DNA of 64,000 nt from contig CAZXLT010000003.1 in the NCBI GenBank assembly GCA_964641545.1, positions 23,818-87,817 of the forward strand, given 5' to 3'. The translations under genes and the position numbers were made by a program. This DNA is from an uncultured Candidatus Saccharibacteria bacterium. Its GTDB lineage: Bacteria > Patescibacteriota > Saccharimonadia > Saccharimonadales > AWTP1-31. Below the pieces are notes generated by a model. That model had not been told where the DNA came from. It worked only from the letters and a program-made list of their open reading frames with translations, and did not search any database. This document shows positions 1-64,000 of this stretch, one piece after another. Each line of letters begins with the position of its first letter. Positions within the stretch are counted from its first letter, which is position 1.

Positions 1-240
1 GGCCAAACTTACTTTGTCCGCATAACCTTTAAGGAAAATGCATAGCCGTCCGTAACCGCCACCAATATCTGCAGCGTGCTTGAAATGTTTTCCCTTTAGT
101 AAACGACTGATCGCAAGCCGCTCTGACTCGTTTTCGTAATCGCGCCCATTCCAATAATGAAGGTAGTTGTGGCTAGGATCATTATATTGGTCTGCTTTTG
201 TCTTCGTGTTTTTTTCGGTAGTTGTAGTTTTTTTAGACAT
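1..240 (-). CDS. Class I SAM-dependent methyltransferase, N-terminal part (gene runs off the left edge)
   Basis: My own minus-strand translation from ATG 238-240 gives MSKKTTTTEKNTKTKADQYNDPSHNYLHYWNGRDYENESERLAISRLLKGKHFKHAADIGGGYGRLCIFLKGYADKVSLA with no stop before position 1. DIGGGYGR resembles methyltransferase motif I. The ORF is absent from the track because it is truncated. Confidence 0.5.
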   Translation of the reverse strand, partial: MSKKTTTTEKNTKTKADQYNDPSHNYLHYWNGRDYENESERLAISRLLKGKHFKHAADIGGGYGRLCIFLKGYADKVSLA

Positions 241-255
241 AGATGCGAGTATACA

Positions 256-1506
256 CTATTTTTTCGTTATAAGAACCTGTGTGTTTTTACCTCTTCGTAG
301 TACCAGGTGTCCTTGCACAAAGTCGTTCTCATCCAACTTTTGTTTTCCGTCAGCGGCAACTTTGTCATTAATGTATATAGCGCCTGAGGCTAGGAACCTT
401 CGCGCTTCTGTGTTGGAGCTGGCAAGTCCAGATTCAACCAATAGCTCTACTAGTGAGTTTTCGTTGTTCACTGTAAATTCTGTAAGTCCTAATCCCATAA
501 AATCATCTTTCGAGAACCTATCGTAGTGCTTATTGCTAAACAATTGCTTTGCAGCCGCTTCGTTTTCTTTCGCAAATTGTTCCCCGTGTACGAGCTTTGT
601 TACCTCGTAAGCTAATCGTTTTTGGGCAGCGCGGGATGAACGATCTGTATTAAAATCTGTCATAACTTCATTGACTGCTTTTTGGTCTAATTCAGTAAAG
701 ACTTTCAAGTAATCTTCTACGCTCTCGTCATCAACATTTAGCCAAAACTGATAAAAATCATACGGTGTAGTTTGATCTGCTGCGAGCCATATTGCACCAC
801 CTTCGGTCTTTCCAAACTTTTGACCAGTAGTCTTGTTGAGAATGAGCGGAGTTGTCCAGACGTGAGCTTCGGCACCTGTTAGACGTCGGATTAAATCGAC
901 ACCAGCGATACTATTTCCCCACTGGTCTGAACCGCTTAACTGCAACGTTACACCTTTTGTTTTGTTCAAGTGTAAAAAGTCGAATGCTTGAATCAGTACA
1001 TAACTAAATTCTGCGTAGCTAATTCCGTTTCCACCCTCTGCTAAACGTGTTTGAACAAAATCACGACTAAGCATTTGTCGCATTGGTACGTGTTTACCAA
1101 TGTCCCTCAGAAAATCAAGGTAATGCATATCCTTAAACCAATCGAAATTATCAACAACCTCAAAATCGAACCCTGCAAATACTTGCTTATATTGCTCAAC
1201 AATCGCTTGCTTGTTCTTAGTTATTTCTTCTGGCGTTTTCAAATTCCGCTCGTCAGCCTTGCCATCTGGGTCGCCAATTAGGCCAGTTGCGCCACCGATT
1301 AAAAGAATCGCTTTATAACCGTGTCGCATAAAGGTGCGTGCCATCATTGCAGCCGCAAGGTTGCCAATCTGCATAGAAGTTGCACTTGGGTCAACACCAA
1401 AGTAGAACGTACGTTTCGTTTTGTCTAACTCAGTAGGATCGGCAAACGTTGTTTGATTGGCAAAACCTCTCCAGCTGAGCTCTTCGCTTAAAAGTTGTGT
1501 ACTCAT
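256..1506 (-). CDS. tyrS: Tyrosyl-tRNA synthetase
   Basis: The conserved sequence begins at internal ATG 1504-1506 (MSTQLLSEELSWRGF). It has GVDPSAT-SMQIGN (variant HIGH region), KFGKTEGG (KMSKS region) and a C-terminal S4-like RRFLASGAIYIND. The 165 nt N-terminal extension in the ORF track overlaps the divergent PBP gene and promoter region. Confidence 0.93.
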   Translation of the reverse strand: MSTQLLSEELSWRGFANQTTFADPTELDKTKRTFYFGVDPSATSMQIGNLAAAMMARTFMRHGYKAILLIGGATGLIGDPDGKADERNLKTPEEITKNKQAIVEQYKQVFAGFDFEVVDNFDWFKDMHYLDFLRDIGKHVPMRQMLSRDFVQTRLAEGGNGISYAEFSYVLIQAFDFLHLNKTKGVTLQLSGSDQWGNSIAGVDLIRRLTGAEAHVWTTPLILNKTTGQKFGKTEGGAIWLAADQTTPYDFYQFWLNVDDESVEDYLKVFTELDQKAVNEVMTDFNTDRSSRAAQKRLAYEVTKLVHGEQFAKENEAAAKQLFSNKHYDRFSKDDFMGLGLTEFTVNNENSLVELLVESGLASSNTEARRFLASGAIYINDKVAADGKQKLDENDFVQGHLVLRRGKNTQVLITKK

Positions 1507-1514
1507 ATGAAACA

Positions 1515-1520
1515 AGTATA
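1515..1520 (-). promoter_or_regulatory. -10 box TATACT, 8 nt upstream of the tyrS ATG (leaderless candidate)
   Basis: Minus strand reads GAGGTATACTTGTTTCATATGAGT. No SD. Confidence 0.4.
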
Positions 1521-1583
1521 CCTCAAGGCTAAATACCCTATCCAAATATTGCACAATAATCTGCTTTAGGAATTGCTTGTGTT

Positions 1584-1592
1584 TGCTATAAT
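1584..1592 (+). promoter_or_regulatory. Extended -10 TGcTATAAT for the PBP1A gene
   Basis: tttgcTATAATaagg sits 32 nt upstream of ATG 1625. An AAGGGGAAG SD follows. Confidence 0.4.
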
Positions 1593-1624
1593 AAGGATCA
1601 TATTTAAGGGGAAGAAACATACTA

Positions 1625-4621
1625 ATGGCTAAGACCAGCAAACCGGGTTCGAATCGTGCAAAACGTAACATTCATACAACTCGAAGCGGCAAGACATTCA
1701 AAGTAAACAGAGGGCTTGTCCAAAGGTGGGTAAACAGCAAGGACGCTAAAGAGCAGCGAAAAGCCCAAAGGATGGCAGGGCTTCCCAAGGGGCGTGTTAA
1801 GCGCTTTTTGTATCACTTCCAGCCAAAACGCATGTACCACTACTGGTTTAGCCGAGACGGCGCAATTATGGCGCTCAAGCTTGCTGGCGCAGGCTTTGCT
1901 GTTGGCTTTTTGGTTCTGTTAGGTTTGTTTGCATACTTCCGCAAAGACCTACCGAACCTGCGTGATATTTCTGGAAATAATATTGGTGGAAGTATTCGTT
2001 ATTACGACAGAACCGGTCAAACACTGCTTTGGGAGGATTATGACGCTGTAAAACGAATTCCAGTAAAAAATGACGCTATAGCACAGGACCTTAAAGATGC
2101 AACGGTGGCGATTGAGGACAAAGACTTCTTTAAGCATGGTGGATTTGACGTGCGCGGCATAACAAGAGCTGGCGTAAATAACCTCATGGGTAAAAGTAGC
2201 ACCCAAGGTGGGTCCACTATCACCCAACAGCTCGTTAAGCTTACGCAAAACTGGACGCGTGATCGTAGCTATACTCGAAAAGTCAAAGAACTTATATTGT
2301 CTGTTGAGCTGGAACGAAGCTACTCAAAACAAGAAATTCTTACCGGATACTTGAACACCGCCCCGTACGGCAATGTGCAGTATGGGGCTGAAGCTGCATC
2401 GCGCGATTATTTCCAAAAGTCAGCTAAAGACCTCTCCCTGGATGAGTCTGTGTTCTTGGCTGCGATACCCAAATCACCCTCGTTCTACTCGCCATACGGT
2501 GCTTATTTTAAAGACAATGCCAACGAGTCAAAACCTGCGCTCGTAGGTCGTATGCAATACATTCTTGACCAAATGGTGCAGCAAGGCATGATTACCAAGA
2601 AAGAACGAGACGACGCGAAAAAAGTTGATGTACTAGCAAAAGTAAAAGAACCTCAAGCAAAATATGCTGGAATAAAAGCTCCGTGGTTCGTGCTTGCTGC
2701 TAAGCAACAATTAGAAGATAAGTTCGGTGACCAAACCGTAAAGCGTGGCGGTTGGACAGTGACAACAACTCTGGACATGGACAAGCAGAAACTTGCCGAG
2801 GACCAGGTTAATGCCGGGCTTGCACAGGTACGACGACAAGGTGGTGATGTAGCAGCATTTGCGGCGCAAGATGTTAAAACGGGCCAGATGGTCGCGTTAG
2901 TAGGTGGTTCTGACTTTACAAACCCCGATTATGGTCAATTTAACTATGCCACTTCACCGTTGCCTCCAGGTTCTAGCTTTAAACCGTACGATTATGCAGC
3001 TTTAATCGAGCACAGCAACAATGTTGGCGCAGGAACGGTGTTATATGACACACAAGGTCCTGTTGACGGGTACCCATGCACGAACAAAAACAATCCTAAG
3101 GGTGACAAGAAAGCGAACTGTTTGTGGGACTACGATTTTCGGTATCCCGGACCAATGACACTTCGGTACGCACTGGGTGGCTCGAGAAACGTACCTGCCA
3201 TAAAAGCGATGCTTATTGTTGGTGTTGATAAAACTATTCAGACTGCTGAAAAACTAGGGCTTAAAAGTGGTTATAAGTGTTACGAAGACGAGAAAAACAC
3301 CAAAGAAGGTCCATGCTATGCGTCGTCTGCCATTGGTGACGGAGCATTTCTACACCTCGACGAGCATGTACATGCCTACGGCACGCTTTCGCGCAACGGT
3401 GCCAACATACCACAAACTTATATTCTAAAAATAACCGATTCAGGTAGCAAGACCGTTGACCAGTGGAAGCCAACGAAAGGTGAACAAGCGGTGCGTGCAG
3501 ACACTGCTTATATTGTGTCAGATATGTTGAGTGATCCAAATGCTAGCTACTTCCCTGCAGGCCGCAAGCCGCACCGTTACAAAAACTGGAAGTTTGCTAT
3601 GAAAACTGGAACAACCAACGACAACAAAGACGGCTGGATGATGGGCTTCTCGCCGCAGTATGCAGCTGGAGTTTGGGTTGGGTACCACACCAGACAAAAA
3701 GTTATGAGCGGCACAATGGAAGCAATGACACAGCCTATCTGGCAAGGATGGATGAACAAAGCGCACGACAACATTCCGGCGTTTGACCGCGAAAAACCAG
3801 CAGGAGTGCGCACTGAAGCAGCCTATGTTGTACGAAGTCATGTCGGTATTGGATCTGTCGAACCAAGTCCTGCAACTGACTTAGTACCGGGTTGGTACAA
3901 GAACGATCGCAAAGCCGACAATAGCGCTAAGACGATAGACAAAGTTTCTAATAAAATTGCAACTGACTGTACGCCAGCACTGGCGCGTGAAGAGAATAAA
4001 GACACCGCGGCCAATACATTTTCGGTTGATCGATTTGTTGCCGGTGGTAATGGCAATGGAGACAAGGATGACATCCACAAGTGTGAAGACAGCAAACCAG
4101 GCATTTCCCTGCGTGCTGTAGCTAATGGATCGAGCTATGACCTGTCTGTAGACGTTTCTCAAGGAACTCACCCAATTAATAGCGATAAGTTTAGAGGAAC
4201 AGTTAACTATATCCTAGATGGACAAACAATTCGTAGCTTTAATATTGACGGTGCCGGTTCAGGACTTGCCGCCTTCACCTATACACCTGATTTCACTGGA
4301 TCAAAAGCTCTGAGCGCGCAGGTTATTGACAGCGTGCTCTACGATGCAACAAGCGATAACGTAACACTGGAAGCGGTTACAGTCAGTTCTGCGCCTTTCA
4401 CGGTAACAGCAACTCCTACGGGTGGTAGTAAGTATAAGTTCACATGGTCTTCTGGAGGTACAGGAACAATTACTGTGTACACTTCACCTAATAGTGCTAT
4501 CTGTAGCGCATTAGCAGCTGCGAGCGGTTGCCCTAATGCTAGTGGCTATACTGTATCTAATATATCGGGTGCGTATGCTAAAGATAGTGCAGACAATCAA
4601 GTGACCGTTTCTGGTCCTTAA
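1625..4621 (+). CDS. ponA: Bifunctional class A penicillin-binding protein (glycosyltransferase plus transpeptidase) with a long C-terminal extension
   Basis: GT51 motifs EDKDFFKHGGFD and GGSTITQQLVK. Transpeptidase motifs SSFKPY (SxxK) and KTGTTND (KTG). N-terminal TM helix. The last ~270 aa are Ser/Thr/Gly-rich and look beta-rich. Confidence 0.93.
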   Translation: MAKTSKPGSNRAKRNIHTTRSGKTFKVNRGLVQRWVNSKDAKEQRKAQRMAGLPKGRVKRFLYHFQPKRMYHYWFSRDGAIMALKLAGAGFAVGFLVLLGLFAYFRKDLPNLRDISGNNIGGSIRYYDRTGQTLLWEDYDAVKRIPVKNDAIAQDLKDATVAIEDKDFFKHGGFDVRGITRAGVNNLMGKSSTQGGSTITQQLVKLTQNWTRDRSYTRKVKELILSVELERSYSKQEILTGYLNTAPYGNVQYGAEAASRDYFQKSAKDLSLDESVFLAAIPKSPSFYSPYGAYFKDNANESKPALVGRMQYILDQMVQQGMITKKERDDAKKVDVLAKVKEPQAKYAGIKAPWFVLAAKQQLEDKFGDQTVKRGGWTVTTTLDMDKQKLAEDQVNAGLAQVRRQGGDVAAFAAQDVKTGQMVALVGGSDFTNPDYGQFNYATSPLPPGSSFKPYDYAALIEHSNNVGAGTVLYDTQGPVDGYPCTNKNNPKGDKKANCLWDYDFRYPGPMTLRYALGGSRNVPAIKAMLIVGVDKTIQTAEKLGLKSGYKCYEDEKNTKEGPCYASSAIGDGAFLHLDEHVHAYGTLSRNGANIPQTYILKITDSGSKTVDQWKPTKGEQAVRADTAYIVSDMLSDPNASYFPAGRKPHRYKNWKFAMKTGTTNDNKDGWMMGFSPQYAAGVWVGYHTRQKVMSGTMEAMTQPIWQGWMNKAHDNIPAFDREKPAGVRTEAAYVVRSHVGIGSVEPSPATDLVPGWYKNDRKADNSAKTIDKVSNKIATDCTPALAREENKDTAANTFSVDRFVAGGNGNGDKDDIHKCEDSKPGISLRAVANGSSYDLSVDVSQGTHPINSDKFRGTVNYILDGQTIRSFNIDGAGSGLAAFTYTPDFTGSKALSAQVIDSVLYDATSDNVTLEAVTVSSAPFTVTATPTGGSKYKFTWSSGGTGTITVYTSPNSAICSALAAASGCPNASGYTVSNISGAYAKDSADNQVTVSGP

Positions 4622-5961
4622 ACTTCTAAGAAAGTATTCAACGCTGAACGGACATCTTTAACCGCAGATAGCATACTGTTGGATTTTGCGTCTCTACTTT
4701 TAGGCCCAATCACTAGTTTAAAACCAAGCTTCCTTGCTTCAGCGATTCGCTTGTCTACAAATGGTACGTGGCGCACTTCACCTGATAACCCAACCTCACC
4801 AAATACGACAGCATCCTTTTTCAGTTGCATACCTTTGCTGGCACTTGCTATAGCCATACAAATAGCCAGGTCAGCCGCAGGTTCGCTTATTTTTATGCCC
4901 CCGACAATATTCACGTATATGTCTTGTTCAGCTAAAGAGAGCTTCGTGCGACGCTCTAGCATGGCGACAAGTAAATTCACTCGATTAAGATCAATTCCAC
5001 TCGCAGCGCGCTTAGGATAGCCGTAGCTTGTTTTATTCACTAAGGCCTGGACCTCAACCAGAACTGGTCGAGTGCCCTCCAGGGTCGCAAGTACAATTGA
5101 ACCATCATTAACCTGTCTTTCTGATAAAAGCGCGGCCGAGGGATTGTCTACGGGCTGCAGGCCGCTGTCTCGCATTTCAAAGATCCCAGCCTCGTTTGTT
5201 GAGCCATAACGGTTTTTTACGCTTCGGAGTAATTTAAAGCCACCGTAGCGGTCACCCTCCAGTTGTAATACAACGTCTACGACATGTTCAAGAACTTTTG
5301 GACCGGCTATAGAGCCTTCTTTTGTGACGTGCCCAACTATAACTATCGCTGTATTGCTGGCTTTCGCAGCTTCACTTATGAGATGTGTGCTATTTGTGAT
5401 CTGGCTAATTGTTCCCGGTGCAGAGCTGACTACACTAGTTTGCAGGGTTTGGATCGAGTCTACTACAACAAGGTTATAGTTTTTACTGGCAATACTGGTT
5501 GCAATATCTTCTGCGTTGACTGAGCTGGCCAGCGCAAGACCTTTGCTTGTTGCATTGAGCCGTCGGGCGCGAAGTCCCACTTGGTGCGTCGATTCTTCGC
5601 CGCTACAGTAGAGTACACTATTGTTTTGCCCGAGCGCATCGGCAATCTGTAATAGCAGCGTGCTTTTACCAATTCCTGGTTGCCCTGCAATCAACGTAAC
5701 ACTCCCAGGGACAAAACCACCGCCAAGCACATCGTCTACTTCTAAAATTTTAGTGGTGAGCCTCTTTTCAGGACTTACGCGTGTAACCTGTGCCAAGGGT
5801 GTAGGCTGTATAGTATGCCCTCTATTCCCTTTTAGACTTGTAACAATTTCTGCCTGTTCTTCAAGAGTGTTCCATTCACCACACTGATAACATTTCCCTG
5901 CCCAGCTACCTGAGGTCGCACCACAATTAGTACAAACAAAATTTACACTTGGTTTCGCCAT
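4618..5961 (-). CDS. radA: DNA repair protein RadA/Sms
   Basis: C4 zinc ribbon CTNCGATSGSWAGKCYQCGEW, Walker A GQPGIGKST, KNRYGSTNE (RadA KNRFG motif) and a Lon-like C-terminal domain. The 3' end overlaps the PBP 3' end by 4 nt. Confidence 0.95.
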   Translation of the reverse strand: MAKPSVNFVCTNCGATSGSWAGKCYQCGEWNTLEEQAEIVTSLKGNRGHTIQPTPLAQVTRVSPEKRLTTKILEVDDVLGGGFVPGSVTLIAGQPGIGKSTLLLQIADALGQNNSVLYCSGEESTHQVGLRARRLNATSKGLALASSVNAEDIATSIASKNYNLVVVDSIQTLQTSVVSSAPGTISQITNSTHLISEAAKASNTAIVIVGHVTKEGSIAGPKVLEHVVDVVLQLEGDRYGGFKLLRSVKNRYGSTNEAGIFEMRDSGLQPVDNPSAALLSERQVNDGSIVLATLEGTRPVLVEVQALVNKTSYGYPKRAASGIDLNRVNLLVAMLERRTKLSLAEQDIYVNIVGGIKISEPAADLAICMAIASASKGMQLKKDAVVFGEVGLSGEVRHVPFVDKRIAEARKLGFKLVIGPKSRDAKSNSMLSAVKDVRSALNTFLEV

Positions 5962-5990
5962 TGTAAAATCAAGTGTAACAAATCGCTAAA

Positions 5991-6962
5991 CTATTTAGTA
6001 TCTTTGGTAGAGATTCGATTATCTAGCGCCTTAACGAGAGCTTGCGCTTCCTCGGCGACGGCGTTTCTTTCGTTAAGTACTGTTTTATAGGTGTTTACCA
6101 AGTTTCTCGTTTTATTAACTAGGTTATTGTATGACTGGATCATCGCGTTGTAGCCAGGCACTGCTGCGTTATACTCGTCAACGTGATTAGCACTTCGTAA
6201 AGCAATGACCCGTTGTTCTTCGGCATCAATCTCGACGATTCGTTTATCTAGTTCTGCATTGTTTGACGCGATATCTTTTTCGAGATCGCTTAACCTAAGG
6301 GTTAATGCTTCCAGCCGTGCTTTTCTGGAAGTGAATTCGGCTTTATAGCCATTCGAATAGTTAACAATCTTTCGTCTGTCAGAAAAATACAGCCTGTAAT
6401 GTGCCTCGAGCTCCGCAGGTAAATTGGCTACTTCCGTACCCAGTATAGAATGTAATTCATTTGTGATATCTGCGTTTGCTTGTTTGTACAGATTAATTTT
6501 TTCAGTAACTTCAGTGTTATTAAGCTCTTGGTACGCATTGTTCAGTAATGCTGAGATGCGCTGCTTTTCGTCTGCTCCCATGCGGTCGTAAGCGGCATGC
6601 AGCATCTCATGTGCAGCCGTTACTTCTTCAACACCGTGTAAGCGCTCGTCCGTTACATCCAGGATAAAAATGCCTTTATCGTCTATATAGCAACCAAGGA
6701 CGGCTGTTTTTTCATTCTCAGTACAACTGCCGTAGAAGCTGGCCTTATCCTGTAACTGCGGACGATTTATATAAAAGACCCTGCGCGCCGAATCTACCAT
6801 AGTTGTGTCGTTTGCTAACTTTGCGATTGCGCTGGGTGCTTGGTAGTTCCTAAGCGCCCACCAGTCAAGAATGGCTTGATAACGAACAACGGTATACGCC
6901 ACTGGCGTAGCTAAAACCAATGTAATTATGGTCGTTGTTACAACCTTTTTTGTTTTACTCAT
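5991..6962 (-). CDS. Membrane-anchored hypothetical protein with HExxH motif and coiled-coil C-terminal half
   Basis: N-terminal TM helix VVTTTIITLVLATPVAYTVV, HEMLH motif, and a heptad-rich C-terminal ~170 aa. I recognise no family. ATG 6960-6962 is preferred over GTG 6966-6968. Confidence 0.6.
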   Translation of the reverse strand: MSKTKKVVTTTIITLVLATPVAYTVVRYQAILDWWALRNYQAPSAIAKLANDTTMVDSARRVFYINRPQLQDKASFYGSCTENEKTAVLGCYIDDKGIFILDVTDERLHGVEEVTAAHEMLHAAYDRMGADEKQRISALLNNAYQELNNTEVTEKINLYKQANADITNELHSILGTEVANLPAELEAHYRLYFSDRRKIVNYSNGYKAEFTSRKARLEALTLRLSDLEKDIASNNAELDKRIVEIDAEEQRVIALRSANHVDEYNAAVPGYNAMIQSYNNLVNKTRNLVNTYKTVLNERNAVAEEAQALVKALDNRISTKDTK

Positions 6963-6998
6963 TGTCACGAACTTTAGTATACGCTATTTTCGTAAGCA

Positions 6999-9467
6999 TT
7001 ATTCCTGTGAAACAGTATAGCTGTAATCTTTGTTCTTGTATGTTACGTCAATGATGTCGCCTTTGGTGTACGCACTATCCAACAACCCATGCGCTACCTG
7101 GTCTTCAATAGTATCTTGTAAAAGCCTACGCAAAGGTCTCACACCATTATGCGAGTCATACCCTGCCTCTAAAAGCTGTTTTTTTGCAGCAGCAGTAACG
7201 CTCAAGCCTAAACCGTGGCGGGTAAGTCTTTGGCGGAGCTCTTCAAGTTGCAAGTCTAGAATCTTCATGACATCTTTCTTCGTTAGCGCGCGGAACACCA
7301 AGATCTTATCAATCCGGTTCAACAGTTCAGGGCGCAGCATTTTTTTCAGTTCATCCTGGACCTTGTCTTTGTTTCGCGCATGTAAACTGTCTAAGTCTCG
7401 CTCATCAGCGGAACTTTTAGCCTGGAATCCTAGGCTCGCTTCTTTCTGGAGCTTATCCGCCCCTATGTTGCTGGTCATGATGATAATTGTGTTACTGAAG
7501 TCAACGCTACGCCCTTTGGCGTCTGTTAGTACTCCATCTTCAAGAATTTGTAGCAACATGTTGAAAATTTCTGGGTGAGCTTTTTCAATTTCATCAAACA
7601 GCACCAGACTATAGGGTTGTCTACGGATTTTATCAGTCAGCTGTCCACCTTCTTCGTACCCTACATATCCCGCAGGTGCACCCACAAGGCGAGAAGCAGT
7701 GTGGCGCTCGCTAAACTCACTCATGTCGATCTTAATCATGGCGTCTTTGTTGCCGAAAAACTCCTTAGCAAGGACTCGAGCGAGCTCGGTCTTTCCAACG
7801 CCAGTTGGTCCAAGGAACACAAAAGATCCTATCGGCCGTTGCTCGCTGCTTACGCCTGAACGATTACGTCTGATCGCTTTAGCCACCGCTTCGACAGCTT
7901 CATCTTGACCAATCACATGCTTGCCTAATGTTTTTTCAAGGCTTAGCAAGTACTTTGCTTCCGATCGGATAACTTTTTGCACCGGAACACCCGTCCACCT
8001 GGCTACGACCTCAGCAATATCGTCGCTGGTCATTACTAAGGCGGGGGAGGATTTACCCGTGATGTGTAACTTTTTAAGATCCTTTTCGATTTGACTTGCA
8101 CGTGTTTTAAACTTTGCAGCTTGTTCATAATCTTCACTGTCGACTGCCTCGTCAATTTTTGACTGAACAAGCTTAAGTTCCTTTTGTAATGACCTGACCT
8201 CCGGTGATGTCCTACCCTTGTCTACGCGTAGGTGAGCCGCAGTTTCGTCAAGTAAATCTATGGCTTTATCAGGCATGAATCGATCACTAATATAACGATC
8301 GCTTAATCGAACAGTGTCCTCAATTACCTCGTTGCTAATTGATACATTGTGAAATTCCTCATAATGCTTTTTTAAGCCCTTAAGGATCGCTAGAGTTTCC
8401 GTGTTTGTCGCTTCAGGCACCTGGATAGGCTGGAATCGTCTTTCAAGAGCTGCATCTTTTTCAATATGCTTTGTATACTCATCAGTTGTAGTCGCACCAA
8501 TCACCTGAATTTTGCCGCGCGCCAGTGCTGGTTTTAGAATATTGCCAGCATCCATTGCGCCCTCAGCAGCACCAGCTCCGACTAACAAGTGCAACTCGTC
8601 AATAAATACAATTGTTGACTTATCATTTTCAAGTTCGGCCATTACTTTTTTTAACCGTTCTTCGAACTCACCTCTGTATTTGGTACCTGCAATCATGCCA
8701 GCAAGATCAAGCATCACGATTCTTTTATCTAACAGGCTATCCGGGACGTCTTCTGCAATGATTCTCTGGGCCAAGCCCTCAACAATAGCGGTTTTTCCCA
8801 CTCCAGGTTCACCAATAAGCACTGGGTTGTTTTTAGTACGGCGATTAAGGATTGTAATAACCCGGCGTATTTGATTTTCTCGCCCGACAACAGGATCCAA
8901 TTTGTTGTCACGGGCTTGGGCTGTCAGATCCGTTCCAAAGAAATCTAGGGCTGTTTTACGACCCTTTTTACCTTTGCGACGTGTTCCTGCACTACCTGCT
9001 GAGCTTTGCTGTTTATTAAGAAACTGCTCTAACTGACCCATTAAGTTATCAACATCAATATTCATATCACGAAGCAAAATTGTTGCACGGGCGTTTTTTT
9101 GAGTAAGAATACTGTAAAGAATGTGCTCGGTTCCACAGTAGTCCTGTGAATAGTCCTGAGCAATGTCATATGCCATCTTTAAGGTTAGCTTGGCAGTTTC
9201 ACTCAAACCTTTTGCGCCCATATTAATCACCATTGTTTTTGGAGTAAGATTTAGAGCCAATCTAGCTCGGTCGAGCGTTACCCCGACATCTTCAAGAAGC
9301 TTTGCACCCATGCTAGTGTCTTGCGCAAGCACCCCTAAGAGCAAATGTTCAGTGCCAATATAAGCACTGCTAAAACTTCGAGCGATAGCGTCGGCATGTT
9401 TTAGACTCTGGAGTGCATTGTCCGTTAGGTGGTTCAAAAATTCTTGGAAGTCTGGTGAGTTTTGCAT
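6999..9467 (-). CDS. clpC: ATP-dependent Clp protease ATP-binding subunit ClpC
   Basis: Two Clp_N repeats, Walker A GEPGVGKT (D1) and GPTGVGKT (D2), and a UVR-like linker DYEQAAKFKTRASQIEKDL. Start set to MQNSPDFQEF (ATG 9465-9467). Confidence 0.93.
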   Translation of the reverse strand: MQNSPDFQEFLNHLTDNALQSLKHADAIARSFSSAYIGTEHLLLGVLAQDTSMGAKLLEDVGVTLDRARLALNLTPKTMVINMGAKGLSETAKLTLKMAYDIAQDYSQDYCGTEHILYSILTQKNARATILLRDMNIDVDNLMGQLEQFLNKQQSSAGSAGTRRKGKKGRKTALDFFGTDLTAQARDNKLDPVVGRENQIRRVITILNRRTKNNPVLIGEPGVGKTAIVEGLAQRIIAEDVPDSLLDKRIVMLDLAGMIAGTKYRGEFEERLKKVMAELENDKSTIVFIDELHLLVGAGAAEGAMDAGNILKPALARGKIQVIGATTTDEYTKHIEKDAALERRFQPIQVPEATNTETLAILKGLKKHYEEFHNVSISNEVIEDTVRLSDRYISDRFMPDKAIDLLDETAAHLRVDKGRTSPEVRSLQKELKLVQSKIDEAVDSEDYEQAAKFKTRASQIEKDLKKLHITGKSSPALVMTSDDIAEVVARWTGVPVQKVIRSEAKYLLSLEKTLGKHVIGQDEAVEAVAKAIRRNRSGVSSEQRPIGSFVFLGPTGVGKTELARVLAKEFFGNKDAMIKIDMSEFSERHTASRLVGAPAGYVGYEEGGQLTDKIRRQPYSLVLFDEIEKAHPEIFNMLLQILEDGVLTDAKGRSVDFSNTIIIMTSNIGADKLQKEASLGFQAKSSADERDLDSLHARNKDKVQDELKKMLRPELLNRIDKILVFRALTKKDVMKILDLQLEELRQRLTRHGLGLSVTAAAKKQLLEAGYDSHNGVRPLRRLLQDTIEDQVAHGLLDSAYTKGDIIDVTYKNKDYSYTVSQE

Positions 9468-9476
9468 ACTGAAACA

Positions 9477-9505
9477 ATAGTAGCAAACTAGCACTCGTCA
9501 TGCAA
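9477..9505 (-). promoter_or_regulatory. clpC promoter: -35 TTGCAT, 17 nt spacer, TGcTACTAT, 9 nt to the ATG
   Basis: Minus strand reads CTCTTGCATGACGAGTGCTAGTTTGCTACTATTGTTTCAGTATG. No SD. Confidence 0.45.
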
Positions 9506-9517
9506 GAGTGCTAGTTT
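9485..9517 (-). terminator. Hairpin downstream of nusA (12 bp stem, 9 nt loop), T-rich on both sides
   Basis: AAACTAGCACTC gtcatgcaa GAGTGCTAGTTT. The minus strand continues GCTACTATTGTTT; the plus strand continues TACTTTT. Confidence 0.45.
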
Positions 9518-9562
9518 TACTTTTGGAGTTTCTGTTGAGCTCTTTTTTAGGAATGTGACTTT

Positions 9563-10720
9563 CTATTCGCCGTGCTCTTCAATCGCTTCAAGAAGGCTGC
9601 TCTCAAGCTGCTCTTTCTTTTTCAGTTTTGGAACCGCAGGCTTTACTGTTTCGGGTTTTGCTTTTGTGACGCTGCTTTCGGTTTTTTCTGGAGCAATATC
9701 AATGTCGTACCCAGTAAGCTTACTTGCAAGGCGTACATTTTGGCCGGCCTTACCAATGGCAATACTCTGTTGGTCTTCTGGTACTAAAACCTCGGCTTTC
9801 TTTTCTGTTTCGTTAATTGTTACTTTGCTGACCTTGGTTGGACTGAGCGCATTAACAATAAACTTCTTCACATCTTCATCCCAAACAACAATATCTATTT
9901 TTTCCTGTTCGCCAACTTCACCCATAACGGCGTTTACGCGAGTTCCATGACCGCCTACAAATGTACCAACTGGATCAACACCAGGTACGCTACTTGCGAC
10001 TGCAATTTTAGATCGAACTCCTGCTTCGCGGGCGATAGTCTTGATCTCAACCGCGCCGCTCTCCATTTCGGGGACTTCGGCACGGAATAAATCTTCAATA
10101 AAGTCGGCGCTACCGCGACTGACAACTAATTGTGGACCACGCATACCTCGTTCAACATCTTTCAAAAACACTTTCAGACGTTGTCCTGGATAATATCGTT
10201 CACCCTGAATCTGCTCACTTTTTGGCATAATACCCTGTGCTTTTCCAAGGTCAATGCGCACAATCATTCCCTCGACGCGAGAAACAATACCATTGATGAT
10301 GGTCCCGATTTTATCGTCATATTCAGCCATAACAATTTCGCGCTCTGCTTCGCGGAGTCGCTGCAAGATTACTTGCTTAGCTGTTTGTGCTGCAACACGT
10401 CCAAAGTTTTCAACTTTTTGATGGATTTCTACCTCTTCACCAATCTTGGCATTTTTTCGAATAGTTTGCGCCTCTCCCAGCTCTATCTCAAAATGTGGGT
10501 CGCCAACACGTTCAACAATTTCTTTGCTAATGTAGGCATCGACCTCGCCATTGTTAAGGTTCATCGTTACACGAACTTCTTGTTCGCGATCACCATAATC
10601 CCGTTTATAAGCTGCGGCAAGCGCTTGTTCGACAATTTCTTGTACTGTTGCTTCAGGCAAATTTTTCTCTTCAGCAATGGTCTTAACAGCCATTGCGAGA
10701 CCTTTCATATCTAGTTCCAT
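9563..10720 (-). CDS. nusA: Transcription termination/antitermination factor NusA
   Basis: N-terminal AVKTIAEEKNLPEATVQEIVEQALAAAYKR, then S1 and two KH regions. An AAGGAG Shine-Dalgarno lies 5 nt upstream of the ATG. Confidence 0.93.
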   Translation of the reverse strand: MELDMKGLAMAVKTIAEEKNLPEATVQEIVEQALAAAYKRDYGDREQEVRVTMNLNNGEVDAYISKEIVERVGDPHFEIELGEAQTIRKNAKIGEEVEIHQKVENFGRVAAQTAKQVILQRLREAEREIVMAEYDDKIGTIINGIVSRVEGMIVRIDLGKAQGIMPKSEQIQGERYYPGQRLKVFLKDVERGMRGPQLVVSRGSADFIEDLFRAEVPEMESGAVEIKTIAREAGVRSKIAVASSVPGVDPVGTFVGGHGTRVNAVMGEVGEQEKIDIVVWDEDVKKFIVNALSPTKVSKVTINETEKKAEVLVPEDQQSIAIGKAGQNVRLASKLTGYDIDIAPEKTESSVTKAKPETVKPAVPKLKKKEQLESSLLEAIEEHGE

Positions 10721-10746
10721 CGTTACTCCTTGTGTGTCAGTTTATG

Positions 10747-10771
10747 AAAAAATCCGGCCAATTGGTCGGAT
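10747..10771 (-). promoter_or_regulatory. Hairpin plus U-tract in the nusA 5' leader (attenuator or terminator-like)
   Basis: Minus-strand RNA is AUCCGACC-AAUU-GGCCGGAU followed by UUUUUU. There is one A-C mismatch in an 8 bp stem. It lies between the predicted promoter and the AAGGAG SD. Confidence 0.3.
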
Positions 10772-10782
10772 CTACTAAAACA

Positions 10783-10810
10783 AGTATACCATACTCTGTG
10801 TTGTGCACAA
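10783..10810 (-). promoter_or_regulatory. nusA promoter: -35 TTGTGC, 16 nt spacer, TGgTATACT
   Basis: Minus strand reads TTGTGCACAACACAGAGTATGGTATACT. The -35 lies within the perfect palindrome TTGTGCACAA (10801-10810). Confidence 0.4.
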
Positions 10811-10835
10811 TACGCCGTTTTCAGTTACGTACCCA

Positions 10836-10844
10836 TGCTAGAAT
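10836..10844 (+). promoter_or_regulatory. Extended -10 TGcTAGAAT, 7 nt upstream of the pepN ATG (leaderless candidate)
   Basis: catgcTAGAATttaatgaATG. No SD. Confidence 0.4.
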
Positions 10845-10851
10845 TTAATGA

Positions 10852-13455
10852 ATGAAGAATGTGCGAAGACTCTATGACCAGTTCCAACCGCAGCATTATA
10901 TTTTGAACCTAGCACCTGACCGTGATGCAATGAAGTTTAAAGGTACAGTTGTTATAAGTGGGCGAAAAGTCGGCCGGCCAAGCCAACGCATAACATTACA
11001 CCAAAAGGATTTAGTGGTCACAAAGGTTCATCTTATACATCACACAAAGACAGGCGATAAAGAGGTGGTCGTGCACCGCACGAACCCACATACCGCTTTT
11101 GATGAAATCCGTTTGCACAGCGAGCACATGATGTACCCGGGCAGCTATACCATTAGTCTTGAATTCAATGGCGTTATTACAAAAGCCATGAATGGCATGT
11201 ATCCTTGTTACTTTACACACGAAGGTAAGGAAAAGATCTTAATTGGAACACAGTTTGAGAGCCACCACGCTCGTGAAGTTTTCCCATGTGTTGACGAACC
11301 AGAAGCTAAAGCAACATTTGATTTAACATTGACGACCCCAGTCGGTGAAGCTGTAGTTTCAAATACGCCTGTTAAATCACAGAAAGTTATTGACGATTCA
11401 CTCGAAACTACGTTTGAACGAACGCCGCATATGAGTACTTACTTACTTGCATTCGTGTATGGTGAGATGGACTTTTTGGAAGCAAAAACAAAAGATGGAG
11501 TCGTCGTACGCACCTATGCAACGCCAGATAACGTTGTTCATACCAAGTTCGCCCTTGAAACAGCGGTGTCTGTACTCGAGTTTTATAACGACTATTTCGG
11601 TATAAAGTACCCGTTAGAAAAGTGCGATATGTTAGCCTTGCCTGATTTTGCCAGTGGAGCAATGGAAAACTGGGGGTGCATAACCTACCGTGAACATGCA
11701 ATGTTGGTTGACCCAGACAACACGAGCCTTGCAAGCAAACAGTTTGTAGCTTTAGTGGTCGCGCATGAGCTGGCTCACCAGTGGTTTGGTAATTTAGTGA
11801 CAATGAAGTGGTGGACTGATCTTTGGCTGAACGAGGGATTTGCAAGTTGGATAGAGTATCTGGCTGTCGATAATTTGCACCCCAGTTGGAAAATGTGGAC
11901 TCAGTTTGTAGTCGACGAACAGCAACAAGGACTTAAGCTTGACGCACTCGAGCACACCCACGCCATAGAAGTACCAATACATCACCCGGATGAAATTAGA
12001 ACGATTTTTGACGCTATTAGTTACAGTAAAGGCAGTAGTGCTATTCATATGCTTCATGAATATCTTGGCGCCAAAGCGTTTCAACAAGGACTACGCTATT
12101 ACCTGAAGAAGCACGCATACAAAAACACAGACACAGTTGATCTATGGCAAGCGCTAGAAGAAACTTCTGGCAAGCCAGTGACTGATTTTATGCATAAGTG
12201 GACAACACAAAGCGGGTTCCCATTGCTTACAGCGACTGTTGACGAGGACACTGTCTCGCTTTCCCAAGAGCGTTTTATGCTTAATTCAAAGGCGAAGGTC
12301 AAACACACAACATGGCCAATTGCCCTACTATCACACGAAGACGTGTTGCCCGAAGTGTTGGATGAAAAAACTGCAAGCATTCAGCTAAAACAAACCTCAC
12401 ACCTTAAACTCAATCAGGGTCAGAGTGGTTTTTATCGGGTTAGCTATAACGCGACTCATCTTGAAGGCTTGGCTAGTCAAATCAAGCGTGGGCACCTCGA
12501 ACCTCTGGATCGGCTTGGTATCTTGTCTGATGTATTTGAAGCTGCCAAAGCCGGGAAGAACGACACTGCTGAAGCACTACATTTACTCGCATCGTTTGAA
12601 AATGAGGACGATAACGCCGTCTGGGATGTAATTGCCACCAATCTTTCTAGCGTTCGTCACGTCATGAACAACGACGAAATCCGTGAGAATATGAAACATT
12701 TCGTGCGAAAGCTTGTCCATAGTCAACGAAAACGACTGGGATGGAAGCCTAAGCCACATGAGTCTCACTTTGATCGCTTACTGCGACCCACAATCCTGGG
12801 CATGGCAGCGCTTGCCGACGAAAAGGAAGTTGTCGAAAAAGCACTTCGCCTTTTTAAATCCATGCACGAACCGGACGATCTCGGTGTTGAGCTCAGAACT
12901 GCAAATATGCCAACAACCTTACGAAGTGGAGGTATTGACCCAGACATGAGAGGCGTGGTGTATGGCACGGCAGCCAGACACGGAGGCGCATTAACCTTTA
13001 ATAAACTTGTTCAAATGCATAATGATTCAAAGTTTAGCGAAGAACGTCTCAACCTTTGTTCTGCTATTTGCGGTTTTGAAGATCCTGAGCTTATCCAAAA
13101 AGCTTTGGAAATGATACGCAGTGACCACGTGCGCTTGCAAGATGTTGCGTATTGGTTGGTTTATAGTTTTGCCAACAGACATGCACGACAGGCGACATGG
13201 GAGTGGATGGTGAAAAACTGGAGATGGCTAGAAAAGAATCTTGGTAATGACTTGTCATTTTATCGTTTTCCCATATATGCAGGACGGGCATTTAGTGATG
13301 CAAAATTTTTGCCAACATTTAGGAATTTTTTTGACAAGCATATGTCTCCAGCTTTTGAGCGAAGTATTAACCAAGGCATCGAGACAATCGAGTGGCAGGC
13401 AGCCTGGCGAGAACGAGACGAAAAGCTTGTCCACGCTTTCTTTAAAAATCAGTAA
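10852..13455 (+). CDS. pepN: Aminopeptidase N (M1 family metallopeptidase)
   Basis: GAMENWG exopeptidase motif and HELAHQWFGNLVTMKWWTDLWLNEGFA (HExxH-18-E). Confidence 0.93.
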   Translation: MKNVRRLYDQFQPQHYILNLAPDRDAMKFKGTVVISGRKVGRPSQRITLHQKDLVVTKVHLIHHTKTGDKEVVVHRTNPHTAFDEIRLHSEHMMYPGSYTISLEFNGVITKAMNGMYPCYFTHEGKEKILIGTQFESHHAREVFPCVDEPEAKATFDLTLTTPVGEAVVSNTPVKSQKVIDDSLETTFERTPHMSTYLLAFVYGEMDFLEAKTKDGVVVRTYATPDNVVHTKFALETAVSVLEFYNDYFGIKYPLEKCDMLALPDFASGAMENWGCITYREHAMLVDPDNTSLASKQFVALVVAHELAHQWFGNLVTMKWWTDLWLNEGFASWIEYLAVDNLHPSWKMWTQFVVDEQQQGLKLDALEHTHAIEVPIHHPDEIRTIFDAISYSKGSSAIHMLHEYLGAKAFQQGLRYYLKKHAYKNTDTVDLWQALEETSGKPVTDFMHKWTTQSGFPLLTATVDEDTVSLSQERFMLNSKAKVKHTTWPIALLSHEDVLPEVLDEKTASIQLKQTSHLKLNQGQSGFYRVSYNATHLEGLASQIKRGHLEPLDRLGILSDVFEAAKAGKNDTAEALHLLASFENEDDNAVWDVIATNLSSVRHVMNNDEIRENMKHFVRKLVHSQRKRLGWKPKPHESHFDRLLRPTILGMAALADEKEVVEKALRLFKSMHEPDDLGVELRTANMPTTLRSGGIDPDMRGVVYGTAARHGGALTFNKLVQMHNDSKFSEERLNLCSAICGFEDPELIQKALEMIRSDHVRLQDVAYWLVYSFANRHARQATWEWMVKNWRWLEKNLGNDLSFYRFPIYAGRAFSDAKFLPTFRNFFDKHMSPAFERSINQGIETIEWQAAWRERDEKLVHAFFKNQ

Positions 13456-13774
13456 CTAACTCTCCTACACGAAAGTCGCTACCAGAAACCTCAACGGCAG
13501 CAAGTTGATAACCACCTTCCCAATTATGCTCATGTACCCATGTTTCCGCTGCGAGGGTCATCTGTTGAAGTTTTGAACGCGTGATGTACTCTAGACCCGA
13601 TCCTTGCGTGTCCGTCTTTCGATACTTTACTTCTACAAAATATATCTGATCACCGCGCCTCGCAACTATGTCTATCTCGCAGCGAGGAGTTTTCCAGTTC
13701 CGAGCCACAACACGCCAACCAAGACCGGAAAGGTGTTTTGCTACTTTATCTTCCGCTTCCTGTCCAGAATTCAT
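13442..13774 (-). CDS. yraN: YraN family (UPF0102) endonuclease-like protein
   Basis: AEDKVAKHL...WKTPRCEIDIVARRGDQIYFVEVKYR. Start set to ATG 13772-13774, just after the rnhB stop. The 3' end overlaps the pepN 3' end by 14 nt. Confidence 0.8.
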   Translation of the reverse strand: MNSGQEAEDKVAKHLSGLGWRVVARNWKTPRCEIDIVARRGDQIYFVEVKYRKTDTQGSGLEYITRSKLQQMTLAAETWVHEHNWEGGYQLAAVEVSGSDFRVGELVTDF

Positions 13775-13778
13775 TACG

Positions 13779-14330
13779 CTACCGCACCAGGGCCTTAACT
13801 GGCTTGTAGCTTTTCCGATGAATCTCACACGGACCAAGAGCGCGAAGCGCTTCACGGTGAGCTGCCGTGCCATAGCCAACATGCTTAAAAAATCCATACC
13901 CAGGAAACTGAAGATCTTTTTGGGCCATGTAATGATCTCGTGCCACTTTCGCTACAATACTTGCTGCGCTCACCGCAGGTACACTTTGGTCCGCACGAAC
14001 CACTGCTCGAGAATTACGTAAACCCGAAAGAAAGTTATAAGACCCGTCAACTATGAGATCCTCGTATTGTTGTATGCCTTCCACGGCGCGGTACATAGCC
14101 AGCCTAACAGCCTCCGTCAAGCCAAGCGTATCAATTTCTTTATTCGTTACCCAGCCAAGACTAACTGCGCGCGCTTTTTCCCAAATTTGACGACTCAAGT
14201 CTGCCCTTTTCTTCTTCGTTAACACTTTTGAGTCTGCTAAACCGGCAATGGACTCTTCCAGAATAACCGCTCCTGCAACAAGTGGACCAGCCCAAGAACC
14301 TCTGCCCGCTTCATCAACCCCGAGAATCAT
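13779..14330 (-). CDS. rnhB: Ribonuclease HII
   Basis: MILGVDEAGRGSWAGPLVAGAV (DEAGRG catalytic motif); the full length resembles RNase HII. Confidence 0.92.
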   Translation of the reverse strand: MILGVDEAGRGSWAGPLVAGAVILEESIAGLADSKVLTKKKRADLSRQIWEKARAVSLGWVTNKEIDTLGLTEAVRLAMYRAVEGIQQYEDLIVDGSYNFLSGLRNSRAVVRADQSVPAVSAASIVAKVARDHYMAQKDLQFPGYGFFKHVGYGTAAHREALRALGPCEIHRKSYKPVKALVR

Positions 14331-14340
14331 GCTGTAATAA

Positions 14341-14370
14341 TAACAAAAATCACCTCATCTCAGGTGATTT
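14341..14370 (-). terminator. Rho-independent terminator after rplS
   Basis: Minus strand reads AAATCACCT-GAGATG-AGGTGATTT followed by TTGTTATTATT. 9 bp stem, 21 nt after the rplS stop. Confidence 0.6.
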
Positions 14371-14391
14371 AAGTTGTAATTTCAGATTGAA

Positions 14392-14919
14392 TTATTTTGC
14401 AGGTTCGTCGTGCTGTGCAAGCGCAGCTTCAACTTTTGCGTCGTTCTTAGCCTCTTCTTCGGCTTTCTTTGCAGCTTCTGCTTCGTGCTGCTTTGCGGCG
14501 GCTTCTTTAGCTTCTTTCTCGGCAGCTTCAGCGGCTTCGTCTGGCGGTAATTCGTTAACAGCCTTCTTGTTAAACTCTACTCCGCTCAATCGTGCTGATT
14601 TACCGGTACGTTCTCGCATGTACGTGAGGTAGTTTCGGCGCACCTTACTACGTTTTGTGACTTCAATTTTAGTAACAAGCGGTGAGTGCAGGAGGTATGT
14701 CTTTTCTACTCCGATACCGCTAGCGATTCTGCGTACTGTGACTGTAGCAGTTAGGCTTTGTTTACGGCTAACACGAATAACAATGCCCTCAAACACCTGG
14801 ATACGGCTTTTATTACCTTCCTGAATTTTTTGGTGAACACGAACTGTATCACCTGGCATAACGTCAACTACCGCGTGCTTTTTGTACTTGGCTTCAATTT
14901 TCTGAACAATAGATTGCAT
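14392..14919 (-). CDS. rplS: 50S ribosomal protein L19 with Ala/Glu/Lys-rich C-terminal tail
   Basis: L19 core VDVMPGDTVRVHQKIQEGNKSRIQVFEGIVI...RRNYLTYMRER, followed by a ~60 aa charged low-complexity tail. ATG 14917-14919 is preferred over TTG 14923-14925. Confidence 0.92.
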   Translation of the reverse strand: MQSIVQKIEAKYKKHAVVDVMPGDTVRVHQKIQEGNKSRIQVFEGIVIRVSRKQSLTATVTVRRIASGIGVEKTYLLHSPLVTKIEVTKRSKVRRNYLTYMRERTGKSARLSGVEFNKKAVNELPPDEAAEAAEKEAKEAAAKQHEAEAAKKAEEEAKNDAKVEAALAQHDEPAK

Positions 14920-15006
14920 AATCAATAAACCTTACACTATTTTTGGCTTGAATTCAAGTATATCACATCTGTTGTGAGAATGAAATATACTCGCAGCTCG
15001 AAAAGC

Positions 15007-15012
15007 TATATT
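15007..15012 (+). promoter_or_regulatory. -10 TATATT, 8 nt upstream of the malic enzyme ATG (leaderless candidate)
   Basis: gcTATATTatgtcactATG. No SD. Confidence 0.35.
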
Positions 15013-15020
15013 ATGTCACT

Positions 15021-16154
15021 ATGGATTACGCTAAATTAGCTTTGCAACAACACAAAGAACTACACGGTAAAATTGCAATTTCCTTGAAAGATAACCTTGA
15101 TTCCAAAGATAAACTCAGCATTCACTACACGCCAGGTGTTGGTGCAGTTAGCAGTTACGTCGCCAAACATCCTGAGAAAACGCGTGAGTACACATGGCTC
15201 AACAATAACGTTGCAGTAATAAGTGATGGCTCTGCTGTTTTGGGCCTGGGTAATATTGGACCAAACGGGGCATTACCGGTTATGGAAGGCAAGGCAATGT
15301 TATTCAAACACTTTGCTCATGTTGACGCCGTACCAATAGTGCTGAACGTCCATACAGCCGATGAAATCGTCAACGCAGTTACCGCCATAGCACCGAGCTT
15401 CGGTGGCATCAATCTTGAAGACATTGCGGCACCAATATGCTTTGAGGTAGAAGAGCGACTCAAAAAACAACTATCCATTCCCGTGTTTCATGACGACCAG
15501 CATGGCACGGCAATTGTAGTATTAGCAGCGCTTATTAACGCCATGAAAATTACAGGAAAAACTTTATCAGATTGTCGTATTGTATGCGTTGGAGCCGGTG
15601 CTGCAGGCGTAGCAATAATGAAGCTACTGAGTCATTATTCCAGCCCAAGTATACTTGCTGTTGACAGCAGAGGTATCATCAGTGCACATCGCACAGATCT
15701 AAATGAAGAAAAACGAAAACTGCTCGAGTTTACCAACAAAAAGAATGTTTCAGGCGACCTAAACATCGCGTTACAAGGTGCTGATGTATTCATTGGCGTA
15801 TCTAAAGCTGGATTATTATCTATAGAGATGGTGAAAACAATGGCAAAAGACCCAATCATCTTTGCTATGGCAAACCCAATACCTGAAATTATGCCAGAAG
15901 AAGCAAAAGAAGCAGGTGTTGCTGTCATGGCAACTGGCAGAAGCGACTTTCCCAATCAAGTCAACAACGCATTGGCGTTTCCAGGAATATTTCGAGGTGC
16001 CCTAGACAATAACGTGACAAAAATTACAGATGCCCACAAAGTAGCAGTTGCCAAAATAATTGCCGACCTCGTTGACCATCCATCGCCCGAGAATATTATT
16101 CCCAGCGTGCTAGACGAACGGCTCGTCCCAACTATTGCAAAAACTATTGTTTAG
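15021..16154 (+). CDS. NAD(P)-dependent malic enzyme, short type without PTA domain
   Basis: [43 protein letters not shown], and GAGAAG dinucleotide site. Confidence 0.88.
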
Positions 16155-16163
16155 TCCCGATAT

Positions 16164-17768
16164 TTAGCCAAGAACTCGGAAGACTTCTTCTACGGTGGTT
16201 TGTCCACTAATTAGTTTGAAGAGTGCGTTGTGAAGCATTGTCAGCATGCCGCCTTCTATCGCTGCTTGTTCAATATGTTGCGTACTAACATCTGTTCGTT
16301 TTTCTTGCATCATTGAGCGCAATCTATCAGTCATGACCAGTTGTTCTCTCAAAGCCAATTGTCCTTTGTAGCCAAAAGGATTTTCTTCTGACTTACCAGG
16401 TTTGTATAGCTGAAGACCAGTGAGGTTTGGTTTTTGTACACTAGCAGGCAGAGAGTCGACTATTTTTTGCAATCGACTCAGGATTGCTGGGTCAGGTGCG
16501 TAGGGTATCTTGGTGGCATCATCAAGGCGCCGCACTAAGCGCTGTGCCATAACCAGGCGTATTGCTGACACAAACAGTGGGTTTTCTCCTATGACATCCA
16601 TCATACGTGTAAGCGCCGCAGACGCAGAACTCGCGTGAAAGGTTGATAGCACTAAATGACCTGTTAATGAGGCTTGCATAGCTGTTTTTGCAGTATCCAT
16701 GTCTCGTATTTCTCCAAGCATCACAATGTCAGGGTCAAGGCGAAGTACCGCACGCAGCTTTTCAGCAAACTTTGCTTGCTCGCTATTTTTGGAGGTGACC
16801 GAAACCTGTGTTATCCCACTAAACTGATACTCTACAGGATCTTCAATTGTGATTATTTTTCGTTCATCATTATTAAGAGAGTTGAGGACGGAGTACAGTG
16901 TCGTTGTTTTACCTGAGCCGGTCGGTCCAACTGCTAGTACAAGCCCGCTTGGTTTTTGAATAATTCCTTCAAGAACCGCTCGTTCGGCGGCAGACAGACC
17001 AAGTCGATCCAGGTTGTACATTTTGCTTTCCATATTAAATAAGCGCATAACAATGTCCATGCCATTAATAGCGGGTACGGTTTCTACGCGTAGGTTTACA
17101 TCAACCATTTCCCCGTCAGCCATCTTAATCTTTTGTGCGATATGACCTTGCTGAGCCTCATCGGCGCTTGTTGAGACGTTTGCAGCGCTAGCAATGGCTG
17201 AGATAAGCATCCTGCTTCGTTCACGACTAATTTGTGCGACTGGGTGTAGTACGCCATCTATACGAAAGCGAATTCTTACAAAGTTAGGTTGATTTTCAAC
17301 ATGAATGTCCGAGGCGCTTAACTTGTGTGCTTGCTGGGTTAAGTAGGCAAGCATATCATCAGCTCGAACCTGGTCTAGTGTCGCTGAAACTTTTTGAATC
17401 AACGATTCTTGATCTGCAGCACCAATTGTGATGTCTTGGTAAATAATTTTTTTTGGTGGATCATACAAAGCCATATACTCTCGGAAACCCGCGTCTGAGA
17501 CCAAACTAAAGTCTACTTTTTGATCAAGAAACTGCTGTTTTAACTGGCGTAGGGTCTGTTGAGATGTGGTATTAGTAATGCCAAAGTTAATTGCGTGTTC
17601 TGCGTAATACAGTGGAATAACACGCTTAGAGTACATCTCCTGGGTCGGAATGAGGTCTTTATACAGTGTTTTATCGCCTGGTTGGGATGTGTCAGTATAA
17701 TCAAGACCAAGAATCCGAGCACGTCGCTGGGTTGATTGTTCTTCGTCGGCACGAGCGTTTTGACTCAT
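16164..17768 (-). CDS. pilB: Type IV pilus / type II secretion assembly ATPase (PilB/GspE family)
   Basis: N-terminal T2SSE_N-like domain, Walker A GPTGSGKTTT, Walker B, and His box TGHLVLSTFH. Confidence 0.88.
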   Translation of the reverse strand: MSQNARADEEQSTQRRARILGLDYTDTSQPGDKTLYKDLIPTQEMYSKRVIPLYYAEHAINFGITNTTSQQTLRQLKQQFLDQKVDFSLVSDAGFREYMALYDPPKKIIYQDITIGAADQESLIQKVSATLDQVRADDMLAYLTQQAHKLSASDIHVENQPNFVRIRFRIDGVLHPVAQISRERSRMLISAIASAANVSTSADEAQQGHIAQKIKMADGEMVDVNLRVETVPAINGMDIVMRLFNMESKMYNLDRLGLSAAERAVLEGIIQKPSGLVLAVGPTGSGKTTTLYSVLNSLNNDERKIITIEDPVEYQFSGITQVSVTSKNSEQAKFAEKLRAVLRLDPDIVMLGEIRDMDTAKTAMQASLTGHLVLSTFHASSASAALTRMMDVIGENPLFVSAIRLVMAQRLVRRLDDATKIPYAPDPAILSRLQKIVDSLPASVQKPNLTGLQLYKPGKSEENPFGYKGQLALREQLVMTDRLRSMMQEKRTDVSTQHIEQAAIEGGMLTMLHNALFKLISGQTTVEEVFRVLG

Positions 17769-17774
17769 GCATAT

Positions 17775-17780
17775 AGTATA
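17775..17780 (-). promoter_or_regulatory. -10 TATACT, 6 nt upstream of the pilB ATG (leaderless candidate)
   Basis: Minus strand reads TTTATACTATATGCATG. Confidence 0.4.
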
Positions 17781-17811
17781 AATGCTTGTGCTTTTTTATG
17801 CACGACTGGAT

Positions 17812-17817
17812 TACAAT
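17812..17817 (+). promoter_or_regulatory. -10 TACAAT, 6 nt upstream of the trmH-family ATG (leaderless candidate)
   Basis: gatTACAATgcagatATG. Confidence 0.4.
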
Positions 17818-17823
17818 GCAGAT

Positions 17824-18318
17824 ATGCGAAAAATAGTTATTATTGCACACGACATAAGAAGTGCCCACAATGTAGGCGCGCTTTTACGAACAGCAGACTG
17901 TATGGGAGTCTCGGCAATCTATTTTACGGGGTATACTCCTTTTCCGAGAGTGTCTAATGACCCACGTCTCCCACACCAAATCCAAAATACTACAGCAAAG
18001 ATTGCCAAAACTGCTCTGGGCGCAGAGCGTACAGTAAACTTGTGTGTTGAAGATGATGTTAACGCTCTTATACGTAAACTAAAAAAACGGTATCAGCTCA
18101 TTGCACTCGAACAGCACAAAAACAGTAAAAAACTGCCTGACTTTAGTACTAATAAAGATGTCGCACTATTACTCGGGCGCGAAGTCGAAGGAATAGATGA
18201 AAAACTACTTTCTTCTTGCGATGATGTAGTTGAAATTCCAATATTAGGTAGTAAGGAGTCCCTTAACGTCACGCAAGCTGCGGCAATTGCGTTGTATCAT
18301 TTCAGATTTGTTATATAG
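17824..18318 (+). CDS. SpoU/TrmH family RNA 2'-O-methyltransferase
   Basis: HNVGALLRTADCMGV and C-terminal knot region IPILGSKESLNVTQAAAIALY. Start set to ATG 17824 (MRKIVIIAHD). Confidence 0.85.
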   Translation: MRKIVIIAHDIRSAHNVGALLRTADCMGVSAIYFTGYTPFPRVSNDPRLPHQIQNTTAKIAKTALGAERTVNLCVEDDVNALIRKLKKRYQLIALEQHKNSKKLPDFSTNKDVALLLGREVEGIDEKLLSSCDDVVEIPILGSKESLNVTQAAAIALYHFRFVI

Positions 18319-18344
18319 CATTAGCGTTTCATTCTCGCATGAGT

Positions 18345-18350
18345 TAGAAT
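18345..18350 (+). promoter_or_regulatory. -10 TAGAAT, 8 nt upstream of the CAP-domain gene ATG (leaderless candidate)
   Basis: gagtTAGAATtggatcatATG. Confidence 0.4.
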
Positions 18351-18358
18351 TGGATCAT

Positions 18359-19558
18359 ATGCCAACGGTCTCGCGCAACAGGCACCACACAAAACGACAT
18401 GGCCAACATCAAAAAAGAAGCAGCCACTTTCTAAAAGTTTATCTCCCTTACGTTCCTCTGACTGTTTTTCTTGTGACAGGATTACTAATTAGTTTTTTGT
18501 GGAAGCCAACTGGAAACAAGGGCGTTTTAGCTTATTCTGTAGAAATGAGTGGCGGAGCTCTTTTAACCGCAACCAATCAACAACGAGCACAGAATGGAGC
18601 CGGAAGTTTGACATTAAATGAAAAGCTATCTGCAGCTGCTCAAGCAAAAGCCAACGATATGGCTGCCAGAAACTACTGGTCACATAATACTCCTGAGGGA
18701 AACCCTCCATGGATTTTTATTTCAAATGCAGGCTATAGCTATAGTCGTGCTGGCGAGAACCTGGCATACGGCTTTGCTACAAGCAGCGAAACGATCAACA
18801 CAGGCTGGATGAATAGTACCTCACACCGCGAAAATATGCTTAACAAAGATTATACTGAAGTGGGATTTGGATACACCAATGCTTCAAATTATAACAATAA
18901 TGGTGAGCAAACAATTGTCGTAGCCATGTATGCAACACCGCTCAGCGCGCCTACTCCAGCTCCAGCACCTGCTGTAGCAAAAACGACGCCGAAACAAACA
19001 ACAGTTACCACGACTCCAGAAGCACCAAAAACGACACGCGATGTTGAGGTGACGGTTCTTGATGAAAACAATAAACCAGTACGAGGCATCAAGGTTACTC
19101 TTCATTCCGCACCACGCGAGGCGGTGACCGATAACGATGGGGTTGCACTGTTCAAAGATGTAGAACAAGGGGAACATACTGCAACCGCAGAGATAGATGG
19201 TGCAAAACGAGAACAAACACTCACCGTTTCAAGCGACACCCAGAAAGTGAGCATAGAACTTCCAGCGCCAAAGCTTAGCTCAAATTCTACTTCGTCTACC
19301 GCAACACCAGTGGAGCCCAAAAAAATAAGCCGTCTCGAAGTAATAACTAAAGGAGCTATACCTTGGCTTGCAAGCATAATGAGTGCCCTTGCCTTATTGA
19401 GCGGCGCATATTTGCTTGGCAAACATAGCCGTTCCTTGCACCGGCTAATCGTTCGTGGAGAGCGTTATGTGCTGCAACACAGTATTTTGGATGTTACAAT
19501 TCTTAGTTTTCTTTGGTTGTGTTTTGTAGTGAGTCGTACGGCAGGCGTAATTTTGTAA
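18359..19558 (+). CDS. CAP/SCP-domain surface protein with Pro/Thr linker, CarboxypepD_reg-like domain and C-terminal TM segments
   Basis: CAP-like NQQRAQNGAG...STSHRENMLNKDYTEVGFG. Linker PTPAPAPAVAKTTPKQTTVTTTPEAPK. Beta-sandwich-like VTDNDGVALFKDVEQGEHT. Hydrophobic N- and C-terminal segments. Start set to ATG 18359. Confidence 0.7.
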   Translation: MPTVSRNRHHTKRHGQHQKRSSHFLKVYLPYVPLTVFLVTGLLISFLWKPTGNKGVLAYSVEMSGGALLTATNQQRAQNGAGSLTLNEKLSAAAQAKANDMAARNYWSHNTPEGNPPWIFISNAGYSYSRAGENLAYGFATSSETINTGWMNSTSHRENMLNKDYTEVGFGYTNASNYNNNGEQTIVVAMYATPLSAPTPAPAPAVAKTTPKQTTVTTTPEAPKTTRDVEVTVLDENNKPVRGIKVTLHSAPREAVTDNDGVALFKDVEQGEHTATAEIDGAKREQTLTVSSDTQKVSIELPAPKLSSNSTSSTATPVEPKKISRLEVITKGAIPWLASIMSALALLSGAYLLGKHSRSLHRLIVRGERYVLQHSILDVTILSFLWLCFVVSRTAGVIL

Positions 19559-19569
19559 CTGAGTCAGTA

Positions 19570-22500
19570 TTACGCAACCTGCACGTGATCGGCACCGAGT
19601 AACTCTTCTAAAAGACTAGTGAACTCTGCAGAAATAGTAACTCGACTTGGCAGCCGCATGGCTTGACGAGATTCTGGAGTTCCTAGAACAAGAATAACTT
19701 CATTTTTGCCTTGATGCTGGTCTATTAGTTTTTTTAGTTTTTCCAATTGCACAAGGTTGTTGCTATCCTCCATACGAACATACAACTTGTCACCAGCACT
19801 CTTCATGTTCGAGGGTTTATCGGTTGTTTTTTTTGACTTTGAACTCGTTTTAAGCAGTTTCATTGTTTTGCCGCTCGGTGCATAACTCTTTGCCTCGCTA
19901 TGCGTAATTTCTCGAGCAGAATTCACAATAATTTTTAGTTCTCCAGGGTTTCCGTCACGATCTAGTGCATCAATCTTACCCGTCACCGCTACTACACGGT
20001 CTTTTTGCCATAAATCAAGTGAACTTTCGTAAACAGACGGGAAAAGCACGAGTTCGAGCTCGTGAGATTCGTCAGCAAGTCGGACAAAGGCCATTTTTTG
20101 ACCTTTTTTAGTTATTATTTCTCTTGATGCCGCGATAACACCTCCTACTATTGCGATCTTATCTTGCATTGAAGAGTCCAAACTGTTTAGCGGGATTGTT
20201 TGTTCCGATAGCCACACACGATAATCTTCGAGTGGGTGTTGTGATAGGTATAAGCCTAGTAGTTCTCGCTCCCACTGTAGTTGTTCATGTTGTGGGATAG
20301 GGGTCACAGATGTATTGAGGGTTATTTTAGCTTTGACGCTAAGACCGCTTCCAAGGTCTTCGCCAAAAATATCGGTTTGTCCAAGTGCTTTCTGCTTTTG
20401 AATACGCGCACCATATGCCAGCAAAACATCAATGTTCGCTAGAAGTATGTCTCGCTTTTCAAACTGGTCAAAACTACCAGACTTTATTAAGCTTTCAACA
20501 GTTTTTCGATTGACTAATCGCACATTAACTCTCTCAAAAAAGTCTTCAAGCGATGTAAACCTTCCCTCACTTCGTGCCCGTAATATTTCCTCCACAGCAG
20601 ATGAGCCAACATTTTTAACAGCTGCCATTCCGAAGCGGATTTGATTTTGTTGCGGAACCACGCCAAACTCAACAAAAGACTCGTTTACATCTGGAGGCAA
20701 CACCGTGATGCCCATGTGGTTACATTCCGTAATTTCAATCGCCAAACGATCGGTATCGTCAAAATCGCTGGTCATTAATGCTGCCATGAAGGCAGCAGGA
20801 TAATGTGCCTTAAGGTACGCCGTTTGATAGGCAATAAGCGCGTAGCATGCGGCGTGACTTTTGTTAAAACAATAGTTCGCGAACTCCTCAAGTTGATCCC
20901 AAAATTTCTCCATCAGCTTTGTATCGGCTTTACTGTGCTGAATGGCTCCTTCAATAAACTCTGGCTTAATTTTTTGCATCATTGAAAGAATTTTTTTACC
21001 GACAGCCTTACGCAAAGTATCCGCTTGCCCGCCCGTAAACCCTGCCAGATCCTTGGATATCTGCATAAACTGTTCCTGATACACTAAGACACCATATGTA
21101 CTTTTTAGCGCGTTTTCCATCTTGGGATGCAAGTAACTGATCGATTCTTCTCCGTGTTTTCGTCTAATAAAGCTATCTATAAACTGCATAGGTCCCGGAC
21201 GGTACAAAGCCACCATTGCCACAATATCTTCAAAAACGGTTGGCTTAAGGTCTTTTAAGTACCGCTTCATGCCTGCGGACTCAAGCTGGAATACTCCTGT
21301 CGTATCGCCTTTTTGCAACAAGGCGTAGGTTTTGGCATCGTCAAGACCTATTCGATCAATGTCGAGGTCCTTACCATACACCCTTTTTATGATTCTGAGT
21401 GTGTTCTTGATGATAGTAAGGTTGCTCAGACCCAAAAAGTCCATCTTTAACAGCCCAAGTTCCTCTACGGGTCCCATTGAGTACTGAGTCGCAACAACAC
21501 CCTTTTGCGCCATTTCGAGCGGGGCGTACTTAACTATTTCATCAGGCGCAATTACCACCCCAGCCGCATGGACACCATGCGAACGGATTGTTCCTTCTAA
21601 TTGGACAGCTAAGTCAAAAACTCGCTGAGCCGTCTCATTTTGTTTATACTCTGCTTTTAGCTCAGCATTTTCCTTTAACGACGTTTTGAGCGGAATGTGT
21701 CTGCCTTGCACTGGAGGGGGAATCATTTTAGCTAAACGATCCGCCTCGGCATACGGAACCTGGAGCACACGAGCAACGTCGCGAACAGCGTTTCGGGCTG
21801 CCATCCTACCAAACGTAACAATGTTTGCCACTCTATTGGTGCCATATTTTTCAACACAATACTGAATTACCTCGTCTCGTCTTGTGTCTTGTATGTCAAT
21901 ATCTATATCTGGCATGCTAATCCTGTCTGGATTTAAAAACCGTTCAAACAGTAAGTCATATCGCATTGGGTCGAGTTCAGTAATTTTTAAGGCATACGCA
22001 ATAATGGAGCCCGCCGCCGAACCTCGCCCGGGCCCAAATACAATGCCCTGGTCTTTACCCCAGTTAATAAAATCGGCAATAATTAAAAAGTAACCGTTAA
22101 AACCCATCTTGGAAATAACCGATAGCTCGAATTCAGCACGCTCAAGGATGTCTTTAGACAACGTTTTTTTTGCCGTAGCCACCGACAAACCTGTTGTTTG
22201 CTCTTCTACAACGCCACCGTACCGCCAAGCGAGACCACGATAAACTAGCTTATGCAGATAGCTTTCTTCGGTTTCTTTGCTTGGCACTTCAAAACTTGGT
22301 ATAAGGATATTTCCCAATGAAAGCTCGAGATCGCAGCGTTCTGCGATAGCTTTTGTGTTTGTTATGACTTCAGGATGTTCTTTTGACCAACGCGCAATAA
22401 TATCATTTGGATTGGTTACATGGAGCTCAAATTCCTTTAATGACATGCGCTTCTCGTCACTCAAGAAAGCTCCTGTTTGTACACAAAGTAGAATCTCATG

Positions 22501-23187
22501 AGCCTCTTGATCTTTATGCCGTAAATAGTGCGCATCGCATGTTACAACACAGGGGATGTTAAGCTCATTACTTAGTTTAAACGTTTTCTCAGTAACAGCT
22601 ACTTGTTCGCCCCAGGCACTACTATGCTCTGGGTGACCATGATCCTGAACTTCAAGGTAATATCGGTCACCAAATACCGACTTGTACCATGTGGCAATGT
22701 CACGCGCTTTTTCATATTGATCGTTCCGCAAACTATCGCCAACCTCACCACCAATACAGCCGCTTAAAACTATAATTCCCTCGTTATACTTGTTAAGCAG
22801 GTCATGATCAACACGCGGCTTGTAATAAAACCCTTCAAGATTTGCTATAGTACTCAGTCGCATAAGGTTTTCGTAACCAGTTTTGTTCATTGCGAGAAGA
22901 ATAAGATGGTATGGTGTTTTGTCCTTCGCCGGGTCTTTATCACTGAACTTACGGGGCGCAACGTATGTTTCCATGCCAATGATTGGCTTTATGCCTTTAG
23001 CTTTGGAAGCCTTGTAAAACTCAACAGCTCCCGAAAGCGTTCCGTGGTCTGTCATGGCAATCGCTGTCATGCCGTGGTCAGATACGTAATCAACCATTTC
23101 AGGAATTTTCGTAAGCCCATCAAGAAGGCTGTACTGAGTGTGATTGTGCAGGTGTACAAATTCAGAAGCCTGCAATTGCCTTGGCAT
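19570..23187 (-). CDS. dnaE: DNA polymerase III subunit alpha
   Basis: PHP domain FVHLHNHTQYSLLDG, polymerase core and OB fold; 1205 aa. Confidence 0.95.
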   Translation of the reverse strand: MPRQLQASEFVHLHNHTQYSLLDGLTKIPEMVDYVSDHGMTAIAMTDHGTLSGAVEFYKASKAKGIKPIIGMETYVAPRKFSDKDPAKDKTPYHLILLAMNKTGYENLMRLSTIANLEGFYYKPRVDHDLLNKYNEGIIVLSGCIGGEVGDSLRNDQYEKARDIATWYKSVFGDRYYLEVQDHGHPEHSSAWGEQVAVTEKTFKLSNELNIPCVVTCDAHYLRHKDQEAHEILLCVQTGAFLSDEKRMSLKEFELHVTNPNDIIARWSKEHPEVITNTKAIAERCDLELSLGNILIPSFEVPSKETEESYLHKLVYRGLAWRYGGVVEEQTTGLSVATAKKTLSKDILERAEFELSVISKMGFNGYFLIIADFINWGKDQGIVFGPGRGSAAGSIIAYALKITELDPMRYDLLFERFLNPDRISMPDIDIDIQDTRRDEVIQYCVEKYGTNRVANIVTFGRMAARNAVRDVARVLQVPYAEADRLAKMIPPPVQGRHIPLKTSLKENAELKAEYKQNETAQRVFDLAVQLEGTIRSHGVHAAGVVIAPDEIVKYAPLEMAQKGVVATQYSMGPVEELGLLKMDFLGLSNLTIIKNTLRIIKRVYGKDLDIDRIGLDDAKTYALLQKGDTTGVFQLESAGMKRYLKDLKPTVFEDIVAMVALYRPGPMQFIDSFIRRKHGEESISYLHPKMENALKSTYGVLVYQEQFMQISKDLAGFTGGQADTLRKAVGKKILSMMQKIKPEFIEGAIQHSKADTKLMEKFWDQLEEFANYCFNKSHAACYALIAYQTAYLKAHYPAAFMAALMTSDFDDTDRLAIEITECNHMGITVLPPDVNESFVEFGVVPQQNQIRFGMAAVKNVGSSAVEEILRARSEGRFTSLEDFFERVNVRLVNRKTVESLIKSGSFDQFEKRDILLANIDVLLAYGARIQKQKALGQTDIFGEDLGSGLSVKAKITLNTSVTPIPQHEQLQWERELLGLYLSQHPLEDYRVWLSEQTIPLNSLDSSMQDKIAIVGGVIAASREIITKKGQKMAFVRLADESHELELVLFPSVYESSLDLWQKDRVVAVTGKIDALDRDGNPGELKIIVNSAREITHSEAKSYAPSGKTMKLLKTSSKSKKTTDKPSNMKSAGDKLYVRMEDSNNLVQLEKLKKLIDQHQGKNEVILVLGTPESRQAMRLPSRVTISAEFTSLLEELLGADHVQVA

Positions 23188-23261
23188 ACGTTACCCCGTA
23201 TTATCACTTAATTGTATAAAAAATTGTTCGCTACTGCGAGTTTAAGAAACAATTACAACGG

Positions 23262-23516
23262 TTAATTCTTGTCTTGGACGGTTTGCTTGATCGAGTCTAC
23301 AAAAGGACCCACAAACGGAACCTGTTTGAACGCCGACAACAACCAGAGTAGTATCGCAACGACTATTGTTGCCCCTATAACACCTCCAAATCCACTTGCA
23401 AGGCCTTTAAAAAAACTATACTTATAGGCTTGGTTGTGATCAATGTACCCGGTTTCGTAAATATTATTGAGCATCTTGCCAAGATCCTCGAAAGTTGGTT
23501 TTTTGTTTTTGGGCAT
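23262..23516 (-). CDS. Small membrane protein, unknown function
   Basis: 84 aa with one C-terminal TM helix (GGVIGATIVVAILLWLLSAF). It abuts the upstream gene: its start at 23516 directly follows that gene's stop codon at 23517-23519. Confidence 0.55.
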   Translation of the reverse strand: MPKNKKPTFEDLGKMLNNIYETGYIDHNQAYKYSFFKGLASGFGGVIGATIVVAILLWLLSAFKQVPFVGPFVDSIKQTVQDKN

Positions 23517-23921
23517 CTATTTTTTTACAAATGTCTTTAAGTGATTCAATGCTTTTAGTGCATCATCAATCGACTGCTGAAGATCACGGTCGTCCGCCTC
23601 TCCTTCGTGCACTGCGGAAAGTATTTTTTTTGCTTTATCTTTGGCTTTTGTCGCACCCTTTATGGCACGGTTGAGGTCTTGGTTTGCAAAGTTTTTTAGT
23701 TTGCTAGCGTTGCTCTGTGCTTTTTCGATAGCGCTACTAAGCTCGGAATATACTTTCTTTAATTGTTTTTCTGTAGCACTTTTAGCATTACCTGCGGCCT
23801 TTTTTACATCAGCTCGTGTTTCTTTGCCACTTTTAGGGGCCGTTAGTACACCCGCGACGTAACCCGCAGCTCCAGCCAGCAGTGCTCCTATTGCAATTTT
23901 TTTTGTTGTTCCTTTAGACAT
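23517..23921 (-). CDS. YtxH-like membrane-anchored protein
   Basis: N-terminal TM IAIGALLAGAAGYVAGVL followed by TAPKSGKETR and a Lys/Ala-rich helical region, as in YtxH-type proteins. Confidence 0.65.
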   Translation of the reverse strand: MSKGTTKKIAIGALLAGAAGYVAGVLTAPKSGKETRADVKKAAGNAKSATEKQLKKVYSELSSAIEKAQSNASKLKNFANQDLNRAIKGATKAKDKAKKILSAVHEGEADDRDLQQSIDDALKALNHLKTFVKK

Positions 23922-23930
23922 CTTGTACTC

Positions 23931-24185
23931 CTATTTTTTGCGCTTTGAGGTTACGGCTTGGGCAATATTTGCAAGCAGTTTAGCAATTGCCGCAGGCCCT
24001 GCCGATGCCTGGAAGAATGATGTTACCGCCTCGGCCTTGTCTGCAATTGATTCTGCCTTTTCAGTGAGTCTCTTAATATGGTTGAGTATCTGAATAAAAA
24101 TGATTGTGGCGACAATTCCTAATATCAGGAATACTGCTAAGGTTCCGGAAAGTATAACAACCAGTGTTTGCTCTGCTCCCGTCAT
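23931..24185 (-). CDS. Small membrane/coiled-coil protein (DUF948/YtxG-like)
   Basis: N-terminal TM TLVVILSGTLAVFLILGIVATIIFI followed by a helical region. The family assignment comes from architecture only. Confidence 0.5.
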   Translation of the reverse strand: MTGAEQTLVVILSGTLAVFLILGIVATIIFIQILNHIKRLTEKAESIADKAEAVTSFFQASAGPAAIAKLLANIAQAVTSKRKK

Positions 24186-24193
24186 ATGATTTT

Positions 24194-24202
24194 AGTATAG
24201 CA
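24194..24202 (-). promoter_or_regulatory. Extended -10 TGcTATACT, 8 nt upstream of ATG 24185 (leaderless candidate)
   Basis: Minus strand reads AATGCTATACTAAAATCATATG. Confidence 0.4.
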
Positions 24203-24216
24203 TTACTTATTGAAAA

Positions 24217-25104
24217 CTATACAACTGTGCGTAGATACTGGAGAAACGGCTCCTTAATATCATCATGCTGCAATGCAAAATCAACAACCGTCTTTAAATA
24301 TTCAAGTTTGCTTCCTGCATCATGGAATTTTGCATTTTTAATCTCTGCTGCTATCATCTTGTGCCCATCATCTACCATCTGTTGCATAGCAGTCTGCACC
24401 TGCAGTTCCTGTCCCTCCACCAGCGTTTTGCGAGTTTTTTCAATATTTTCAAAAATGTCTGGTGTGAGCAAAAACCCGCACACACTCGCTAAGTTGCTAG
24501 GAGCGTTTGCTTTACCTGGTTTTTCTATAATTTGTTTCATTTCAATCAGTCCTGGTCCAAGTGTTTGTCCGTCTACAAAACCATACCGATCATAGTCACT
24601 ATCTTCAGAAACCCGTATGCACGACAAGATCGTAGTTCCATGTTGTTTGTAGAGTTCGATCATTTGTTTAAAACGACTCGGACTAGCTACGATAAAATCA
24701 TCGGCGAAGGTGTAAATAAATGGTTCATCACCAATAAGATGAGACGCGTTGGCAATTGGCGTGGCATTTCCATATGGACCTTTTTGACGGATATACACAA
24801 AGTTAGCAAGATTAGCAATTTTTTTTGTTTCTTCCAACAATTCGATCTTCCCTGCATCACGTAAGTTTTTACGCAAATCAGCGCTCATATTGTCAAAATG
24901 ATCTTCAATTGAACGTTTCGAATAACCCGTAACAATGACAATGTCCTCGATGCCAGCATCAACCAATTCCTCAACTATGTACTGGATGATAGGTTTATCT
25001 ACAAGCGGCAACATCTCCTTGGGCATAGCCTTGGTTTGCGGCAAAAAGCGTGTGCCAAATCCAGCAGCAGCAATGACGGCTTTTCGAACTGGTTTTGTTT
25101 GCAT
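24217..25104 (-). CDS. galU: UTP--glucose-1-phosphate uridylyltransferase
   Basis: KAVIAAAGFGTRFLPQTKAMPKEMLPLVDKP (GxGTRxLPxTK motif). Confidence 0.92.
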   Translation of the reverse strand: MQTKPVRKAVIAAAGFGTRFLPQTKAMPKEMLPLVDKPIIQYIVEELVDAGIEDIVIVTGYSKRSIEDHFDNMSADLRKNLRDAGKIELLEETKKIANLANFVYIRQKGPYGNATPIANASHLIGDEPFIYTFADDFIVASPSRFKQMIELYKQHGTTILSCIRVSEDSDYDRYGFVDGQTLGPGLIEMKQIIEKPGKANAPSNLASVCGFLLTPDIFENIEKTRKTLVEGQELQVQTAMQQMVDDGHKMIAAEIKNAKFHDAGSKLEYLKTVVDFALQHDDIKEPFLQYLRTVV

Positions 25105-25123
25105 ACTTACCAGTTTAACACTA

Positions 25124-26596
25124 TTACAAAGAGAGCTGTTTTTTTATCAGCGTTTGGGCAATTTGAGGGTTTGCAGCACCTTTGCTTGCTTTCATAACTT
25201 GGCCAACCAGAAACCCTAAAACTTTCATTTCGCCATTTTTTATGTCTTCAACTGCCTGAGGGTGTTCCTTCAATACGTGCTCAACAATTTTTTCAAGGTC
25301 TGAGCTATTCGAGAGCTGCAACAACCCTTGGGTTTTAGCGTAATCCTCTACCGAATCGGGCAATGATGCTATTAGGAGCTGGGAAATAAGTGCTTTTGCA
25401 TTCGTAGAGCTAAGCTTATTAGCAGTAAGTAATTTATAAACAGCACTATATAGTTGCTGTTTATGTATCGGGTCCATAATGTCAGCGGACAAATCGCTCG
25501 CAACAAGTGGTATTTCGAGATTAACTAACCAATTGGCTAGTTGCTTTGCGTACGAAGGTTCATCAAGAGCTTTTTCGAGCATTGGCAAATAGCCTGCTAT
25601 TTCGTTCTCAGCCTGCGCCTTCAATAGCACGTGAATTTGGCTTTGGTCAAGACCGAGCGTTTCTAATCGCTTGCGCCATTCATCTGGCATGACTGGCATA
25701 GTCTTTTGTATTGATTGAATATAGTTTTTTTCTAAAATGACAGGGGGCAGGTCTGGATCTGGCATATATCTATAATCGTGAGCTTCTTCTTTACCACGTT
25801 GACTGACAGTTTTTTGCTTAGCTTCATTCCAGCCACGAGTTTCTTGGTTTACTGCCTTACCTTGTTCTACTAGTTCAATCTGTCGTGTTATTTCATATTC
25901 TGCTGCTCTTTCAACGCTTCGGAATGAGTTTAGGTTCTTCGTTTCCGTTCTTGTCCCCAGTTGGCTATTGGGGCTAACTGAAACATTAACGTCAAAACGC
26001 ATATTCCCATGAAACAGATCGGCATCAGAAACATCCGCAAACTTCATTCTCAAATATAACTCTTCAGCGTAAGCGCGTGCTTCGGCAGGAGAATGCATGT
26101 CTGGTTCGGAAACTATCTCTAATAAAGGAGTTCCAGCACGGTTCAGATCAACTAAACTATAATCAGCACCATCTGGATGCATGTTTTTTCCAGCATCAGC
26201 CTCAAGATGAGCCCGCGTAATACCAATAGTTCTTTCTCCGGATTCAGTCATGATTTTTACCGACCCGCCCAATATGATCGGTTCATACAACTGGGTAATC
26301 TGGTATCCCATGGGCAGATCAGGATAAAAATAATGTTTTCGATCAAATTTGCTCACCGTTTGAGGTTTGCTGTTGAGCGCAAAGGCGGCTCTCACTGCGA
26401 GTTCTACGGCATGCTCGTTAAGTACGGGTAATGCGCCTGGCAAACCTAAGCAAATATGGCTCGTGAGTGTATTTGGCGAGGCGTCACGCGCATCATTGCT
26501 GACTCCGGCAAAAAGTTTTGTTTTTGTTTTTAACTGTACATGACATTCTATGCCGATGGTAACGTGGTATTTTTTTCGAATATCAGGGCTAATCAT
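25124..26596 (-). CDS. gatB: Asp/Glu-tRNA amidotransferase subunit B
   Basis: GatB N-terminal IGIECHVQL and a C-terminal YqeY-like domain; it is last in the gatC-gatA-x-gatB string. Confidence 0.94.
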   Translation of the reverse strand: MISPDIRKKYHVTIGIECHVQLKTKTKLFAGVSNDARDASPNTLTSHICLGLPGALPVLNEHAVELAVRAAFALNSKPQTVSKFDRKHYFYPDLPMGYQITQLYEPIILGGSVKIMTESGERTIGITRAHLEADAGKNMHPDGADYSLVDLNRAGTPLLEIVSEPDMHSPAEARAYAEELYLRMKFADVSDADLFHGNMRFDVNVSVSPNSQLGTRTETKNLNSFRSVERAAEYEITRQIELVEQGKAVNQETRGWNEAKQKTVSQRGKEEAHDYRYMPDPDLPPVILEKNYIQSIQKTMPVMPDEWRKRLETLGLDQSQIHVLLKAQAENEIAGYLPMLEKALDEPSYAKQLANWLVNLEIPLVASDLSADIMDPIHKQQLYSAVYKLLTANKLSSTNAKALISQLLIASLPDSVEDYAKTQGLLQLSNSSDLEKIVEHVLKEHPQAVEDIKNGEMKVLGFLVGQVMKASKGAANPQIAQTLIKKQLSL

Positions 26597-26945
26597 TTTT
26601 TAATGCCCCTAAGTCACGTAACGCTTGGCGGAAACCAACTAACGACCGTTTAACATCTGCTTCCCGAAGACGCGGGACAGTATCGTCAATAAGTTTTTTC
26701 GATAAATTGTGAGCAAACCAAACAGCATCGTTATCGCTCAATAATTTTTGAGCTTCCACTAGGCGCTCCCCCATTGACTTGCCCTTTACGCGTTTTTTCT
26801 TTAGTGCTTCATCGAGTAGCTTGTCGGCAGTAATGACCGCCAGTGGCCAGGTCTCACGACTGGCACAAAACTTTTGGAGTTCGACCCATTGCTCATGAAA
26901 CTGAGCGGGTTTTATTTTTTTCCTTGGCAGAAAGCGCAACCTCAT
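26589..26945 (-). CDS. Hypothetical 118 aa helical protein embedded in the gatCAB operon
   Basis: ATGA overlap with the gatA stop (26942-26945) and an 8 nt overlap with the gatB start. The sequence ...AVITADKLLDEALKKKRVKGKSMGERL...AVWFAHNLSKKL... matches no named family I recognise. Confidence 0.6.
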   Translation of the reverse strand: MRLRFLPRKKIKPAQFHEQWVELQKFCASRETWPLAVITADKLLDEALKKKRVKGKSMGERLVEAQKLLSDNDAVWFAHNLSKKLIDDTVPRLREADVKRSLVGFRQALRDLGALKND

Positions 26946-28366
26946 ACCAGAACCTCTTCGACAGCTTTGGCGAAATTTAACAGCTCACGGTCATGTTTTT
27001 GTCCAGCCATTATTTGCAGGCCAACCGGAAGCTTTTCCTTTTCTCCGACTGGAATCACGATTGCTGGTATACCAACAAGACTAGCTGCTACCGTCATAAC
27101 GTCTTCTAGATACATCTTGAGCGGGTCAGCTGTTGTCTCGCCCAACTTGTATGCTGTCGAGGGTCCAGTTGGACCAATCAGAAAGTCAACTGACTTGAAT
27201 GCATGCTCGAACTCGTTGATAAGTTTTGTGCGCACCGTTTGAGCCTTGTTGTAATACGCGTCGTAATATCCACTACTAAGTACGTATGTGCCAATCATTA
27301 TTCGTCGTTTTGCTTCCCTACCAAAACCCATGCTGCGTGAATGGGTGTAGCTTTCGTCAAGAGATCCGGCATCTTTGTCACTGTACCCAAAACGCTGCCC
27401 GTCGTAACGACTTAAATTGCTACTAATTTCTGCAGGCACAACAATATAGTAAACCGCCAGGGACAGAGGTATACTAGGCAGGCTAATCTCTTTAACGTTT
27501 ACGTCTGATTTTTTGAGCTGAGCAATCGCAGCTTGAATAGGTCTCCGTACTGCGTCGTCTAAGCCCTTGTCCATATATTCTTTAATAACGCCTACCGTCT
27601 TGCCTTTTAACTTGCCGGTCAGGTTCGTATAGCCTGCATCGTCTTTATTTATGGTTGTACTATCCAACGGATCCTTGCCGGCCATAACGTCTAGAACTAA
27701 ACCAAGGTCGTCCACATTCTTTGTGAGGGCACCAACGCAGTCAGTACTGCTGGCCATTGCAACAACACCGCTCCTTGAAACGAGCCCATAACTGGGCTTG
27801 TAGCCGACAGCTCCCGTGAGATGGGCGGGCATACGCAAAGAGCCACCAGTGTCAGTCCCCGTAGCAAAAGGAACTATATCTAACATCACCGCAGCTGCAG
27901 ACCCGCCGGATGATCCGCCGGGAACTCTTGACTTGTCATGAGGATTTAGGGTCGGAAAGAAGTCACTTTTTTCAGTCGTGGTGCCATGCCCAAAAGCATC
28001 CATATTGGCTTTTGCAACACAGATAGCACCTTCTGCTTCGAGTTTTTCGATGGCAGTCGCTTGGTATGGAGCATTGAAATTTTTTAAAATATTGCTTGCT
28101 GCTGTAGTGTTAGAACCAAAAACTAAAAAGTTATCTTTGGCAATGAAGGGAACCCCGGCAAGGCGACCAGCATTTCCAGTTTTTGCGACTTTCGCGTCAA
28201 TTGCTTGCGCACGCACCAAGGCGCGTTCCGTGGTTGTGCTAATAATCGCGCAATACTCTTTTTTTGATTCAATCTGTTTTAGGGCAGTTTGTACATTTTC
28301 AAGCGCAGTCACTGTGCCATTATTGACGTTCTGAACGATAGTTTTGATAGCTGGCCATTCACTCAT
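26942..28366 (-). CDS. gatA: Asp/Glu-tRNA amidotransferase subunit A
   Basis: Amidase signature GGSSGGSAAAV and catalytic Lys context FIAKDNF. Confidence 0.95.
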   Translation of the reverse strand: MSEWPAIKTIVQNVNNGTVTALENVQTALKQIESKKEYCAIISTTTERALVRAQAIDAKVAKTGNAGRLAGVPFIAKDNFLVFGSNTTAASNILKNFNAPYQATAIEKLEAEGAICVAKANMDAFGHGTTTEKSDFFPTLNPHDKSRVPGGSSGGSAAAVMLDIVPFATGTDTGGSLRMPAHLTGAVGYKPSYGLVSRSGVVAMASSTDCVGALTKNVDDLGLVLDVMAGKDPLDSTTINKDDAGYTNLTGKLKGKTVGVIKEYMDKGLDDAVRRPIQAAIAQLKKSDVNVKEISLPSIPLSLAVYYIVVPAEISSNLSRYDGQRFGYSDKDAGSLDESYTHSRSMGFGREAKRRIMIGTYVLSSGYYDAYYNKAQTVRTKLINEFEHAFKSVDFLIGPTGPSTAYKLGETTADPLKMYLEDVMTVAASLVGIPAIVIPVGEKEKLPVGLQIMAGQKHDRELLNFAKAVEEVLV

Positions 28367-28653
28367 AGGACGCGCTTTACCTTGATATAGTTTTCTTTAC
28401 GCTCGGGTACATTTTTTAGTAGATCTTCTTGCGAAATGCCATAGTCAATGACCTCGTCTTTTCGCGTAACATTCGTAAGACCCGTTACCTGGCTGGTTGG
28501 TTTGAGACTTTCCACATCGACAGCCTGGAGTTGTTGAACATAATCGAGAATACTCGAAAGTTCTGTAGCAAACTCGTCAAGTTCAGTTTCGGTGAGTTCC
28601 AATTTGCTCAGTCGAGCCAATTTCAAGACTTCGTCACGTGTTAGTTTGGTCAT
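28363..28653 (-). CDS. gatC: Asp/Glu-tRNA amidotransferase subunit C
   Basis: 96 aa, LARLSKLELTETELDEF..., with a 4 nt overlap with the gatA start. Confidence 0.9.
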   Translation of the reverse strand: MTKLTRDEVLKLARLSKLELTETELDEFATELSSILDYVQQLQAVDVESLKPTSQVTGLTNVTRKDEVIDYGISQEDLLKNVPERKENYIKVKRVL

Positions 28654-28662
28654 TTGCTATCA

Positions 28663-28668
28663 AGTATA
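28663..28668 (-). promoter_or_regulatory. -10 TATACT, 9 nt upstream of the gatC ATG (leaderless candidate)
   Basis: Minus strand reads TTTTATACTTGATAGCAAATG, immediately after the stop of the Cys-rich gene. Confidence 0.4.
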
Positions 28669-28673
28669 AAAGA

Positions 28674-29381
28674 TTAACTGGTTAAGATCCAGCGAATCAC
28701 CATGTCTCGAATTTTCATATATTCTGCTTCTTCAAATTGCATATTAGCAATCATAAACCGCCCGGTCGTTACATGAGAACAAAACATACAATCCTGCAGA
28801 TCTTTGGCATCACTAATAAAAAACGAGTTCGTAATACTATTCGACCATTGCACACTAAAGCTATTTGCACACTTTCCACTGTCTTCTAGGCGAATACAAA
28901 AGGTAGAGTTAGCTGACCTTTGGCTGGCTAGAACGTACTCACACCCGCCTTGCGCTAAACTGTCGCAGTACACTATATTTTTACATTGGTTAATGTCTTG
29001 AGATCTATAGACATTTTCTGAACTATATACATTGTCACTTTGAGCAACATTGATCGAATCTAGCTGCCGTTCGGTTGTCATGTAATTGATCTCATTCCAA
29101 GCAGCCATAATGTCGTCCATGCTGTTTATCGGTCGTTTTGCTTGCCGCCAATCCTCTTTTCCATTAATACCGCCCATGCTGTGCTCCATAGTGACAAACC
29201 TGGTGGGGTTAGTTGACTGAGCCCATGTTGGTTGATTGTCGAAGGCATCAAACACCTGTTGCGGCAACCGAACGTCAAACGCAAATTTCTGCAAAACTTG
29301 TTCGAGGTCATACGGATTTTGATAGCCAAAAACCTGTCCAATAATTTTGTCTACTATTTCTTTTGCTAGCTGGTCGTTCAT
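28674..29381 (-). CDS. Hypothetical protein with Cys/Ser/Asn-rich periodic C-terminal half
   Basis: 235 aa. The C-terminal half carries 8 Cys at roughly 20-25 aa periodicity (CKNIVYC, GGCEYV, STFC, SGKCANSF, DCMFC). AGAGG SD upstream. The start lies 11 nt after the ATPase stop. Confidence 0.6.
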   Translation of the reverse strand: MNDQLAKEIVDKIIGQVFGYQNPYDLEQVLQKFAFDVRLPQQVFDAFDNQPTWAQSTNPTRFVTMEHSMGGINGKEDWRQAKRPINSMDDIMAAWNEINYMTTERQLDSINVAQSDNVYSSENVYRSQDINQCKNIVYCDSLAQGGCEYVLASQRSANSTFCIRLEDSGKCANSFSVQWSNSITNSFFISDAKDLQDCMFCSHVTTGRFMIANMQFEEAEYMKIRDMVIRWILTS

Positions 29382-29392
29382 GACTACCTCTG

Positions 29393-31645
29393 TTACTTCT
29401 TGTTACGTTTTAACTTTGTTCTGCTTGATGATTGGCTTGCCAGTAAATCTTGTAGATTTAGTCCGCGCGGCGACTGTCCTTGAACTTGTCCTACGCCAGA
29501 AGGAGTTGTATTGGTCATTGCACTTTGTAGATCAAACGCAGGTGCCGGAGGATTGGTGACGGTCTGTGGCGACGTCATGCCCGATTCGGCTTCTATCTCC
29601 ATACTCACTTCCGAAGCAATAGGTACAGCGACTTGTTCCGGTGCAAGATGATGTGGCTGTGCTGCAGTGGCTTCTGTGATTTGTTGACCAACTTCTGGCG
29701 AGATAATGGGTGGCGGAACTTTATCTTCTGCATCAATACCGAGAGTAGGCATGCCGGCAACAACAGACGGCTTAGTTTGCTCAGCCGCGCTTTCAACAAA
29801 TTTGGACGGAAGCTGCTGTGGCTTATTGTATGCTTTCAGAGACTCAACTGCAACTTTGGATGTCGGCGAGGCGTCAAGGGTTCTTGCTTTAACACATGGC
29901 AGCATTGTCCCATCGCTGCTCAGGCGCAAAAAGCACTCTCGTGAGTTGAGTGCGGTCAACATTTGTACTCGAACGTCTGACTGTTTAAGTCCTTTGGCCT
30001 TTTCGGCTTCGAGTATTTCCTTCGGAATCTCTATGGTCAAGTTTCCTTCAATGGCTCGAGCGTCTTCTTCGGAAACACGAAATACATAATAATTATAAAC
30101 ATTTGTAAAAATTGCTTCTTGCAATGTTTTTTCAATTTGCCCAAAGTATTGTTGTGTCAAGAAGACAAAAAGATTGTATTTACGCGCTTCGGCCAAAATA
30201 CTAGCCAGTGCCGGGTTCTGAACCACTGAAACTTCGTCAACTATCAAAATTATCTTTTCGTTGAATGCCTTAGCCTGGGCTAGCAGGAATATTTGCTGGA
30301 TCAGCAACCCAGCAACCGTCTTTACAACCTTTTCTCCCATGCTCACTTTATTGAGTGAAAATACTGTCAGAAAATTATCGTTAATCAGTTTAGACAATGA
30401 TGCACTTTGCTCGCCAGATTTTGCCAAACTAGGCTGCATCTGCATTTCGTCAACTAAACTGATGATAGGAACGATCGATTCGTTATAATACTTGGTCCTT
30501 AGCTCATTAAAGTCAGCCCCAAAAAATTGGACTATGTTTGCCGGAACATAACTTTCAACGTGCTTGAGTAACTGGTTACGAAACTCAATGTCCGTTACAA
30601 AGCGCTTGAGGTTCTCCAGAGACATTGCTTGCCCGGTCATTAATACAAACAAACTAAAGCGCATGAGTCGTTCTAGTTTTGGATTGAACTGGTCAGAAAG
30701 CAATGATTTGAATAGTGTTCCAGTCAGTTCAGTCGCCGCAGAAACATCAGTCCCAGCGCCCCCAAACAATTCTGTGGACTGATCTTCACCTTTGAAATCC
30801 AGAATGGTTGTTTTAGGAATTCCAGCCAAGTCTTCTGCCAATGCTGCATGCGGATCCACGACGAGCACTCGATAGTTTTGCTGTAAGCCACCCGCTTTGC
30901 TAAGCCGGTCAATAAAGAGCGTAATTAATTTGGATTTACCGCTTCCGCTCGCGCCGATAATGAAGGAGTGTTTGTCAAAATCGTATGCAGTAATTGGCAG
31001 ATAGTAGTTTTTAGGCAGAAATGGGAAGGTATCGACCTCAAACACAGCATTGATATTGTCACTTTGCATAATATGTAGTGCTTTTTGAATATCCAAATAC
31101 TTGGGTTGTTTGCGCCGCATATATTTTGTGTTGGTTACAAAATCTACCTGTAACAGGTGCGCAGGTAACGCAAATAAGTTTTTGCGAGAAACAGAATACT
31201 GTCCAGCGGCATTCTTAAAGAACATACGAAGCCGCACATGTGCCTGTTGTACATTTATTGTTCGAATATCAAATTCAGCATGATCTAGTTCTTTGGCGCG
31301 CTTTACCTGGTACTTCTCTTTAAGATCAAGCATGTTGCCGCCCGCGACATACTGCACGAAACGTTCGGCAGAGTTGGCCTTCGGAATCTGTACAACTTCA
31401 GTAGCCACCGGTCTTAGCACCACGCCCTCCAGATTATTCGAAAGAAGACCAACGTCTTTATTTGTCCCTATAAAATAGCGAACTGTGCTTTTTTCTATTA
31501 GCACAATTAGCTTCCAGCTCTTCAAGAAACCGATGTACTGAGAAATTGCTAATACGATCTTCCGCCAGTCCTCTTGTGTTAACTGGTCTTTAAGAAGATA
31601 CATTTCGAACCAATGCTCATAGCCGAGATGGCGCTGGTTTTGCAT
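29393..31645 (-). CDS. FtsK/HerA/VirD4(T4CP)-superfamily P-loop ATPase with disordered C-terminal tail
   Basis: Walker [20 protein letters not shown], Walker B ILIVDEVS, and [21 protein letters not shown] see no TM helix. The last ~150 aa are Pro/Gln/Ser-rich. ATG 31643-31645 is preferred because ATG 31652-31654 lies inside a TATAAT box. Confidence 0.7.
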
Positions 31646-31652
31646 GATCTTC

Positions 31653-31658
31653 ATTATA
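31653..31658 (-). promoter_or_regulatory. Consensus -10 TATAAT, 7 nt upstream of ATG 31645 of the ATPase gene (leaderless candidate)
   Basis: Minus strand reads GCGCTATAATGAAGATCATGCAA. Confidence 0.45.
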
Positions 31659-31741
31659 GCGCGTAAGAGTTACAAGCAAAAGCTTTACATTTTACCCAGC
31701 CAGGCATACCATAAGAATAATTATCACACAAGGATCCACGA

Positions 31742-32713
31742 ATGTCAGTCGCAACAAGTTTGCCAGCACAATCGCCTGAAGCATGGAGAGCAATTGAAAT
31801 GCCTCCCGATCATTTTAATCCCTACGATGTTGAACTGCCTGGGATAGAAACGGTTAAGATCCATGGACGTGCCCGACTCGGCAGTATCTCAGTAGAATGG
31901 ATGTTTGAGTCCCGTGCTGAGAATCTTGAAAAACCGCCACTGATATTTCCTTTCTTTTCGGGATTTGGAGGCATACAATTTTCGTCAGAACCGTTCAGTA
32001 ATGCCATGGCACAACTTGATATGGGCACCCTTACAATCGAACCGATCCGCAAAGACGATCGTTCAGCTTGCGAGCGATTATTTGACCCACATGCTATACA
32101 GCTTGAGGCAATGGATATCGCGCTGGAAGGGCTTGCTGATGCAACAGGTATTCGACTGTCATCTGACGTCGATGGAACAAAAGCCGTTCCGCTTGGACAT
32201 TCAATGGGCGGCGAGCCTGTAATAGCCTTCGCAGAAGAACACCTTAAAGAAACATACTTGGCGATCATGCTAGCTACAATAGGGTACGGATCACCAGACG
32301 TCCGCTCAATCGCGAAAAATCTGACACGACCACGTAAAGTTGTTGCCGCTATCACTGAGGAGTTCGCACCCTTCTTACGAATACCTGAAGTACCAAAAAA
32401 CGTTCAATCACTTGGCAAAGCGGCTGGATATTTCATACTCAATCCCCTGCGTACGGTCGGCGAAATAGGCTCTTGCCTCACATCAGATCTTACGCAACGT
32501 AGCCAGACTCTCGACGAAAACGGTGTACCAGTTGTATATGGTCAGCCGGTGTATGACGTTCTTGTTCAAGGGCTTGAGGGTGCACGTAATGCGGTAACTG
32601 TTGTTAGTGAAATTGATAGAGCTGGGCATTTGTTTGTGCAGGCAAAGCCTAATCGTGCAGCATATTGGGTGCATAGCGCCATCAATACACCTGTTCTGGC
32701 TGACGTTGCTTAA
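31742..32713 (+). CDS. Alpha/beta hydrolase fold protein
   Basis: GHSMGG nucleophile elbow with later Asp and His candidates (YDVLV, AGHLF). AAGGA SD 8 nt upstream. The 3' end overlaps the uvrB 3' end by 4 nt. Confidence 0.7.
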
Positions 32714-34677
32714 AGTTTCTTTTTTATATCTTCAATAATGTCGCGCAGTTCTGCAGCTTTTTCGAATTCTAGGTTTGCTGCCGCCAAATCCATTTGGGCG
32801 GTCAAGTCGCTGATCAAGTGTCCGTATTCATCTTTTGGAATTTTCTTGAGGTCAAGCTTGGCTTTTTTTGCTTCTTCAGGAAGATCTTGGCGCAATCCCT
32901 TGTCAATTTGTGAATGGACGCCTTTTGGCGTAATGCCGTGTTTTGTATTATAAGCTTCTTGAATTTTACGACGTCTGTTTGTTTCATCTATAGTCCGTCG
33001 CATGCTTCCTGTTACGGCATCAGCATACATAATAACGCGCCCTTCCTGGTGCCGTGCTGCGCGCCCTACAGTTTGGATCAATGCTTGCTCACTTCTTAGA
33101 AATCCTTCTTTGTCGGCGTCAAGAATCGCTACTAGACTAACTTCTGGCAAATCGAGTCCTTCGCGTAACAGGTTGATGCCGACCACAACGTCGTAAATGC
33201 CCAAGCGCAAATCACGAAGGATATCAGTGCGATCGAGGGTATCTACATCGCTGTGTAAATAGGTAACCTTGATTTTTAGCTCTTGCAAATATTCAGTCAG
33301 GTCTTCGGCCATTCGTTTCGTAAGTGTCGTGATAAGCACGCGCTGTTGCTTGGCGACCGTATCCTTTATTTCAGCAATCAGGTCATCTACCTGTCCTTTG
33401 ACTGGACGAATTTCGATTGGGGGATCCAGCAGTCCTGTTGGACGAATAACCTGCTGGGCTGGGTTTGGACTATGTGACAACTCATACTCAGCGGGCGTTG
33501 CGCTGACGTAGATCACTTTATTGATGTGCTTTTCAAACTCCGTAAACGTCAGTGGACGATTATCAAGTGCACTCGGCAGGCGAAAGCCGTGCTCGACCAA
33601 AACTTCTTTGCGAGCACGATCGCCGTTGTACATGCCTCGAATTTGCGGCATAGTCATGTGACTTTCGTCAACAAACATCAGAAAGTCATCTGGGTAGTAA
33701 TCAAGCAGTGTGGCCGGTTGTTCACCTGCCTCACGGTTAGTCAGATATCGACTATAGTTTTCAATACCTTTCACAAATCCAGTTTCTTCCATCATTTCAA
33801 TATCAAAGTTTGTACGTTGTCCTAGACGTTGGGCTTCAAGCAGCTGACCATGTTTTTTAAAGTCAGCCAGGCGTTCGTCGAGTTCGCGTTTTATTTGTAC
33901 AATTGCAGACTTCAGTTTTTCATAAGGAGTTACGTAGTGCGAGCTAGGAAATACCTTGATGTACTCTCTCGTCTGCAGAACCTCGCCTGTCAATGGATCA
34001 ATCTGGGTTATACGATCAACTTCATCGCCAAATAATTCAATTCGATATGCAAATTCTTCACCCGCGGGAAAAATGTCTAAAACATCGCCCCGTACACGAA
34101 ATGTGCCCCTGTGAAAATCTACATCATTGCGTTGATATTGTATGTCAGTTAGCTGTCGCAGCAACTTATCGCGAACTCGGCGTTCGCCTGTTTTAACAGT
34201 AACGGCCAGACCGTCGTAGTCATCTACCGACCCAATACCATAAATACAGCTTACACTTGCTACTATAATCACATCACGACGACTGAGCAGCGCATCGGTT
34301 GCCGCATGTCTGAGGCGATCAATTTCTTCGTTGATCTGACTATCTTTCTCAATATACGTGTCGCTTCGGGCTATGTAGGCTTCTGGTTGATAGTAGTCGA
34401 AGTAGCTTACAAAATAATGCACAGCGTTTTTTGGAAAGAATTTCTTAAACTCGCTGTAGAGCTGTGCAGCCAGCGTTTTATTGTGACTTAGTATAAGTGT
34501 TGGTTTTTGAGCATTCTGAATGACATTTGCCATAGTAAAGGTCTTGCCAGAGCCAGTTACGCCAAGCAGTGTTTGCTCTTTTTCGTTTCGAGCAAGGCCT
34601 TCGCTTAACTGCTTAATTGCCGAAGGTTGATCACCGGTTGGCCTGTAATCGCTGATGAGCTCGAACTTTGCCATCAT
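32710..34677 (-). CDS. uvrB: Excinuclease ABC subunit B
   Basis: Walker [11 protein letters not shown], helicase motifs, and C-terminal UVR domain [18 protein letters not shown]. Tandem ATGs at 34675-34677 and 34672-34674. Confidence 0.95.
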
Positions 34678-34680
34678 TAT

Positions 34681-34689
34681 ATTGTAGCA
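34681..34689 (-). promoter_or_regulatory. Extended -10 TGcTACAAT, 3 and 6 nt upstream of the tandem uvrB ATGs (leaderless candidate)
   Basis: Minus strand reads TATTGCTACAATATAATGATGGCA. Confidence 0.4.
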
Positions 34690-34701
34690 ATATAGTGGTA
34701 T

Positions 34702-35265
34702 TTATCGGTAAAGTTTACTGTGCAGGCGATGCTGTTTATCCAAATGTGCTACCAATTTTTCAATAAGACGCTCTGGGTTCTCGTCGAAGATAACATCCTC
34801 GCTTTTGGCCCTGCCGGCTGCATGTAATATGTCCATGATCTCTGAGCTAACTCCCCCGGCACCCTGTAAAAAAGCAATTGGTGTTTCAGTTTCCATAGCG
34901 ATAGTAAACTCATGCAGCGTGCCAAGTCGTCCTCCGATACTAATTACCGCATCGCTTGACTGGATCAACAGCGCATCCCGACCAACATAATGGAGACCGG
35001 TGTAGAGGATTGCGTCATAAGCTTGTGTAGGCAAACGATACTTTAGGACATGCTCTACTTTTGTAGCGGCTGGGCTTATACCCAAACTCATCAGCCCATG
35101 ACTTTTTTTATAGGCTTCGGCGGCTTCATTTGGCAAACCTATAGTCGCGCCAGTCATGAGCGACTGCTTGGCCTGTGCTAGAGCTCTACCAACCGAGCGA
35201 GCGAGGATTCTTCCCTCTTCTGCACTTTCTCCTCTCGAAGCCCCTGAAACACAAATCTGATACAC
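34702..35265 (-). CDS. LOG/TIGR00725-like Rossmann-fold nucleotide-binding protein
   Basis: ICVSGASRG... and GRDALLIQSSDAVISIGGRLGTLHEF (resembles the LOG PGGxGTxxE motif). The GTG start shares 1 nt with the upstream stop (TAGTG). Confidence 0.65.
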   Translation of the reverse strand: MYQICVSGASRGESAEEGRILARSVGRALAQAKQSLMTGATIGLPNEAAEAYKKSHGLMSLGISPAATKVEHVLKYRLPTQAYDAILYTGLHYVGRDALLIQSSDAVISIGGRLGTLHEFTIAMETETPIAFLQGAGGVSSEIMDILHAAGRAKSEDVIFDENPERLIEKLVAHLDKQHRLHSKLYR

Positions 35266-36506
35266 TACCTAACTCCTAATAGTACTGGTTCGACCAATTC
35301 ATCACTGAGTTGATCAAGCACCTTTTGCTCTAGTGCCTCTTGCGACATATAGCGAAGTAAAAGTTCGTTCCAGAGACTGTTTTGCGCATGATACGTAACG
35401 TGTTGACCATATTCAAGTCCATTACAATAGCTAATCGCGTTATCCAGCAAACTCATCGAGACGGGTCGTATGTTATCGTTTTTGTTTAACACAAAATCAA
35501 GACCGTCCCAAAATTTCAACGCAGGTTCAAGGCGATATATTAAATCTTCGGCTTTACGATACAATAAGTCCTCTTGTTGTACGTGAGGTTCAAAAACTTC
35601 GGGCTGGTGTCTTGACTTGCCGCCAAAATGACGACCAATCGTGCGCCAATGCAGTGGCTGCCCAGCTATGTACATGTCGCCAGTTTTGTCATGTAGCAGC
35701 GTGTCAACAATACTATCGCCAAAGTGCGGCTTTACCTGCTCAAGCTTAAAAAAGGCACTGTATAGCCTGATTTCAGCTAGATAATGCAAGATGAGCGGTA
35801 CCAGCGTCACAAAGAGACCTTTCATGCGATCTAGCGGGAGTGGTAATACTAAAATAATGCCATACTCCTTTAGGTGACACACGTTGTGGTGGTTTTGTAG
35901 CACGAAATCATCAACTAAACCTGACCATCTTGTTTGATCAAGATAGCGAATTTCGACGTCACGAACCTCAAAATCAGTTGGCTTAAGGTGTTTGTACTGT
36001 TTAATTAACCGGTGCTGCCAAGCTTGTGATTCAGCAAAACGAGTTGCGCACAGAAGCTCCCCAACATGCTCTCGTTTCAACAGCGAATCAACCGAACGAT
36101 ATCCCAGGTGTTTCATTATCTTTTTCGGTGGCATCTTTTTTAATAGTTTTTTTGCCACGCTTGACTTCAATACCCAGGCATGTCCAAATTGCGGCAGTCC
36201 TTGCAGTCCGCTTACAATTTTGGGTAAAACTTCAGAGACGCTGCGCGCATCTTGCGCTTTAAATATCTGGGCCAAGTATTTATCATGAAGCGCAACTAGT
36301 GCCTGAAGTGCGTGGTACAGCTCTCTACCGGTTGTGTCGTTTGGGTCAAGTCCGAGCTCCTTCAGCTTTGCTTGTGTCGTTGCTGAAAGTTCTGCAATGA
36401 GTCGCACATCAACGCCCGGCAGACCAGCCGCGGACTCTAACCGTTGAATGAGCGCCGATAGATCAGTGTCGGGTTGCCCTAATAGCTCTGCTAAAACTCG
36501 TGCCAT
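35265..36506 (-). CDS. Hypothetical 413 aa protein, no recognisable family
   Basis: Long uninterrupted ORF with an AAGGGG SD directly upstream. Its stop overlaps the start of the LOG-like gene. Confidence 0.6.
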   Translation of the reverse strand: MARVLAELLGQPDTDLSALIQRLESAAGLPGVDVRLIAELSATTQAKLKELGLDPNDTTGRELYHALQALVALHDKYLAQIFKAQDARSVSEVLPKIVSGLQGLPQFGHAWVLKSSVAKKLLKKMPPKKIMKHLGYRSVDSLLKREHVGELLCATRFAESQAWQHRLIKQYKHLKPTDFEVRDVEIRYLDQTRWSGLVDDFVLQNHHNVCHLKEYGIILVLPLPLDRMKGLFVTLVPLILHYLAEIRLYSAFFKLEQVKPHFGDSIVDTLLHDKTGDMYIAGQPLHWRTIGRHFGGKSRHQPEVFEPHVQQEDLLYRKAEDLIYRLEPALKFWDGLDFVLNKNDNIRPVSMSLLDNAISYCNGLEYGQHVTYHAQNSLWNELLLRYMSQEALEQKVLDQLSDELVEPVLLGVR

Positions 36507-36547
36507 ATTCCCCTTAAGGTTACCATGTTCAATGTCTAAAAAATAGA

Positions 36548-37558
36548 CTATTTAAGGGGCTGGGGGCGGTACCAAGCAGGGCTGCTTTCGAGCAGTTTTT
36601 CAAGTTGTTTTACCGACAATAGACCCATTTGCGCACCAACGTGCTGCACGACACTCATAGAGTTGATTGGCGCCCACTGCAAAGCTCCTGCGATATCGCT
36701 GCCCTTAATAATTGCAGCTACAAATGTACTCGTAAACGCATCCCCCGCCCCTGTCCGCTCGTATGGCGGTGAAGGATCTGGATAAATTGGCATCTTCAGC
36801 CTTTGTTTGCCGTCAGAAGCATAGGCACCGTCATGACCATCACTAATAACCACAATTTTTGGTCCTAGCGCATGTAATCGATCAAACAAGTCATTCAAAT
36901 TATCATAATCACCATCAGTAATCATGACCGCTTCTTCACGGTTAACAGCGACCAGCTCAGTCAACTTATACAACTTCTTTAGTCGTTTCGCGCCAGCTTG
37001 GATTTGAAATGTGCCCGGCTGAAACGCCAACTTAACATCTGAATGCCTATCAAGCCAATCGGCTAACTCATCTTGGAAATCCATAGCATTTTTGCTGATA
37101 GAACTAAAATAAATCCACTTTGGGATCTCGTGCGGACGCAGATGCGGCCAATGATATCTGTACTCTTCGTGTTTTATAAGGATAGTTCGTTCATCCTTAT
37201 ACCACAACACATAGTGATAGTTGCTGAGTTTATCAGGATTTACATGCATAAGCCTGGTATCGACTTTGTTTTTATGCAAGCTTGCCAACATGTCACGACC
37301 ATGCTGATCTCCGCCTACGTTCGCCATCAATGCGCTTTTTAGGCCGAGACGAGCAAAACTGACCGAAGCATTAGCGGCATTTCCAACCGCCTCAATAACT
37401 TCAGCATGATCAAACGGCACCTTAACACCAAAAGGCATAGCAAGTAATTTATTATCGCCTTCTTTTACTACTTTTGCTTGCTCGTCTTGAAGCTTGATGA
37501 ACGCATCGGTCACTATATCACCAACCGAAAGCACATCAATGTCTGATATATCCGTCAT
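36548..37558 (-). CDS. PfkB/ribokinase-family sugar(-phosphate) kinase
   Basis: N-terminal GDIVTD and C-terminal TGAGDAFTSTFVAAI (PfkB signature 2). ATG 37556-37558, preceded by AAGGGTGG, is preferred over GTG 37562-37564. Confidence 0.82.
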   Translation of the reverse strand: MTDISDIDVLSVGDIVTDAFIKLQDEQAKVVKEGDNKLLAMPFGVKVPFDHAEVIEAVGNAANASVSFARLGLKSALMANVGGDQHGRDMLASLHKNKVDTRLMHVNPDKLSNYHYVLWYKDERTILIKHEEYRYHWPHLRPHEIPKWIYFSSISKNAMDFQDELADWLDRHSDVKLAFQPGTFQIQAGAKRLKKLYKLTELVAVNREEAVMITDGDYDNLNDLFDRLHALGPKIVVISDGHDGAYASDGKQRLKMPIYPDPSPPYERTGAGDAFTSTFVAAIIKGSDIAGALQWAPINSMSVVQHVGAQMGLLSVKQLEKLLESSPAWYRPQPLK

Positions 37559-37617
37559 CGCCACCCTTACGTTAACCCTAAGTTGTTACGCTTATATTGT
37601 GACATACGCCATCTTGT

Positions 37618-38532
37618 TCAGGCAAGCTTTGCCTTATTACTAGAATTGAACACGTCCAGTTTACTCTCTACCACAGCTTGCACAGCATCAATAACCTCAT
37701 CCATTAACTTCACAACCGCGTACTCAGTTTTATTTTCTTTTAATACTTTTTCGAGCGTGTCGCGGTATGCAACGCGCATGTCAGAATTAATGTTAATTTT
37801 ACTCACACCAATCTGCACCGCGTCTTTAAAGTAGTGCCCCGGAGTACCACTACCCCCATGTAAACTAATGTTGCAGTCTACTGCGGCACGGATGTCTTTT
37901 AGTAGTTCAAGGTCGAGTCGCTTAGGTACTGGATACTGCCCGTGCAGATTACCAATCGCAGCAGCAAAGGTATCTATGCCGGTTGCGTCCACAAAGGCTT
38001 TTGCCGATTCTGGGGTGCTGAAGGTTTTTTTAATCTCGCTGTAATTAAAGGCTTTGGTAAACTTATTAGAACCGCCGCCGAAGTAGTGAGGTTCGCTTTC
38101 AACCAAGGCCCCTGTTAGGCGCGCATATTCCACCACTTCTTTTGTCTGAGCAATAATTTCTTCTTCAGAGGCGTCATGGTTTTGCTGGCTAATATCAATG
38201 TGGATAAACTCAAATCCCGCGTCGATCCCAGCTTTAGCGGCCTCTACAGAAGGTGAGTGATCAAGATTGATATACATCTCTATCTTGTACTCAGCACGAT
38301 AGTTATCAACCATGTCTCGTACATTCTCTAGCCCCAAAGCCTCAACCTCTCCGTGGCTTACTTCAACCATCAACGGAGCTTTCTTGGCAGCAGCAGCCCT
38401 TGCCACGGCAATAAGTGTTTCTTGGTTGTCTAGATTAAACGCACCAAGAGCAAAATGCTCCCGACGAGCCCGTTCCATGGCCCTACGTGCATTGCTGCAG
38501 TTTAATCTGATTTGTTCTAGGGATAAAGACAT
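37618..38532 (-). CDS. fba: Class II fructose-bisphosphate aldolase family protein
   Basis: GAFNLDN, NLDHS, LHGGSGTP and KININSD motifs. Confidence 0.88.
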   Translation of the reverse strand: MSLSLEQIRLNCSNARRAMERARREHFALGAFNLDNQETLIAVARAAAAKKAPLMVEVSHGEVEALGLENVRDMVDNYRAEYKIEMYINLDHSPSVEAAKAGIDAGFEFIHIDISQQNHDASEEEIIAQTKEVVEYARLTGALVESEPHYFGGGSNKFTKAFNYSEIKKTFSTPESAKAFVDATGIDTFAAAIGNLHGQYPVPKRLDLELLKDIRAAVDCNISLHGGSGTPGHYFKDAVQIGVSKININSDMRVAYRDTLEKVLKENKTEYAVVKLMDEVIDAVQAVVESKLDVFNSSNKAKLA

Positions 38533-38543
38533 CAGCTGTTAAT

Positions 38544-38571
38544 TTGCTTACGCTTAATAGTAGCATATAAT
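38544..38571 (+). promoter_or_regulatory. Promoter: -35 TTGCTT, 16 nt spacer, -10 TATAAT, 12 nt to ATG 38584
   Basis: aatTTGCTTacgcttaatagtagcaTATAATtgaagatgaattATG. Confidence 0.45.
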
Positions 38572-38583
38572 TGAAGATGAATT

Positions 38584-39213
38584 ATGCAATCGAACGAACA
38601 CAAAAACCGTGTAATGACCGTAATTGTTTGGTTTTTACCTACGTCGCTTGAACTAGTGCTCTACTTTTTTTTAAGTTTGTTTACAGTTTTCTTAAGCAAT
38701 CTTGATGTCGTACGTGAGATTTTGTTTGCCACAGGTGACTTTAACCCGATACGTGCGGCTGTTGACTCGATTACCGTCCTACTCGAGAGGGTCGTCGGTG
38801 AGCGTGTTGCCGGATCGTTATCGCTCGGTATCTTCTGGGGTCTTGTAGGACTACTCGTCAACGCAATTTGGTGGGTTGGATCCAATTTTTCTACCGAGTT
38901 AAACAACGACCTTGTATTTAGCAATTACATGCACCCAAAAAACTACGATCCGAAGGCACCCCTTAAAGAATTTATATCCCGAAGTTTATTTCGCGCTGCC
39001 ATCGCTATACTCTTTGTCTTTTATACAAACTTTGTGATCCGCGAAATGTTGCCGCATCTTACAAAGCGCTACCATGAGATCTTGATGAATTTCTCTGACG
39101 ACAAAAATATCGTAGGACTACTACTAGCAATCATCGGACAAACATTGATGTTCCACGGTTTTGTAGTGCTTACTCGTCTACTTTTGCTGCGTAAACAAGT
39201 GTTTAACGACTAG
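38584..39213 (+). CDS. Hypothetical integral membrane protein (about 4 TM)
   Basis: Hydrophobic segments VIVWFLPTSLELVLYFFLSLFTVFL, GIFWGLVGLLVNAIWWV, AAIAILFVFYTNFVI and LLLAIIGQTLMFHGFVVL. I recognise no family. Confidence 0.55.
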   Translation: MQSNEHKNRVMTVIVWFLPTSLELVLYFFLSLFTVFLSNLDVVREILFATGDFNPIRAAVDSITVLLERVVGERVAGSLSLGIFWGLVGLLVNAIWWVGSNFSTELNNDLVFSNYMHPKNYDPKAPLKEFISRSLFRAAIAILFVFYTNFVIREMLPHLTKRYHEILMNFSDDKNIVGLLLAIIGQTLMFHGFVVLTRLLLLRKQVFND

Positions 39214-40189
39214 TCTTCTCTACAAGAGCAACTGCATTGAGCGCTATGTGCTTTGCCGTCAAGCCAAAATATTCAAGTAGCTCATCAGGTTGTCCTGTCT
39301 CGCCGAACCGATCTTTCATACCCATCCGCGAAATCGGAACAGGATAGTGCTCGCTTACAAGTTCAGCAACCGCTCCGCCAAGTCCGCCTGCGATCTGAGC
39401 TTCTTCAATCACAACAACTCGTTTGGTCTTCTTAACACTAGTGAGTATGGTTTTTTCGTCTAAGGGTTTAATGGTAGGAACATGTACAACTTCTGCGCTT
39501 ATGCCTTCTTTGAACAACATTTCAGAGGCAGCAAGGGCTTGATAGGTCATAGCTCCGGTCGCAATAAGGGTTACATCGTTTCCTTCTTCGAACACATAAG
39601 CTTTACCAATCTCAAACGGTGTTTTACTGGTAGTAATAATCGGTGTTGCTTCACGCACTACGCGAATGTAGGCAGGTCGCTTGTCTTGAGCCAACGCCAG
39701 CGTTGCTTTTTCTGCCTCCACACTATCACCAGGCGCAATAACGATCATATTTGGCAATACTCGCATAAGCGCTATGTCTTCGAGCATTTGGTGAGTAGCG
39801 CCGTCCGGACCCGTATATAATCCGGCATGCGACCCGACAATTCGAACAGGACGGTTGTTGAGGCAAACTGTTGTTCGTATTTGCTCCCAGTTACGTCCAG
39901 GACTAAAAGCAGCATACGAACTAACAAACGGTATCTTACCAACGGCAGCAAGGCCTGAGGCAACGGTAACCAGGTTTTGTTCAGCAATGCCAGCTTCAAT
40001 AAAGCGTTCTGGATAAGCTTTTGCGAAACCATCCATAGCCGTGGAACCAGTGAGGTCGGCACTAGCCGCTACAATTGCTTCGTTATTGCCACCAGCCGTC
40101 ACCAAACCATTTCCAAAACCTTTTCGAATTGGCTCCTTCTCGAATTCAAAAGTAAGCCACTTAGTAGTAACGAGGTGTAAATTACTCAT
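39203..40189 (-). CDS. Transketolase, C-terminal subunit (pyrimidine-binding plus C-terminal domains)
   Basis: FIEAGIAEQNLV and GSHAGLYTGPDGATHQ. ATG 40187-40189, with GGAG 5 nt upstream, is preferred over GTG 40193-40195. Confidence 0.9.
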   Translation of the reverse strand: MSNLHLVTTKWLTFEFEKEPIRKGFGNGLVTAGGNNEAIVAASADLTGSTAMDGFAKAYPERFIEAGIAEQNLVTVASGLAAVGKIPFVSSYAAFSPGRNWEQIRTTVCLNNRPVRIVGSHAGLYTGPDGATHQMLEDIALMRVLPNMIVIAPGDSVEAEKATLALAQDKRPAYIRVVREATPIITTSKTPFEIGKAYVFEEGNDVTLIATGAMTYQALAASEMLFKEGISAEVVHVPTIKPLDEKTILTSVKKTKRVVVIEEAQIAGGLGGAVAELVSEHYPVPISRMGMKDRFGETGQPDELLEYFGLTAKHIALNAVALVEKTSR

Positions 40190-41042
40190 GCTCACTCCGT
40201 ATCTTTCCCTGTAATGTGCGTAACTCGTGTAGTGCTTTAATGGCTTGTTCGTGATCCGGCACGCCTACACCGGGTGCACCGCCATGCCAGTGAAAGTCGT
40301 ATTCCATAAAATCAACGCCTTTGCCGGGCACTGTGTGGGCAATAATTACAACCGGCTTTTCGGTTATAGCACGAGCCATGGCGCACGCATCAATAACTTC
40401 TTCAATATTGTTGCCGTCAACTTCTATGACATGCCAGCCAAACGCTTGCCACTTGGCTGATAGGTCTTCCAGAGGCATAACTACTTCTGTGGGACCGTCT
40501 ATTTGGATATTGTTTCGGTCGACAATACCAATTAGATTTTCTAGTTTGTATTTTCCGGCCAGCATTGCCGCTTCCCAGATATTGCCTTCGTCTAGCTCCC
40601 CATCGCCCATCACAACGTACACCCAGCGGTGCCTTTGTTTGTCCATACGTAGCCCGAGGGCAATGCCCGCCGCTTGACTCAGACCAGAACCTAAAGGACC
40701 GCTCGTGGTTTCGAGGCCAGGCAGCCTTTCTCGCTCGGGATGTCCTTGCAACCGACTTTGAAATTTGCGCAGCGTTAACAATTCTTTACGGTCAAAGTAA
40801 CCTGCGTGTGCCATGGCTGCATACTGTACAGGAACACAATGTCCGTTACTTAGGAGCAAAAAGTCACGTTTATCCCAGTCGGGCTTTTGTGGGTCATGCC
40901 GTAGAACGTCAAAGTACAGCGCCGTGAAGATATCAGCTAACCCCATGGGTCCAGCTGAATGACCCGAGCCAGCGTGCTCCAGCATTCTAATGATATCTTT
41001 TCGTATTTCGACCGCCTTCAAATCAAGTTCTTCAACTGTCAT
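40182..41042 (-). CDS. Transketolase, N-terminal subunit (thiamine diphosphate-binding)
   Basis: GSGHSAGPMG and GDGELDEGNIWEA. Start set to ATG 41040-41042 (MTVEELDLKAVE); the longer ORF would overlap rpe. Confidence 0.9.
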   Translation of the reverse strand: MTVEELDLKAVEIRKDIIRMLEHAGSGHSAGPMGLADIFTALYFDVLRHDPQKPDWDKRDFLLLSNGHCVPVQYAAMAHAGYFDRKELLTLRKFQSRLQGHPERERLPGLETTSGPLGSGLSQAAGIALGLRMDKQRHRWVYVVMGDGELDEGNIWEAAMLAGKYKLENLIGIVDRNNIQIDGPTEVVMPLEDLSAKWQAFGWHVIEVDGNNIEEVIDACAMARAITEKPVVIIAHTVPGKGVDFMEYDFHWHGGAPGVGVPDHEQAIKALHELRTLQGKIRSEHE

Positions 41043-41046
41043 GTAC

Positions 41047-41679
41047 TTACTCCTCCACTGCTTCTTCAAGTGTAGCATAAGCTTTTCTTGGGTGAGGTGA
41101 GCGTTGAATGGCGCCCCCAACATTAAGCACATCAACCCCTCCGCGAACAATTTTTGCAGCGTTTTTGGTGTTTATGCCACCGTCCCAACCAATTTCTATG
41201 TCCGGGTTAGTTTTCCTGATTTGTTCGACCTTCTTAAGCAAATCGAGGTTGGCCGATCCCCCAAAGTGACCCAGATTACCACTAAACAGCAGGACGTGCT
41301 TGATGTCTTTGAGTGCGGTTTTGATTTTCGAAACAGGAGTCCGAGCAAGTAAGGCAACACCAACCTTAATCCCAGCTGTATTGAGCGGCTTAGCAACATC
41401 ATAGTAATTGCCGACCGATTCTGCCTGCACGATCACCATGTGCGGCTTTAGCGCGATCAACTGCGGCATAAACGGTCTAACTGCCTCGTACATTAAATGT
41501 ATGTCCGCCGTTACACCGGCAGGCCACCAAACATGATGCAGATCAATTAGTTTGTTCTGGGTAAAAACACCATCTGCCAAATCAATATGTACCCGTTTAG
41601 CGAACTGTGCTATCCGCTCCATCTGCTCACGATACTCGTGCGGTGTTGACGCAGTCACGGTTGGACAGATCACGGCCAT
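41047..41679 (-). CDS. rpe: Ribulose-phosphate 3-epimerase family protein (divergent)
   Basis: HIDLADGVFTQN aligns with HxDVMDGxFVPN, DIHLMY with DxHLMV, and GWDGGIN...NVGGAI with the C-terminal RPE barrel motifs. Confidence 0.75.
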   Translation of the reverse strand: MAVICPTVTASTPHEYREQMERIAQFAKRVHIDLADGVFTQNKLIDLHHVWWPAGVTADIHLMYEAVRPFMPQLIALKPHMVIVQAESVGNYYDVAKPLNTAGIKVGVALLARTPVSKIKTALKDIKHVLLFSGNLGHFGGSANLDLLKKVEQIRKTNPDIEIGWDGGINTKNAAKIVRGGVDVLNVGGAIQRSPHPRKAYATLEEAVEE

Positions 41680-41682
41680 TGT

Positions 41683-42144
41683 TTATGCACCCTTCCTCAA
41701 CAACCGCCCAACCAGGGCTAAAACAGATGTGCCAACAAGAATCCAAAAACCGCCAAGTGGTATTATTAGCAGAGCGAAACCACCATCAACTACAGGAGCA
41801 GCGAAAACACTTATCAAAATATACGCCTGCAGCAAGTCAAAAGCTGTGTTCGCAAAAAAACCAAAACGATATACGAGCTCAGACCGTCTTTGATCGTGCA
41901 CGAAACTCCAACTTACGAGATACAGAGCAAGATAGCGTATTGCAGCAGAAACACTTAAGGCTGACCATACAAGTACCATCGTCAGTCCATTTGTAGGCGT
42001 GGCATCTAAGACATCTCCCCAACCAAAACGCCGCCCGACAGCAGCAAAAATGACAATAAGGCAGGTGAAAATTGTCTGTGAAGCAAGAGCAAGACCAATT
42101 AACCACTTAAGGTCAGGCTTTTTGACACCCCGGATGTTTTTCAT
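41683..42144 (-). CDS. Hypothetical integral membrane protein (about 4 TM)
   Basis: 153 aa, hydrophobic throughout. ATGA overlap with the rpiB stop; its stop lies 3 nt before the rpe start. Confidence 0.55.
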   Translation of the reverse strand: MKNIRGVKKPDLKWLIGLALASQTIFTCLIVIFAAVGRRFGWGDVLDATPTNGLTMVLVWSALSVSAAIRYLALYLVSWSFVHDQRRSELVYRFGFFANTAFDLLQAYILISVFAAPVVDGGFALLIIPLGGFWILVGTSVLALVGRLLRKGA

Positions 42145-42584
42145 AACTGATCCAGTTCATCTTTTCGTCTAATATAACGCGGGGCAGCAGCAAATGCGGT
42201 GCTCAAGAAGGTTTCAACAACAACATTGGCGTTTTCAGCTTCCAATGTTTTGGCGGGGATACATAGTACATTGCAGTCATCGTCATTTCGAGCAGCGCGA
42301 ACCGACTCACGGTCATAGCCTAAACAGGCACGAATGCCTTTAAACCGGTTGGCAGCAATGCACATACCTTGTCCACTACCACAGATCAAAATGCCCCGCG
42401 GGTCTTCATCGTCGCTGGCAAGCATATCTGCTGCTACTCTTCCGGCGAACACAGGATAGTCATCGTCTGGGTTAAGCTTTTGATCTCCGTCATCAACAAC
42501 TTCATAGCCAGCACGAGTTAGATACTCGATCAGTTTGGCTTTAAGCCTAAACCCGTTGTGATCAGCACCAATATATACTTTCAT
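42141..42584 (-). CDS. rpiB: Ribose-5-phosphate isomerase B
   Basis: MKVYIGADHNGFRLK and ICGSGQGMCIAANR. Confidence 0.92.
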   Translation of the reverse strand: MKVYIGADHNGFRLKAKLIEYLTRAGYEVVDDGDQKLNPDDDYPVFAGRVAADMLASDDEDPRGILICGSGQGMCIAANRFKGIRACLGYDRESVRAARNDDDCNVLCIPAKTLEAENANVVVETFLSTAFAAAPRYIRRKDELDQL

Positions 42585-42595
42585 GGGAACAAACC

Positions 42596-43636
42596 CTATT
42601 TTTTATGTGCTTCTGTTTCAGCCTTCTTATGAATCAACGAACCAACATCGGCTACCTGTTCGACAAGCCTATTACTGTACCCCCATTCGTTGTCGTACCA
42701 CACAACGACTTTGGCAAGGTTACCATCTACAACATTAGTAAGAAGTGAATCAATAATCCCCGAATGGCTGTTACCTATATAGTCACTACTAACCAGCGCC
42801 TCCTCACTCACGTCTAGAATTCCCTGAAAGTACGGCTCTTTAGCAGCTTTTTTTAGCGCTTTGTTGATGTCTTCTTTGGTCGTTGATTTTTTAAGCAGCA
42901 TGGTTACATCGCTCAGGCTAACTACTGGAGTGGGCACGCGTACACTTAGTCCATCAAACTTTTCTTTCAACTGAGGAACCGTCAGCGTTACAGCAATAGC
43001 TGCACCTGTCGTAGTTGGCACCATATTTTCTGCCGCCGAGCGTCCTTCTCGCAAATCTTTAGCTGGAGCATCCTGCAACACCTGGCTTGCAGTATAGCTA
43101 TGGACAGTGGTCAACATGGCTTTTTCTACGCCAAACTCTGCGTCCATAATAGACATAACGGCAGCAATGGAGTTAGTGGTGCAACTCGCATTGCTAATAA
43201 TGTCCCCTGCACCACTTAGCTTATCTTCATTGGCACCTATCACTAGGGTCTCAACTCCATCACTTTTACTCGGACCAGAGATGACAACTTTTTTTGCGCC
43301 TGCTTCAATATGCTTTTTTGCGTCCTCAATCTTGGTAAAACGCCCTGTGGATTCGATCACGACGTCGACCCTAAACTTGTGCCACGGCAACAGCACGGGA
43401 TCTTTCTCGGCTGTAACAGGTATTTTCTGCCCATCAACAATTAAATTGTTTTCGTCACTCTCGACTGTATGCTCGTACGTTCCGTAGTTACTATCGTGTT
43501 TTAAGAGATACGCCAAAACGTCATTGCTGGCTAGATCGTTAATAGCAACAACTTCCAAATCTGACCGTTCAAACGCAATTTTAAAAGCATTTCGTCCAAT
43601 TCGGCCGAATCCGTTAATGGCTATGCGTGTTTTCAT
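42596..43636 (-). CDS. gap: Glyceraldehyde-3-phosphate dehydrogenase
   Basis: INGFGRIGRN, active-site SNASCTTN, and an AGGGGG SD upstream. Confidence 0.95.
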   Translation of the reverse strand: MKTRIAINGFGRIGRNAFKIAFERSDLEVVAINDLASNDVLAYLLKHDSNYGTYEHTVESDENNLIVDGQKIPVTAEKDPVLLPWHKFRVDVVIESTGRFTKIEDAKKHIEAGAKKVVISGPSKSDGVETLVIGANEDKLSGAGDIISNASCTTNSIAAVMSIMDAEFGVEKAMLTTVHSYTASQVLQDAPAKDLREGRSAAENMVPTTTGAAIAVTLTVPQLKEKFDGLSVRVPTPVVSLSDVTMLLKKSTTKEDINKALKKAAKEPYFQGILDVSEEALVSSDYIGNSHSGIIDSLLTNVVDGNLAKVVVWYDNEWGYSNRLVEQVADVGSLIHKKAETEAHKK

Positions 43637-43706
43637 CCTACCCCCTGATTAGCAATTACCCTGCGTCTGCATTAAGCATAACCGATGTTGCTTTCTCGAG
43701 CAACGT

Positions 43707-44354
43707 TTATCGGTCGACTTCTTTACCCACAAACTCGGGCAAACTGACAAGATCATCTAACGATGAAAGATCGGAAATTAGTTCTTTAGGCAAGTATCTA
43801 TTTCTGGGATGGTTGAGCATACTTTTTACCTCATCCAAAGCTTTGAACATAACTTTTATTTTTTCTCCGTCACTTTCTGGCTTGTGAGTCTCCTCACGGT
43901 CAAGATCGGTGGCAATAAACTGATAAATGAACCACTCTATTTTGGCGACCGGCTGCACCACGTTAATGAGTTTCCAGTTTTTGTAGTATAAACCCGCTTC
44001 TTCTGCCAGCTCACGCTGTGCTGCTTGCAGTTCATTCTCGCCTGGCACATCATGGCGTCCTGCAGGAATAGTGTAATGAACCGGCAGGTTTGGCTGCTCC
44101 TCTTCAAGTACCACGATCTTACCGTCTTTTATAGCTATAATCTCAACCGTGTCTGGTCGGCGAAGCATCTCGAAGGTCTTAGTGGTGCCATCGAACATCT
44201 CTTGTTCCCACTGGTAGGTATCGAATATATTTCCCGAAAATACTTTTTGAGCCTTGTCAGGAATTAGAATTGCGTTTTTCGGAACTGTTTTTTTCAAATT
44301 ATGCCGCTTCTTTCTCCCATCGGGCTTGGCATTCTTTGATAATTGCCTTGGCAT
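43707..44354 (-). CDS. Nudix hydrolase (ADP-ribose pyrophosphatase-like)
   Basis: Nudix box GRHDVPGENELQAAQRELAEEAGL. The start is uncertain: ATGs at 44354, 44357 and 44363 lie inside the ppa 3' end, while TTG 44295-44297 sits 1 nt after the ppa stop. Confidence 0.75.
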   Translation of the reverse strand: MPRQLSKNAKPDGRKKRHNLKKTVPKNAILIPDKAQKVFSGNIFDTYQWEQEMFDGTTKTFEMLRRPDTVEIIAIKDGKIVVLEEEQPNLPVHYTIPAGRHDVPGENELQAAQRELAEEAGLYYKNWKLINVVQPVAKIEWFIYQFIATDLDREETHKPESDGEKIKVMFKALDEVKSMLNHPRNRYLPKELISDLSSLDDLVSLPEFVGKEVDR

Positions 44355-44838
44355 CATCCGCATCACCCCAGCCAAGTACATGCGTAGTTCCTGGCTTCTT
44401 GAGGTCTTTGTAATGATTGAAGTGATGCTCAATTTGCTTTTGTAGCCCCACTGGTAAATCGTCTAATGAATCCGCCTTTTCGCCTGCATGCCGATCGTCG
44501 GCGGGTACCACTACTATCTTATGGTCCATTTCGCCACCGTCCTCAAAATTCAAAACACCGACTACGCGCGCCTCCTTAATGACCAAACCCATAGGCAGCG
44601 GTTCTTCAGTCACTATAAGCGTGTCGAGTTCATCACCATCTTCATCGAGCGTCTGCGGGATAAAACCGTAACTAGTCGGTTTGGCAAAAATACCCGGCTC
44701 AACTCGATCAAGTTCGAAGGTACCTTTTTTGCGGTTATATTCAGCCTTCAGCATACTGCCCTTGGGAATTTCTACAACCGTTACAATTACTCCGCCGTTA
44801 ACATCACCGGCATCATAAATTTTATTAAAGTCAGTCAT
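44299..44838 (-). CDS. ppa: Inorganic pyrophosphatase (family I)
   Basis: VVEIPKGS, DGDELDTLIV and VVGVLNFEDGGEMDHKIV. AAGGAG SD upstream. Confidence 0.93.
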   Translation of the reverse strand: MTDFNKIYDAGDVNGGVIVTVVEIPKGSMLKAEYNRKKGTFELDRVEPGIFAKPTSYGFIPQTLDEDGDELDTLIVTEEPLPMGLVIKEARVVGVLNFEDGGEMDHKIVVVPADDRHAGEKADSLDDLPVGLQKQIEHHFNHYKDLKKPGTTHVLGWGDADDAKAIIKECQARWEKEAA

Positions 44839-44890
44839 CTTTATTCTCCTTAAAGTCTATAGCTTAAATTTATTGTACACTATAGCTAAT

Positions 44891-45604
44891 ATGAAGATTA
44901 TTGGTCATCGTGGTGCCGCAGGCCTGGCGCCCGAGAATACGTTACTGTCAATCCGTAGCGCTATTGCAAATGGGGTTGATGCGGTTGAATTTGATATTCG
45001 CGTCACACGCGATAAAAAATTAGTGCTGTCGCATGACTCATCTTTGGAGCGAACCCACGGGACCGATCGTAAAGTACGCGACATGCACTCGGATGAAGTC
45101 AAGTCCGTCCGCTCACGTGCTGGTCATTCAGTACCCACTCTTGCTGAGGCGGTTATAGAAGCTGGGAGTGCACCGCTGTACATAGAAGGCAAAGGCGGTG
45201 ATTGGGCGCGACCACTGGCATCATTTCTCAAAAAACACCCGAAACTCAAACCTACGGTTATTTCGTTTAATCATCAAGCGCTGCACGCGTTTCATGAGCT
45301 CATGCCAGATGTTCGAGTGCTGGTTCTCGAACACCGGAATCCATTCGACGCTATTAACGCAGCTCGCGTGTATGATTTTGACGGTATAGACATAAATTAT
45401 TGGACTCTTAACCCTTTGAGCTATTGGTTAGCGCGGCGTCACGATTTAGAAATTGCGGTTTTTACCGTAAATAAACCCTGGATTGCAAGCTTTTTACGGG
45501 TTCTATACCCGCATATTGCCATAACAACGAATGTACCTCATAAGCTTCAGTTTCTGCGACCAAAAGGCTTGCGCAAAACCGCAAGTCATGAGCAAAAGAA
45601 ATGA
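44891..45604 (+). CDS. Glycerophosphodiester phosphodiesterase family protein
   Basis: IIGHRGAAGLAPENTL and EFDIRVTRDKKLVLSHD. ATG 44891 is preferred over TTG 44873. Confidence 0.85.
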   Translation: MKIIGHRGAAGLAPENTLLSIRSAIANGVDAVEFDIRVTRDKKLVLSHDSSLERTHGTDRKVRDMHSDEVKSVRSRAGHSVPTLAEAVIEAGSAPLYIEGKGGDWARPLASFLKKHPKLKPTVISFNHQALHAFHELMPDVRVLVLEHRNPFDAINAARVYDFDGIDINYWTLNPLSYWLARRHDLEIAVFTVNKPWIASFLRVLYPHIAITTNVPHKLQFLRPKGLRKTASHEQKK

Positions 45605-46272
45605 AAGCCTTTTTTCAGAAGAAACACCATTTGGGTAGCGACCTATGGATATTTTACTTCAAGCCCAAGCGTCCGCTTCGCTATGTGGCGGGTCAGTTTG
45701 TCGAGATAGTACTGCCACTTTCCATATCTGATGACCGTGGCTCTAAGCGCTGGTTTACTTTGTGTTCAAGCCCGACAGAGGACTTTTTAGCAGTGACTAC
45801 TCGCATAGATCCAAAGCACCCGAGTAGCTTTAAAGCTCATCTCGCCAGCTTGTTGAAAGGTGATGAAATTTTAATTAGTGAAGCGATGGGTGATTTTGTA
45901 CTTCCTAAGGATACTACAATCCCCCTTGTTTTCATTGCCACGGGCGTTGGGGTCACACCGTATCGCAGTATCATCACATCTCTAATAGATTTAAACGAGT
46001 CGAGAAGCATCGAGTTCTTATACGCAGCGGCCCGTACAGAGGATATTATCTTCTCAAAAATTTTTAAAAGCTACGACCTTATCCTAGTGACGTTGATCAA
46101 TCAGCGGGTAAACGTTCGCTTGCTTCAGCATTACATCAAAAACCTTGATAAAAAACTTGTATACGTGTCTGGGCCTGAGCCGGTAGTTGAAGTGTTTGTT
46201 AATGAAATCAAAAGAACCAAGCTACAACTAGTAGGTCTCGTCACAGACTATTTCCACAACTACGAAACGTGA
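45601..46272 (+). CDS. FNR-like FAD/NAD(P)-binding oxidoreductase
   Basis: RYVAGQFVEI, KRWFTLCSSP (RxYS-type FAD motif) and FIATGVGVTPYRS. ATGA overlap with the upstream GDPD gene. Confidence 0.6.
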   Translation: MKAFFQKKHHLGSDLWIFYFKPKRPLRYVAGQFVEIVLPLSISDDRGSKRWFTLCSSPTEDFLAVTTRIDPKHPSSFKAHLASLLKGDEILISEAMGDFVLPKDTTIPLVFIATGVGVTPYRSIITSLIDLNESRSIEFLYAAARTEDIIFSKIFKSYDLILVTLINQRVNVRLLQHYIKNLDKKLVYVSGPEPVVEVFVNEIKRTKLQLVGLVTDYFHNYET

Positions 46273-46277
46273 ATAAT

Positions 46278-47234
46278 TTAAAGCTTTCCCTCTAAGTATT
46301 CGCGAATTTTTAAAGCTGCAGTTGCACCTTCGCCGGCGGCACTTGCAATCTGCATTGTTGCTCCGCTTCGAACATCTCCAGCAGCGAACACGCCCTTCAT
46401 ACTTGTTTCTAAATTCTGGTTTGTGACTACAAAATTTTGATCATCAAGCTTAATTTTCGACTCCTGTAAAAAGCCAGTGTTTGGCAATAAACCAACGAAG
46501 ATAAATACCCCATCTGTTGGGTATTCTTGTTTACGACCTGTCTTTTTGTTCGTGCCAAGAACTTTTACTACCATGTTGTCTTTGCCAACAATTTCGTCTG
46601 TCGTCGTATTCAAGTGCACGGTAATTTTGTCTGAATGTTTTTTTAACTCCTGCACAAGCACATCGCTAGCTCTAAATGTATCTCCTCTCACCAACAAGTC
46701 AATGTGACTGGCAAATTTAGTCAGAAAGATCGCTTCTTGAACGGCTGAATTACCACCTCCGACTACAACCAAACGTTTGTCACGATAAAAAGCTCCGTCA
46801 CAGGTCGCACAATAGTGAACGCCGCGGGCAAAGTATTCTTTTTCTCCTGGGACATCAATTTTCTTGTAGTCACAGCCCGTGGCAATAAGTACCGCTTTGG
46901 CACGAAAATCTCCGCTGGTTGTCTTAAGTAGCTTATGGTCTTTCTTATCAATAATCTCGTTTACCTCACCCAGCTCAATAACAGCACCGAAACGTTCAGC
47001 CTGCTTCTGTAGCTGATCTGCCAACTCTAAGCCAGCTATTCCTTGTGCAAATCCAGGATAGTTGTCTACCCAGTCAGTGATAGCAGCTAATCCGCCAATG
47101 ACTCCTTTTTCGAACAAAACTGTTTCGAGATCTTCGCGAGTCGTATAGATAGAAGCTGTCAAGGCAGCTGGTCCCGCTCCAACTACAACAAGATCATATA
47201 GCTTTTTGGTGCTTGCTTGCTCCACTTCAGACAT
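46278..47234 (-). CDS. trxB: Thioredoxin-disulfide reductase
   Basis: GAGPAALTASIY, redox-active CATCDG, and GGGNSAVQEA. Confidence 0.94.
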   Translation of the reverse strand: MSEVEQASTKKLYDLVVVGAGPAALTASIYTTREDLETVLFEKGVIGGLAAITDWVDNYPGFAQGIAGLELADQLQKQAERFGAVIELGEVNEIIDKKDHKLLKTTSGDFRAKAVLIATGCDYKKIDVPGEKEYFARGVHYCATCDGAFYRDKRLVVVGGGNSAVQEAIFLTKFASHIDLLVRGDTFRASDVLVQELKKHSDKITVHLNTTTDEIVGKDNMVVKVLGTNKKTGRKQEYPTDGVFIFVGLLPNTGFLQESKIKLDDQNFVVTNQNLETSMKGVFAAGDVRSGATMQIASAAGEGATAALKIREYLEGKL

Positions 47235-47279
47235 ACTGCTCCCAATTATACCTTACACATATGTTTGTCTCTAAAGACC

Positions 47280-47528
47280 TTACGAGATTGCAGGCGCTAA
47301 TTTTGCCAGGTTATAACCCACAACAACTTCTTTGCTGTCGTCTTGCTTGGTAACAACCGTTACTGGCACCGCTAATTGACCACTCACAGCCAATGCTTCT
47401 TGTTGTCGTTCCGGATGTTCATCCAGATTAACTTCTTCGTAGCTAAAACCCTTGGCACCGAGCCATTTCTTAACCATCACACAGTAACCGCAGGTGTTGG
47501 TCGTAAAGATAGTAATATTCTTGGGCAT
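47280..47528 (-). CDS. Glutaredoxin-like protein (NrdH-type)
   Basis: 82 aa with a CGYC redox motif near the N-terminus and a glutaredoxin-fold pattern. It lies upstream of trxB and has an AGAAGGAGAGAG SD. Confidence 0.8.
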   Translation of the reverse strand: MPKNITIFTTNTCGYCVMVKKWLGAKGFSYEEVNLDEHPERQQEALAVSGQLAVPVTVVTKQDDSKEVVVGYNLAKLAPAIS

Positions 47529-47577
47529 AGCTCTCTCCTTCTGGCTAATTTTGTATTTTTGTGAGGTTTGTACGATT

Positions 47578-47606
47578 AGTATATATAGTGCTTATTTTTA
47601 TTACAA
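47578..47606 (-). promoter_or_regulatory. Promoter of the glutaredoxin-trxB unit: -35 TTGTAA, 17 nt spacer, -10 TATACT
   Basis: Minus strand reads TTGTAATAAAAATAAGCACTATATATACT. A ~45 nt leader with AGAAGGAGAGAG SD follows. Confidence 0.5.
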
Positions 47607-47616
47607 GACCCCATAT

Positions 47617-47635
47617 ATTGTGTTTTTTACACAAT
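47617..47635. other. Perfect 7 bp inverted repeat ATTGTGT-5 nt-ACACAAT overlapping the FKBP stop codon, 10 nt upstream of the -35 box of the glutaredoxin promoter
   Basis: Read directly from the sequence. It could be a weak AT-rich terminator for the FKBP gene or a protein-binding palindrome. Confidence 0.3.
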
Positions 47636-48189
47636 TATTCGCCAATTTTCACTAGTTCAATATCGAACACCAGATCAGCATTAGCCGGGATATTAGACCC
47701 GCTCGGAGGATTTGCTCCATACGCCTGAGCGGCAGGAATTAGCAGTCGCCGCGTTCCTCCAACCTTCATACCAGGAACACCTTCTTGCCAACCCTGGATG
47801 ACATTACTAAGTGGAAACGTAGCAGGCTGTCCGCTATCTTTTGAGCTTTGGAATATTATTCCTGTAGCTGCAACAGCGCCAGTATAGTGAGCGGTCACAG
47901 TGTCACCCGGCTTTACTTCATCGCCGTCGCCTTCTTTTTGGTCGATCTTCTCTAGTGCCTCAATTTTTTGAATGGGATCAAACCCGTTTAATTTTGTGCC
48001 TTCCAAACTATTCTCCTTTTTTGTACTTTCGGTTGTTGGATTCTCAGTTGTCAGCTCTTTTGCTTGCTTAGCTGCTTGATTATCTTTGTGCATCTGCCAT
48101 ACTACGAGCCCACTAAAACCTACTGAGGTCAGTAAGAACAATACTGCACCAGTAAATGCTGCTACCCTATGAACTTTAGATGTTGCCAA
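47635..48189 (-). CDS. Membrane-anchored FKBP-type peptidyl-prolyl cis-trans isomerase
   Basis: N-terminal TM helix and FKBP core GDTVTAHYTG...NVIQGWQEGVPGMKVGGTRRLLIPAAQAYG. TTG start (48187-48189) preceded by AAGGAGGAGG. Confidence 0.88.
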   Translation of the reverse strand: MATSKVHRVAAFTGAVLFLLTSVGFSGLVVWQMHKDNQAAKQAKELTTENPTTESTKKENSLEGTKLNGFDPIQKIEALEKIDQKEGDGDEVKPGDTVTAHYTGAVAATGIIFQSSKDSGQPATFPLSNVIQGWQEGVPGMKVGGTRRLLIPAAQAYGANPPSGSNIPANADLVFDIELVKIGE

Positions 48190-48237
48190 AACCCTCCTCC
48201 TTAGGTCTGTTAGTATAACGCAGTTCGTGAATTGCGG

Positions 48238-49614
48238 CTACCCATTGCCGCGATGTAGAGTGACAGGTTTTTGAGCAGCCGAAGCAACGACATCGGTTAC
48301 TAAGTGCTCAGGCACATTACGCCAAAACACCGTCCAATTACTGCCGTCAGGACCTGTTGCTCTTTGGTAATTATCTGCAATGTCCCGGTAGTTACTGTTA
48401 TACGGATTATCAGGAGCTGCTCGCCAAAAAAGTCCGTGTTCCCTTGCAGCATCTTCTATAATTTGCCGAGCAACACCACGACCGCGCGCCCGTGCTGCAA
48501 CTGCAAGCTTGTCCATATACAAAACCTTGGCTTTTCCTAGCGGTTCAGAGTCGGGTTGCGTAAATATTCCTACTCCAGCATAGTCCTGCGGCGTTATGAC
48601 AATTTTTGCGATATTCTGTGTCTCAAAATAGTCTGCAGGTAAGCTGGCCTGGAAGACATCTTCGATCATTTTTCTTAGCCTTTGTTTGCTAACCGGGAAA
48701 TCATGCCCGGGAGATACTTCATAGCTTGCCAGCTCTGCCTCGGCGGTTAACATCGTACCGTAGCCTTCATGGGTGAATAACTCTTGGATCAGCTCGGGAC
48801 CAACCATAACTACATCGTTCACCGCACGATGCGCGATAAGGTCAAAGGCTTCGTCCACTTTTTTGCGCATACCGCCATCAAGCACAAGCGTTCCTTTGTT
48901 TTCCATTTCCGAGCGCAAGCTCGGCGTAAGATACGGTATTAAACCACGAAAGGTGTCAAAAACACCCCCAGTTGGGGTAATTGCCAAGTATTTTAGTGGC
49001 GCCAAACTTTCAACAACTGCTGCTGCTGCATCGTCACCATTAACGTTTAGCGTACGTCCACCTTCATCACGACCGAGACAACTGATTATTGGGATTGTTC
49101 CGCTCGCTGCAATGGAAGCGATTTTGCGGTAATCAACATTGATAACCCTTCCAACTTCGCCATACGAAGAACGATCCAGGTCGGTTGCACTAATAATTCC
49201 ACTAAACGGGACTGCTGCTGCACCATATTGACGTATCCTGCTTGCAAGCGACTTTCCGACGCCTTCCATAACGTCTTCGATAACCGGGATAGCCTCTTCA
49301 GGCGTAACGCGCAGCCCGTCAACAAATTTCGACTCAATACCTGCCTCGTCGTACGCACGACTTATCTGACTACCACCGCCATGTACAACAACGAGTGGGT
49401 ATCCCAGCCGCCTTAAGTACCCAGCACTGTGTGCAAAATGGTCAAGCTGACTAGGATCATCGACAATTCCTCCGCCTACCTTTGCCACAGCAAAGCCTGC
49501 AGGTCCTCGCTCATCCAACGCAGCATCAAAGACGGTCATGTTGTGATGTGCGCCTGGTGCAACGCTAGCTAGGTCCCTTCTGACAGCAATCACCGCAGGG
49601 TCAAATTCTCTCAT
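48238..49614 (-). CDS. Amino-acid kinase domain fused to an acetyltransferase domain (N-acetylglutamate synthase/kinase-like)
   Basis: AAK motifs VVVHGGGSQI and NVNGDDAAAAV. The C-terminal domain has LAVAARARGRGVARQIIE (GNAT motif A-like RxxGxG/A) and FWRAAPDNPYN...WTVFWRN. Confidence 0.7.
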   Translation of the reverse strand: MREFDPAVIAVRRDLASVAPGAHHNMTVFDAALDERGPAGFAVAKVGGGIVDDPSQLDHFAHSAGYLRRLGYPLVVVHGGGSQISRAYDEAGIESKFVDGLRVTPEEAIPVIEDVMEGVGKSLASRIRQYGAAAVPFSGIISATDLDRSSYGEVGRVINVDYRKIASIAASGTIPIISCLGRDEGGRTLNVNGDDAAAAVVESLAPLKYLAITPTGGVFDTFRGLIPYLTPSLRSEMENKGTLVLDGGMRKKVDEAFDLIAHRAVNDVVMVGPELIQELFTHEGYGTMLTAEAELASYEVSPGHDFPVSKQRLRKMIEDVFQASLPADYFETQNIAKIVITPQDYAGVGIFTQPDSEPLGKAKVLYMDKLAVAARARGRGVARQIIEDAAREHGLFWRAAPDNPYNSNYRDIADNYQRATGPDGSNWTVFWRNVPEHLVTDVVASAAQKPVTLHRGNG

Positions 49615-49656
49615 AAGTATATTTTACCACTTTTATAAGGTTTTGCCAAGTATTGC

Positions 49657-50109
49657 CTACAATTTTATTGGGGTTGTTGGCCATCCATGCGACAGGCTGT
49701 GAATAATGGCTTTTTGGAGTGTCGGTGTCCTAAACGGCAAGCTGCCAAGTGCGTTAACTTCTGCCCAAAGTGGTGTGTGTACGTTTATGCCAATGCGATT
49801 CATAAAACCTTCCTCGCTCATTGTCTGAATTTCAATTTTGTCATGCGGCGCTACGTTACACAAAAAAATGTATTGGTCATTGAAGTCGGCACTATGGTGT
49901 TCCTCGATAAATACCATTCGTGCGGCAGTAACAGTTAGCCCAGTTTCTTCTTTGACTTCTCGTACCAACGCCTGCTCAGGGGTCTCTCCATCGTTCAGAC
50001 GTCCGCCAACAAGCGTAAAGTACTTGCTATTGTACTTGTCCCTGTGCATCACAAGGCATTTGTCATCTTCAATAATAATAGCTCGAGCCGCTTTGCCTGT
50101 TTTTCCCAT
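49657..50109 (-). CDS. Nudix hydrolase
   Basis: Nudix box GGRLNDGETPEQALVREVKEETGL. ATG 50107-50109 (MGKTGKAARAIII) is preferred because a TATACT box at 50119-50124 abuts ATG 50116-50118. Confidence 0.8.
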   Translation of the reverse strand: MGKTGKAARAIIIEDDKCLVMHRDKYNSKYFTLVGGRLNDGETPEQALVREVKEETGLTVTAARMVFIEEHHSADFNDQYIFLCNVAPHDKIEIQTMSEEGFMNRIGINVHTPLWAEVNALGSLPFRTPTLQKAIIHSLSHGWPTTPIKL

Positions 50110-50118
50110 TGTGCGCAT

Positions 50119-50124
50119 AGTATA
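50119..50124 (-). promoter_or_regulatory. -10 TATACT, 9 nt upstream of ATG 50109 of the Nudix gene (leaderless candidate)
   Basis: Minus strand reads GGTGTATACTATGCGCACAATGGGA. Confidence 0.35.
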
Positions 50125-50128
50125 CACC

Positions 50129-51895
50129 CTAGCCTGCAATCTCAAATGCCTTGAGTTTGGTGTCTGCCATTTTACCTTTACCTTGCTGAAGGTCTAATAA
50201 TTGAGCGTAGATACCACCGGATTTACTTAGTTGTTGAGGCGAACCTACCTCATCGACCTTACCATTTTTTAAGGTCACAATTTGATCAACATGCTGTATC
50301 GTACTGAGTCTGTGCGCAATAATAATTGTTGTACGCCCCTTCATGAGGCGCTGCAAGGCTTGTTGAACCATCTGTTCGCTTTTGCTGTCTAGGCTACTCG
50401 TTGCTTCATCTAAAATTAAGATCGGCGCATCTTTTAACAGCGCCCTGGCTATTGCGATGCGCTGCTTTTGCCCGCCGCTCAATTTTAGCCCACGCTCGCC
50501 AATTTCAGTGTCATACCCTTTATCAAACTTATTGATGAACTCATGTGCATTTGCTGCCTTTGCTGCCGCAACAATCTGCGCTTTAGTGGCGTTCTGATTC
50601 GCGTAACAGATGTTTTCCCTAATCGTACCACTAAAAAGAGCCGGATCCTGAAAGACAACACCAATGTTAGAGCGTAGGCTGTGCTGCGTCACATGCTGTA
50701 TGTCTTGACCATCAATCACAATAGATCCATTCTGCGGTTCGTAAAGACGGAGCAACAAGTTAGTTAATGTTGTCTTGCCTTCACCACTTTCACCAACCAG
50801 CGCAACTTTAGCATTTGCAGGTATAGTAAAACTAATATCACGTACGACCGGTTTTTTATCATATGAAAAACCAACGTTATGAAAGCTTATTTCTCCACTG
50901 GTTATCTTCAAGTTTGCAGCTCCAGGCTGGTCAACGATGCTAGATTTTTTCTGCATAACTGCGAAGTAATCCTTGCTGTCTGCAACAGCACGTTGCGTGC
51001 TGTCAACCAAAAAACTTATTGTGAATATTGGAATTCTAATCTGTTGTGCGTACAGGATAAGTGCAACAGCCTGGCCGGGCGTAAGATACCCTTTCACTGC
51101 CGTCACAAAAACATACAAATACACACCAAGGAATATTATGTTTAACAGCAGCCGACGGTTGACATCCCGAGTATGCCAAAATTTGCTTTGCGGCACATTT
51201 ATTGCGACAGCTTTTTGCGTGTAGTGAGTAAAAAGTGACAGCTCATGTTTTTCTTGCAGAAAGCTCTTAATGACTTTGATCTGTCCGATCGCCTCCGTAA
51301 ACCTACCGTTAGCGATATCATAGTTTGTATTCTTTTTTGCTTGATAGTCTTGCCACTTGTCACTACTGCGTATTGTTAGCCAAATGTACAGGGGATAGAG
51401 TGCTAGCAGCATGAGTCCCACAGGAACGCTATAGTAAAACACAAAGCCCAATGCAAAAATAGTACTAAAAATAAACTGCATAAAATTATTGCTAAACATC
51501 TGCACGAAATTACTGATTTGTAGAACAGAACGGTTTAGCCGATTAATTATCTTCCCCGTGAGTTCAGTATCGAAATATGCTTGTGGCAATGTGAGTAGTT
51601 GCTCGAAGTAGCTAACTGCTAACTTTTTATTTAGCCGAGCAGATAGTTGGTCACCAAGATAGCCGTTAGCATTGTTTAAAAAATTGCCTAGTACATCCAT
51701 TAAAAAAATCAGACATGCTAAAACGACTACGAATGAAACGCGTCCGCTCGTGGATCGGATTTCGTCAATAGCCCAGCCAGAAAAAAGAGGAAGTAAAACC
51801 TGCGTTAAACTTACGAATATGGTTAACACCGATATTCCGACGTAGTAACGCCACAGTGACTTTGTAAAAACGATGATGCGCCAAATGTGTTTCAT
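50129..51895 (-). CDS. ABC exporter, fused permease/ATPase (MsbA/MdlB-like)
   Basis: Six-TM domain followed by an NBD with Walker A GESGEGKTT, signature LSGGQKQR and Walker B ILILDEATS. Confidence 0.9.
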   Translation of the reverse strand: MKHIWRIIVFTKSLWRYYVGISVLTIFVSLTQVLLPLFSGWAIDEIRSTSGRVSFVVVLACLIFLMDVLGNFLNNANGYLGDQLSARLNKKLAVSYFEQLLTLPQAYFDTELTGKIINRLNRSVLQISNFVQMFSNNFMQFIFSTIFALGFVFYYSVPVGLMLLALYPLYIWLTIRSSDKWQDYQAKKNTNYDIANGRFTEAIGQIKVIKSFLQEKHELSLFTHYTQKAVAINVPQSKFWHTRDVNRRLLLNIIFLGVYLYVFVTAVKGYLTPGQAVALILYAQQIRIPIFTISFLVDSTQRAVADSKDYFAVMQKKSSIVDQPGAANLKITSGEISFHNVGFSYDKKPVVRDISFTIPANAKVALVGESGEGKTTLTNLLLRLYEPQNGSIVIDGQDIQHVTQHSLRSNIGVVFQDPALFSGTIRENICYANQNATKAQIVAAAKAANAHEFINKFDKGYDTEIGERGLKLSGGQKQRIAIARALLKDAPILILDEATSSLDSKSEQMVQQALQRLMKGRTTIIIAHRLSTIQHVDQIVTLKNGKVDEVGSPQQLSKSGGIYAQLLDLQQGKGKMADTKLKAFEIAG

Positions 51896-51904
51896 GCCAT
51901 GTTA

Positions 51905-51910
51905 ATTCTA
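51905..51910 (-). promoter_or_regulatory. -10 TAGAAT, 9 nt upstream of the ABC exporter ATG (leaderless candidate)
   Basis: Minus strand reads AAGATAGAATTAACATGGCATGAAA. Confidence 0.35.
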
Positions 51911-51915
51911 TCTTA

Positions 51916-52704
51916 CTAAGGACGAGGTTCGATAGCTTTTCGATATCTCAGCAAGTGGTGACCCAGACCGGCAATAATATTAATTGGCGCAGCTGCTAGT
52001 ACACGAAGATCCTCTTGCAAACTTGCACGCTCATGGCTTTCAATATCTAAGCGAAGAACTCTACGAATTATTTCACGGGAGTCGAGGTGCCCGCGAGGGG
52101 CGTTACGATGATAAAAGTTTGTACCAGCACTCACTAAACCTTTCTTTTCAGAATAAGGACCGCTGAACCACTCATTAAACAAAATCGGATCGGCAACAAG
52201 CCGTGAGACGAGCACTGGATCAATCTGAGATCGAGCTCCTACTAGCGACTCGCGACCGAGAATGACCGGCAAAAACTGAATTGCCTCATCAAGACCCAGG
52301 ATACGTAGCGCATTACCAACCGGTGACGCTTCAGCCTGTACTAACCCATGCTGTCGGGCAGCAATACTATCGTATTCATCCCACAGATTCAGTTCGCTAA
52401 GATGTTCAAGCCATTGTTGATTATCAATTCCAAAATCAAAGTAGTCTTGCAGCAATCCAGGAACGGGAATCGCTAGCTCATTTCCCTCGCCAAGTGTTCT
52501 GAACTTCGTTACAACAAAATGACCAAAACGATCTTGCCGACGCTTTTGATGAAACAAAATGTTATTCGGACCATGTTCGACAGCCGATACAATGCCCACC
52601 CCAGCAGCAGGTATAGAGGCAGCTAGACCTAGTAGTGTTCCACCAAACAAGTCTAGCCCGCGTTTTAAAGCACTGCCCGGATAGGACGAAGCTGTTTCGC
52701 TCAG
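51916..52704 (-). CDS. Divergent PglC/WbaP-like phosphoglycosyl (sugar) transferase; probable non-canonical start
   Basis: ALKRGLDLFGGTLLGL...ILFHQKRRQDRFGHFVVTKFRTL...LRILGLDEAIQFLPVILGRESLVGARS follows the Bac_transf pattern (KRxxD, KFRTM, LDELPQL, SLVGPRP), with an insertion of tens of aa after KFRTL. The conserved KRGLD lies upstream of the only canonical start (TTG 52648-52650). In-frame ATT 52705-52707 and CTG 52702-52704 follow AAGGAG at 52711-52716. Confidence 0.6.
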   Translation of the reverse strand: MSETASSYPGSALKRGLDLFGGTLLGLAASIPAAGVGIVSAVEHGPNNILFHQKRRQDRFGHFVVTKFRTLGEGNELAIPVPGLLQDYFDFGIDNQQWLEHLSELNLWDEYDSIAARQHGLVQAEASPVGNALRILGLDEAIQFLPVILGRESLVGARSQIDPVLVSRLVADPILFNEWFSGPYSEKKGLVSAGTNFYHRNAPRGHLDSREIIRRVLRLDIESHERASLQEDLRVLAAAPINIIAGLGHHLLRYRKAIEPRP

Positions 52705-52710
52705 AATAAA

Positions 52711-52716
52711 CTCCTT
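52711..52716 (-). promoter_or_regulatory. Shine-Dalgarno AAGGAG preceding in-frame ATT/CTG codons of the PglC-like gene
   Basis: Minus strand reads TTTAAGGAGTTTATTCTGAGCGAA. There is no ATG, GTG or TTG in frame between the upstream stop (52741-52743) and TTG 52648-52650. Confidence 0.45.
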
Positions 52717-52762
52717 AAAAGTATCTCGACGACTATACCATCAATGATGTACACGGTAAAGT

Positions 52763-54502
52763 TTACCAGCCACCTCCGCCACCACCTCCGCCACCACCGC
52801 CAGAGAAGCCGCCGCCACCAAAACCGCTACTTCCACTACTGCTGGGCGCACTAAAGTTAGTGTTCATAGCCGTGAATGAGTTATTGAGACTTGAAGCTAA
52901 ATACACGCTATTAAAACTCGACCAATTACCTCTATACCACTCGGGAGGTGTTGTGTAGATATCCTCGAATTGCTTTGCCCAAGTCTTTTCAACCCCGAGC
53001 ACAATCGCAAACGGCAAGAGCTTTTCAAAAAGTTCCACTGTTTTCTTAGGTTCGCTTGGTTTAGGCACATACTTAGCATCCGCGCTTTGCAGCATTGCAA
53101 TGCGATCTTTTTCTGCAACGTTTAGGAACAGCTTCAAACCTTCAATCGATTCCTTTGCAGCTACACCTTTGGCGCTACGCTTAGTCATCAATGCTGCAAA
53201 CAAACCAACCAATGCCGAGCTCAGTAGCAAGCCTACGGTCAGCCAAGACCGAATGAACCAGGCACCAAAAAAGAGTACAGCGGCTACAACATACATTCTG
53301 CTGCCAGCTTTGGTCGGGTCTCCATCGAAATAGCCCGCGGTCGTTAGATTCGCAGGCACATCTTTCTGTAGTTTTGTGATGACTTTATAGAATGAGTTCT
53401 TAAGACTCGTAAACTCAACTACAGCCCCCGAACTTAGTGAGGAGAATATGCCATTAATAATCGCTTTTTCGTATTCGTTAAGCTGCGAAATATCACTCTT
53501 TAGCAACTTTAATGAGTAGTTGGTCTTATCTTTTAGGATTTTTTTCTGTTTTTCCTCTACGATCACAATGTATCCACGGACTGCTAGATCAATAATAGTA
53601 GCCGAGACATCCTTTGTGTCGATTCGGTAATCATAGATCATACCAGCCTCGAGAGGAGATAGTTTATTCGGTGGAGAATATTCGGGCACAACAACGCCTC
53701 GCCCTGCTCTATCTTTGCCAAATTTTAACCAACGCTTGAATGCCCACCCGCCAAACAGAAGTGGCGGTAGAAAAACACCAAGAAGTATATGTAAATTATC
53801 TTTTAGATTATCAAGTAGGGTTGGTGGGTTAAAATAACCTTTCTTAAACCCTGTAACGATAGTGAGTGCTTGGCGTGCAGACAGCCCACCATTTGTTCGC
53901 GCTGCAACCTTTCCATCCTCCATGCTGATTGCACAGTTTTGGATTACTGCGCCAAAAGCGCCGGTATAGCAGGCTACGTTGTTGTTCAGCTTGTCATTCG
54001 GCGTAGCTAGTGTTACGTCTACTGACGAAAAGGGTTGATTCCATTGGTCGCCGTTAATATCCCAGTACAGTTCGTCGTGGTTATCATAAAAACTAATGAC
54101 ATTTTGAAGCCTGTACTCAACCTCATAGCTTTGAGGTCCTGTCACTGTCCTATTTGGATCACCGATTTTGAGAACCTCGTTATCGTTCTCGCCATAGGAT
54201 GTATATGAAGCTGGTGCGCCACTAGGTGAACGAACGCCCAGCACCTTCAAATGCAAGGATTTACCCTTATACGTTTTGGGAAGCGACCGGAGAATACCAT
54301 GATTGTTGTCCGTAAACATCACAGTAAGCGATTCTTTAATAGTCAGCTCACCCTGCGGGTCATTATTTGTCAGAGTATAGTCGGCATGAAAATTGGTAAT
54401 CGTAAAGTTGTTAACATCAGCATGAACAGGCTCTACCGAGCCAACAGTCAAAAGAGTCAGTGCTGCAATCAACACCGAAGCAAGGAGTATGCGCAACTTC
54501 AT
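52763..54502 (-). CDS. DUF2207-like membrane protein with poly-Gly C-terminal tail
   Basis: N-terminal signal/TM, an extracytoplasmic domain, a cluster of TM helices, and the tail SSSGSSGFGGGGFSGGGGGGGGGGGW. The ATG shares 1 nt with the pheT stop (TAATG). Confidence 0.7.
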   Translation of the reverse strand: MKLRILLASVLIAALTLLTVGSVEPVHADVNNFTITNFHADYTLTNNDPQGELTIKESLTVMFTDNNHGILRSLPKTYKGKSLHLKVLGVRSPSGAPASYTSYGENDNEVLKIGDPNRTVTGPQSYEVEYRLQNVISFYDNHDELYWDINGDQWNQPFSSVDVTLATPNDKLNNNVACYTGAFGAVIQNCAISMEDGKVAARTNGGLSARQALTIVTGFKKGYFNPPTLLDNLKDNLHILLGVFLPPLLFGGWAFKRWLKFGKDRAGRGVVVPEYSPPNKLSPLEAGMIYDYRIDTKDVSATIIDLAVRGYIVIVEEKQKKILKDKTNYSLKLLKSDISQLNEYEKAIINGIFSSLSSGAVVEFTSLKNSFYKVITKLQKDVPANLTTAGYFDGDPTKAGSRMYVVAAVLFFGAWFIRSWLTVGLLLSSALVGLFAALMTKRSAKGVAAKESIEGLKLFLNVAEKDRIAMLQSADAKYVPKPSEPKKTVELFEKLLPFAIVLGVEKTWAKQFEDIYTTPPEWYRGNWSSFNSVYLASSLNNSFTAMNTNFSAPSSSGSSGFGGGGFSGGGGGGGGGGGW

Positions 54503-57042
54503 TACAGCCTCTTGGCGTCCAGTTTTTGTTCTGCTACGGCGGCAACATCATCAATCACCGCACTAACTTCGTTTGTGGTGAGCGTTTTTTGTGGATGAGT
54601 CAAAGTAATGCGAAAAGTCATGTGCTTGATATCTGGCTTGTCCTGGTAGATGTCTAACGGTCGTAACTCGCTCCAGTAACCATCTTGCTGGCTCGAAAGA
54701 CTGAGCTGGGACTGGATGACAGACACAAGTTCCTGGAATGTCGTTTTGGCTGGAACCGACAAGCTAATGTCCTGGCTGCTCGAAGGAAACCGCGAAAGCG
54801 GACGATACGCTGCCAGCTGCGGTAATTGCTGGAGCAGTTCAATGTCCAACTCGAATCCTGCCGAGAATGCGGGTAGCTTTGCTTCTTGTGTTATAACAGA
54901 TTTGAATTCTCCGACAAACCCATAGATGTTGTTAGCTTGGTCAACAACTACTGCACTGCGTTTCGGCTCGAATGGAGCGGCCCACTGTGCCTCATAATCC
55001 TTCAGTTTATGTCCGCCCAATGGCTCCAGGCGGAGCGTGCTGCTGTCGAGCACACTGTCGAGTGCGCTCCAAAGGTATTTCACGGCCTGATAGTAAGAAG
55101 CACCTGCGTACCGCTTTTTTACGACTTTATCATCACTGGCTATTACGAGAGCCAGATGCTCCAATTCTTTGGGCAGTTTTTCGTCATTCAATTTCTGCTT
55201 ACTGTGAACTGGATTAATTTCGTAGAGCACGAATTCTTCATGACCGGCTTTTATGTTGCTATGCACCTTTTCCAGCAAGCTTGGCAACAAGCTCAGTCGA
55301 TAATACTGCAACGCCGGGCTAAGAGCGTTACTAAGCCTGTATGCGTGTTTCTCATCTTGACCATAATTTGACAACATATCTCCATGCACAAAACTGTAGG
55401 TAAGCAGTTCGCTGGCGCCTGCTTCGCGTAAGTTAACACGGAGCCTAGATTTGAACTCGCGCATCACATTACGCGGGGTCGGTTTGGCGCTTCTTGGCGG
55501 CAAAACCACAGGAAGCTTGTCATAGCCATAAAGACGTCCAATTTCCTCAACAATATCTTCCGGGATCTCCAAATCTGTTCGCCAGAAGGGAGGCGTTATT
55601 TCTAGTTTGTTCCCGTGGACTTCGGTTTGTATTTCTACGTTTTGCAGTAGTTTAGCTGCAGCAGGTGCCGTAAGACTGGATCCAAGCCGCTCGTTTATGA
55701 AATCGATGTCAACTGTAATCAGTTTTTGTTTTGGTAGCGAATTTTTAACATCCTGAACATCGCTGGCGACTTTTCCGCCAGCAAGTTTCTGAATATCCTC
55801 AGTTATTCTGGCAACGACTGCCAAATTCTGTAAAGGACTCTGGCCCTTAGTAAACCTTGTTACCGCATCAGTGAAAACTCCGTACTCCATCGCTGTTCGA
55901 CGAATTGTGTACATGTCCCAGTTTGCGGCTTCTATGATAATGTTTTTAGTGCTGGAATCAACTTCTGTTTCGACGCCGCCCATTGCACCACCAAGACAGA
56001 TAAGGTGATTAGCTGTTGCGACCATCATCGTCTTTTCATTTGGTTTTATTTCTTTACCAGACAATAGCCTGATCTTCTCACCAGATCGTGGGTGCCTTAT
56101 GTGCAGTTCAACGCCATCAGCCCCACCCAAAGCCTTGACTTTATCGTAATCGTACGCATGAATTGGCTGTCCTGTTAAATGCATGTAGTAGTTCGTTAAG
56201 TCAACGATATTGTTTATTGGTTTAATGCCAACACGCTTAAGATCAAACTGAATGTGTAGCGGGCTTGGTTTAACCGCCACATCACTTATAGCGACAGCGA
56301 CAAAGCGCCGCACTAATTTTGGAATATCATTTCTGATGCGTAGTTTGAGCTCTTTTCCTTCAACTTTAGGAAGTGATGGATTCTCTGTATACCAGTCTGG
56401 ACTCTTAAAGGCCTTGCCCTGAATTCCCGCCAACTCACGGGCTACCCCTAATATGCCAAAACAATCTGGACGATGGGTGAACATTTTGTTCTCTAGGTCA
56501 ATTACTGCTTCACCGCTAAGCCACAGCGCTTCTGCAAAACTTGTCCCGGGCTTCGTACCTTTGGCTAGTTGATCAAGTTTTAATACTAAAATGCCTGAAT
56601 GATCCTCACTGATACCTAGCTCTGCTGGACTTGCCAGCATGCCGCTACTCACATAACCTCGGATCTCTCTCGCATCAAGTACGAAAGGATCTTTCTCTAT
56701 TGTTGAAGGCACGGTAGCACCCGGCGGAATCCAAGCAACAGTTAGACCCGCTTGTACGTTTGGCGCACCACAAACAACCTGAACATATCCGTCTTTGTCA
56801 CGCTTGATGTTTTTTACGGCTCCGCCGTCGTCAATAGTACACAAGCTAAGACGGTTGGCGTTTGGGTGCTTAATGCAACTCATGATTTTTACAACCACAA
56901 CCTCTCTGTACCGCGGTCCCCACTGAACCACTTCCTCAACTGCGCCAAGCTGTGCGCCGATTCGTTTTAGAATCTCGTCCGTGCCAATACCAACCAAGTC
57001 GACATTACTGTAGTACTGTGCCCAATTTAACGATACTTTCAT
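54502..57042 (-). CDS. pheT: Phenylalanyl-tRNA synthetase beta subunit
   Basis: 846 aa with an N-terminal tRNA-binding (OB) domain, B3/4 and B5 regions, and a C-terminal anticodon-binding-like domain. Confidence 0.93.
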   Translation of the reverse strand: MKVSLNWAQYYSNVDLVGIGTDEILKRIGAQLGAVEEVVQWGPRYREVVVVKIMSCIKHPNANRLSLCTIDDGGAVKNIKRDKDGYVQVVCGAPNVQAGLTVAWIPPGATVPSTIEKDPFVLDAREIRGYVSSGMLASPAELGISEDHSGILVLKLDQLAKGTKPGTSFAEALWLSGEAVIDLENKMFTHRPDCFGILGVARELAGIQGKAFKSPDWYTENPSLPKVEGKELKLRIRNDIPKLVRRFVAVAISDVAVKPSPLHIQFDLKRVGIKPINNIVDLTNYYMHLTGQPIHAYDYDKVKALGGADGVELHIRHPRSGEKIRLLSGKEIKPNEKTMMVATANHLICLGGAMGGVETEVDSSTKNIIIEAANWDMYTIRRTAMEYGVFTDAVTRFTKGQSPLQNLAVVARITEDIQKLAGGKVASDVQDVKNSLPKQKLITVDIDFINERLGSSLTAPAAAKLLQNVEIQTEVHGNKLEITPPFWRTDLEIPEDIVEEIGRLYGYDKLPVVLPPRSAKPTPRNVMREFKSRLRVNLREAGASELLTYSFVHGDMLSNYGQDEKHAYRLSNALSPALQYYRLSLLPSLLEKVHSNIKAGHEEFVLYEINPVHSKQKLNDEKLPKELEHLALVIASDDKVVKKRYAGASYYQAVKYLWSALDSVLDSSTLRLEPLGGHKLKDYEAQWAAPFEPKRSAVVVDQANNIYGFVGEFKSVITQEAKLPAFSAGFELDIELLQQLPQLAAYRPLSRFPSSSQDISLSVPAKTTFQELVSVIQSQLSLSSQQDGYWSELRPLDIYQDKPDIKHMTFRITLTHPQKTLTTNEVSAVIDDVAAVAEQKLDAKRL

Positions 57043-57383
57043 GCTTTGATCCTTACAAAAATCATCTCGTGCTGATGCTGCGAGGGATTGTGAATTTTAT
57101 GCCGAACACTATTAGGAAAAACAAATACATCACCTGGTTCGTAAGAGTACTTGCCATCCTCGTCATGTACTTCACCGTTACCCGTCACAACTACCATAAT
57201 CTCTTCGACTCCTTCATGGTTGTGCCAGTCGAACGTCTGCCCTCCCGGTAAGTAGCCGCGCGTCATCATTTCGAAATGTTTACTCTGTAAGTGAGCTGGG
57301 CTAACGTAGACTTTGCGTGATCCACTTCCGCCATGCGCTTCTTCCAGAGGTATGTCTTTGTCAGATCTCTTTATAACTTTCAT
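57039..57383 (-). CDS. Cupin-domain protein embedded between pheS and pheT
   Basis: Cupin motifs GQTFDWHNHEGVEE and GDVFVFPNSVRHKIHN. ATGA overlaps at both ends (57380-57383 and 57039-57042). Confidence 0.75.
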   Translation of the reverse strand: MKVIKRSDKDIPLEEAHGGSGSRKVYVSPAHLQSKHFEMMTRGYLPGGQTFDWHNHEGVEEIMVVVTGNGEVHDEDGKYSYEPGDVFVFPNSVRHKIHNPSQHQHEMIFVRIKA

Positions 57384-58411
57384 CTGAATTGCCTCAAGAA
57401 ATCTAATTTGCCGCTCTCAAAATGCCGGACATCTTCAATTCCGTATTTCATCATAACTAGTCGCTCAATGCCGCCACCCCAGGCAAATCCTGTATATTCC
57501 GTTGGGTCAATGCCGGCATCTTTTAATACGTTCGGGTGAATCATGCCGCATCCCAAAATTTCTAACCATTGCTCTGCCTCGGAATCGTCTTTTCGCAGCC
57601 AAGCTGGGCGCTCGATAGCGAACTCAAAGCTCGGTTCGGTAAACGGAAAATAAAAAGGCTGTATTTTTGCTTTGAGCTCCTGGCCAAAATATTCGCTCAG
57701 CAATGCTTGCAATGTTGCAATAAGATTACCGACTGTTACTCCTTTACCAACATATACACCTTCGTACTGGTAAAACGTATGCTCGTGCGTAACGTCGAGG
57801 TCTTCGTTTCGAAACACGCGGTCTGGCACGATAACCGCAATAGGTTCGCCATTTTTCAGATTATTTCTGTACTTTTTTAGTACCCGGTTCTGCATAGTGC
57901 TGGTGTGTGCCGGAGCAATTAAACCTTCGGTGGTCGTAAAGGTGTCGTAATCGTCCCGTGCAGGGTGACCTTCTGGGAAGTTCAGACTCTCAAACATATG
58001 ATAGTCGTCATCGATTAGACGGCTCTGCTCAATGACAAACCCCATGCGGTATGCGATGTCACTTATGTATTCTAGTTCAGTCAGAAGCGGGTGTTTGCTG
58101 CCGTGGTCACCGGTTAATAGGCGTGGCTTTTTCGCATCGGGGGTATTTATATCAAAAGGAGCGGTAACGTCAATAGATTCAACCTTTTCGGATGAGGCGC
58201 TTTGAGTATGAACCAACGCTTCCAGTTCTTTCTTCAACGCATTGATTTCACGACCCAGTACCGCACGCTCCTCACCAGGTAACGCTGGTAATTGCGCATA
58301 CAATGCTTTGAGTTCGGGGGCACGTAATACCGCCCCTTTATCATCAAGCTTTACGAGCCTTTGCTTCAATACTTCAGCAGCAGCAGATACCTGAGGGTTT
58401 TTATATGTCAT
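57380..58411 (-). CDS. pheS: Phenylalanyl-tRNA synthetase alpha subunit
   Basis: Class II motifs FRNEDLDVTHEHTFYQYEG and GFAWGGGIERL. Start set to ATG 58409-58411 (MTYKNPQVSAAAE). Confidence 0.93.
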   Translation of the reverse strand: MTYKNPQVSAAAEVLKQRLVKLDDKGAVLRAPELKALYAQLPALPGEERAVLGREINALKKELEALVHTQSASSEKVESIDVTAPFDINTPDAKKPRLLTGDHGSKHPLLTELEYISDIAYRMGFVIEQSRLIDDDYHMFESLNFPEGHPARDDYDTFTTTEGLIAPAHTSTMQNRVLKKYRNNLKNGEPIAVIVPDRVFRNEDLDVTHEHTFYQYEGVYVGKGVTVGNLIATLQALLSEYFGQELKAKIQPFYFPFTEPSFEFAIERPAWLRKDDSEAEQWLEILGCGMIHPNVLKDAGIDPTEYTGFAWGGGIERLVMMKYGIEDVRHFESGKLDFLRQFR

Positions 58412-58466
58412 GACTACTAGTAGTATATCAGGATAGCCGCATTTTACCCCTCTGCTTGACATGCGC

Positions 58467-58472
58467 TACACT
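58467..58472 (+). promoter_or_regulatory. -10 TACACT, 6 nt upstream of the yajQ ATG (leaderless candidate)
   Basis: gcgcTACACTatatctATG. Confidence 0.35.
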
Positions 58473-58478
58473 ATATCT

Positions 58479-58976
58479 ATGCCAACTTTCTCTTTTGACA
58501 TCGTAAGCGACTACGACCTATCCGAAATTATTAATGTATTTGAGCAAACAAAGCGCGAACTGGACAACCGCTATGACTTTAAGGGCACCCATGCTGGCGT
58601 TGATTGGCTGGATAACGAAAAACGAGGACTAAAAATCACTGGCGACAGCCAATACCAGCTTGATGCAATCATCGAAATTGTACGCAAAAAACTCGCTGCG
58701 CGTAACCAAAGCCAAAAACTACTTGATACTAGTCGTAATGCCGAGACAACCAACCTTAGAATGATTTGGGAAGTTCCGTTCAAGAAAGGCCTGGATCAGG
58801 ATAAAGCCAAGAAAATTACTTCAAAAATTCGTATGGACTTGCCAAAAGTCAAAACACAGGTGCAAGGAGAAGAAGTGCGAGTGATGAGCGGCAGCAAAGA
58901 CGATCTTCAAAAAGCAATGCAGCTACTCAAAAGCCAAGATTTCGACTTTCCACTAAGTTTTACTAACTTCCGATAA
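58479..58976 (+). CDS. yajQ: YajQ family (UPF0234) nucleotide-binding protein
   Basis: MPTFSFDIVSDYDLSEIINVFEQTKRELDNRYDFKG, typical of YajQ. Start set to ATG 58479. Confidence 0.88.
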   Translation: MPTFSFDIVSDYDLSEIINVFEQTKRELDNRYDFKGTHAGVDWLDNEKRGLKITGDSQYQLDAIIEIVRKKLAARNQSQKLLDTSRNAETTNLRMIWEVPFKKGLDQDKAKKITSKIRMDLPKVKTQVQGEEVRVMSGSKDDLQKAMQLLKSQDFDFPLSFTNFR

Positions 58977-58998
58977 GCACGACAAATCATAAGCACGT

Positions 58999-59004
58999 TA
59001 TACT
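58999..59004 (+). promoter_or_regulatory. -10 TATACT, 6 nt upstream of the GH63-like gene ATG (leaderless candidate)
   Basis: cgtTATACTagactcATG. Confidence 0.4.
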
Positions 59005-59010
59005 AGACTC

Positions 59011-60339
59011 ATGTTAAGCATTGCCGAGACTCGTGAGCAGGCCAAAAAGGTGCTTGAGGCAAATGATCGGGGTGAGTACACTATTCCGGCGCATGGTCTG
59101 TACTCGCACCAGTGGCTGTGGGATAGTTGTTTTGTCGCAATCGGTCTACGGCATATAAACATTGAGCGTGCTCAAAAGGAACTAACCAGCTTGCTGCGTG
59201 GACAGTGGAGCAATGGGATGCTGCCTAACATTATTTTTGCTGGCGATCCGTGGTATAACCAGGATCGCAACATTTGGCGCAGTCACCTTTCTCCTTTTTC
59301 GCCTGACGACATCAACACAAGCGGGCTAACGCAACCACCTATACTTGCCGAAGCCGTGGTGCAGGTCGGTAAAAAGATGACCAAACCAGAGAGGCGTAGC
59401 TGGTACCAAACTATGTACCCAGCTTTGGAAAAGTATCACTTGTGGCTGTATGCAGATCGAACCGAGGCGGATGATGGGCTGGTAACGTTAATCCATCCGT
59501 ATGAGTCAGGTCTTGATAACACTCCTCCATGGATTTACATGCTTCGGCAAGAGCACTGGCCATGGTGGGCAGCGTTGCTCGATAAGACCAAATTAGACTC
59601 TGTCGCAAGCTTCTTTAGGCGCGACACCAGACACGTACCACCAGGGCAACGCATGAATAATCTAGAGGCGCTCCTGTATTATCACCGCGTAACACAATTA
59701 CGGCGGAAGCATTACAACGCTCCGAAGGTGCTAAAACGGACACATTTTGCTCTTGATGACCTTGGCTATAACTGCATGTTTATTCGAGCAAATCAGCATT
59801 TGGTAACAATAGCCAAAACAATTGGGCGGAAATTGCCAGACGAGCTACTCGCAAGCATGAAGAATACTGAAGCATCGCTTGAGCAGTTGTGGGATGGCTA
59901 CAAAGGGCAATACTTTTCGCGTGCACATAAAACAAAAAAATTAGTACGTGAATCAAGTATTGCAACTCTTTTGCCGTTGTACGCAGGCTCTATTAGTAAA
60001 GAACGCGCTGAACAGCTAGTTGATTTATTGCGCAATCGTCATATCTTTGGTGCTGAATTTCCAGTACCGAGCGCCCCATTTAATTCAAAGTTTTTCGAAC
60101 CACACAGCTACTGGCAAGGTCCTACCTGGATAAATACCAACTGGCTCATCGTAGATGGGCTGAGGCGATACGGGTACAAACAAGAAGCAGAAATTATAGA
60201 GGCAAAATCACTACAATTAGTACGAGAGCACGGTTGCTACGAGTATTTTTCTCCGGTCGATGGAACGCCTGCTGGAGCAAATGGTTTCAGTTGGACGGCT
60301 GCCTTAGTGATTGATTTCCTTGCTACATCAAAGCGATAA
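59011..60339 (+). CDS. (alpha/alpha)6-barrel glycoside hydrolase, GH63 / MGH1-like
   Basis: HQWLWDSCF, ESGLDNTPPW and YWQGPTWINTNW patterns, which I recall from GH63-type glucosyl/mannosylglycerate hydrolases. Confidence 0.6.
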   Translation: MLSIAETREQAKKVLEANDRGEYTIPAHGLYSHQWLWDSCFVAIGLRHINIERAQKELTSLLRGQWSNGMLPNIIFAGDPWYNQDRNIWRSHLSPFSPDDINTSGLTQPPILAEAVVQVGKKMTKPERRSWYQTMYPALEKYHLWLYADRTEADDGLVTLIHPYESGLDNTPPWIYMLRQEHWPWWAALLDKTKLDSVASFFRRDTRHVPPGQRMNNLEALLYYHRVTQLRRKHYNAPKVLKRTHFALDDLGYNCMFIRANQHLVTIAKTIGRKLPDELLASMKNTEASLEQLWDGYKGQYFSRAHKTKKLVRESSIATLLPLYAGSISKERAEQLVDLLRNRHIFGAEFPVPSAPFNSKFFEPHSYWQGPTWINTNWLIVDGLRRYGYKQEAEIIEAKSLQLVREHGCYEYFSPVDGTPAGANGFSWTAALVIDFLATSKR

Positions 60340-60345
60340 AACGAG

Positions 60346-60351
60346 TATTAT
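60346..60351 (+). promoter_or_regulatory. -10 TATTAT, 6 nt upstream of the alr ATG (leaderless candidate)
   Basis: gagTATTATtactacATG. Confidence 0.35.
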
Positions 60352-60357
60352 TACTAC

Positions 60358-61512
60358 ATGTCAGTGCGTAAACGGCTTGATTCTATTCTAGGAAAACTCG
60401 AGCGAAAATACATTACACACAACCAGATTGAAGTATCACGCTCGGCTTTACTTCACAATCTCGATTTATTCACTGAATTATCAAAGCAAGCAGTTATCCC
60501 TGTATTAAAGGGCAACGCATACGGCCACGGTATTGCTCAGGTTGCAACCGCATTGCGCGACAGGACTCTGCCCTACATTGCAATCGACGGTTATTTTGAG
60601 GCACTGAGAATCCGGGAAGTTTCAAAACAACCAGTCCTGGTAATGGGAGCAATACCAACCGAAAACTACAAGCATATGAAATATGATAATTTTGCTTTCG
60701 TCGTACAAGATGCCGACAGTATTCGTGCGCTCGGCAAAACTGGTAAAAAAATAAAAATTCATTTGGACTGCAACACAGGTATGAATCGCTATGGCGCTCA
60801 ACCGGAAGCAATCGAAGCGCTGACCAAATTAATCCTAAGTTATAGAAGTCTCACGCTTGAAGGAGTCATGAGCCACCTTGCCGATAGCGACGGGCTCAAC
60901 AAGCAAACCGTAAATGAAGCGGTTACTATGTTTGACGCGATCTGCGAACAAGTCTTAGGCCTTGGCGCTACACCTACCATGTTTCATATTGCACAGACTG
61001 CAGGTAGCCTCAAAGTTACATCGAAATATGCAAATACAATTCGCCTCGGCATTGGGTTATACGGTATCAACCCGTTTGCGCCCAATCACCCGCTACATAA
61101 GACTCTTGATAAACTTAAACCAGCCCTAAAACTAACTAGTACAATTACTAAAGTTACACAACTTAAAAAGGGTGCTAAAGTTAGCTACAACTATACTTAT
61201 ACGGCGAACAAAGATATGAAGATTGGTGTTTTGCCGTTAGGTTATTTCGAGGGGCTGGACCGTGCACTCAGCAACAAGGGTTTCGTCAAAATCGGTCGTA
61301 CTTTTGCGCCCATTGTTGGGCGTGTCTGCATGAACCACACCATGATAAATCTTGATGGTGTGGATGCAAAGGTTGGCACTAAAGTTTTGGTGTATAGCAA
61401 TAACCCCAAAGATCGTAACGCTATTGACTCAATCGCCCAAGAATTTGGCGTATTTAATTACAGCGCATTAACGAGTATGAGCCCCGACGTTCGTCGCGTG
61501 CTCGTTGCTTAA
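60358..61512 (+). CDS. alr: Alanine racemase
   Basis: PLP-lysine motif VLKGNAYGHG, plus a TIM barrel and C-terminal beta domain (VGRVCMNHTMI). Confidence 0.92.
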   Translation: MSVRKRLDSILGKLERKYITHNQIEVSRSALLHNLDLFTELSKQAVIPVLKGNAYGHGIAQVATALRDRTLPYIAIDGYFEALRIREVSKQPVLVMGAIPTENYKHMKYDNFAFVVQDADSIRALGKTGKKIKIHLDCNTGMNRYGAQPEAIEALTKLILSYRSLTLEGVMSHLADSDGLNKQTVNEAVTMFDAICEQVLGLGATPTMFHIAQTAGSLKVTSKYANTIRLGIGLYGINPFAPNHPLHKTLDKLKPALKLTSTITKVTQLKKGAKVSYNYTYTANKDMKIGVLPLGYFEGLDRALSNKGFVKIGRTFAPIVGRVCMNHTMINLDGVDAKVGTKVLVYSNNPKDRNAIDSIAQEFGVFNYSALTSMSPDVRRVLVA

Positions 61513-61517
61513 GCTGG

Positions 61518-61835
61518 TTACGCAGCATCTCCAGCCGTGGGATTTGGCGGCAACATAGCAGCAACTCCTAGCCACCACTCTTTGCAACCCTCTAGCACCT
61601 CGCCTGGGCTTTGACGAATCCACTCCTGCCAAATGCCATTTGCGTCTTCTATACTAGTGTCCTGGCAGGCTCTTCTGATCATTTCTTCACCATAGCAACG
61701 AAGCAGTCGTGCATTGTCTCGGTAATCCTGGGGGTAGTCGCTTCTAGATCGTGCTACTTGCGCTGCAGCTTCGTTTGGGCCCAGTCCTTCCGCAGTCAGC
61801 AAACCTACTTGCAGTCTTTGATAATCGGCGTACAT
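61518..61835 (-). CDS. Hypothetical 105 aa protein
   Basis: ORF only, with no motif and no clear SD. It is convergent with alr, 5 nt apart. Confidence 0.35.
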   Translation of the reverse strand: MYADYQRLQVGLLTAEGLGPNEAAAQVARSRSDYPQDYRDNARLLRCYGEEMIRRACQDTSIEDANGIWQEWIRQSPGEVLEGCKEWWLGVAAMLPPNPTAGDAA

Positions 61836-61850
61836 ACCTATAACCTACCA

Positions 61851-61872
61851 GCTTGAACTTCCAGGTTCAAGC
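61851..61872. other. 8 bp stem hairpin GCTTGAAC-6 nt-GTTCAAGC between rmuC and the 105 aa ORF
   Basis: Read directly from the sequence. There is no clear T-run on the minus strand, so terminator function is uncertain. Confidence 0.3.
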
Positions 61873-61893
61873 ATTTGCATATTAAATAATGAG

Positions 61894-63114
61894 TTAGGAA
61901 TTGCCTGGATCACCAAGACTCAATGCTGTGTTCTCTGCTGTTTGCTCTGTTTTGTTAGCAAGTTGCTGTACTTTGCCAAGCTTTCGCTCAATGGTTCGGC
62001 TCTTTGTAGTTGCTGTATCTATTGTCTTGGTTGCTTGCACCAGTTTTTCGCGGGTTTTATCTAGTAAGTCGCCAAATTTGCCAAACTCTCCTTTAATGCC
62101 CGTTAATAGCTCCCAAACCTGCCCCGTCTGTTCGGCTATAGCAAGTGTTCTAAAACCGAGTTGATAGCTATTGAGAATGGCTGCTATTGTTGTTGGTCCA
62201 GCAATAGTCACGCGAAGTTCAGACTGAAGCTGTTCAAAAAGCCCTGGCTCTCTCAGGATTTCTGCAAACATACCTTCCGTTGGCACGTATAAAACAGCAA
62301 AGTCAGTGGTGCGAGGTGGCGATATATACTTAGATTTTATAGACTTAGCCTCCAGCTTGACCCTGCTAACCAATGCTTTCTGTGCTGTCGCGGCTGTTTC
62401 GGTTTCTCCTTTTTCTTGTGCAACAACTAAACGTTGGTAATCCTCAAGTGGAAATTTGGCATCGATCGGTAGGTAAATATATCCTTTTTCAGAACTCTTG
62501 TCCGGGAGTTTGATGGCGAAATCTACCAGCTCGCTCGAATGGGGATTAACTTTTACCTGCTTGTCATAGTGATCCTTTATGAAAACTTGCTCTAATAAAC
62601 TTTCTAGCTGCACCTCGCCCCAAGTTCCTCGAGTCTTTACATTTGTAAGTACACGCTTAAAATCGCTAACATCGCTGGCTAGATTTTGCATTTCACCCAG
62701 GCCTTTGTGCACCATCTCTAGTCGCTCGCTTACCACCTTAAAGCTCTCGCTCAGTCGCTTTTCTAGTGTACTTTGTAGTTTCTCGTCCACAGTGGAGCGC
62801 ATTTTTTCTAACTTTTCGGCATTGTCTTTTTGAAGACTTTCCAAACGATACTCTACAGTTTTTCGTATTTGCTCTAGTTTTTCATCGTTCTTGTCTCGCA
62901 GCAAATCAAGGCGCTTGTCGAGTGCATTACGTGAACTACTCAAATTAGCATTTAGCTCTTGCCGCAAGTCTTTGCCTGAAGTAGCTATTTCTTTTCGATT
63001 ACGCGCAAATTCGTCTCGCAAAGGTTTGTCTAAATTTTGACTTGTTTTTCTGAGTAGCAACACGGCTAGCAAAACGCTATTAACCCCTCCTAAAACAATT
63101 GCGACCATCTCCAT
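61894..63114 (-). CDS. rmuC: DNA recombination protein RmuC
   Basis: N-terminal TM, a ~150 aa coiled coil, and a C-terminal RmuC nuclease-like region (VDFAIKLP...YLPIDAKFPLE...VLYVPTEG). Confidence 0.88.
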   Translation of the reverse strand: MEMVAIVLGGVNSVLLAVLLLRKTSQNLDKPLRDEFARNRKEIATSGKDLRQELNANLSSSRNALDKRLDLLRDKNDEKLEQIRKTVEYRLESLQKDNAEKLEKMRSTVDEKLQSTLEKRLSESFKVVSERLEMVHKGLGEMQNLASDVSDFKRVLTNVKTRGTWGEVQLESLLEQVFIKDHYDKQVKVNPHSSELVDFAIKLPDKSSEKGYIYLPIDAKFPLEDYQRLVVAQEKGETETAATAQKALVSRVKLEAKSIKSKYISPPRTTDFAVLYVPTEGMFAEILREPGLFEQLQSELRVTIAGPTTIAAILNSYQLGFRTLAIAEQTGQVWELLTGIKGEFGKFGDLLDKTREKLVQATKTIDTATTKSRTIERKLGKVQQLANKTEQTAENTALSLGDPGNS

Positions 63115-63120
63115 GCTTCA

Positions 63121-63129
63121 AGTATACCA
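63121..63129 (-). promoter_or_regulatory. Extended -10 TGgTATACT, 6 nt upstream of the rmuC ATG (leaderless candidate)
   Basis: Minus strand reads GCTGGTATACTTGAAGCATGGAG. Confidence 0.4.
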
Positions 63130-63133
63130 GCAG

Positions 63134-63982
63134 CTACATTAGTGATGGTGTTGCGTCGTGCGTATGTTCAGCAGGTTCAGGCTGTGTAATCTGTTGGGTT
63201 GTTGGCATATCGTTGTGCTCTTCGGTTTCGATAAAGCGGTGCGAAAGCTGAATAGACAGCGCAACAACCGCTACGCCCAGCAGCAAGAGTATTGGCTGCA
63301 GTTCAATAATTTTTTTACTTGGGGCCTTTTCGTGTAGTGTTGGGATGATGTCACTCGTAGCAATATAGAGCAAGAAGCCACCACTTAACCCAAGTAAAAT
63401 ACCGGTGGGCAAAGAATCACTTTGTCCGAGCTGAAAAGTGAGCAAGGCAGTACCCGTGGTAGCGAGAGCACTCAAAGCGTTCACTGTCAGAACTTTTCTA
63501 CGGGAAAGACCCTTCGATAACAGTAACCCAAAATCACCAATCTCCTGCGGGATTTCATGCGCAGCAACGGCAATTGTTGTTACGATGCCCGTTGGAATAC
63601 TCACTAAGAATGCAGCTGCAATAGCTATCCCGTCCATGGCATTATGAAGCGTATCACCAATAATAATTAGGTTCGCAGTCGGGTCTTCTTTGCCGTGTTG
63701 GTGATGATGGTGAAACCACCGCAAAAACCGTTCTGCAAAGAAGAAGAGCAATATTCCCGCTAGTGCTGCATACAAAACAACGTCATGATTTTCTGTATCA
63801 TGCATGCCATCTTTGAACAGATCAAGGAATACTGCAGCTAGTAGCGCCCCTGCCGCAAACGGAGTTGCATATTCTGCAAGCAATTTACTCGATTGTCTAC
63901 TTGTTAGAAGCAGCACCCCGCCAACTAGCGAGACCACCCCGCCGATAAGTGAAAAAATTAAAACATATAGTATTTCTGGCAT
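63134..63982 (-). CDS. ZIP family metal (zinc) transporter
   Basis: HEIPQEIGDFGLLL motif, His-rich loop HHHHQHGKED, multiple TM helices, and an AAGGAA SD upstream. Confidence 0.85.
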   Translation of the reverse strand: MPEILYVLIFSLIGGVVSLVGGVLLLTSRQSSKLLAEYATPFAAGALLAAVFLDLFKDGMHDTENHDVVLYAALAGILLFFFAERFLRWFHHHHQHGKEDPTANLIIIGDTLHNAMDGIAIAAAFLVSIPTGIVTTIAVAAHEIPQEIGDFGLLLSKGLSRRKVLTVNALSALATTGTALLTFQLGQSDSLPTGILLGLSGGFLLYIATSDIIPTLHEKAPSKKIIELQPILLLLGVAVVALSIQLSHRFIETEEHNDMPTTQQITQPEPAEHTHDATPSLM

Positions 63983-64000
63983 AACTCATTCCTTTCTATT

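Follow-up and report, generated by a model that had tools for sequence, protein, structure and literature searches.

Candidate extended -10 promoters adjoining ATG start codons and probable leaderless transcripts in a Candidatus Saccharibacteria genome

Established work points to initiation on leaderless mRNAs by the 70S ribosome together with initiator tRNA. In E. coli systems, the mRNAs of lambda cI from PRM and of Tn1721 tetR have a 5'-terminal AUG and no Shine-Dalgarno (SD) sequence, and their requirement for AUG is strict. In mycobacteria, both GUG and AUG serve as start codons of leaderless mRNAs, and in Deinococcus deserti a -10-like motif lies a few nucleotides before the start codon. 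As summarized in the GeneMarkS-2 paper (Lomsadze et al. 2018, PMC6028130), a large share of the primary transcripts of M. tuberculosis and M. smegmatis begins at the start codon (Cortes 2013; Shell 2015), and 167 of the 262 mapped genes of D. deserti are leaderless (de Groot et al. 2014). In the genomes that this paper places in group C, a Pribnow box is found 6-8 nt before the first gene of an operon and an RBS elsewhere; the leaderless share of units is estimated at 25-50%. According to its text, group C is found mainly in Actinobacteria and Deinococcus-Thermus; Saccharibacteria and CPR are not mentioned. In a literature search, we did not find the leaderless mode described for Saccharibacteria or CPR.

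The window analysed here is a 64-kb stretch from a MAG of Candidatus Saccharibacteria (TM7, order Saccharimonadales), and all positions refer to it. The genome is very compact, with a GC content of about 45%. Saccharibacteria (TM7) are ultra-small, deep-branching, genome-reduced bacteria of a candidate phylum with stripped-down ribosomes. For comparison we used 80 related species-level loci (1.3 Mb), all titled Saccharibacteria or Saccharimonadales, as were all the TyrS homologues.

Boxes and start codons in the window

The preliminary description had listed 17 unit-first genes with a TAnnnT hexamer 6-9 nt from the start codon and had read the hexamers as -10 boxes. Coordinates, strand and gap to the ATG were verified for all 17 (box, hexamer with any TGn extension, and gap in nt to the ATG):

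1515-1520, minus strand: TATACT of tyrS, gap 8, ATG 1506; start as in NCBI P0001
9477-9482, minus strand: TGC-TACTAT of clpC, gap 9, ATG 9467
10839-10844, plus strand: TGC-TAGAAT of pepN, gap 7, ATG 10852
15007-15012, plus strand: TATATT of malic enzyme, gap 8, overlapping a TATTAT at gap 6, ATG 15021
17775-17780, minus strand: TATACT of pilB, gap 6, ATG 17768
17812-17817, plus strand: TACAAT of a SpoU/TrmH-like gene, gap 6, ATG 17824 (NCBI ATG 17782)
18345-18350, plus strand: TAGAAT of a CAP-domain protein, gap 8, ATG 18359
24194-24199, minus strand: TGC-TATACT of an 84-aa ORF, gap 8, ATG 24185
28663-28668, minus strand: TATACT of gatC, gap 9, ATG 28653, in a 20-nt intergenic gap
31653-31658, minus strand: TATAAT of a HerA/TrwB-like ATPase, gap 7, ATG 31645
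34681-34686, minus strand: TGC-TACAAT of uvrB, gap 6, ATG 34674
50119-50124, minus strand: TATACT of a Nudix gene, gap 9, ATG 50109, behind the ABC exporter stop codon in an intergenic gap of 19 nt
51905-51910, minus strand: TAGAAT of an ABC exporter, gap 9, ATG 51895
58467-58472, plus strand: TACACT of yajQ (DUF520), gap 6, ATG 58479
58999-59004, plus strand: TATACT of a GH63/MGH1-like gene, gap 6, ATG 59011
60346-60351, plus strand: TATTAT of alr, gap 6, ATG 60358, in an 18-nt intergenic gap
63121-63126, minus strand: TGG-TATACT of rmuC, gap 6, ATG 63114

The hexamer is TATACT in seven cases, TAGAAT in three and TACAAT in two, with TATAAT, TACTAT, TATATT, TACACT and TATTAT occurring once each. 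Five boxes have a strict TGn extension (clpC, pepN, the 84-aa ORF, uvrB and rmuC), and G occupies box position -2 in 12 of the 17. The proposed starts correspond exactly to the NCBI-deposited proteins of the 92,496-bp contig in 16 of the 17 cases. The sole mismatch is the trmH-like gene; in the form beginning at 17782, residue 18 is the first of the SpoU domain, so the start at 17824 is plausible. Eight further starts checked outside the 17 were also those of deposited proteins. If the gene finder behind the deposited starts already models this signal, as it may, the agreement is not fully independent.

Of the 17 genes, about 7 receive a wrong start if the longest ORF is called. The starts lie downstream of the longest-ORF start by 55 codons in tyrS, 9 in clpC, 24 in the CAP-domain gene and 3 in the HerA-like gene, as well as by 1 in uvrB, 12 in the Nudix gene and 6 in yajQ, all matching NCBI. 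The starts presented earlier as corrections for the ATPase, Nudix and uvrB genes are those that public annotation already has; the longer ATPase form from 31654 and the uvrB form from 34677 are absent from it. Pfam agreed with the gene names, except that the ORF called 'DUF948-like' (the 84-aa ORF) had no Pfam match.

At least seven cases were found beyond the 17, one of them (trxB) ambiguous, and a 323-aa ORF is ambiguous as well:

5972-5977, minus strand: TGT-TACACT of radA, gap 10, ATG 5961
14337-14342, minus strand: TGT-TATTAT of the RNase HII gene, gap 6, ATG 14330, just past a terminator-like hairpin at 14347-14370
25112-25117, minus strand: TGT-TAAACT of a nucleotidyl-transferase (galU-like) gene, gap 7, ATG 25104
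44876-44881, plus strand: TACACT of a GDPD gene, gap 9, ATG 44891
49621-49626, minus strand: TGG-TAAAAT of a NAGS/AA-kinase-like (AA-kinase/NAT) protein gene, gap 6, ATG 49614
58470-58475, minus strand: TATAGT of pheS, gap 7, ATG 58462, overlapping the yajQ box
47245-47250, minus strand: TATAAT of a trxB-like gene (ambiguous), gap 10, ATG 47234, with GGGAG in between
6976-6981, minus strand: TATACT of the 323-aa ORF (ambiguous), gap 7 to GTG 6968 and 13 to the annotated ATG 6962

The divergent pheS and yajQ genes have overlapping boxes and start codons 16 nt apart. A few cases count as weak or ambiguous: those of alr and of RNase HII (both TATTAT), malic enzyme (TATATT), trxB and the 323-aa ORF, together with the start of trmH. 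A CIRCE-like operator is located at 9488-9514, 5 nt upstream of the clpC -10 box.

Inspection of the upstream sequences bore out the earlier description of nusA, FKBP, gap, ppa and glutaredoxin as SD-led genes. Three leadered genes carry a box farther upstream:

48212-48217, minus strand: TATACT, 22 nt before the TTG 48189 of FKBP; SD AAGGAGGAGG
1587-1592, plus strand: TGC-TATAAT, 32 nt before the ATG 1625 of a PBP gene; SD-like AAGGGGAAG
44872-44877, minus strand: TACAAT, 33 nt before the ATG 44838 of ppa; SD AAGGAG

The predicted FKBP leader is short, about 15 nt, with the SD inside it.

Enrichment, promoter anatomy and conservation

To compare the motif with background, the same upstream sequences of the unit-first genes were shuffled 5000 times and TAnnnT was counted at gap 6-9. 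The motif was present in 25 of 41 unit-first genes against 4.9 ± 2.1 in the shuffles, none of which reached 25, which confirms the recurrence reported in the preliminary description. Only 1 of the 16 operon-internal genes of the window had it at this gap, and most of them have GGAG, GAGG or AGGA. For gaps of 5 to 11 nt, the counts in the window were 1, 12, 5, 5, 6, 4 and 0, with a sharp onset at 6 nt. Altogether, about 60% of the unit-first genes in the window have a -10 box 6-10 nt upstream of the ATG.

An anchor test was performed in which starts are not chosen: from each TATACT, TATAAT, TAGAAT, TACAAT or TACACT, we recorded the downstream ATG of an ORF of at least 100 codons. Of 150 such strong hexamers in the window, 16 have the ATG of a long ORF 6-10 nt downstream, where the baseline from gaps 21-60 predicts about 2.3. 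In the 80 related loci, ATG counts at gaps 5-11 were 3, 64, 77, 50, 40, 44 and 32, with about 3-14 at most other gaps, giving a 6- to 10-fold peak, whereas permuted hexamers used as a further control gave no ATG peak there. The signal was replicated in nearly all of 66 independent loci. Moreover, the enrichment after strong boxes was confined to ATG (3.5-fold, against 0.7-fold for GTG and 0.8-fold for TTG), and about 30% of SD-led genes start with GTG or TTG.

Alignment of 342 box-ATG sites yielded the consensus TnTGnTAtAmT, an extended -10 element around TATACT. G occurs at -2 in 63% of the sites, and T at -3 and at -5 in 47% each; positions 3-5 of the hexamer are T, A and then C or A. Farther upstream, positions -23 to -21 show a weak TTG (46% T, 37% T and 31% G, respectively), which corresponds to a 17-bp spacer, and -35 matches of at least 4/6 were in modest excess over a shifted control in the same sites. 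A two-hexamer sigma-70 scan of window positions 1-20000 gave 28 sites against 29.5 in shuffles and, of these promoters, recovered tyrS only. The abrupt onset at 6 nt equals the distance from a -10 box to the transcription start. In the related loci, T precedes the ATG in 63% of box-ATG genes versus 36-40% of other genes, as expected of a start site with a pyrimidine at -1 and a purine at +1.

The arrangement is conserved over about 80 related genomes and depends on gene spacing. In the related loci, the motif was found in 79 of 126 same-strand pairs 10-25 nt apart versus 1 of 80 overlapping pairs, and the overlapping pairs comprised 1 leaderless case versus 25 with SD. About 38% counted as leaderless under a strict criterion. 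Intergenic gaps are often just 10-25 nt, so that many promoters reach with their upstream half into the 3' end of the gene before. Among orthologs, the leaderless type was found in 9 of 11 for pepN and 41 of 62 for radA, and nusA had SD in 23 of 27 and was leaderless in 0. For tyrS, a strong box at gap 6-10 was present in 42 of 80 orthologs, and the distribution was bimodal: with a box at gap 6-11, 34 of 35 lacked SD, and with a box at least 20 nt upstream, 17 of 28 had SD. The SD-led tyrS orthologs carry the same TATACT box 20-45 nt upstream of the ATG.

Proposed mechanism and rival explanations

These patterns make it likely, in our judgement, that sigma-70 extended -10 promoters give leaderless, AUG-initiated mRNAs at most unit-first genes, beside genes that are SD-led. 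All computational tests separating an ATG-abutting promoter from an AT-rich or RBS-like signal favoured the promoter. The earlier reading of the hexamer as a -10 box is upheld by the ATG-only enrichment, the onset at 6 nt, the extended -10 anatomy and the near absence of the motif at operon-internal genes. The suggestion of two initiation modes is also well supported, by box-ATG arrangements without SD at unit-first genes, by SD at overlapping and internal genes and by the bimodality of tyrS.

Positions, statistics, motif anatomy, ATG specificity and conservation are observed; where transcription starts at box-ATG genes, and how ribosomes are recruited there, is inferred from them. Housekeeping promoters of the sigma-70 type would be dominated by the -10 element (consensus TnTGnTAtAcT), with a weak -35. 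RNA polymerase would begin with the A of the start codon, before which a T usually stands, or at most a few nucleotides upstream of it, and the mRNAs of box-ATG genes very probably begin at the start codon, with neither a 5' leader nor an SD; gaps of 9-11 nt may give leaders of 1-4 nt instead of a strict 5'-AUG. By analogy with other bacteria, the 5'-terminal AUG would be bound directly by the ribosome. In the remaining unit-first genes, a -10 box of this type stands 20-45 nt upstream and a canonical SD lies in the predicted short leader, and operon-internal genes use SD, stop-start overlap or both.

Could the boxes be a product of AT-rich upstream sequence and of freedom in choosing start codons? 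TAnnnT is a loose motif: among decoy sets made up of internal start codons in frame, about 23% also have one at gap 6-10, and the word TATACT is not over-represented overall. However, the shuffle and positional controls were far exceeded, the start-free anchor test still peaked 6- to 10-fold, neither permuted hexamers nor non-ATG codons gave a peak, the signal recurred in nearly all of the 66 loci, and the starts fit both the deposited annotation and Pfam domain boundaries. Chance, whose probability we put close to nil, is effectively refuted. Being AT-rich and at an RBS-like position, the motif might instead act at the RNA level in leadered mRNAs, as a non-SD translation signal or AT-rich unstructured region of the Bacteroidetes type (GeneMarkS-2 group B). 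Group B motifs precede all genes, internal ones included (PMC6028130), whereas here internal (1/16) and overlapping (1/80) genes nearly lack the motif and have a canonical SD. A signal of this kind is very unlikely also in view of the DNA-level promoter features (the TG extension and the TTG at a 17-bp spacer), the abrupt onset at exactly 6 nt, the enrichment of ATG only, whereas about 30% of SD-led genes start with GTG or TTG, and the same box 20-45 nt upstream in SD-led orthologs.

The boxes could also be real promoters with leaderless initiation playing a minor part, most expression coming from polycistronic read-through and the SD-less ATGs being reached by termination-reinitiation or 70S scanning once the upstream stop codon has been passed. 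Many unit-first genes lie 18-30 nt behind a same-strand gene, with terminators not evident there (same-strand gaps of 20 nt for gatC, 19 for Nudix, 20 for the ABC exporter, 18 for alr, 19 for rmuC, 19 for galU-like and 27 for uvrB), and such genes could thus be expressed by read-through and reinitiation as well; it is in gaps of 10-25 nt that the motif is commonest in the related loci. Read-through, however, leaves unexplained why a high-quality extended -10 box stands at a fixed 6-10 nt from the ATG. Divergent genes, and genes behind long gaps or terminators (tyrS, pepN, HerA, pilB, RNase HII), show the arrangement just as often, and overlapping or closely coupled genes carry SD instead. We therefore consider a mainly polycistronic origin unlikely, while the read-through and leaderless routes are not mutually exclusive and may operate together.

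Relation to known leaderless systems

If leaderless initiation from ATG-abutting promoters is as widespread as proposed, many apparent operons in Saccharibacteria genomes would contain internal promoters. Correct start calls in Saccharibacteria and CPR MAGs would depend on modelling the box-ATG signal. TGnTATACT 6-7 nt before an ATG would be a native architecture, useful for expression cassettes in newly tractable Saccharibacteria. Adding a deep-branching, genome-reduced lineage to the bacteria that rely on leaderless mRNAs would bear on whether the mode is ancestral or evolved repeatedly. A broader generalization is tentative and, on present evidence, rather doubtful: in Saccharibacteria, perhaps in CPR/Patescibacteria, operon-style expression may have been largely replaced by single-gene, leaderless, strictly AUG-initiated transcripts with promoters in 10-25 nt gaps and the 3' ends of upstream genes, and individual genes may change in the course of evolution between a leaderless form and one with a short SD leader. 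In that case leaderless initiation would be the main mode in a lineage with reduced ribosomes, one in common with other Terrabacteria and with Actinobacteria, the hosts of cultivated Saccharibacteria.

Leaderless initiation is a known bacterial mode, to which Saccharibacteria would be an added lineage. With the arrangement at about 60% of unit-first genes in the window, and at about 38% under the strict criterion in the related loci, the pattern fits GeneMarkS-2 group C, with a short, fixed Pribnow-ATG spacing at unit-first genes, SD at internal and leadered genes, and a strong preference for ATG at leaderless genes. As in Mycobacterium and other Actinobacteria, the -10 element would dominate the promoters, the -35 being weak, and putative leaderless genes coexist with SD-led ones. 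Unlike in mycobacteria, the enrichment is confined to ATG, the consensus is TATACT with a TG extension, GC content is about 45%, and promoters sit in 10-25 nt gaps and the 3' ends of preceding genes. Mycobacterial leaderless mRNAs are backed by dRNA-seq, and those of D. deserti, which belongs to another phylum, were verified by dRNA-seq and proteogenomics, whereas the Saccharibacterial case is predicted from sequence. The ATG-only enrichment resembles the AUG requirement of lambda cI and tetR; these are rare exceptions in an SD-dominated genome, whereas in Saccharibacteria leaderless initiation would be the commonest arrangement at unit-first genes.

Boxes and start codons in the window

The window has a GC content of about 45% and very compact gene packing. 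Its TyrS (256-1506, minus strand, read from the start codon of the preliminary description) is 100% identical to the NCBI protein, and the nearest TyrS relatives, at 60-67% identity, all come from Candidatus Saccharibacteria or Saccharimonadales assemblies. The gene order pepN-nusA-clpC-...-PBP-tyrS was also found on the 840-kb chromosome of one relative. Judged from the relatives and the retained gene order together, the window is part of a Saccharibacteria (TM7, CPR/Patescibacteria) MAG; the genomes scanned included no species-level representative of it. Rfam and tRNA scans of the window gave no match. Where pepN and RNase HII converge, about 320 nt (13456-13778) lie without a confident gene, which is unusually long for such a compact genome; the only ORFs there are one of 64 aa on the plus strand and, overlapping it, one of 151 aa on the minus strand, and Rfam gave no match. 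The interval 43637-44298, bounded by the start of gap (43636) and the stop of ppa (44299), holds an ORF (43707-44432) whose long forms run into the 3' end of ppa.

The preliminary description had listed 17 unit-first genes in which a candidate -10 hexamer, TAnnnT, stands 6-9 nt before the start codon (the gap) without a Shine-Dalgarno (SD) sequence. All 17 boxes were recovered with the same coordinates, strands, and gaps: TATACT at seven genes, TAGAAT at three, TACAAT at two, and TATAAT, TACTAT, TATATT, TACACT, and TATTAT at one each. The gene names agreed with Pfam (pepN via its ortholog), except that the 84-aa ORF called DUF948-like has no Pfam match.

For a comparison with shuffled upstream regions, a table of 58 genes was used, with 41 unit-first genes (divergent, or at least 16 nt from the neighbouring gene) and 16 internal ones. 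TAnnnT at gap 6-9 preceded 25 of the 41 unit-first genes, compared with 4.9 ± 2.1 in shuffles of the same upstream sequences, and none of 5000 shuffles attained 25. Only 1 of 16 internal genes had such a box. Restricting the search to 12 strong hexamers left 18/41 unit-first genes against 1.3 expected. The distribution rises sharply from 1 case at gap 5 to 12 at gap 6, continues with 5, 5, 6, and 4 at gaps 7-10, and falls to 0 at gap 11, with about 1-2 per position elsewhere. A histogram of ATGs after all 64 TAnnnT hexamers was drowned by the 3-periodic coding noise of internal ATGs and was replaced by strong-hexamer and gene-start-restricted analyses. In the anchor test, which involves no choice of start, ATGs opening ORFs of at least 100 codons were counted after the five commonest hexamers; 16 were found at gaps 6-10, compared with about 2.3 expected from gaps 21-60.

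The proposed start codons reproduce, residue for residue, proteins deposited at NCBI for the same contig in 16 of 17 cases, and the longer forms of uvrB and the ATPase were not among the deposited products. The start corrections of the preliminary description are thus right with respect to the longest ORF, but the public annotation already has those starts. The sole disagreement concerns trmH, which NCBI starts at ATG 17782 rather than ATG 17824. This gene and pilB are divergent, with their boxes back-to-back (17769-17823):

17775-17780, minus strand: TATACT, box of pilB
17812-17817, plus strand: TACAAT, box of the SpoU/TrmH-like gene

The publicly annotated start at 17782 leaves only 13 nt to the pilB ATG, and in the longer NCBI form the first residue of the SpoU domain is number 18. 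Both this domain boundary from Pfam and the box position favour ATG 17824.

Further cases were found at radA, RNase HII, a galU-like gene, GDPD, an AA-kinase/NAT protein, and pheS, again with starts identical to the deposited ones; trxB and a 323-aa ORF (start candidates GTG 6968 and ATG 6962) are ambiguous. The divergent pheS (ATG 58462, minus strand) and yajQ (ATG 58479, plus strand) have starts only 16 nt apart (58460-58481), and their -10-like boxes overlap inside TACACTATA (58467-58475), so that the upstream half of each predicted promoter would lie inside the coding sequence of the other gene; this local arrangement, too, lends support to the promoter reading.

Spacing and anatomy of the probable promoters in related Saccharibacteria

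The same analysis was applied to 80 loci containing tyrS, taken from different Saccharibacteria species and totalling 1.3 Mb, in which the five strong hexamers occur 2714 times. Long-ORF ATGs following them numbered 8, 10, 7, 4, 5, and 3 at gaps 0-5, then 64, 77, 50, 40, 44, and 32 at gaps 6-11, and returned to about 3-14 beyond; permuted hexamers gave no peak in these loci. Only ATG was enriched as the start codon after strong boxes (3.5-fold over baseline, compared with 0.7- to 1.0-fold for GTG, TTG, CTG, and ATA), whereas about 30% of SD-flagged starts were GTG or TTG. The signal was present in nearly all of the 66 related loci of at least 10 kb, at a median density of 0.31 sites per kb, which equals that of the window. 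With automatic gene calls, TAnnnT at gap 6-10 preceded the candidate start of 48% of genes and 19% of decoy internal codons, and a strict criterion assigned 309 of 980 genes in the related loci to the leaderless type (box adjoining the ATG, no SD). The motif was rare in overlapping gene pairs (1/80) and commonest in same-strand gaps of 10-25 nt (79/126 pairs). One locus, L024 (DATHJH010000004.1), is labelled Candidatus Limnocylindria (Chloroflexota), but its TyrS is 61% identical to the Saccharibacteria query, and a gGTATACT box precedes the tyrS ATG by 7 nt; the contig may be mis-binned or mislabelled.

Alignment of 342 sites on the box revealed G at -2 (63%) and T at -3 and -5 (47% each) upstream of it, which is a TRTG-like extended -10 element. 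Inside the hexamer, T (61%) and A (91%) are followed by C (53%) or A (44%), giving the consensus TATACT or TATAAT. T, T, and G are weakly preferred at -23, -22, and -21, the expected start of a -35 hexamer separated from the box by 17 bp. Directly before the ATG, T is found in 63% of leaderless-type genes compared with 36-40% in the other classes, at each gap from 6 to 10; such a pyrimidine(-1)/purine(+1) pair would be expected of transcripts whose first nucleotide is the A of the start codon. A scan for TTGACA-N16-18-TATAAT recovered only the tyrS promoter and showed no enrichment over shuffles. Since the -35 elements are weak, this two-hexamer sigma-70 scan is uninformative, and its null result is consistent with -10-dominated promoters. 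We rejected a role of TATACT as a stop-codon-linked or RNA-processing motif, as it contains no stop codon and has DNA-level promoter features. A GAGG also stands upstream of the tyrS box, but its end is 14 nt away from the ATG and its sequence overlaps that of the promoter, so that a function as SD is improbable.

Conservation of initiation mode and a CIRCE-like repeat at clpC

Among orthologs in the related loci, initiation mode is a conserved property of the individual gene. For nusA, 23 of 27 orthologs have an SD and none is leaderless, whereas leaderless types make up 9/11 for pepN and 41/62 for radA. The tyrS orthologs, the most informative set, are divided (42/80 leaderless, 26/80 with SD): in many species g-G-TATACT stands 6-8 nt before the ATG and there is no SD, and in others this TATACT is located 20-45 nt upstream, with AGGAG in the short leader after it. 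When the tyrS box lies at gap 6-11, 34 of 35 genes lack an SD; when it lies at least 20 nt upstream, 17 of 28 have one. Because the SD tracks box distance in this way, the tyrS box is, as far as sequence comparison can tell, a promoter in both layouts, between which lineages have switched. A similar short leader '...aataacagataaggag...' separates TATACT from the ATG in seven loci (L023, L055, L057, L059, L067, L068, and L076), pointing to one clade that acquired or kept a tyrS leader with an SD where others are leaderless. The layout of leadered tyrS orthologs is also that of three leadered genes in the window:

FKBP: TATACT, 22 nt, AAGGAGGAGG
PBP: TGC-TATAAT, 32 nt
ppa: TACAAT, 33 nt

At clpC, a CIRCE-like inverted repeat, CTAGCACTC-N9-GAGTGCTAG, occupies 9488-9514 (minus strand, relative to clpC). 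It matches the HrcA operator pattern TTAGCACTC-N9-GAGTGCTAA at 25 of 27 positions (16 of 18 specified bases, 2 mismatches) and is the only CIRCE match in the window. It ends 5 nt short of the clpC -10 box on the upstream side, a position from which an operator would block transcription, and this adds support to the predicted promoter. The half-site GAGTGCTAA also occurs upstream of leaderless-type clpC orthologs (L008, L021, and L049), suggesting HrcA-type heat-shock control of clpC in Saccharibacteria.

Probable leaderless initiation and its known counterparts

The recurring box is thus confirmed and extends to further genes of the window and to related loci. Its reading as a source of leaderless mRNAs gains computational support from the abrupt onset at 6 nt, the restriction to ATG, and the promoter anatomy. 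On these sequence features, we consider it likely that sigma-70-type extended -10 promoters are set so that transcription would begin at the AUG or up to about 4 nt before it, and that ribosomes would bind directly to the 5'-terminal AUG, by analogy with established work in other bacteria, while the canonical SD mechanism would serve leadered and operon-internal genes.

Were TAnnnT an RBS-like signal or a chance occurrence, neither its promoter features nor its onset at 6 nt and ATG specificity would be accounted for; these, together with its absence at internal genes, contradict both ideas. Many box-bearing genes follow another gene on the same strand at a distance of only 18-30 nt, and read-through with reinitiation may therefore contribute to their expression alongside the proposed promoters.

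In the openly available full-text literature, we found no description of leaderless mRNAs, TSS maps, or promoter architecture in Saccharibacteria or CPR; given this scope, leaderless initiation appears provisionally undescribed there. TSS, UTRs, and promoters go unmentioned in a TM7x transcriptome preprint, and a 2025 NAR promoter survey includes 188 RNA-seq-derived TSS for N. lyticus and does not discuss leaders or leaderless genes (PMC12641261). Provisionally, then, this is a known phenomenon in a lineage for which we found no record, with relevance to gene-start annotation in CPR, the design of genetic tools, and the evolutionary distribution of leaderless initiation. The arrangement in the window is the same as that defining GeneMarkS-2 group C, in which a Pribnow box lies 6-8 nt from the first genes in operons, the remaining genes rely on an RBS, and leaderless units make up 25-50% (PMC6028130). 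Group C has been reported mainly for Actinobacteria and Deinococcus-Thermus (PMC6028130); unlike in those phyla, we see here a different lineage, a TATACT/TG consensus, an apparent AUG-only rule, and promoters packed in very short gaps.

Follow-up and report, generated by a model that had tools for sequence, protein, structure and literature searches.

An orphan Saccharibacteria protein family paired with LOG-type proteins at the end of a pentose-phosphate operon suggests a two-part route from scavenged nucleotides to ribose 5-phosphate

What does a protein family without recognizable relatives contribute at the end of a sugar-phosphate operon, where its stop codon overlaps the start of a LOG-like gene? 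The question arises in Saccharibacteria, ultrasmall host-dependent episymbionts whose pentose and energy supply is understood only in part and which, to our knowledge, cannot make nucleotides. LOG enzymes convert nucleoside 5'-monophosphates to base and ribose 5-phosphate, and a LOG-type hydrolase encoded in a pentose-phosphate operon would give such a cell a simple route from scavenged nucleotides into central metabolism. A nucleotide hydrolase is dangerous in a cell unable to remake nucleotides, and a dedicated partner could therefore be a control element. The window analyzed here, a stretch of 64,000 nucleotides from an uncultured Candidatus Saccharibacteria bacterium, contains a gene pair of this kind (Table 1): a 413 aa protein, here called X, and a 187 aa protein, here called SLOG. 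The occurrence of X with a LOG-type neighbor at the end of a pentose-phosphate operon suggests a new two-part module leading from scavenged nucleotides to ribose 5-phosphate.

Table 1. Features of the X-SLOG locus, in coordinates of the window
Feature	Position	Strand	Description
gene X	35265..36506	(-)	ORF, ATG start, 413 aa
SLOG gene	34702..35265	(-)	ORF, GTG start, 187 aa; encodes a LOG/MCP-like Rossmannoid protein of SLOG cluster 4
coupling junction	35263..35277	(-)	AGGAG 35277-35273, X stop TAG 35267-35265, SLOG start GTG 35265-35263
X start region	36504..36515	(-)	ATG 36506-36504, preceded by AAGGGG 36515-36510
GATxG loop, SLOG G39-A40-T41-I42-G43	35137..35151	(-)	stands where LOG has the GGGxG phosphate loop
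SLOG R96-D97 and G111-G112-R-L-G115-T-L-H-E119	34909..34980	(-)	correspond to the catalytic Arg and the PGGxGTxxE motif of LOG
pfkB, PfkB-family sugar or nucleoside kinase	36548-37564	(-)	PF00294, E=1.3e-33
fba, class II fructose-bisphosphate aldolase	37618-38532	(-)	PF01116, E=2.6e-66
split transketolase, C-terminal half	39203-40195	(-)	homologs with transketolase Pfam domains in loci L081, L082, L084
split transketolase, N-terminal half	40182-41150	(-)	homologs with transketolase Pfam domains in loci L081, L082, L084
rpe	41047-41679	(-)	Pfam match
membrane orphan, 153 aa	41683-42144	(-)	ORF translation
rpiB	42141-42584	(-)	Pfam match
gap	42596-43636	(-)	Pfam match
uvrB	32710-34677	(-)	Pfam matches; downstream, 24 nt after the SLOG stop

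Both open reading frames lie where the original prediction had placed them, and on the minus-strand sequence base 35265 is common to the TAG of X and the GTG of SLOG (TAGTG), with AGGAG preceding the GTG at a distance of 7 nt. Translational coupling, proposed from this overlap, is borne out in related loci, where a near-zero gap or an overlap recurs: the distance between X and SLOG falls mostly between -4 and +3 nt in the 75 loci measured; 35 of these show exactly -4 or -1 nt, and 59 no more than 3 nt. The recurrence of this tight junction, together with the many homologs of X, shows the two to be real genes rather than chance ORFs. The pair is also co-conserved across genomes, as a SLOG-superfamily gene directly follows X in 146 of the 155 related loci with room downstream. 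Counted over all 167 X loci, a cluster-4 SLOG (see below) is found just downstream in 136 and a canonical LOG in 10, and for about 12 of the other 21 the sequence stops too early for a downstream neighbor to be seen. Even in a locus where X is only 27% identical to the X of the window, the pair is kept, with a -4 nt overlap.

The association is not absolute. Southlakia epibionticum encodes a cluster-4 SLOG directly after pfkB, at the same operon position and without X; SLOG itself is therefore tied to the operon. The Southlakia gene is flagged as a core family and is non-essential in Tn-seq. That X is dispensable in some lineages, that nine X loci have no adjacent SLOG, and that a mirror-tree comparison of X with SLOG yields just a weak positive signal (r=0.38, partial r=0.30) are points against a module.

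The smaller protein had been placed in the LOG/TIGR00725/SLOG superfamily from its Rossmann pattern, and at the level of the superfamily the placement holds. It matches SLOG cluster 4 (Pfam PF18306, LDcluster4) with E=2.7e-27 and 95.7 bits, against a cut-off of 26.3, over residues 2-167 of the protein and positions 2-150 of the 151 in the profile. Strict membership in TIGR00725 or LOG has to be given up. TIGR00725, an NCBIfam hypothetical equivalog with a curated cut-off of 106.9 bits, reaches 69 bits (E=3e-19), and the protein is thus a relative of that family but a non-member by the NCBI criterion. Scores are likewise under the cut-offs for PF03641 (15.8 bits vs 27), TIGR00730 (33.5 vs 96.35) and CtkRMPhLog (19.4 vs 300). 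The closest solved relatives by sequence are 1rcu, 6y01 and 2iz5, and true LOGs rank after these. A search of the literature found no relevant mention of TIGR00725 or PF18306.

Three motifs mark the SLOG protein: ICVSGASRG (residues 4-12), TGATIGLPN (38-46) and SSDAVISIGGRLGTLHEF (103-120). The second is the atypical glycine-rich loop to which attention had been drawn, and it is indeed present, reading TGATIGLP where LOG proteins have the nucleotide/phosphate loop GGGxGxMG. Residues G39, A40, T41 and G43 are invariant across 76 SLOG orthologs, so the GATxG loop is a family trait, not a local oddity. The PGGxGTxxE motif of LOG is recognizable as IGGRLGTLHE, with the Pro replaced, and R96, D97, G111, G112, G115 and E119 are invariant in the same 76 orthologs. 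In alignments, the regions of R96 and E119 fall on the ARK and GTLEE motifs of the LOG 5zbj and also on their equivalents in Moco carrier proteins. That R96 and E119 match the Arg and Glu which are catalytic in LOGs speaks for the module, but conservation of these two residues is no proof of catalysis, because the carriers 6y01 and 2iz5 keep the same Arg and Glu. Relative to LOG, the protein has a 7-residue insertion in which H72, Y76 and P79 are invariant. The exchange of a phosphate-binding GGGxG for GATxG, and the finding that two of the three closest solved relatives are Moco carriers, also count against the module.

X itself is a large, conserved family, found exclusively in Saccharibacteria, that belongs to no described family or known fold. 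Its homologous clusters number over 1400, there are 911 representatives at the 50% identity level, and the family is recorded in at least 414 species. The X of the window (413 aa, 47 kDa, pI 6.8 and soluble by computed properties) had been described as having no recognizable motif, and family, PDB-profile and Foldseek searches leave that description intact. There is no match in Pfam, NCBIfam, PADLOC or PHROGs for the protein or for three alignments of the family (A1, 43 members; A2, 14 divergent members; A4, 18 members). A search of PDB sequences with the X profile finds only a de novo designed protein (E=0.019). An AF2 model is confident (pLDDT 86, pTM 0.82), and Foldseek with this model gives no match, its best E-values being 1.5 in the PDB and 0.31 in BFVD. 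An exact-sequence look-up of the window X returned no record, and a metagenome scan with the single sequence P0233 found nothing. Conservation is distributed over the full length of the chain, and the near-universal residues are mainly acidic or aromatic (D33, D54, D57, E62, D178, E180, D355, W287, W333, Y386); no His/Cys/Lys catalytic set is evident among the conserved residues, K114 excepted.

Some candidate identities for X were set aside. Sub-threshold OST-HTH/LOTUS matches, scattered over six members with E of 0.008 or greater, are treated as noise. Two very weak Foldseek matches to TUT7 and one to a phage nucleotidyltransferase are not evidence for a nucleotidyltransferase fold. A degenerate SLOG paralog is rejected at an hhalign probability of 0.2%.

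The neighbors named in the original prediction, pfkB and fba upstream and uvrB downstream, are all confirmed by Pfam. The gene string runs gap-rpiB-rpe-tkt-fba-pfkB-X-SLOG and then uvrB, with X-SLOG closing the operon, and rpiB-rpe-tktN-tktC-fba-pfkB-X-SLOG is conserved across loci. The pfkB gene lies directly upstream of X with a gap of 41 nt, a placement repeated in nearly all loci, and in locus L081 the start of X overlaps the stop of fba. (Translation of the N-terminal transketolase half probably begins farther downstream than the listed TTG.) No terminator-like site was found between the SLOG gene and uvrB in the window, and uvrB may be co-transcribed with the pair, a functional link not being assumed. 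A promoter and terminator scan found sites not in excess, none of them informative. Adjacency to sugar-phosphate genes is by itself weak evidence for a shared pathway, because synteny extends over the entire region in this class, uvrB and gatCAB included.

Fusions and replacements also tie X to LOG-type proteins. Among the 120 clusters (90% identity) nearest to P0128, roughly 40 are fusions of X to a TIGR00730 LOG (652-673 aa; PF03641 E=1.4e-32, TIGR00730 E=2.8e-42), and these occupy the same operon position as the separate pair. The fused LOG domain is 28% identical to the window SLOG. In other loci unfused canonical TIGR00730 LOG genes adjoin X, on the same strand or convergent. Both the GGGxGxM and the PGGFGTLDE motif of active LOG enzymes are complete in these replacement partners. 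The X proteins with canonical LOG partners make up three or four groups, and their nearest neighbors, at 62-72% identity, have cluster-4 partners; it follows that pairing with a LOG-type protein was either established anew or survived the replacement of one gene by another. As a proxy for a complex, an AF2 model of a natural X-LOG fusion gives pTM 0.53, with disordered linkers and no confident inter-domain packing. The family is big and well conserved, its structure is predicted with confidence and no relative is detectable; the LOG fusion provides a concrete starting point for working out what it does.

We tentatively propose that X and SLOG constitute a PpnN-like entry module from nucleotides to ribose 5-phosphate with a new partner protein, a reading that may well be right and that we would stop just short of calling probable. 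[quoted passage not shown] The SLOG subunit would most likely bind nucleoside 5'-monophosphates and cleave the N-glycosidic bond to give free base and ribose 5-phosphate, which could then be used by the enzymes encoded just upstream. X would act as the lineage-specific partner of whichever LOG-type protein is there, perhaps in physical association with it, and might either control the activity of that partner, in the manner of the additional PpnN domains, or perform or channel an adjacent step. A bolder version holds that X, as a new fold complexed with LOG-type phosphoribohydrolases, provides an unrecognized regulated entry of host nucleotides, by way of ribose 5-phosphate, into carbon and energy metabolism; in that form the proposal is rather doubtful. 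If true, the X-LOG route would have its counterpart in the AMP-phosphorylase/RuBisCO pathway known from other CPR bacteria.

Other explanations draw on parts of the same evidence. SLOG could be a non-catalytic carrier or sensor of a phosphorylated small molecule, like the Moco carriers, with X as its client or controlled protein and the replacing LOGs as binders too. With the SLOG family profile, the Moco carriers 6y01 (E=4e-13) and 2iz5 (E=9e-11) are among the closest solved relatives, the glycine-rich loop is unlike that of active LOGs, and the shared Arg and Glu do not discriminate. We nevertheless consider a carrier unlikely, given its repeated replacement by TIGR00730 proteins with intact active-LOG motifs and the location of the pair inside a catabolic sugar-phosphate operon; nor is molybdenum cofactor synthesis known from Saccharibacteria. 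The swaps between two LOG families would fit a shared metabolite better than a fixed interface, and so lend something to the idea that X is itself the enzyme of a neighboring step, for example a metal-dependent nuclease or phosphodiesterase freeing NMPs from RNA or oligonucleotides, or an enzyme whose substrate is the base or sugar phosphate set free. In that case the LOG-type protein would be a metabolic neighbor, not a regulated subunit. Chain-wide conservation, acidic and aromatic near-universal residues and the rejection of X as a degenerate SLOG paralog agree with such an enzyme, yet no fold or sequence match connects X to a nuclease, phosphatase or other enzyme family, K114 is the one candidate from the usual catalytic residues, and the idea seems quite unlikely. 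The presence of uvrB after the pair in most loci, usually about 25-150 nt away, raises another option, in which a LOG-like N-glycosidase clears host-derived (deoxy)nucleotides that are damaged or non-canonical, as an accessory to nucleotide-pool sanitation or DNA repair. The lack of an intervening terminator-like site in the window and the NUDIX hydrolase genes nearby (43707-44432 and 49657-50145) would suit this role, but many loci have the uvrB link interrupted by inserted genes, with X still immediately behind pfkB or fba, and in L081 the start of X even overlaps the stop of fba; we regard the role as improbable.

That unrelated genes are merely packed tightly in a compact genome is very improbable, even though overlaps are common in small genomes, co-conservation is partly inherited with the syntenic region, and Southlakia and nine other loci lack one or the other gene. 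The X-LOG fusion clade has many members, and canonical LOG has been recruited beside X in three arrangements and in several X lineages. Finally, X, an orphan like many effectors, might be the effector of an anti-phage or conflict system in which SLOG senses a nucleotide signal, as SLOG domains sense signaling nucleotides in Thoeris and related systems. This would appear extremely improbable: PADLOC gives no matches for X or for SLOG, the Thoeris ThcA model scores 12.9 bits on SLOG against a cut-off of 110, the GC and GC3 values are native, the genes keep one chromosomal position throughout at least 414 species, unlike defense islands, and the Southlakia copy is flagged as core. The neighborhood, made up of housekeeping genes, has no signal-generating enzyme (TIR, SMODS), toxin domain or effector-like gene. 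The original prediction had allowed both a metabolic and a nucleotide-sensing or conflict role; a defense role for the pair is unlikely on these grounds of annotation, composition and synteny, and the metabolic role gains support because the pair ends a pentose-phosphate/glycolysis operon and because SLOG is swapped for, or fused as, canonical LOG.

Among known systems, the SLOG sensor domains of Thoeris ThsA and of related conflict systems belong to the same superfamily and bind nucleotide-derived ligands, whereas the pair described here comes without a SIR2, TIR or transmembrane effector and is core and syntenic rather than part of a mobile island. By family and sequence the window SLOG is closest to SLOG cluster 4/TIGR00725, represented by Thermotoga maritima 1RCU (a protein for which we know of no assigned function), and to the Moco carriers 2IZ5 and 6Y01. 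The carriers are binding proteins for molybdenum cofactor with no known catalytic activity (PMC7470044). None of the three is described with an X-like partner. LOG/TIGR00730 proteins (PF03641) share the Rossmannoid superfamily and the conserved Arg and GGxGTxxE Glu, and true members take the place of SLOG beside X, or fused to it, in some Saccharibacteria; the window SLOG differs from them in its sub-cut-off scores, its GATxG loop and its insertion. The most instructive comparison is with PpnN (YgdH) of E. coli, in which a LOG core with regulatory flanking domains converts NMPs to base and ribose 5-phosphate, the latter feeding into the pentose-phosphate pathway (PMC10311079). Both systems combine a LOG-superfamily core with extra non-LOG protein mass, and X-LOG fusions match the PpnN model weakly, via the LOG domain (E=3.4e-6). 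In PpnN, which (p)ppGpp activates, N- and C-terminal regulatory domains flank the core in the same chain. X, by contrast, either stands alone as a 413 aa protein or is fused to the N-terminal side of LOG, and its partner in the window belongs to SLOG cluster 4 rather than to the canonical LOGs. The domain architecture of PpnN is not found in X, which matches no Pfam or NCBIfam model and resembles no PDB entry in sequence or in Foldseek comparison, the PpnN structures presumably included. By analogy, the resemblance of X-SLOG to PpnN would be one of function and architecture only.

The minus-strand junction between the 413 aa orphan protein (X) and the 187 aa SLOG gene directly after it reads ...AGGAGTTAGGTAGTGTATCAG..., in which the stop codon TAG (35267-35265) and the GTG start (35265-35263) have one G in common, and AGGAG lies 7 nt 5' of the GTG. 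The coupling described in the original prediction is real; its positions for both ORFs are exact, and every peptide motif it quoted was found in the sequence. GC and GC3 of the two genes are those of the neighbouring genes, and neither gene has a paralogue elsewhere within the 64-kb window.

X remains, as first described, unrecognised. Neither the window protein nor any of the homologues scanned singly (43 close, 14 divergent, 18 mixed) has a match in Pfam, NCBIfam, PADLOC or PHROGs, and the X profile has no meaningful match among all PDB sequences. An origin as a decayed SLOG paralogue was ruled out (hhalign probability 0.2%). With 43 homologues as input, AlphaFold2 gives a confident model (mean pLDDT 86, pTM 0.82), and solubility is predicted for the protein (47 kDa, pI 6.8). 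Among 135 representatives at 50% identity, D33, E62, P127, F179, W287, W333, D355 and Y386 are conserved in at least 97%, and E24, D54, D57, K114, S138, S141, E159, W163, D178, E180, G216 and F262 in 90-97%; most of the near-universal positions hold an acidic or aromatic residue, and conservation runs along the whole chain. Homologues, nearly all 395-430 aa long and publicly annotated as "hypothetical protein", form more than 1400 clusters at 90% identity and 911 representatives at 50%, and a pattern-limited scan, with each GTDB species represented by one genome, places X in at least 414 species. Informative record titles all name Saccharibacteria, Saccharimonadales or Patescibacteria. Among the matches are three unexpected labels (Limnocylindria, Verrucomicrobiae, Pedobacter); the Limnocylindria record, the only one of these loci examined, has the same synteny as other X loci, which suggests mis-binning.

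The small protein, though unstudied, belongs to a known superfamily of which it is an ordinary member; it matches PF18306 (SLOG cluster 4) end to end in Pfam (95.7 bits, E=2.7e-27). Of the LOG/TIGR00725-like assignment in the original prediction, the superfamily stands; the score against TIGR00725 itself (69 bits) is under the curated cut-off of 106.9, as are those against TIGR00730 and the LOG equivalog under theirs, and that against PF03641 (15.8 bits) is under the cut-off of 27. A profile of 20 orthologues finds its best PDB relative in T. maritima 1RCU (E=2e-13), followed by 6Y01 (E=4e-13) and 2IZ5 (E=9e-11), the latter two being molybdenum-cofactor (Moco) carrier proteins (PMC7470044); bona fide LOG enzymes (3qua, 5zbj, 1t35, 5wq3 and others) rank below all three. 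Invariants among 76 Saccharibacteria orthologues include G39-A40-T41-x-G43, R96-D97, G111-G112-x-x-G115 and E119, along with H72, Y76 and P79 in an insertion specific to the family. GATxG is the family's counterpart of the LOG GGGxG loop; since it is invariant, the atypical glycine-rich loop noticed earlier is real, and the "missing" loop is a fixed family trait.

Checked for co-occurrence across genomes, the pair is both conserved and coupled. A cluster-4 SLOG gene directly follows X in 73 of 80 genome loci; in two an inserted cassette of two genes moves it 2.6 kb away, in four it is absent, and at one the contig ends too early. (The cassette, at 7233-9805 in L076 and 7233-9880 in L078, two related genomes, carries a minus-strand gene of ~355 aa and a gene of ~275 aa for a possible regulator.) Measured gaps are -4 nt (ATGA, 13 loci), -1 nt (22), 0-3 nt (24) or larger (16), so translational coupling as in the window is the rule. 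Even where X is just 27% identical to that of the window the pair is still there, with a 4-nt overlap. Metagenomes supplied another 80 loci, of which 69 extend far enough past X: about 57 carry the cluster-4 gene, seven a canonical (TIGR00730-type) LOG (five on the same strand, two convergent), and four neither, with uvrB directly after X in three of these. Pooling the collections without de-duplication gives a cluster-4 partner at 136 of 167 X loci, a canonical LOG at 10 and none at 21, about 12 of which have no downstream sequence left to inspect.

The canonical LOG takes the place of the cluster-4 protein in three arrangements: fused, same-strand and convergent (L081, L086, L087, L130, L132, L152, L153, L160, L162 and L164). 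Of the 120 clusters at 90% identity nearest to the fused representative P0128, ~40 are fusions of 652-673 aa, drawn from independent sources; fusions hold the same place in the operon and lack an additional, free-standing SLOG gene there, and two are named "TIGR00730 family Rossman fold protein" by NCBI. P0128 itself (658 aa) joins X (residues 1-411) through a linker to a LOG domain with GGGLGIME and PGGFGTLDE motifs (PF03641 E=1.4e-32, TIGR00730 E=2.8e-42). At just 28% identity to the SLOG protein of the window, this domain is a different family member, not the window-type gene joined on. Among unfused loci, those nearest to the fusion clade are L082 (X 70% identical), with a cluster-4 gene downstream, and L087 (71%), with a convergent canonical LOG. 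X proteins with a canonical LOG fall into three or four groups, each with its nearest neighbours (62-72% identity) among cluster-4-partnered X, which indicates that the partner was exchanged more than once while the LOG-type association was kept. The LOGs themselves are 51-64% identical to one another, suggesting a single Saccharibacteria lineage recruited repeatedly. These repeated swaps are the strongest argument, beyond neighbourhood, for X acting with a LOG-type protein.

The minus-strand order in the window is gap, rpiB, a membrane orphan, rpe, the transketolase halves, fba, pfkB, X, SLOG and uvrB, with the neighbours of the pair as originally named.

Features of the X-SLOG locus (window coordinates; residues for regions of X)
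Feature	Position	Strand	Remarks
gap	42596-43636	-
rpiB	42141-42584	-
Multi-pass membrane orphan, 153 aa	41683-42144	-	between rpiB and rpe; no Pfam or PDB match
rpe	41047-41679	-
Transketolase, N-terminal half	40182-41150	-	halves overlap by 14 nt
Transketolase, C-terminal half (tktC)	39203-40195	-
Predicted membrane protein, 209 aa	38584-39213	+	between tktC and fba, opposite strand
fba	37618-38532	-
pfkB	36548-37564	-
X	35265-36506	-	ORF, ATG start, 413 aa
SLOG gene	34702-35265	-	ORF, GTG start, 187 aa
323 aa protein	within 28674-32713	+	no Pfam match; GHSMGG motif suggests alpha/beta hydrolase
TrwB/VirD4-like coupling-protein ATPase, 753 aa	within 28674-32713
Orphan, 235 aa	within 28674-32713
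X, N-terminal helical region	residues ~1-102		AlphaFold2 model
X, central alpha/beta region with short strands	residues ~109-290		AlphaFold2 model
X, C-terminal region, mainly helical			AlphaFold2 model

The same string occurs at loci with X of 27-70% identity, and at L081 the start codon of X and the stop codon of fba overlap. X stays attached to pfkB or fba, but between the pair and uvrB the link is often broken. In the window three extra genes separate uvrB from gatA; gatCAB directly follows uvrB in L081, L084 and L086, so the three look like an insertion. The rpiB-rpe slot also holds an unannotated gene of comparable length in L087 (145 aa) and, apparently, in L086 (143 aa); the 209 aa membrane protein has a homologue at the same place in ~25 of 80 genome loci. 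The listed TTG start of the N-terminal transketolase half runs ~100 nt into rpe, the true start probably being an internal ATG. Just upstream of the gap-rpiB string are two NUDIX hydrolase genes (43707-44432 and 49657-50145, both minus) and an inorganic pyrophosphatase gene (within 43707-44838, minus), whose ORF the first NUDIX ORF overlaps by 134 nt, so that the true NUDIX start is probably further downstream. L087 has a CdiA_C toxin-domain gene just downstream of uvrB (11387-11782, minus).

The genes of the string cover the path from ribose 5-phosphate to trioses. A PfkB kinase with FBP aldolase could stand in for transaldolase via sedoheptulose 1,7-bisphosphate. For TM7x, the PfkB gene beside fba was proposed as the missing phosphofructokinase (PMC12815258). 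The PfkB gene upstream of X has two very different forms in L001-L080, ~60-82% or ~30-37% identical to that of the window, and L086 has two in tandem (3645-5997; 323 and 456 aa); candidate substrates are fructose 6-phosphate, sedoheptulose 7-phosphate, and ribose or nucleosides.

The published genome of Southlakia epibionticum ML1 has the order rpiB, rpe, tkt, tkt, fba, pfkB (SEML1_0547), SEML1_0546, several small hypotheticals, uvrB, with no X-sized gene from rpiB to uvrB. SEML1_0546, annotated "LOG family protein", lies 9 nt after pfkB and matches PF18306 (E=2.7e-30); it belongs to a family flagged as core, and each of the three Tn-seq passages gave a non-essential call (PMC10633639, Table S1). 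The tie of SLOG to the operon is thus independent of X, which is an accessory lost by some lineages. A second TIGR00725/cluster-4 SLOG protein of this species adjoins a PRTase-like protein (SEML1_0423/0424; PMC10633639, Table S2), a different SLOG pairing within the same phylum.

X and its LOG-type partner probably function together. By analogy with LOG enzymes and E. coli PpnN, which free ribose 5-phosphate from nucleoside monophosphates (PMC10311079), the SLOG protein, a LOG-superfamily member at the end of a pentose-phosphate operon and paired with lineage-specific X, would most plausibly do the same. A housekeeping metabolic module with nucleotide hydrolysis by SLOG is a tentative reading, to which we give somewhat under an even chance, much less than to the joint function of X and its partner. 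The metabolic role in the original prediction gains from the operon and from a LOG-type partner kept through swaps; uvrB and gatCAB are syntenic as well, so synteny with sugar genes alone is weak evidence. In the main rival, the cluster-4 protein would carry or sense a ligand in the manner of the related Moco carriers: R96 and E119 align with the Arg and Glu found in LOG enzymes, but the Moco carriers have counterparts of both, so that these residues are compatible with catalysis and no proof of it. A defence role, in line with the nucleotide-sensing alternative first envisaged, is unlikely given the lack of a PADLOC match and of any effector or signal generator, the native composition and the fixed core position.

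Within the metabolic reading, X may gate the LOG-type enzyme as the extra domains of PpnN do, or may instead carry out or channel a neighbouring step; the fusion fits both alike. Easy partner swapping, chain-wide conservation and acidic or aromatic invariants make us lean slightly towards a metabolic or enzymatic role for X. Should X prove a new fold controlling nucleotide catabolism, its significance would be greater. What is new is X itself, a large conserved family without detectable relatives, its lasting association and fusion with LOG-type proteins, and the position of the two genes within the Saccharibacteria pentose-phosphate operon; we found no published description of any of these. 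The pair would then be a module of LOG/PpnN-like type in which X is the new partner.
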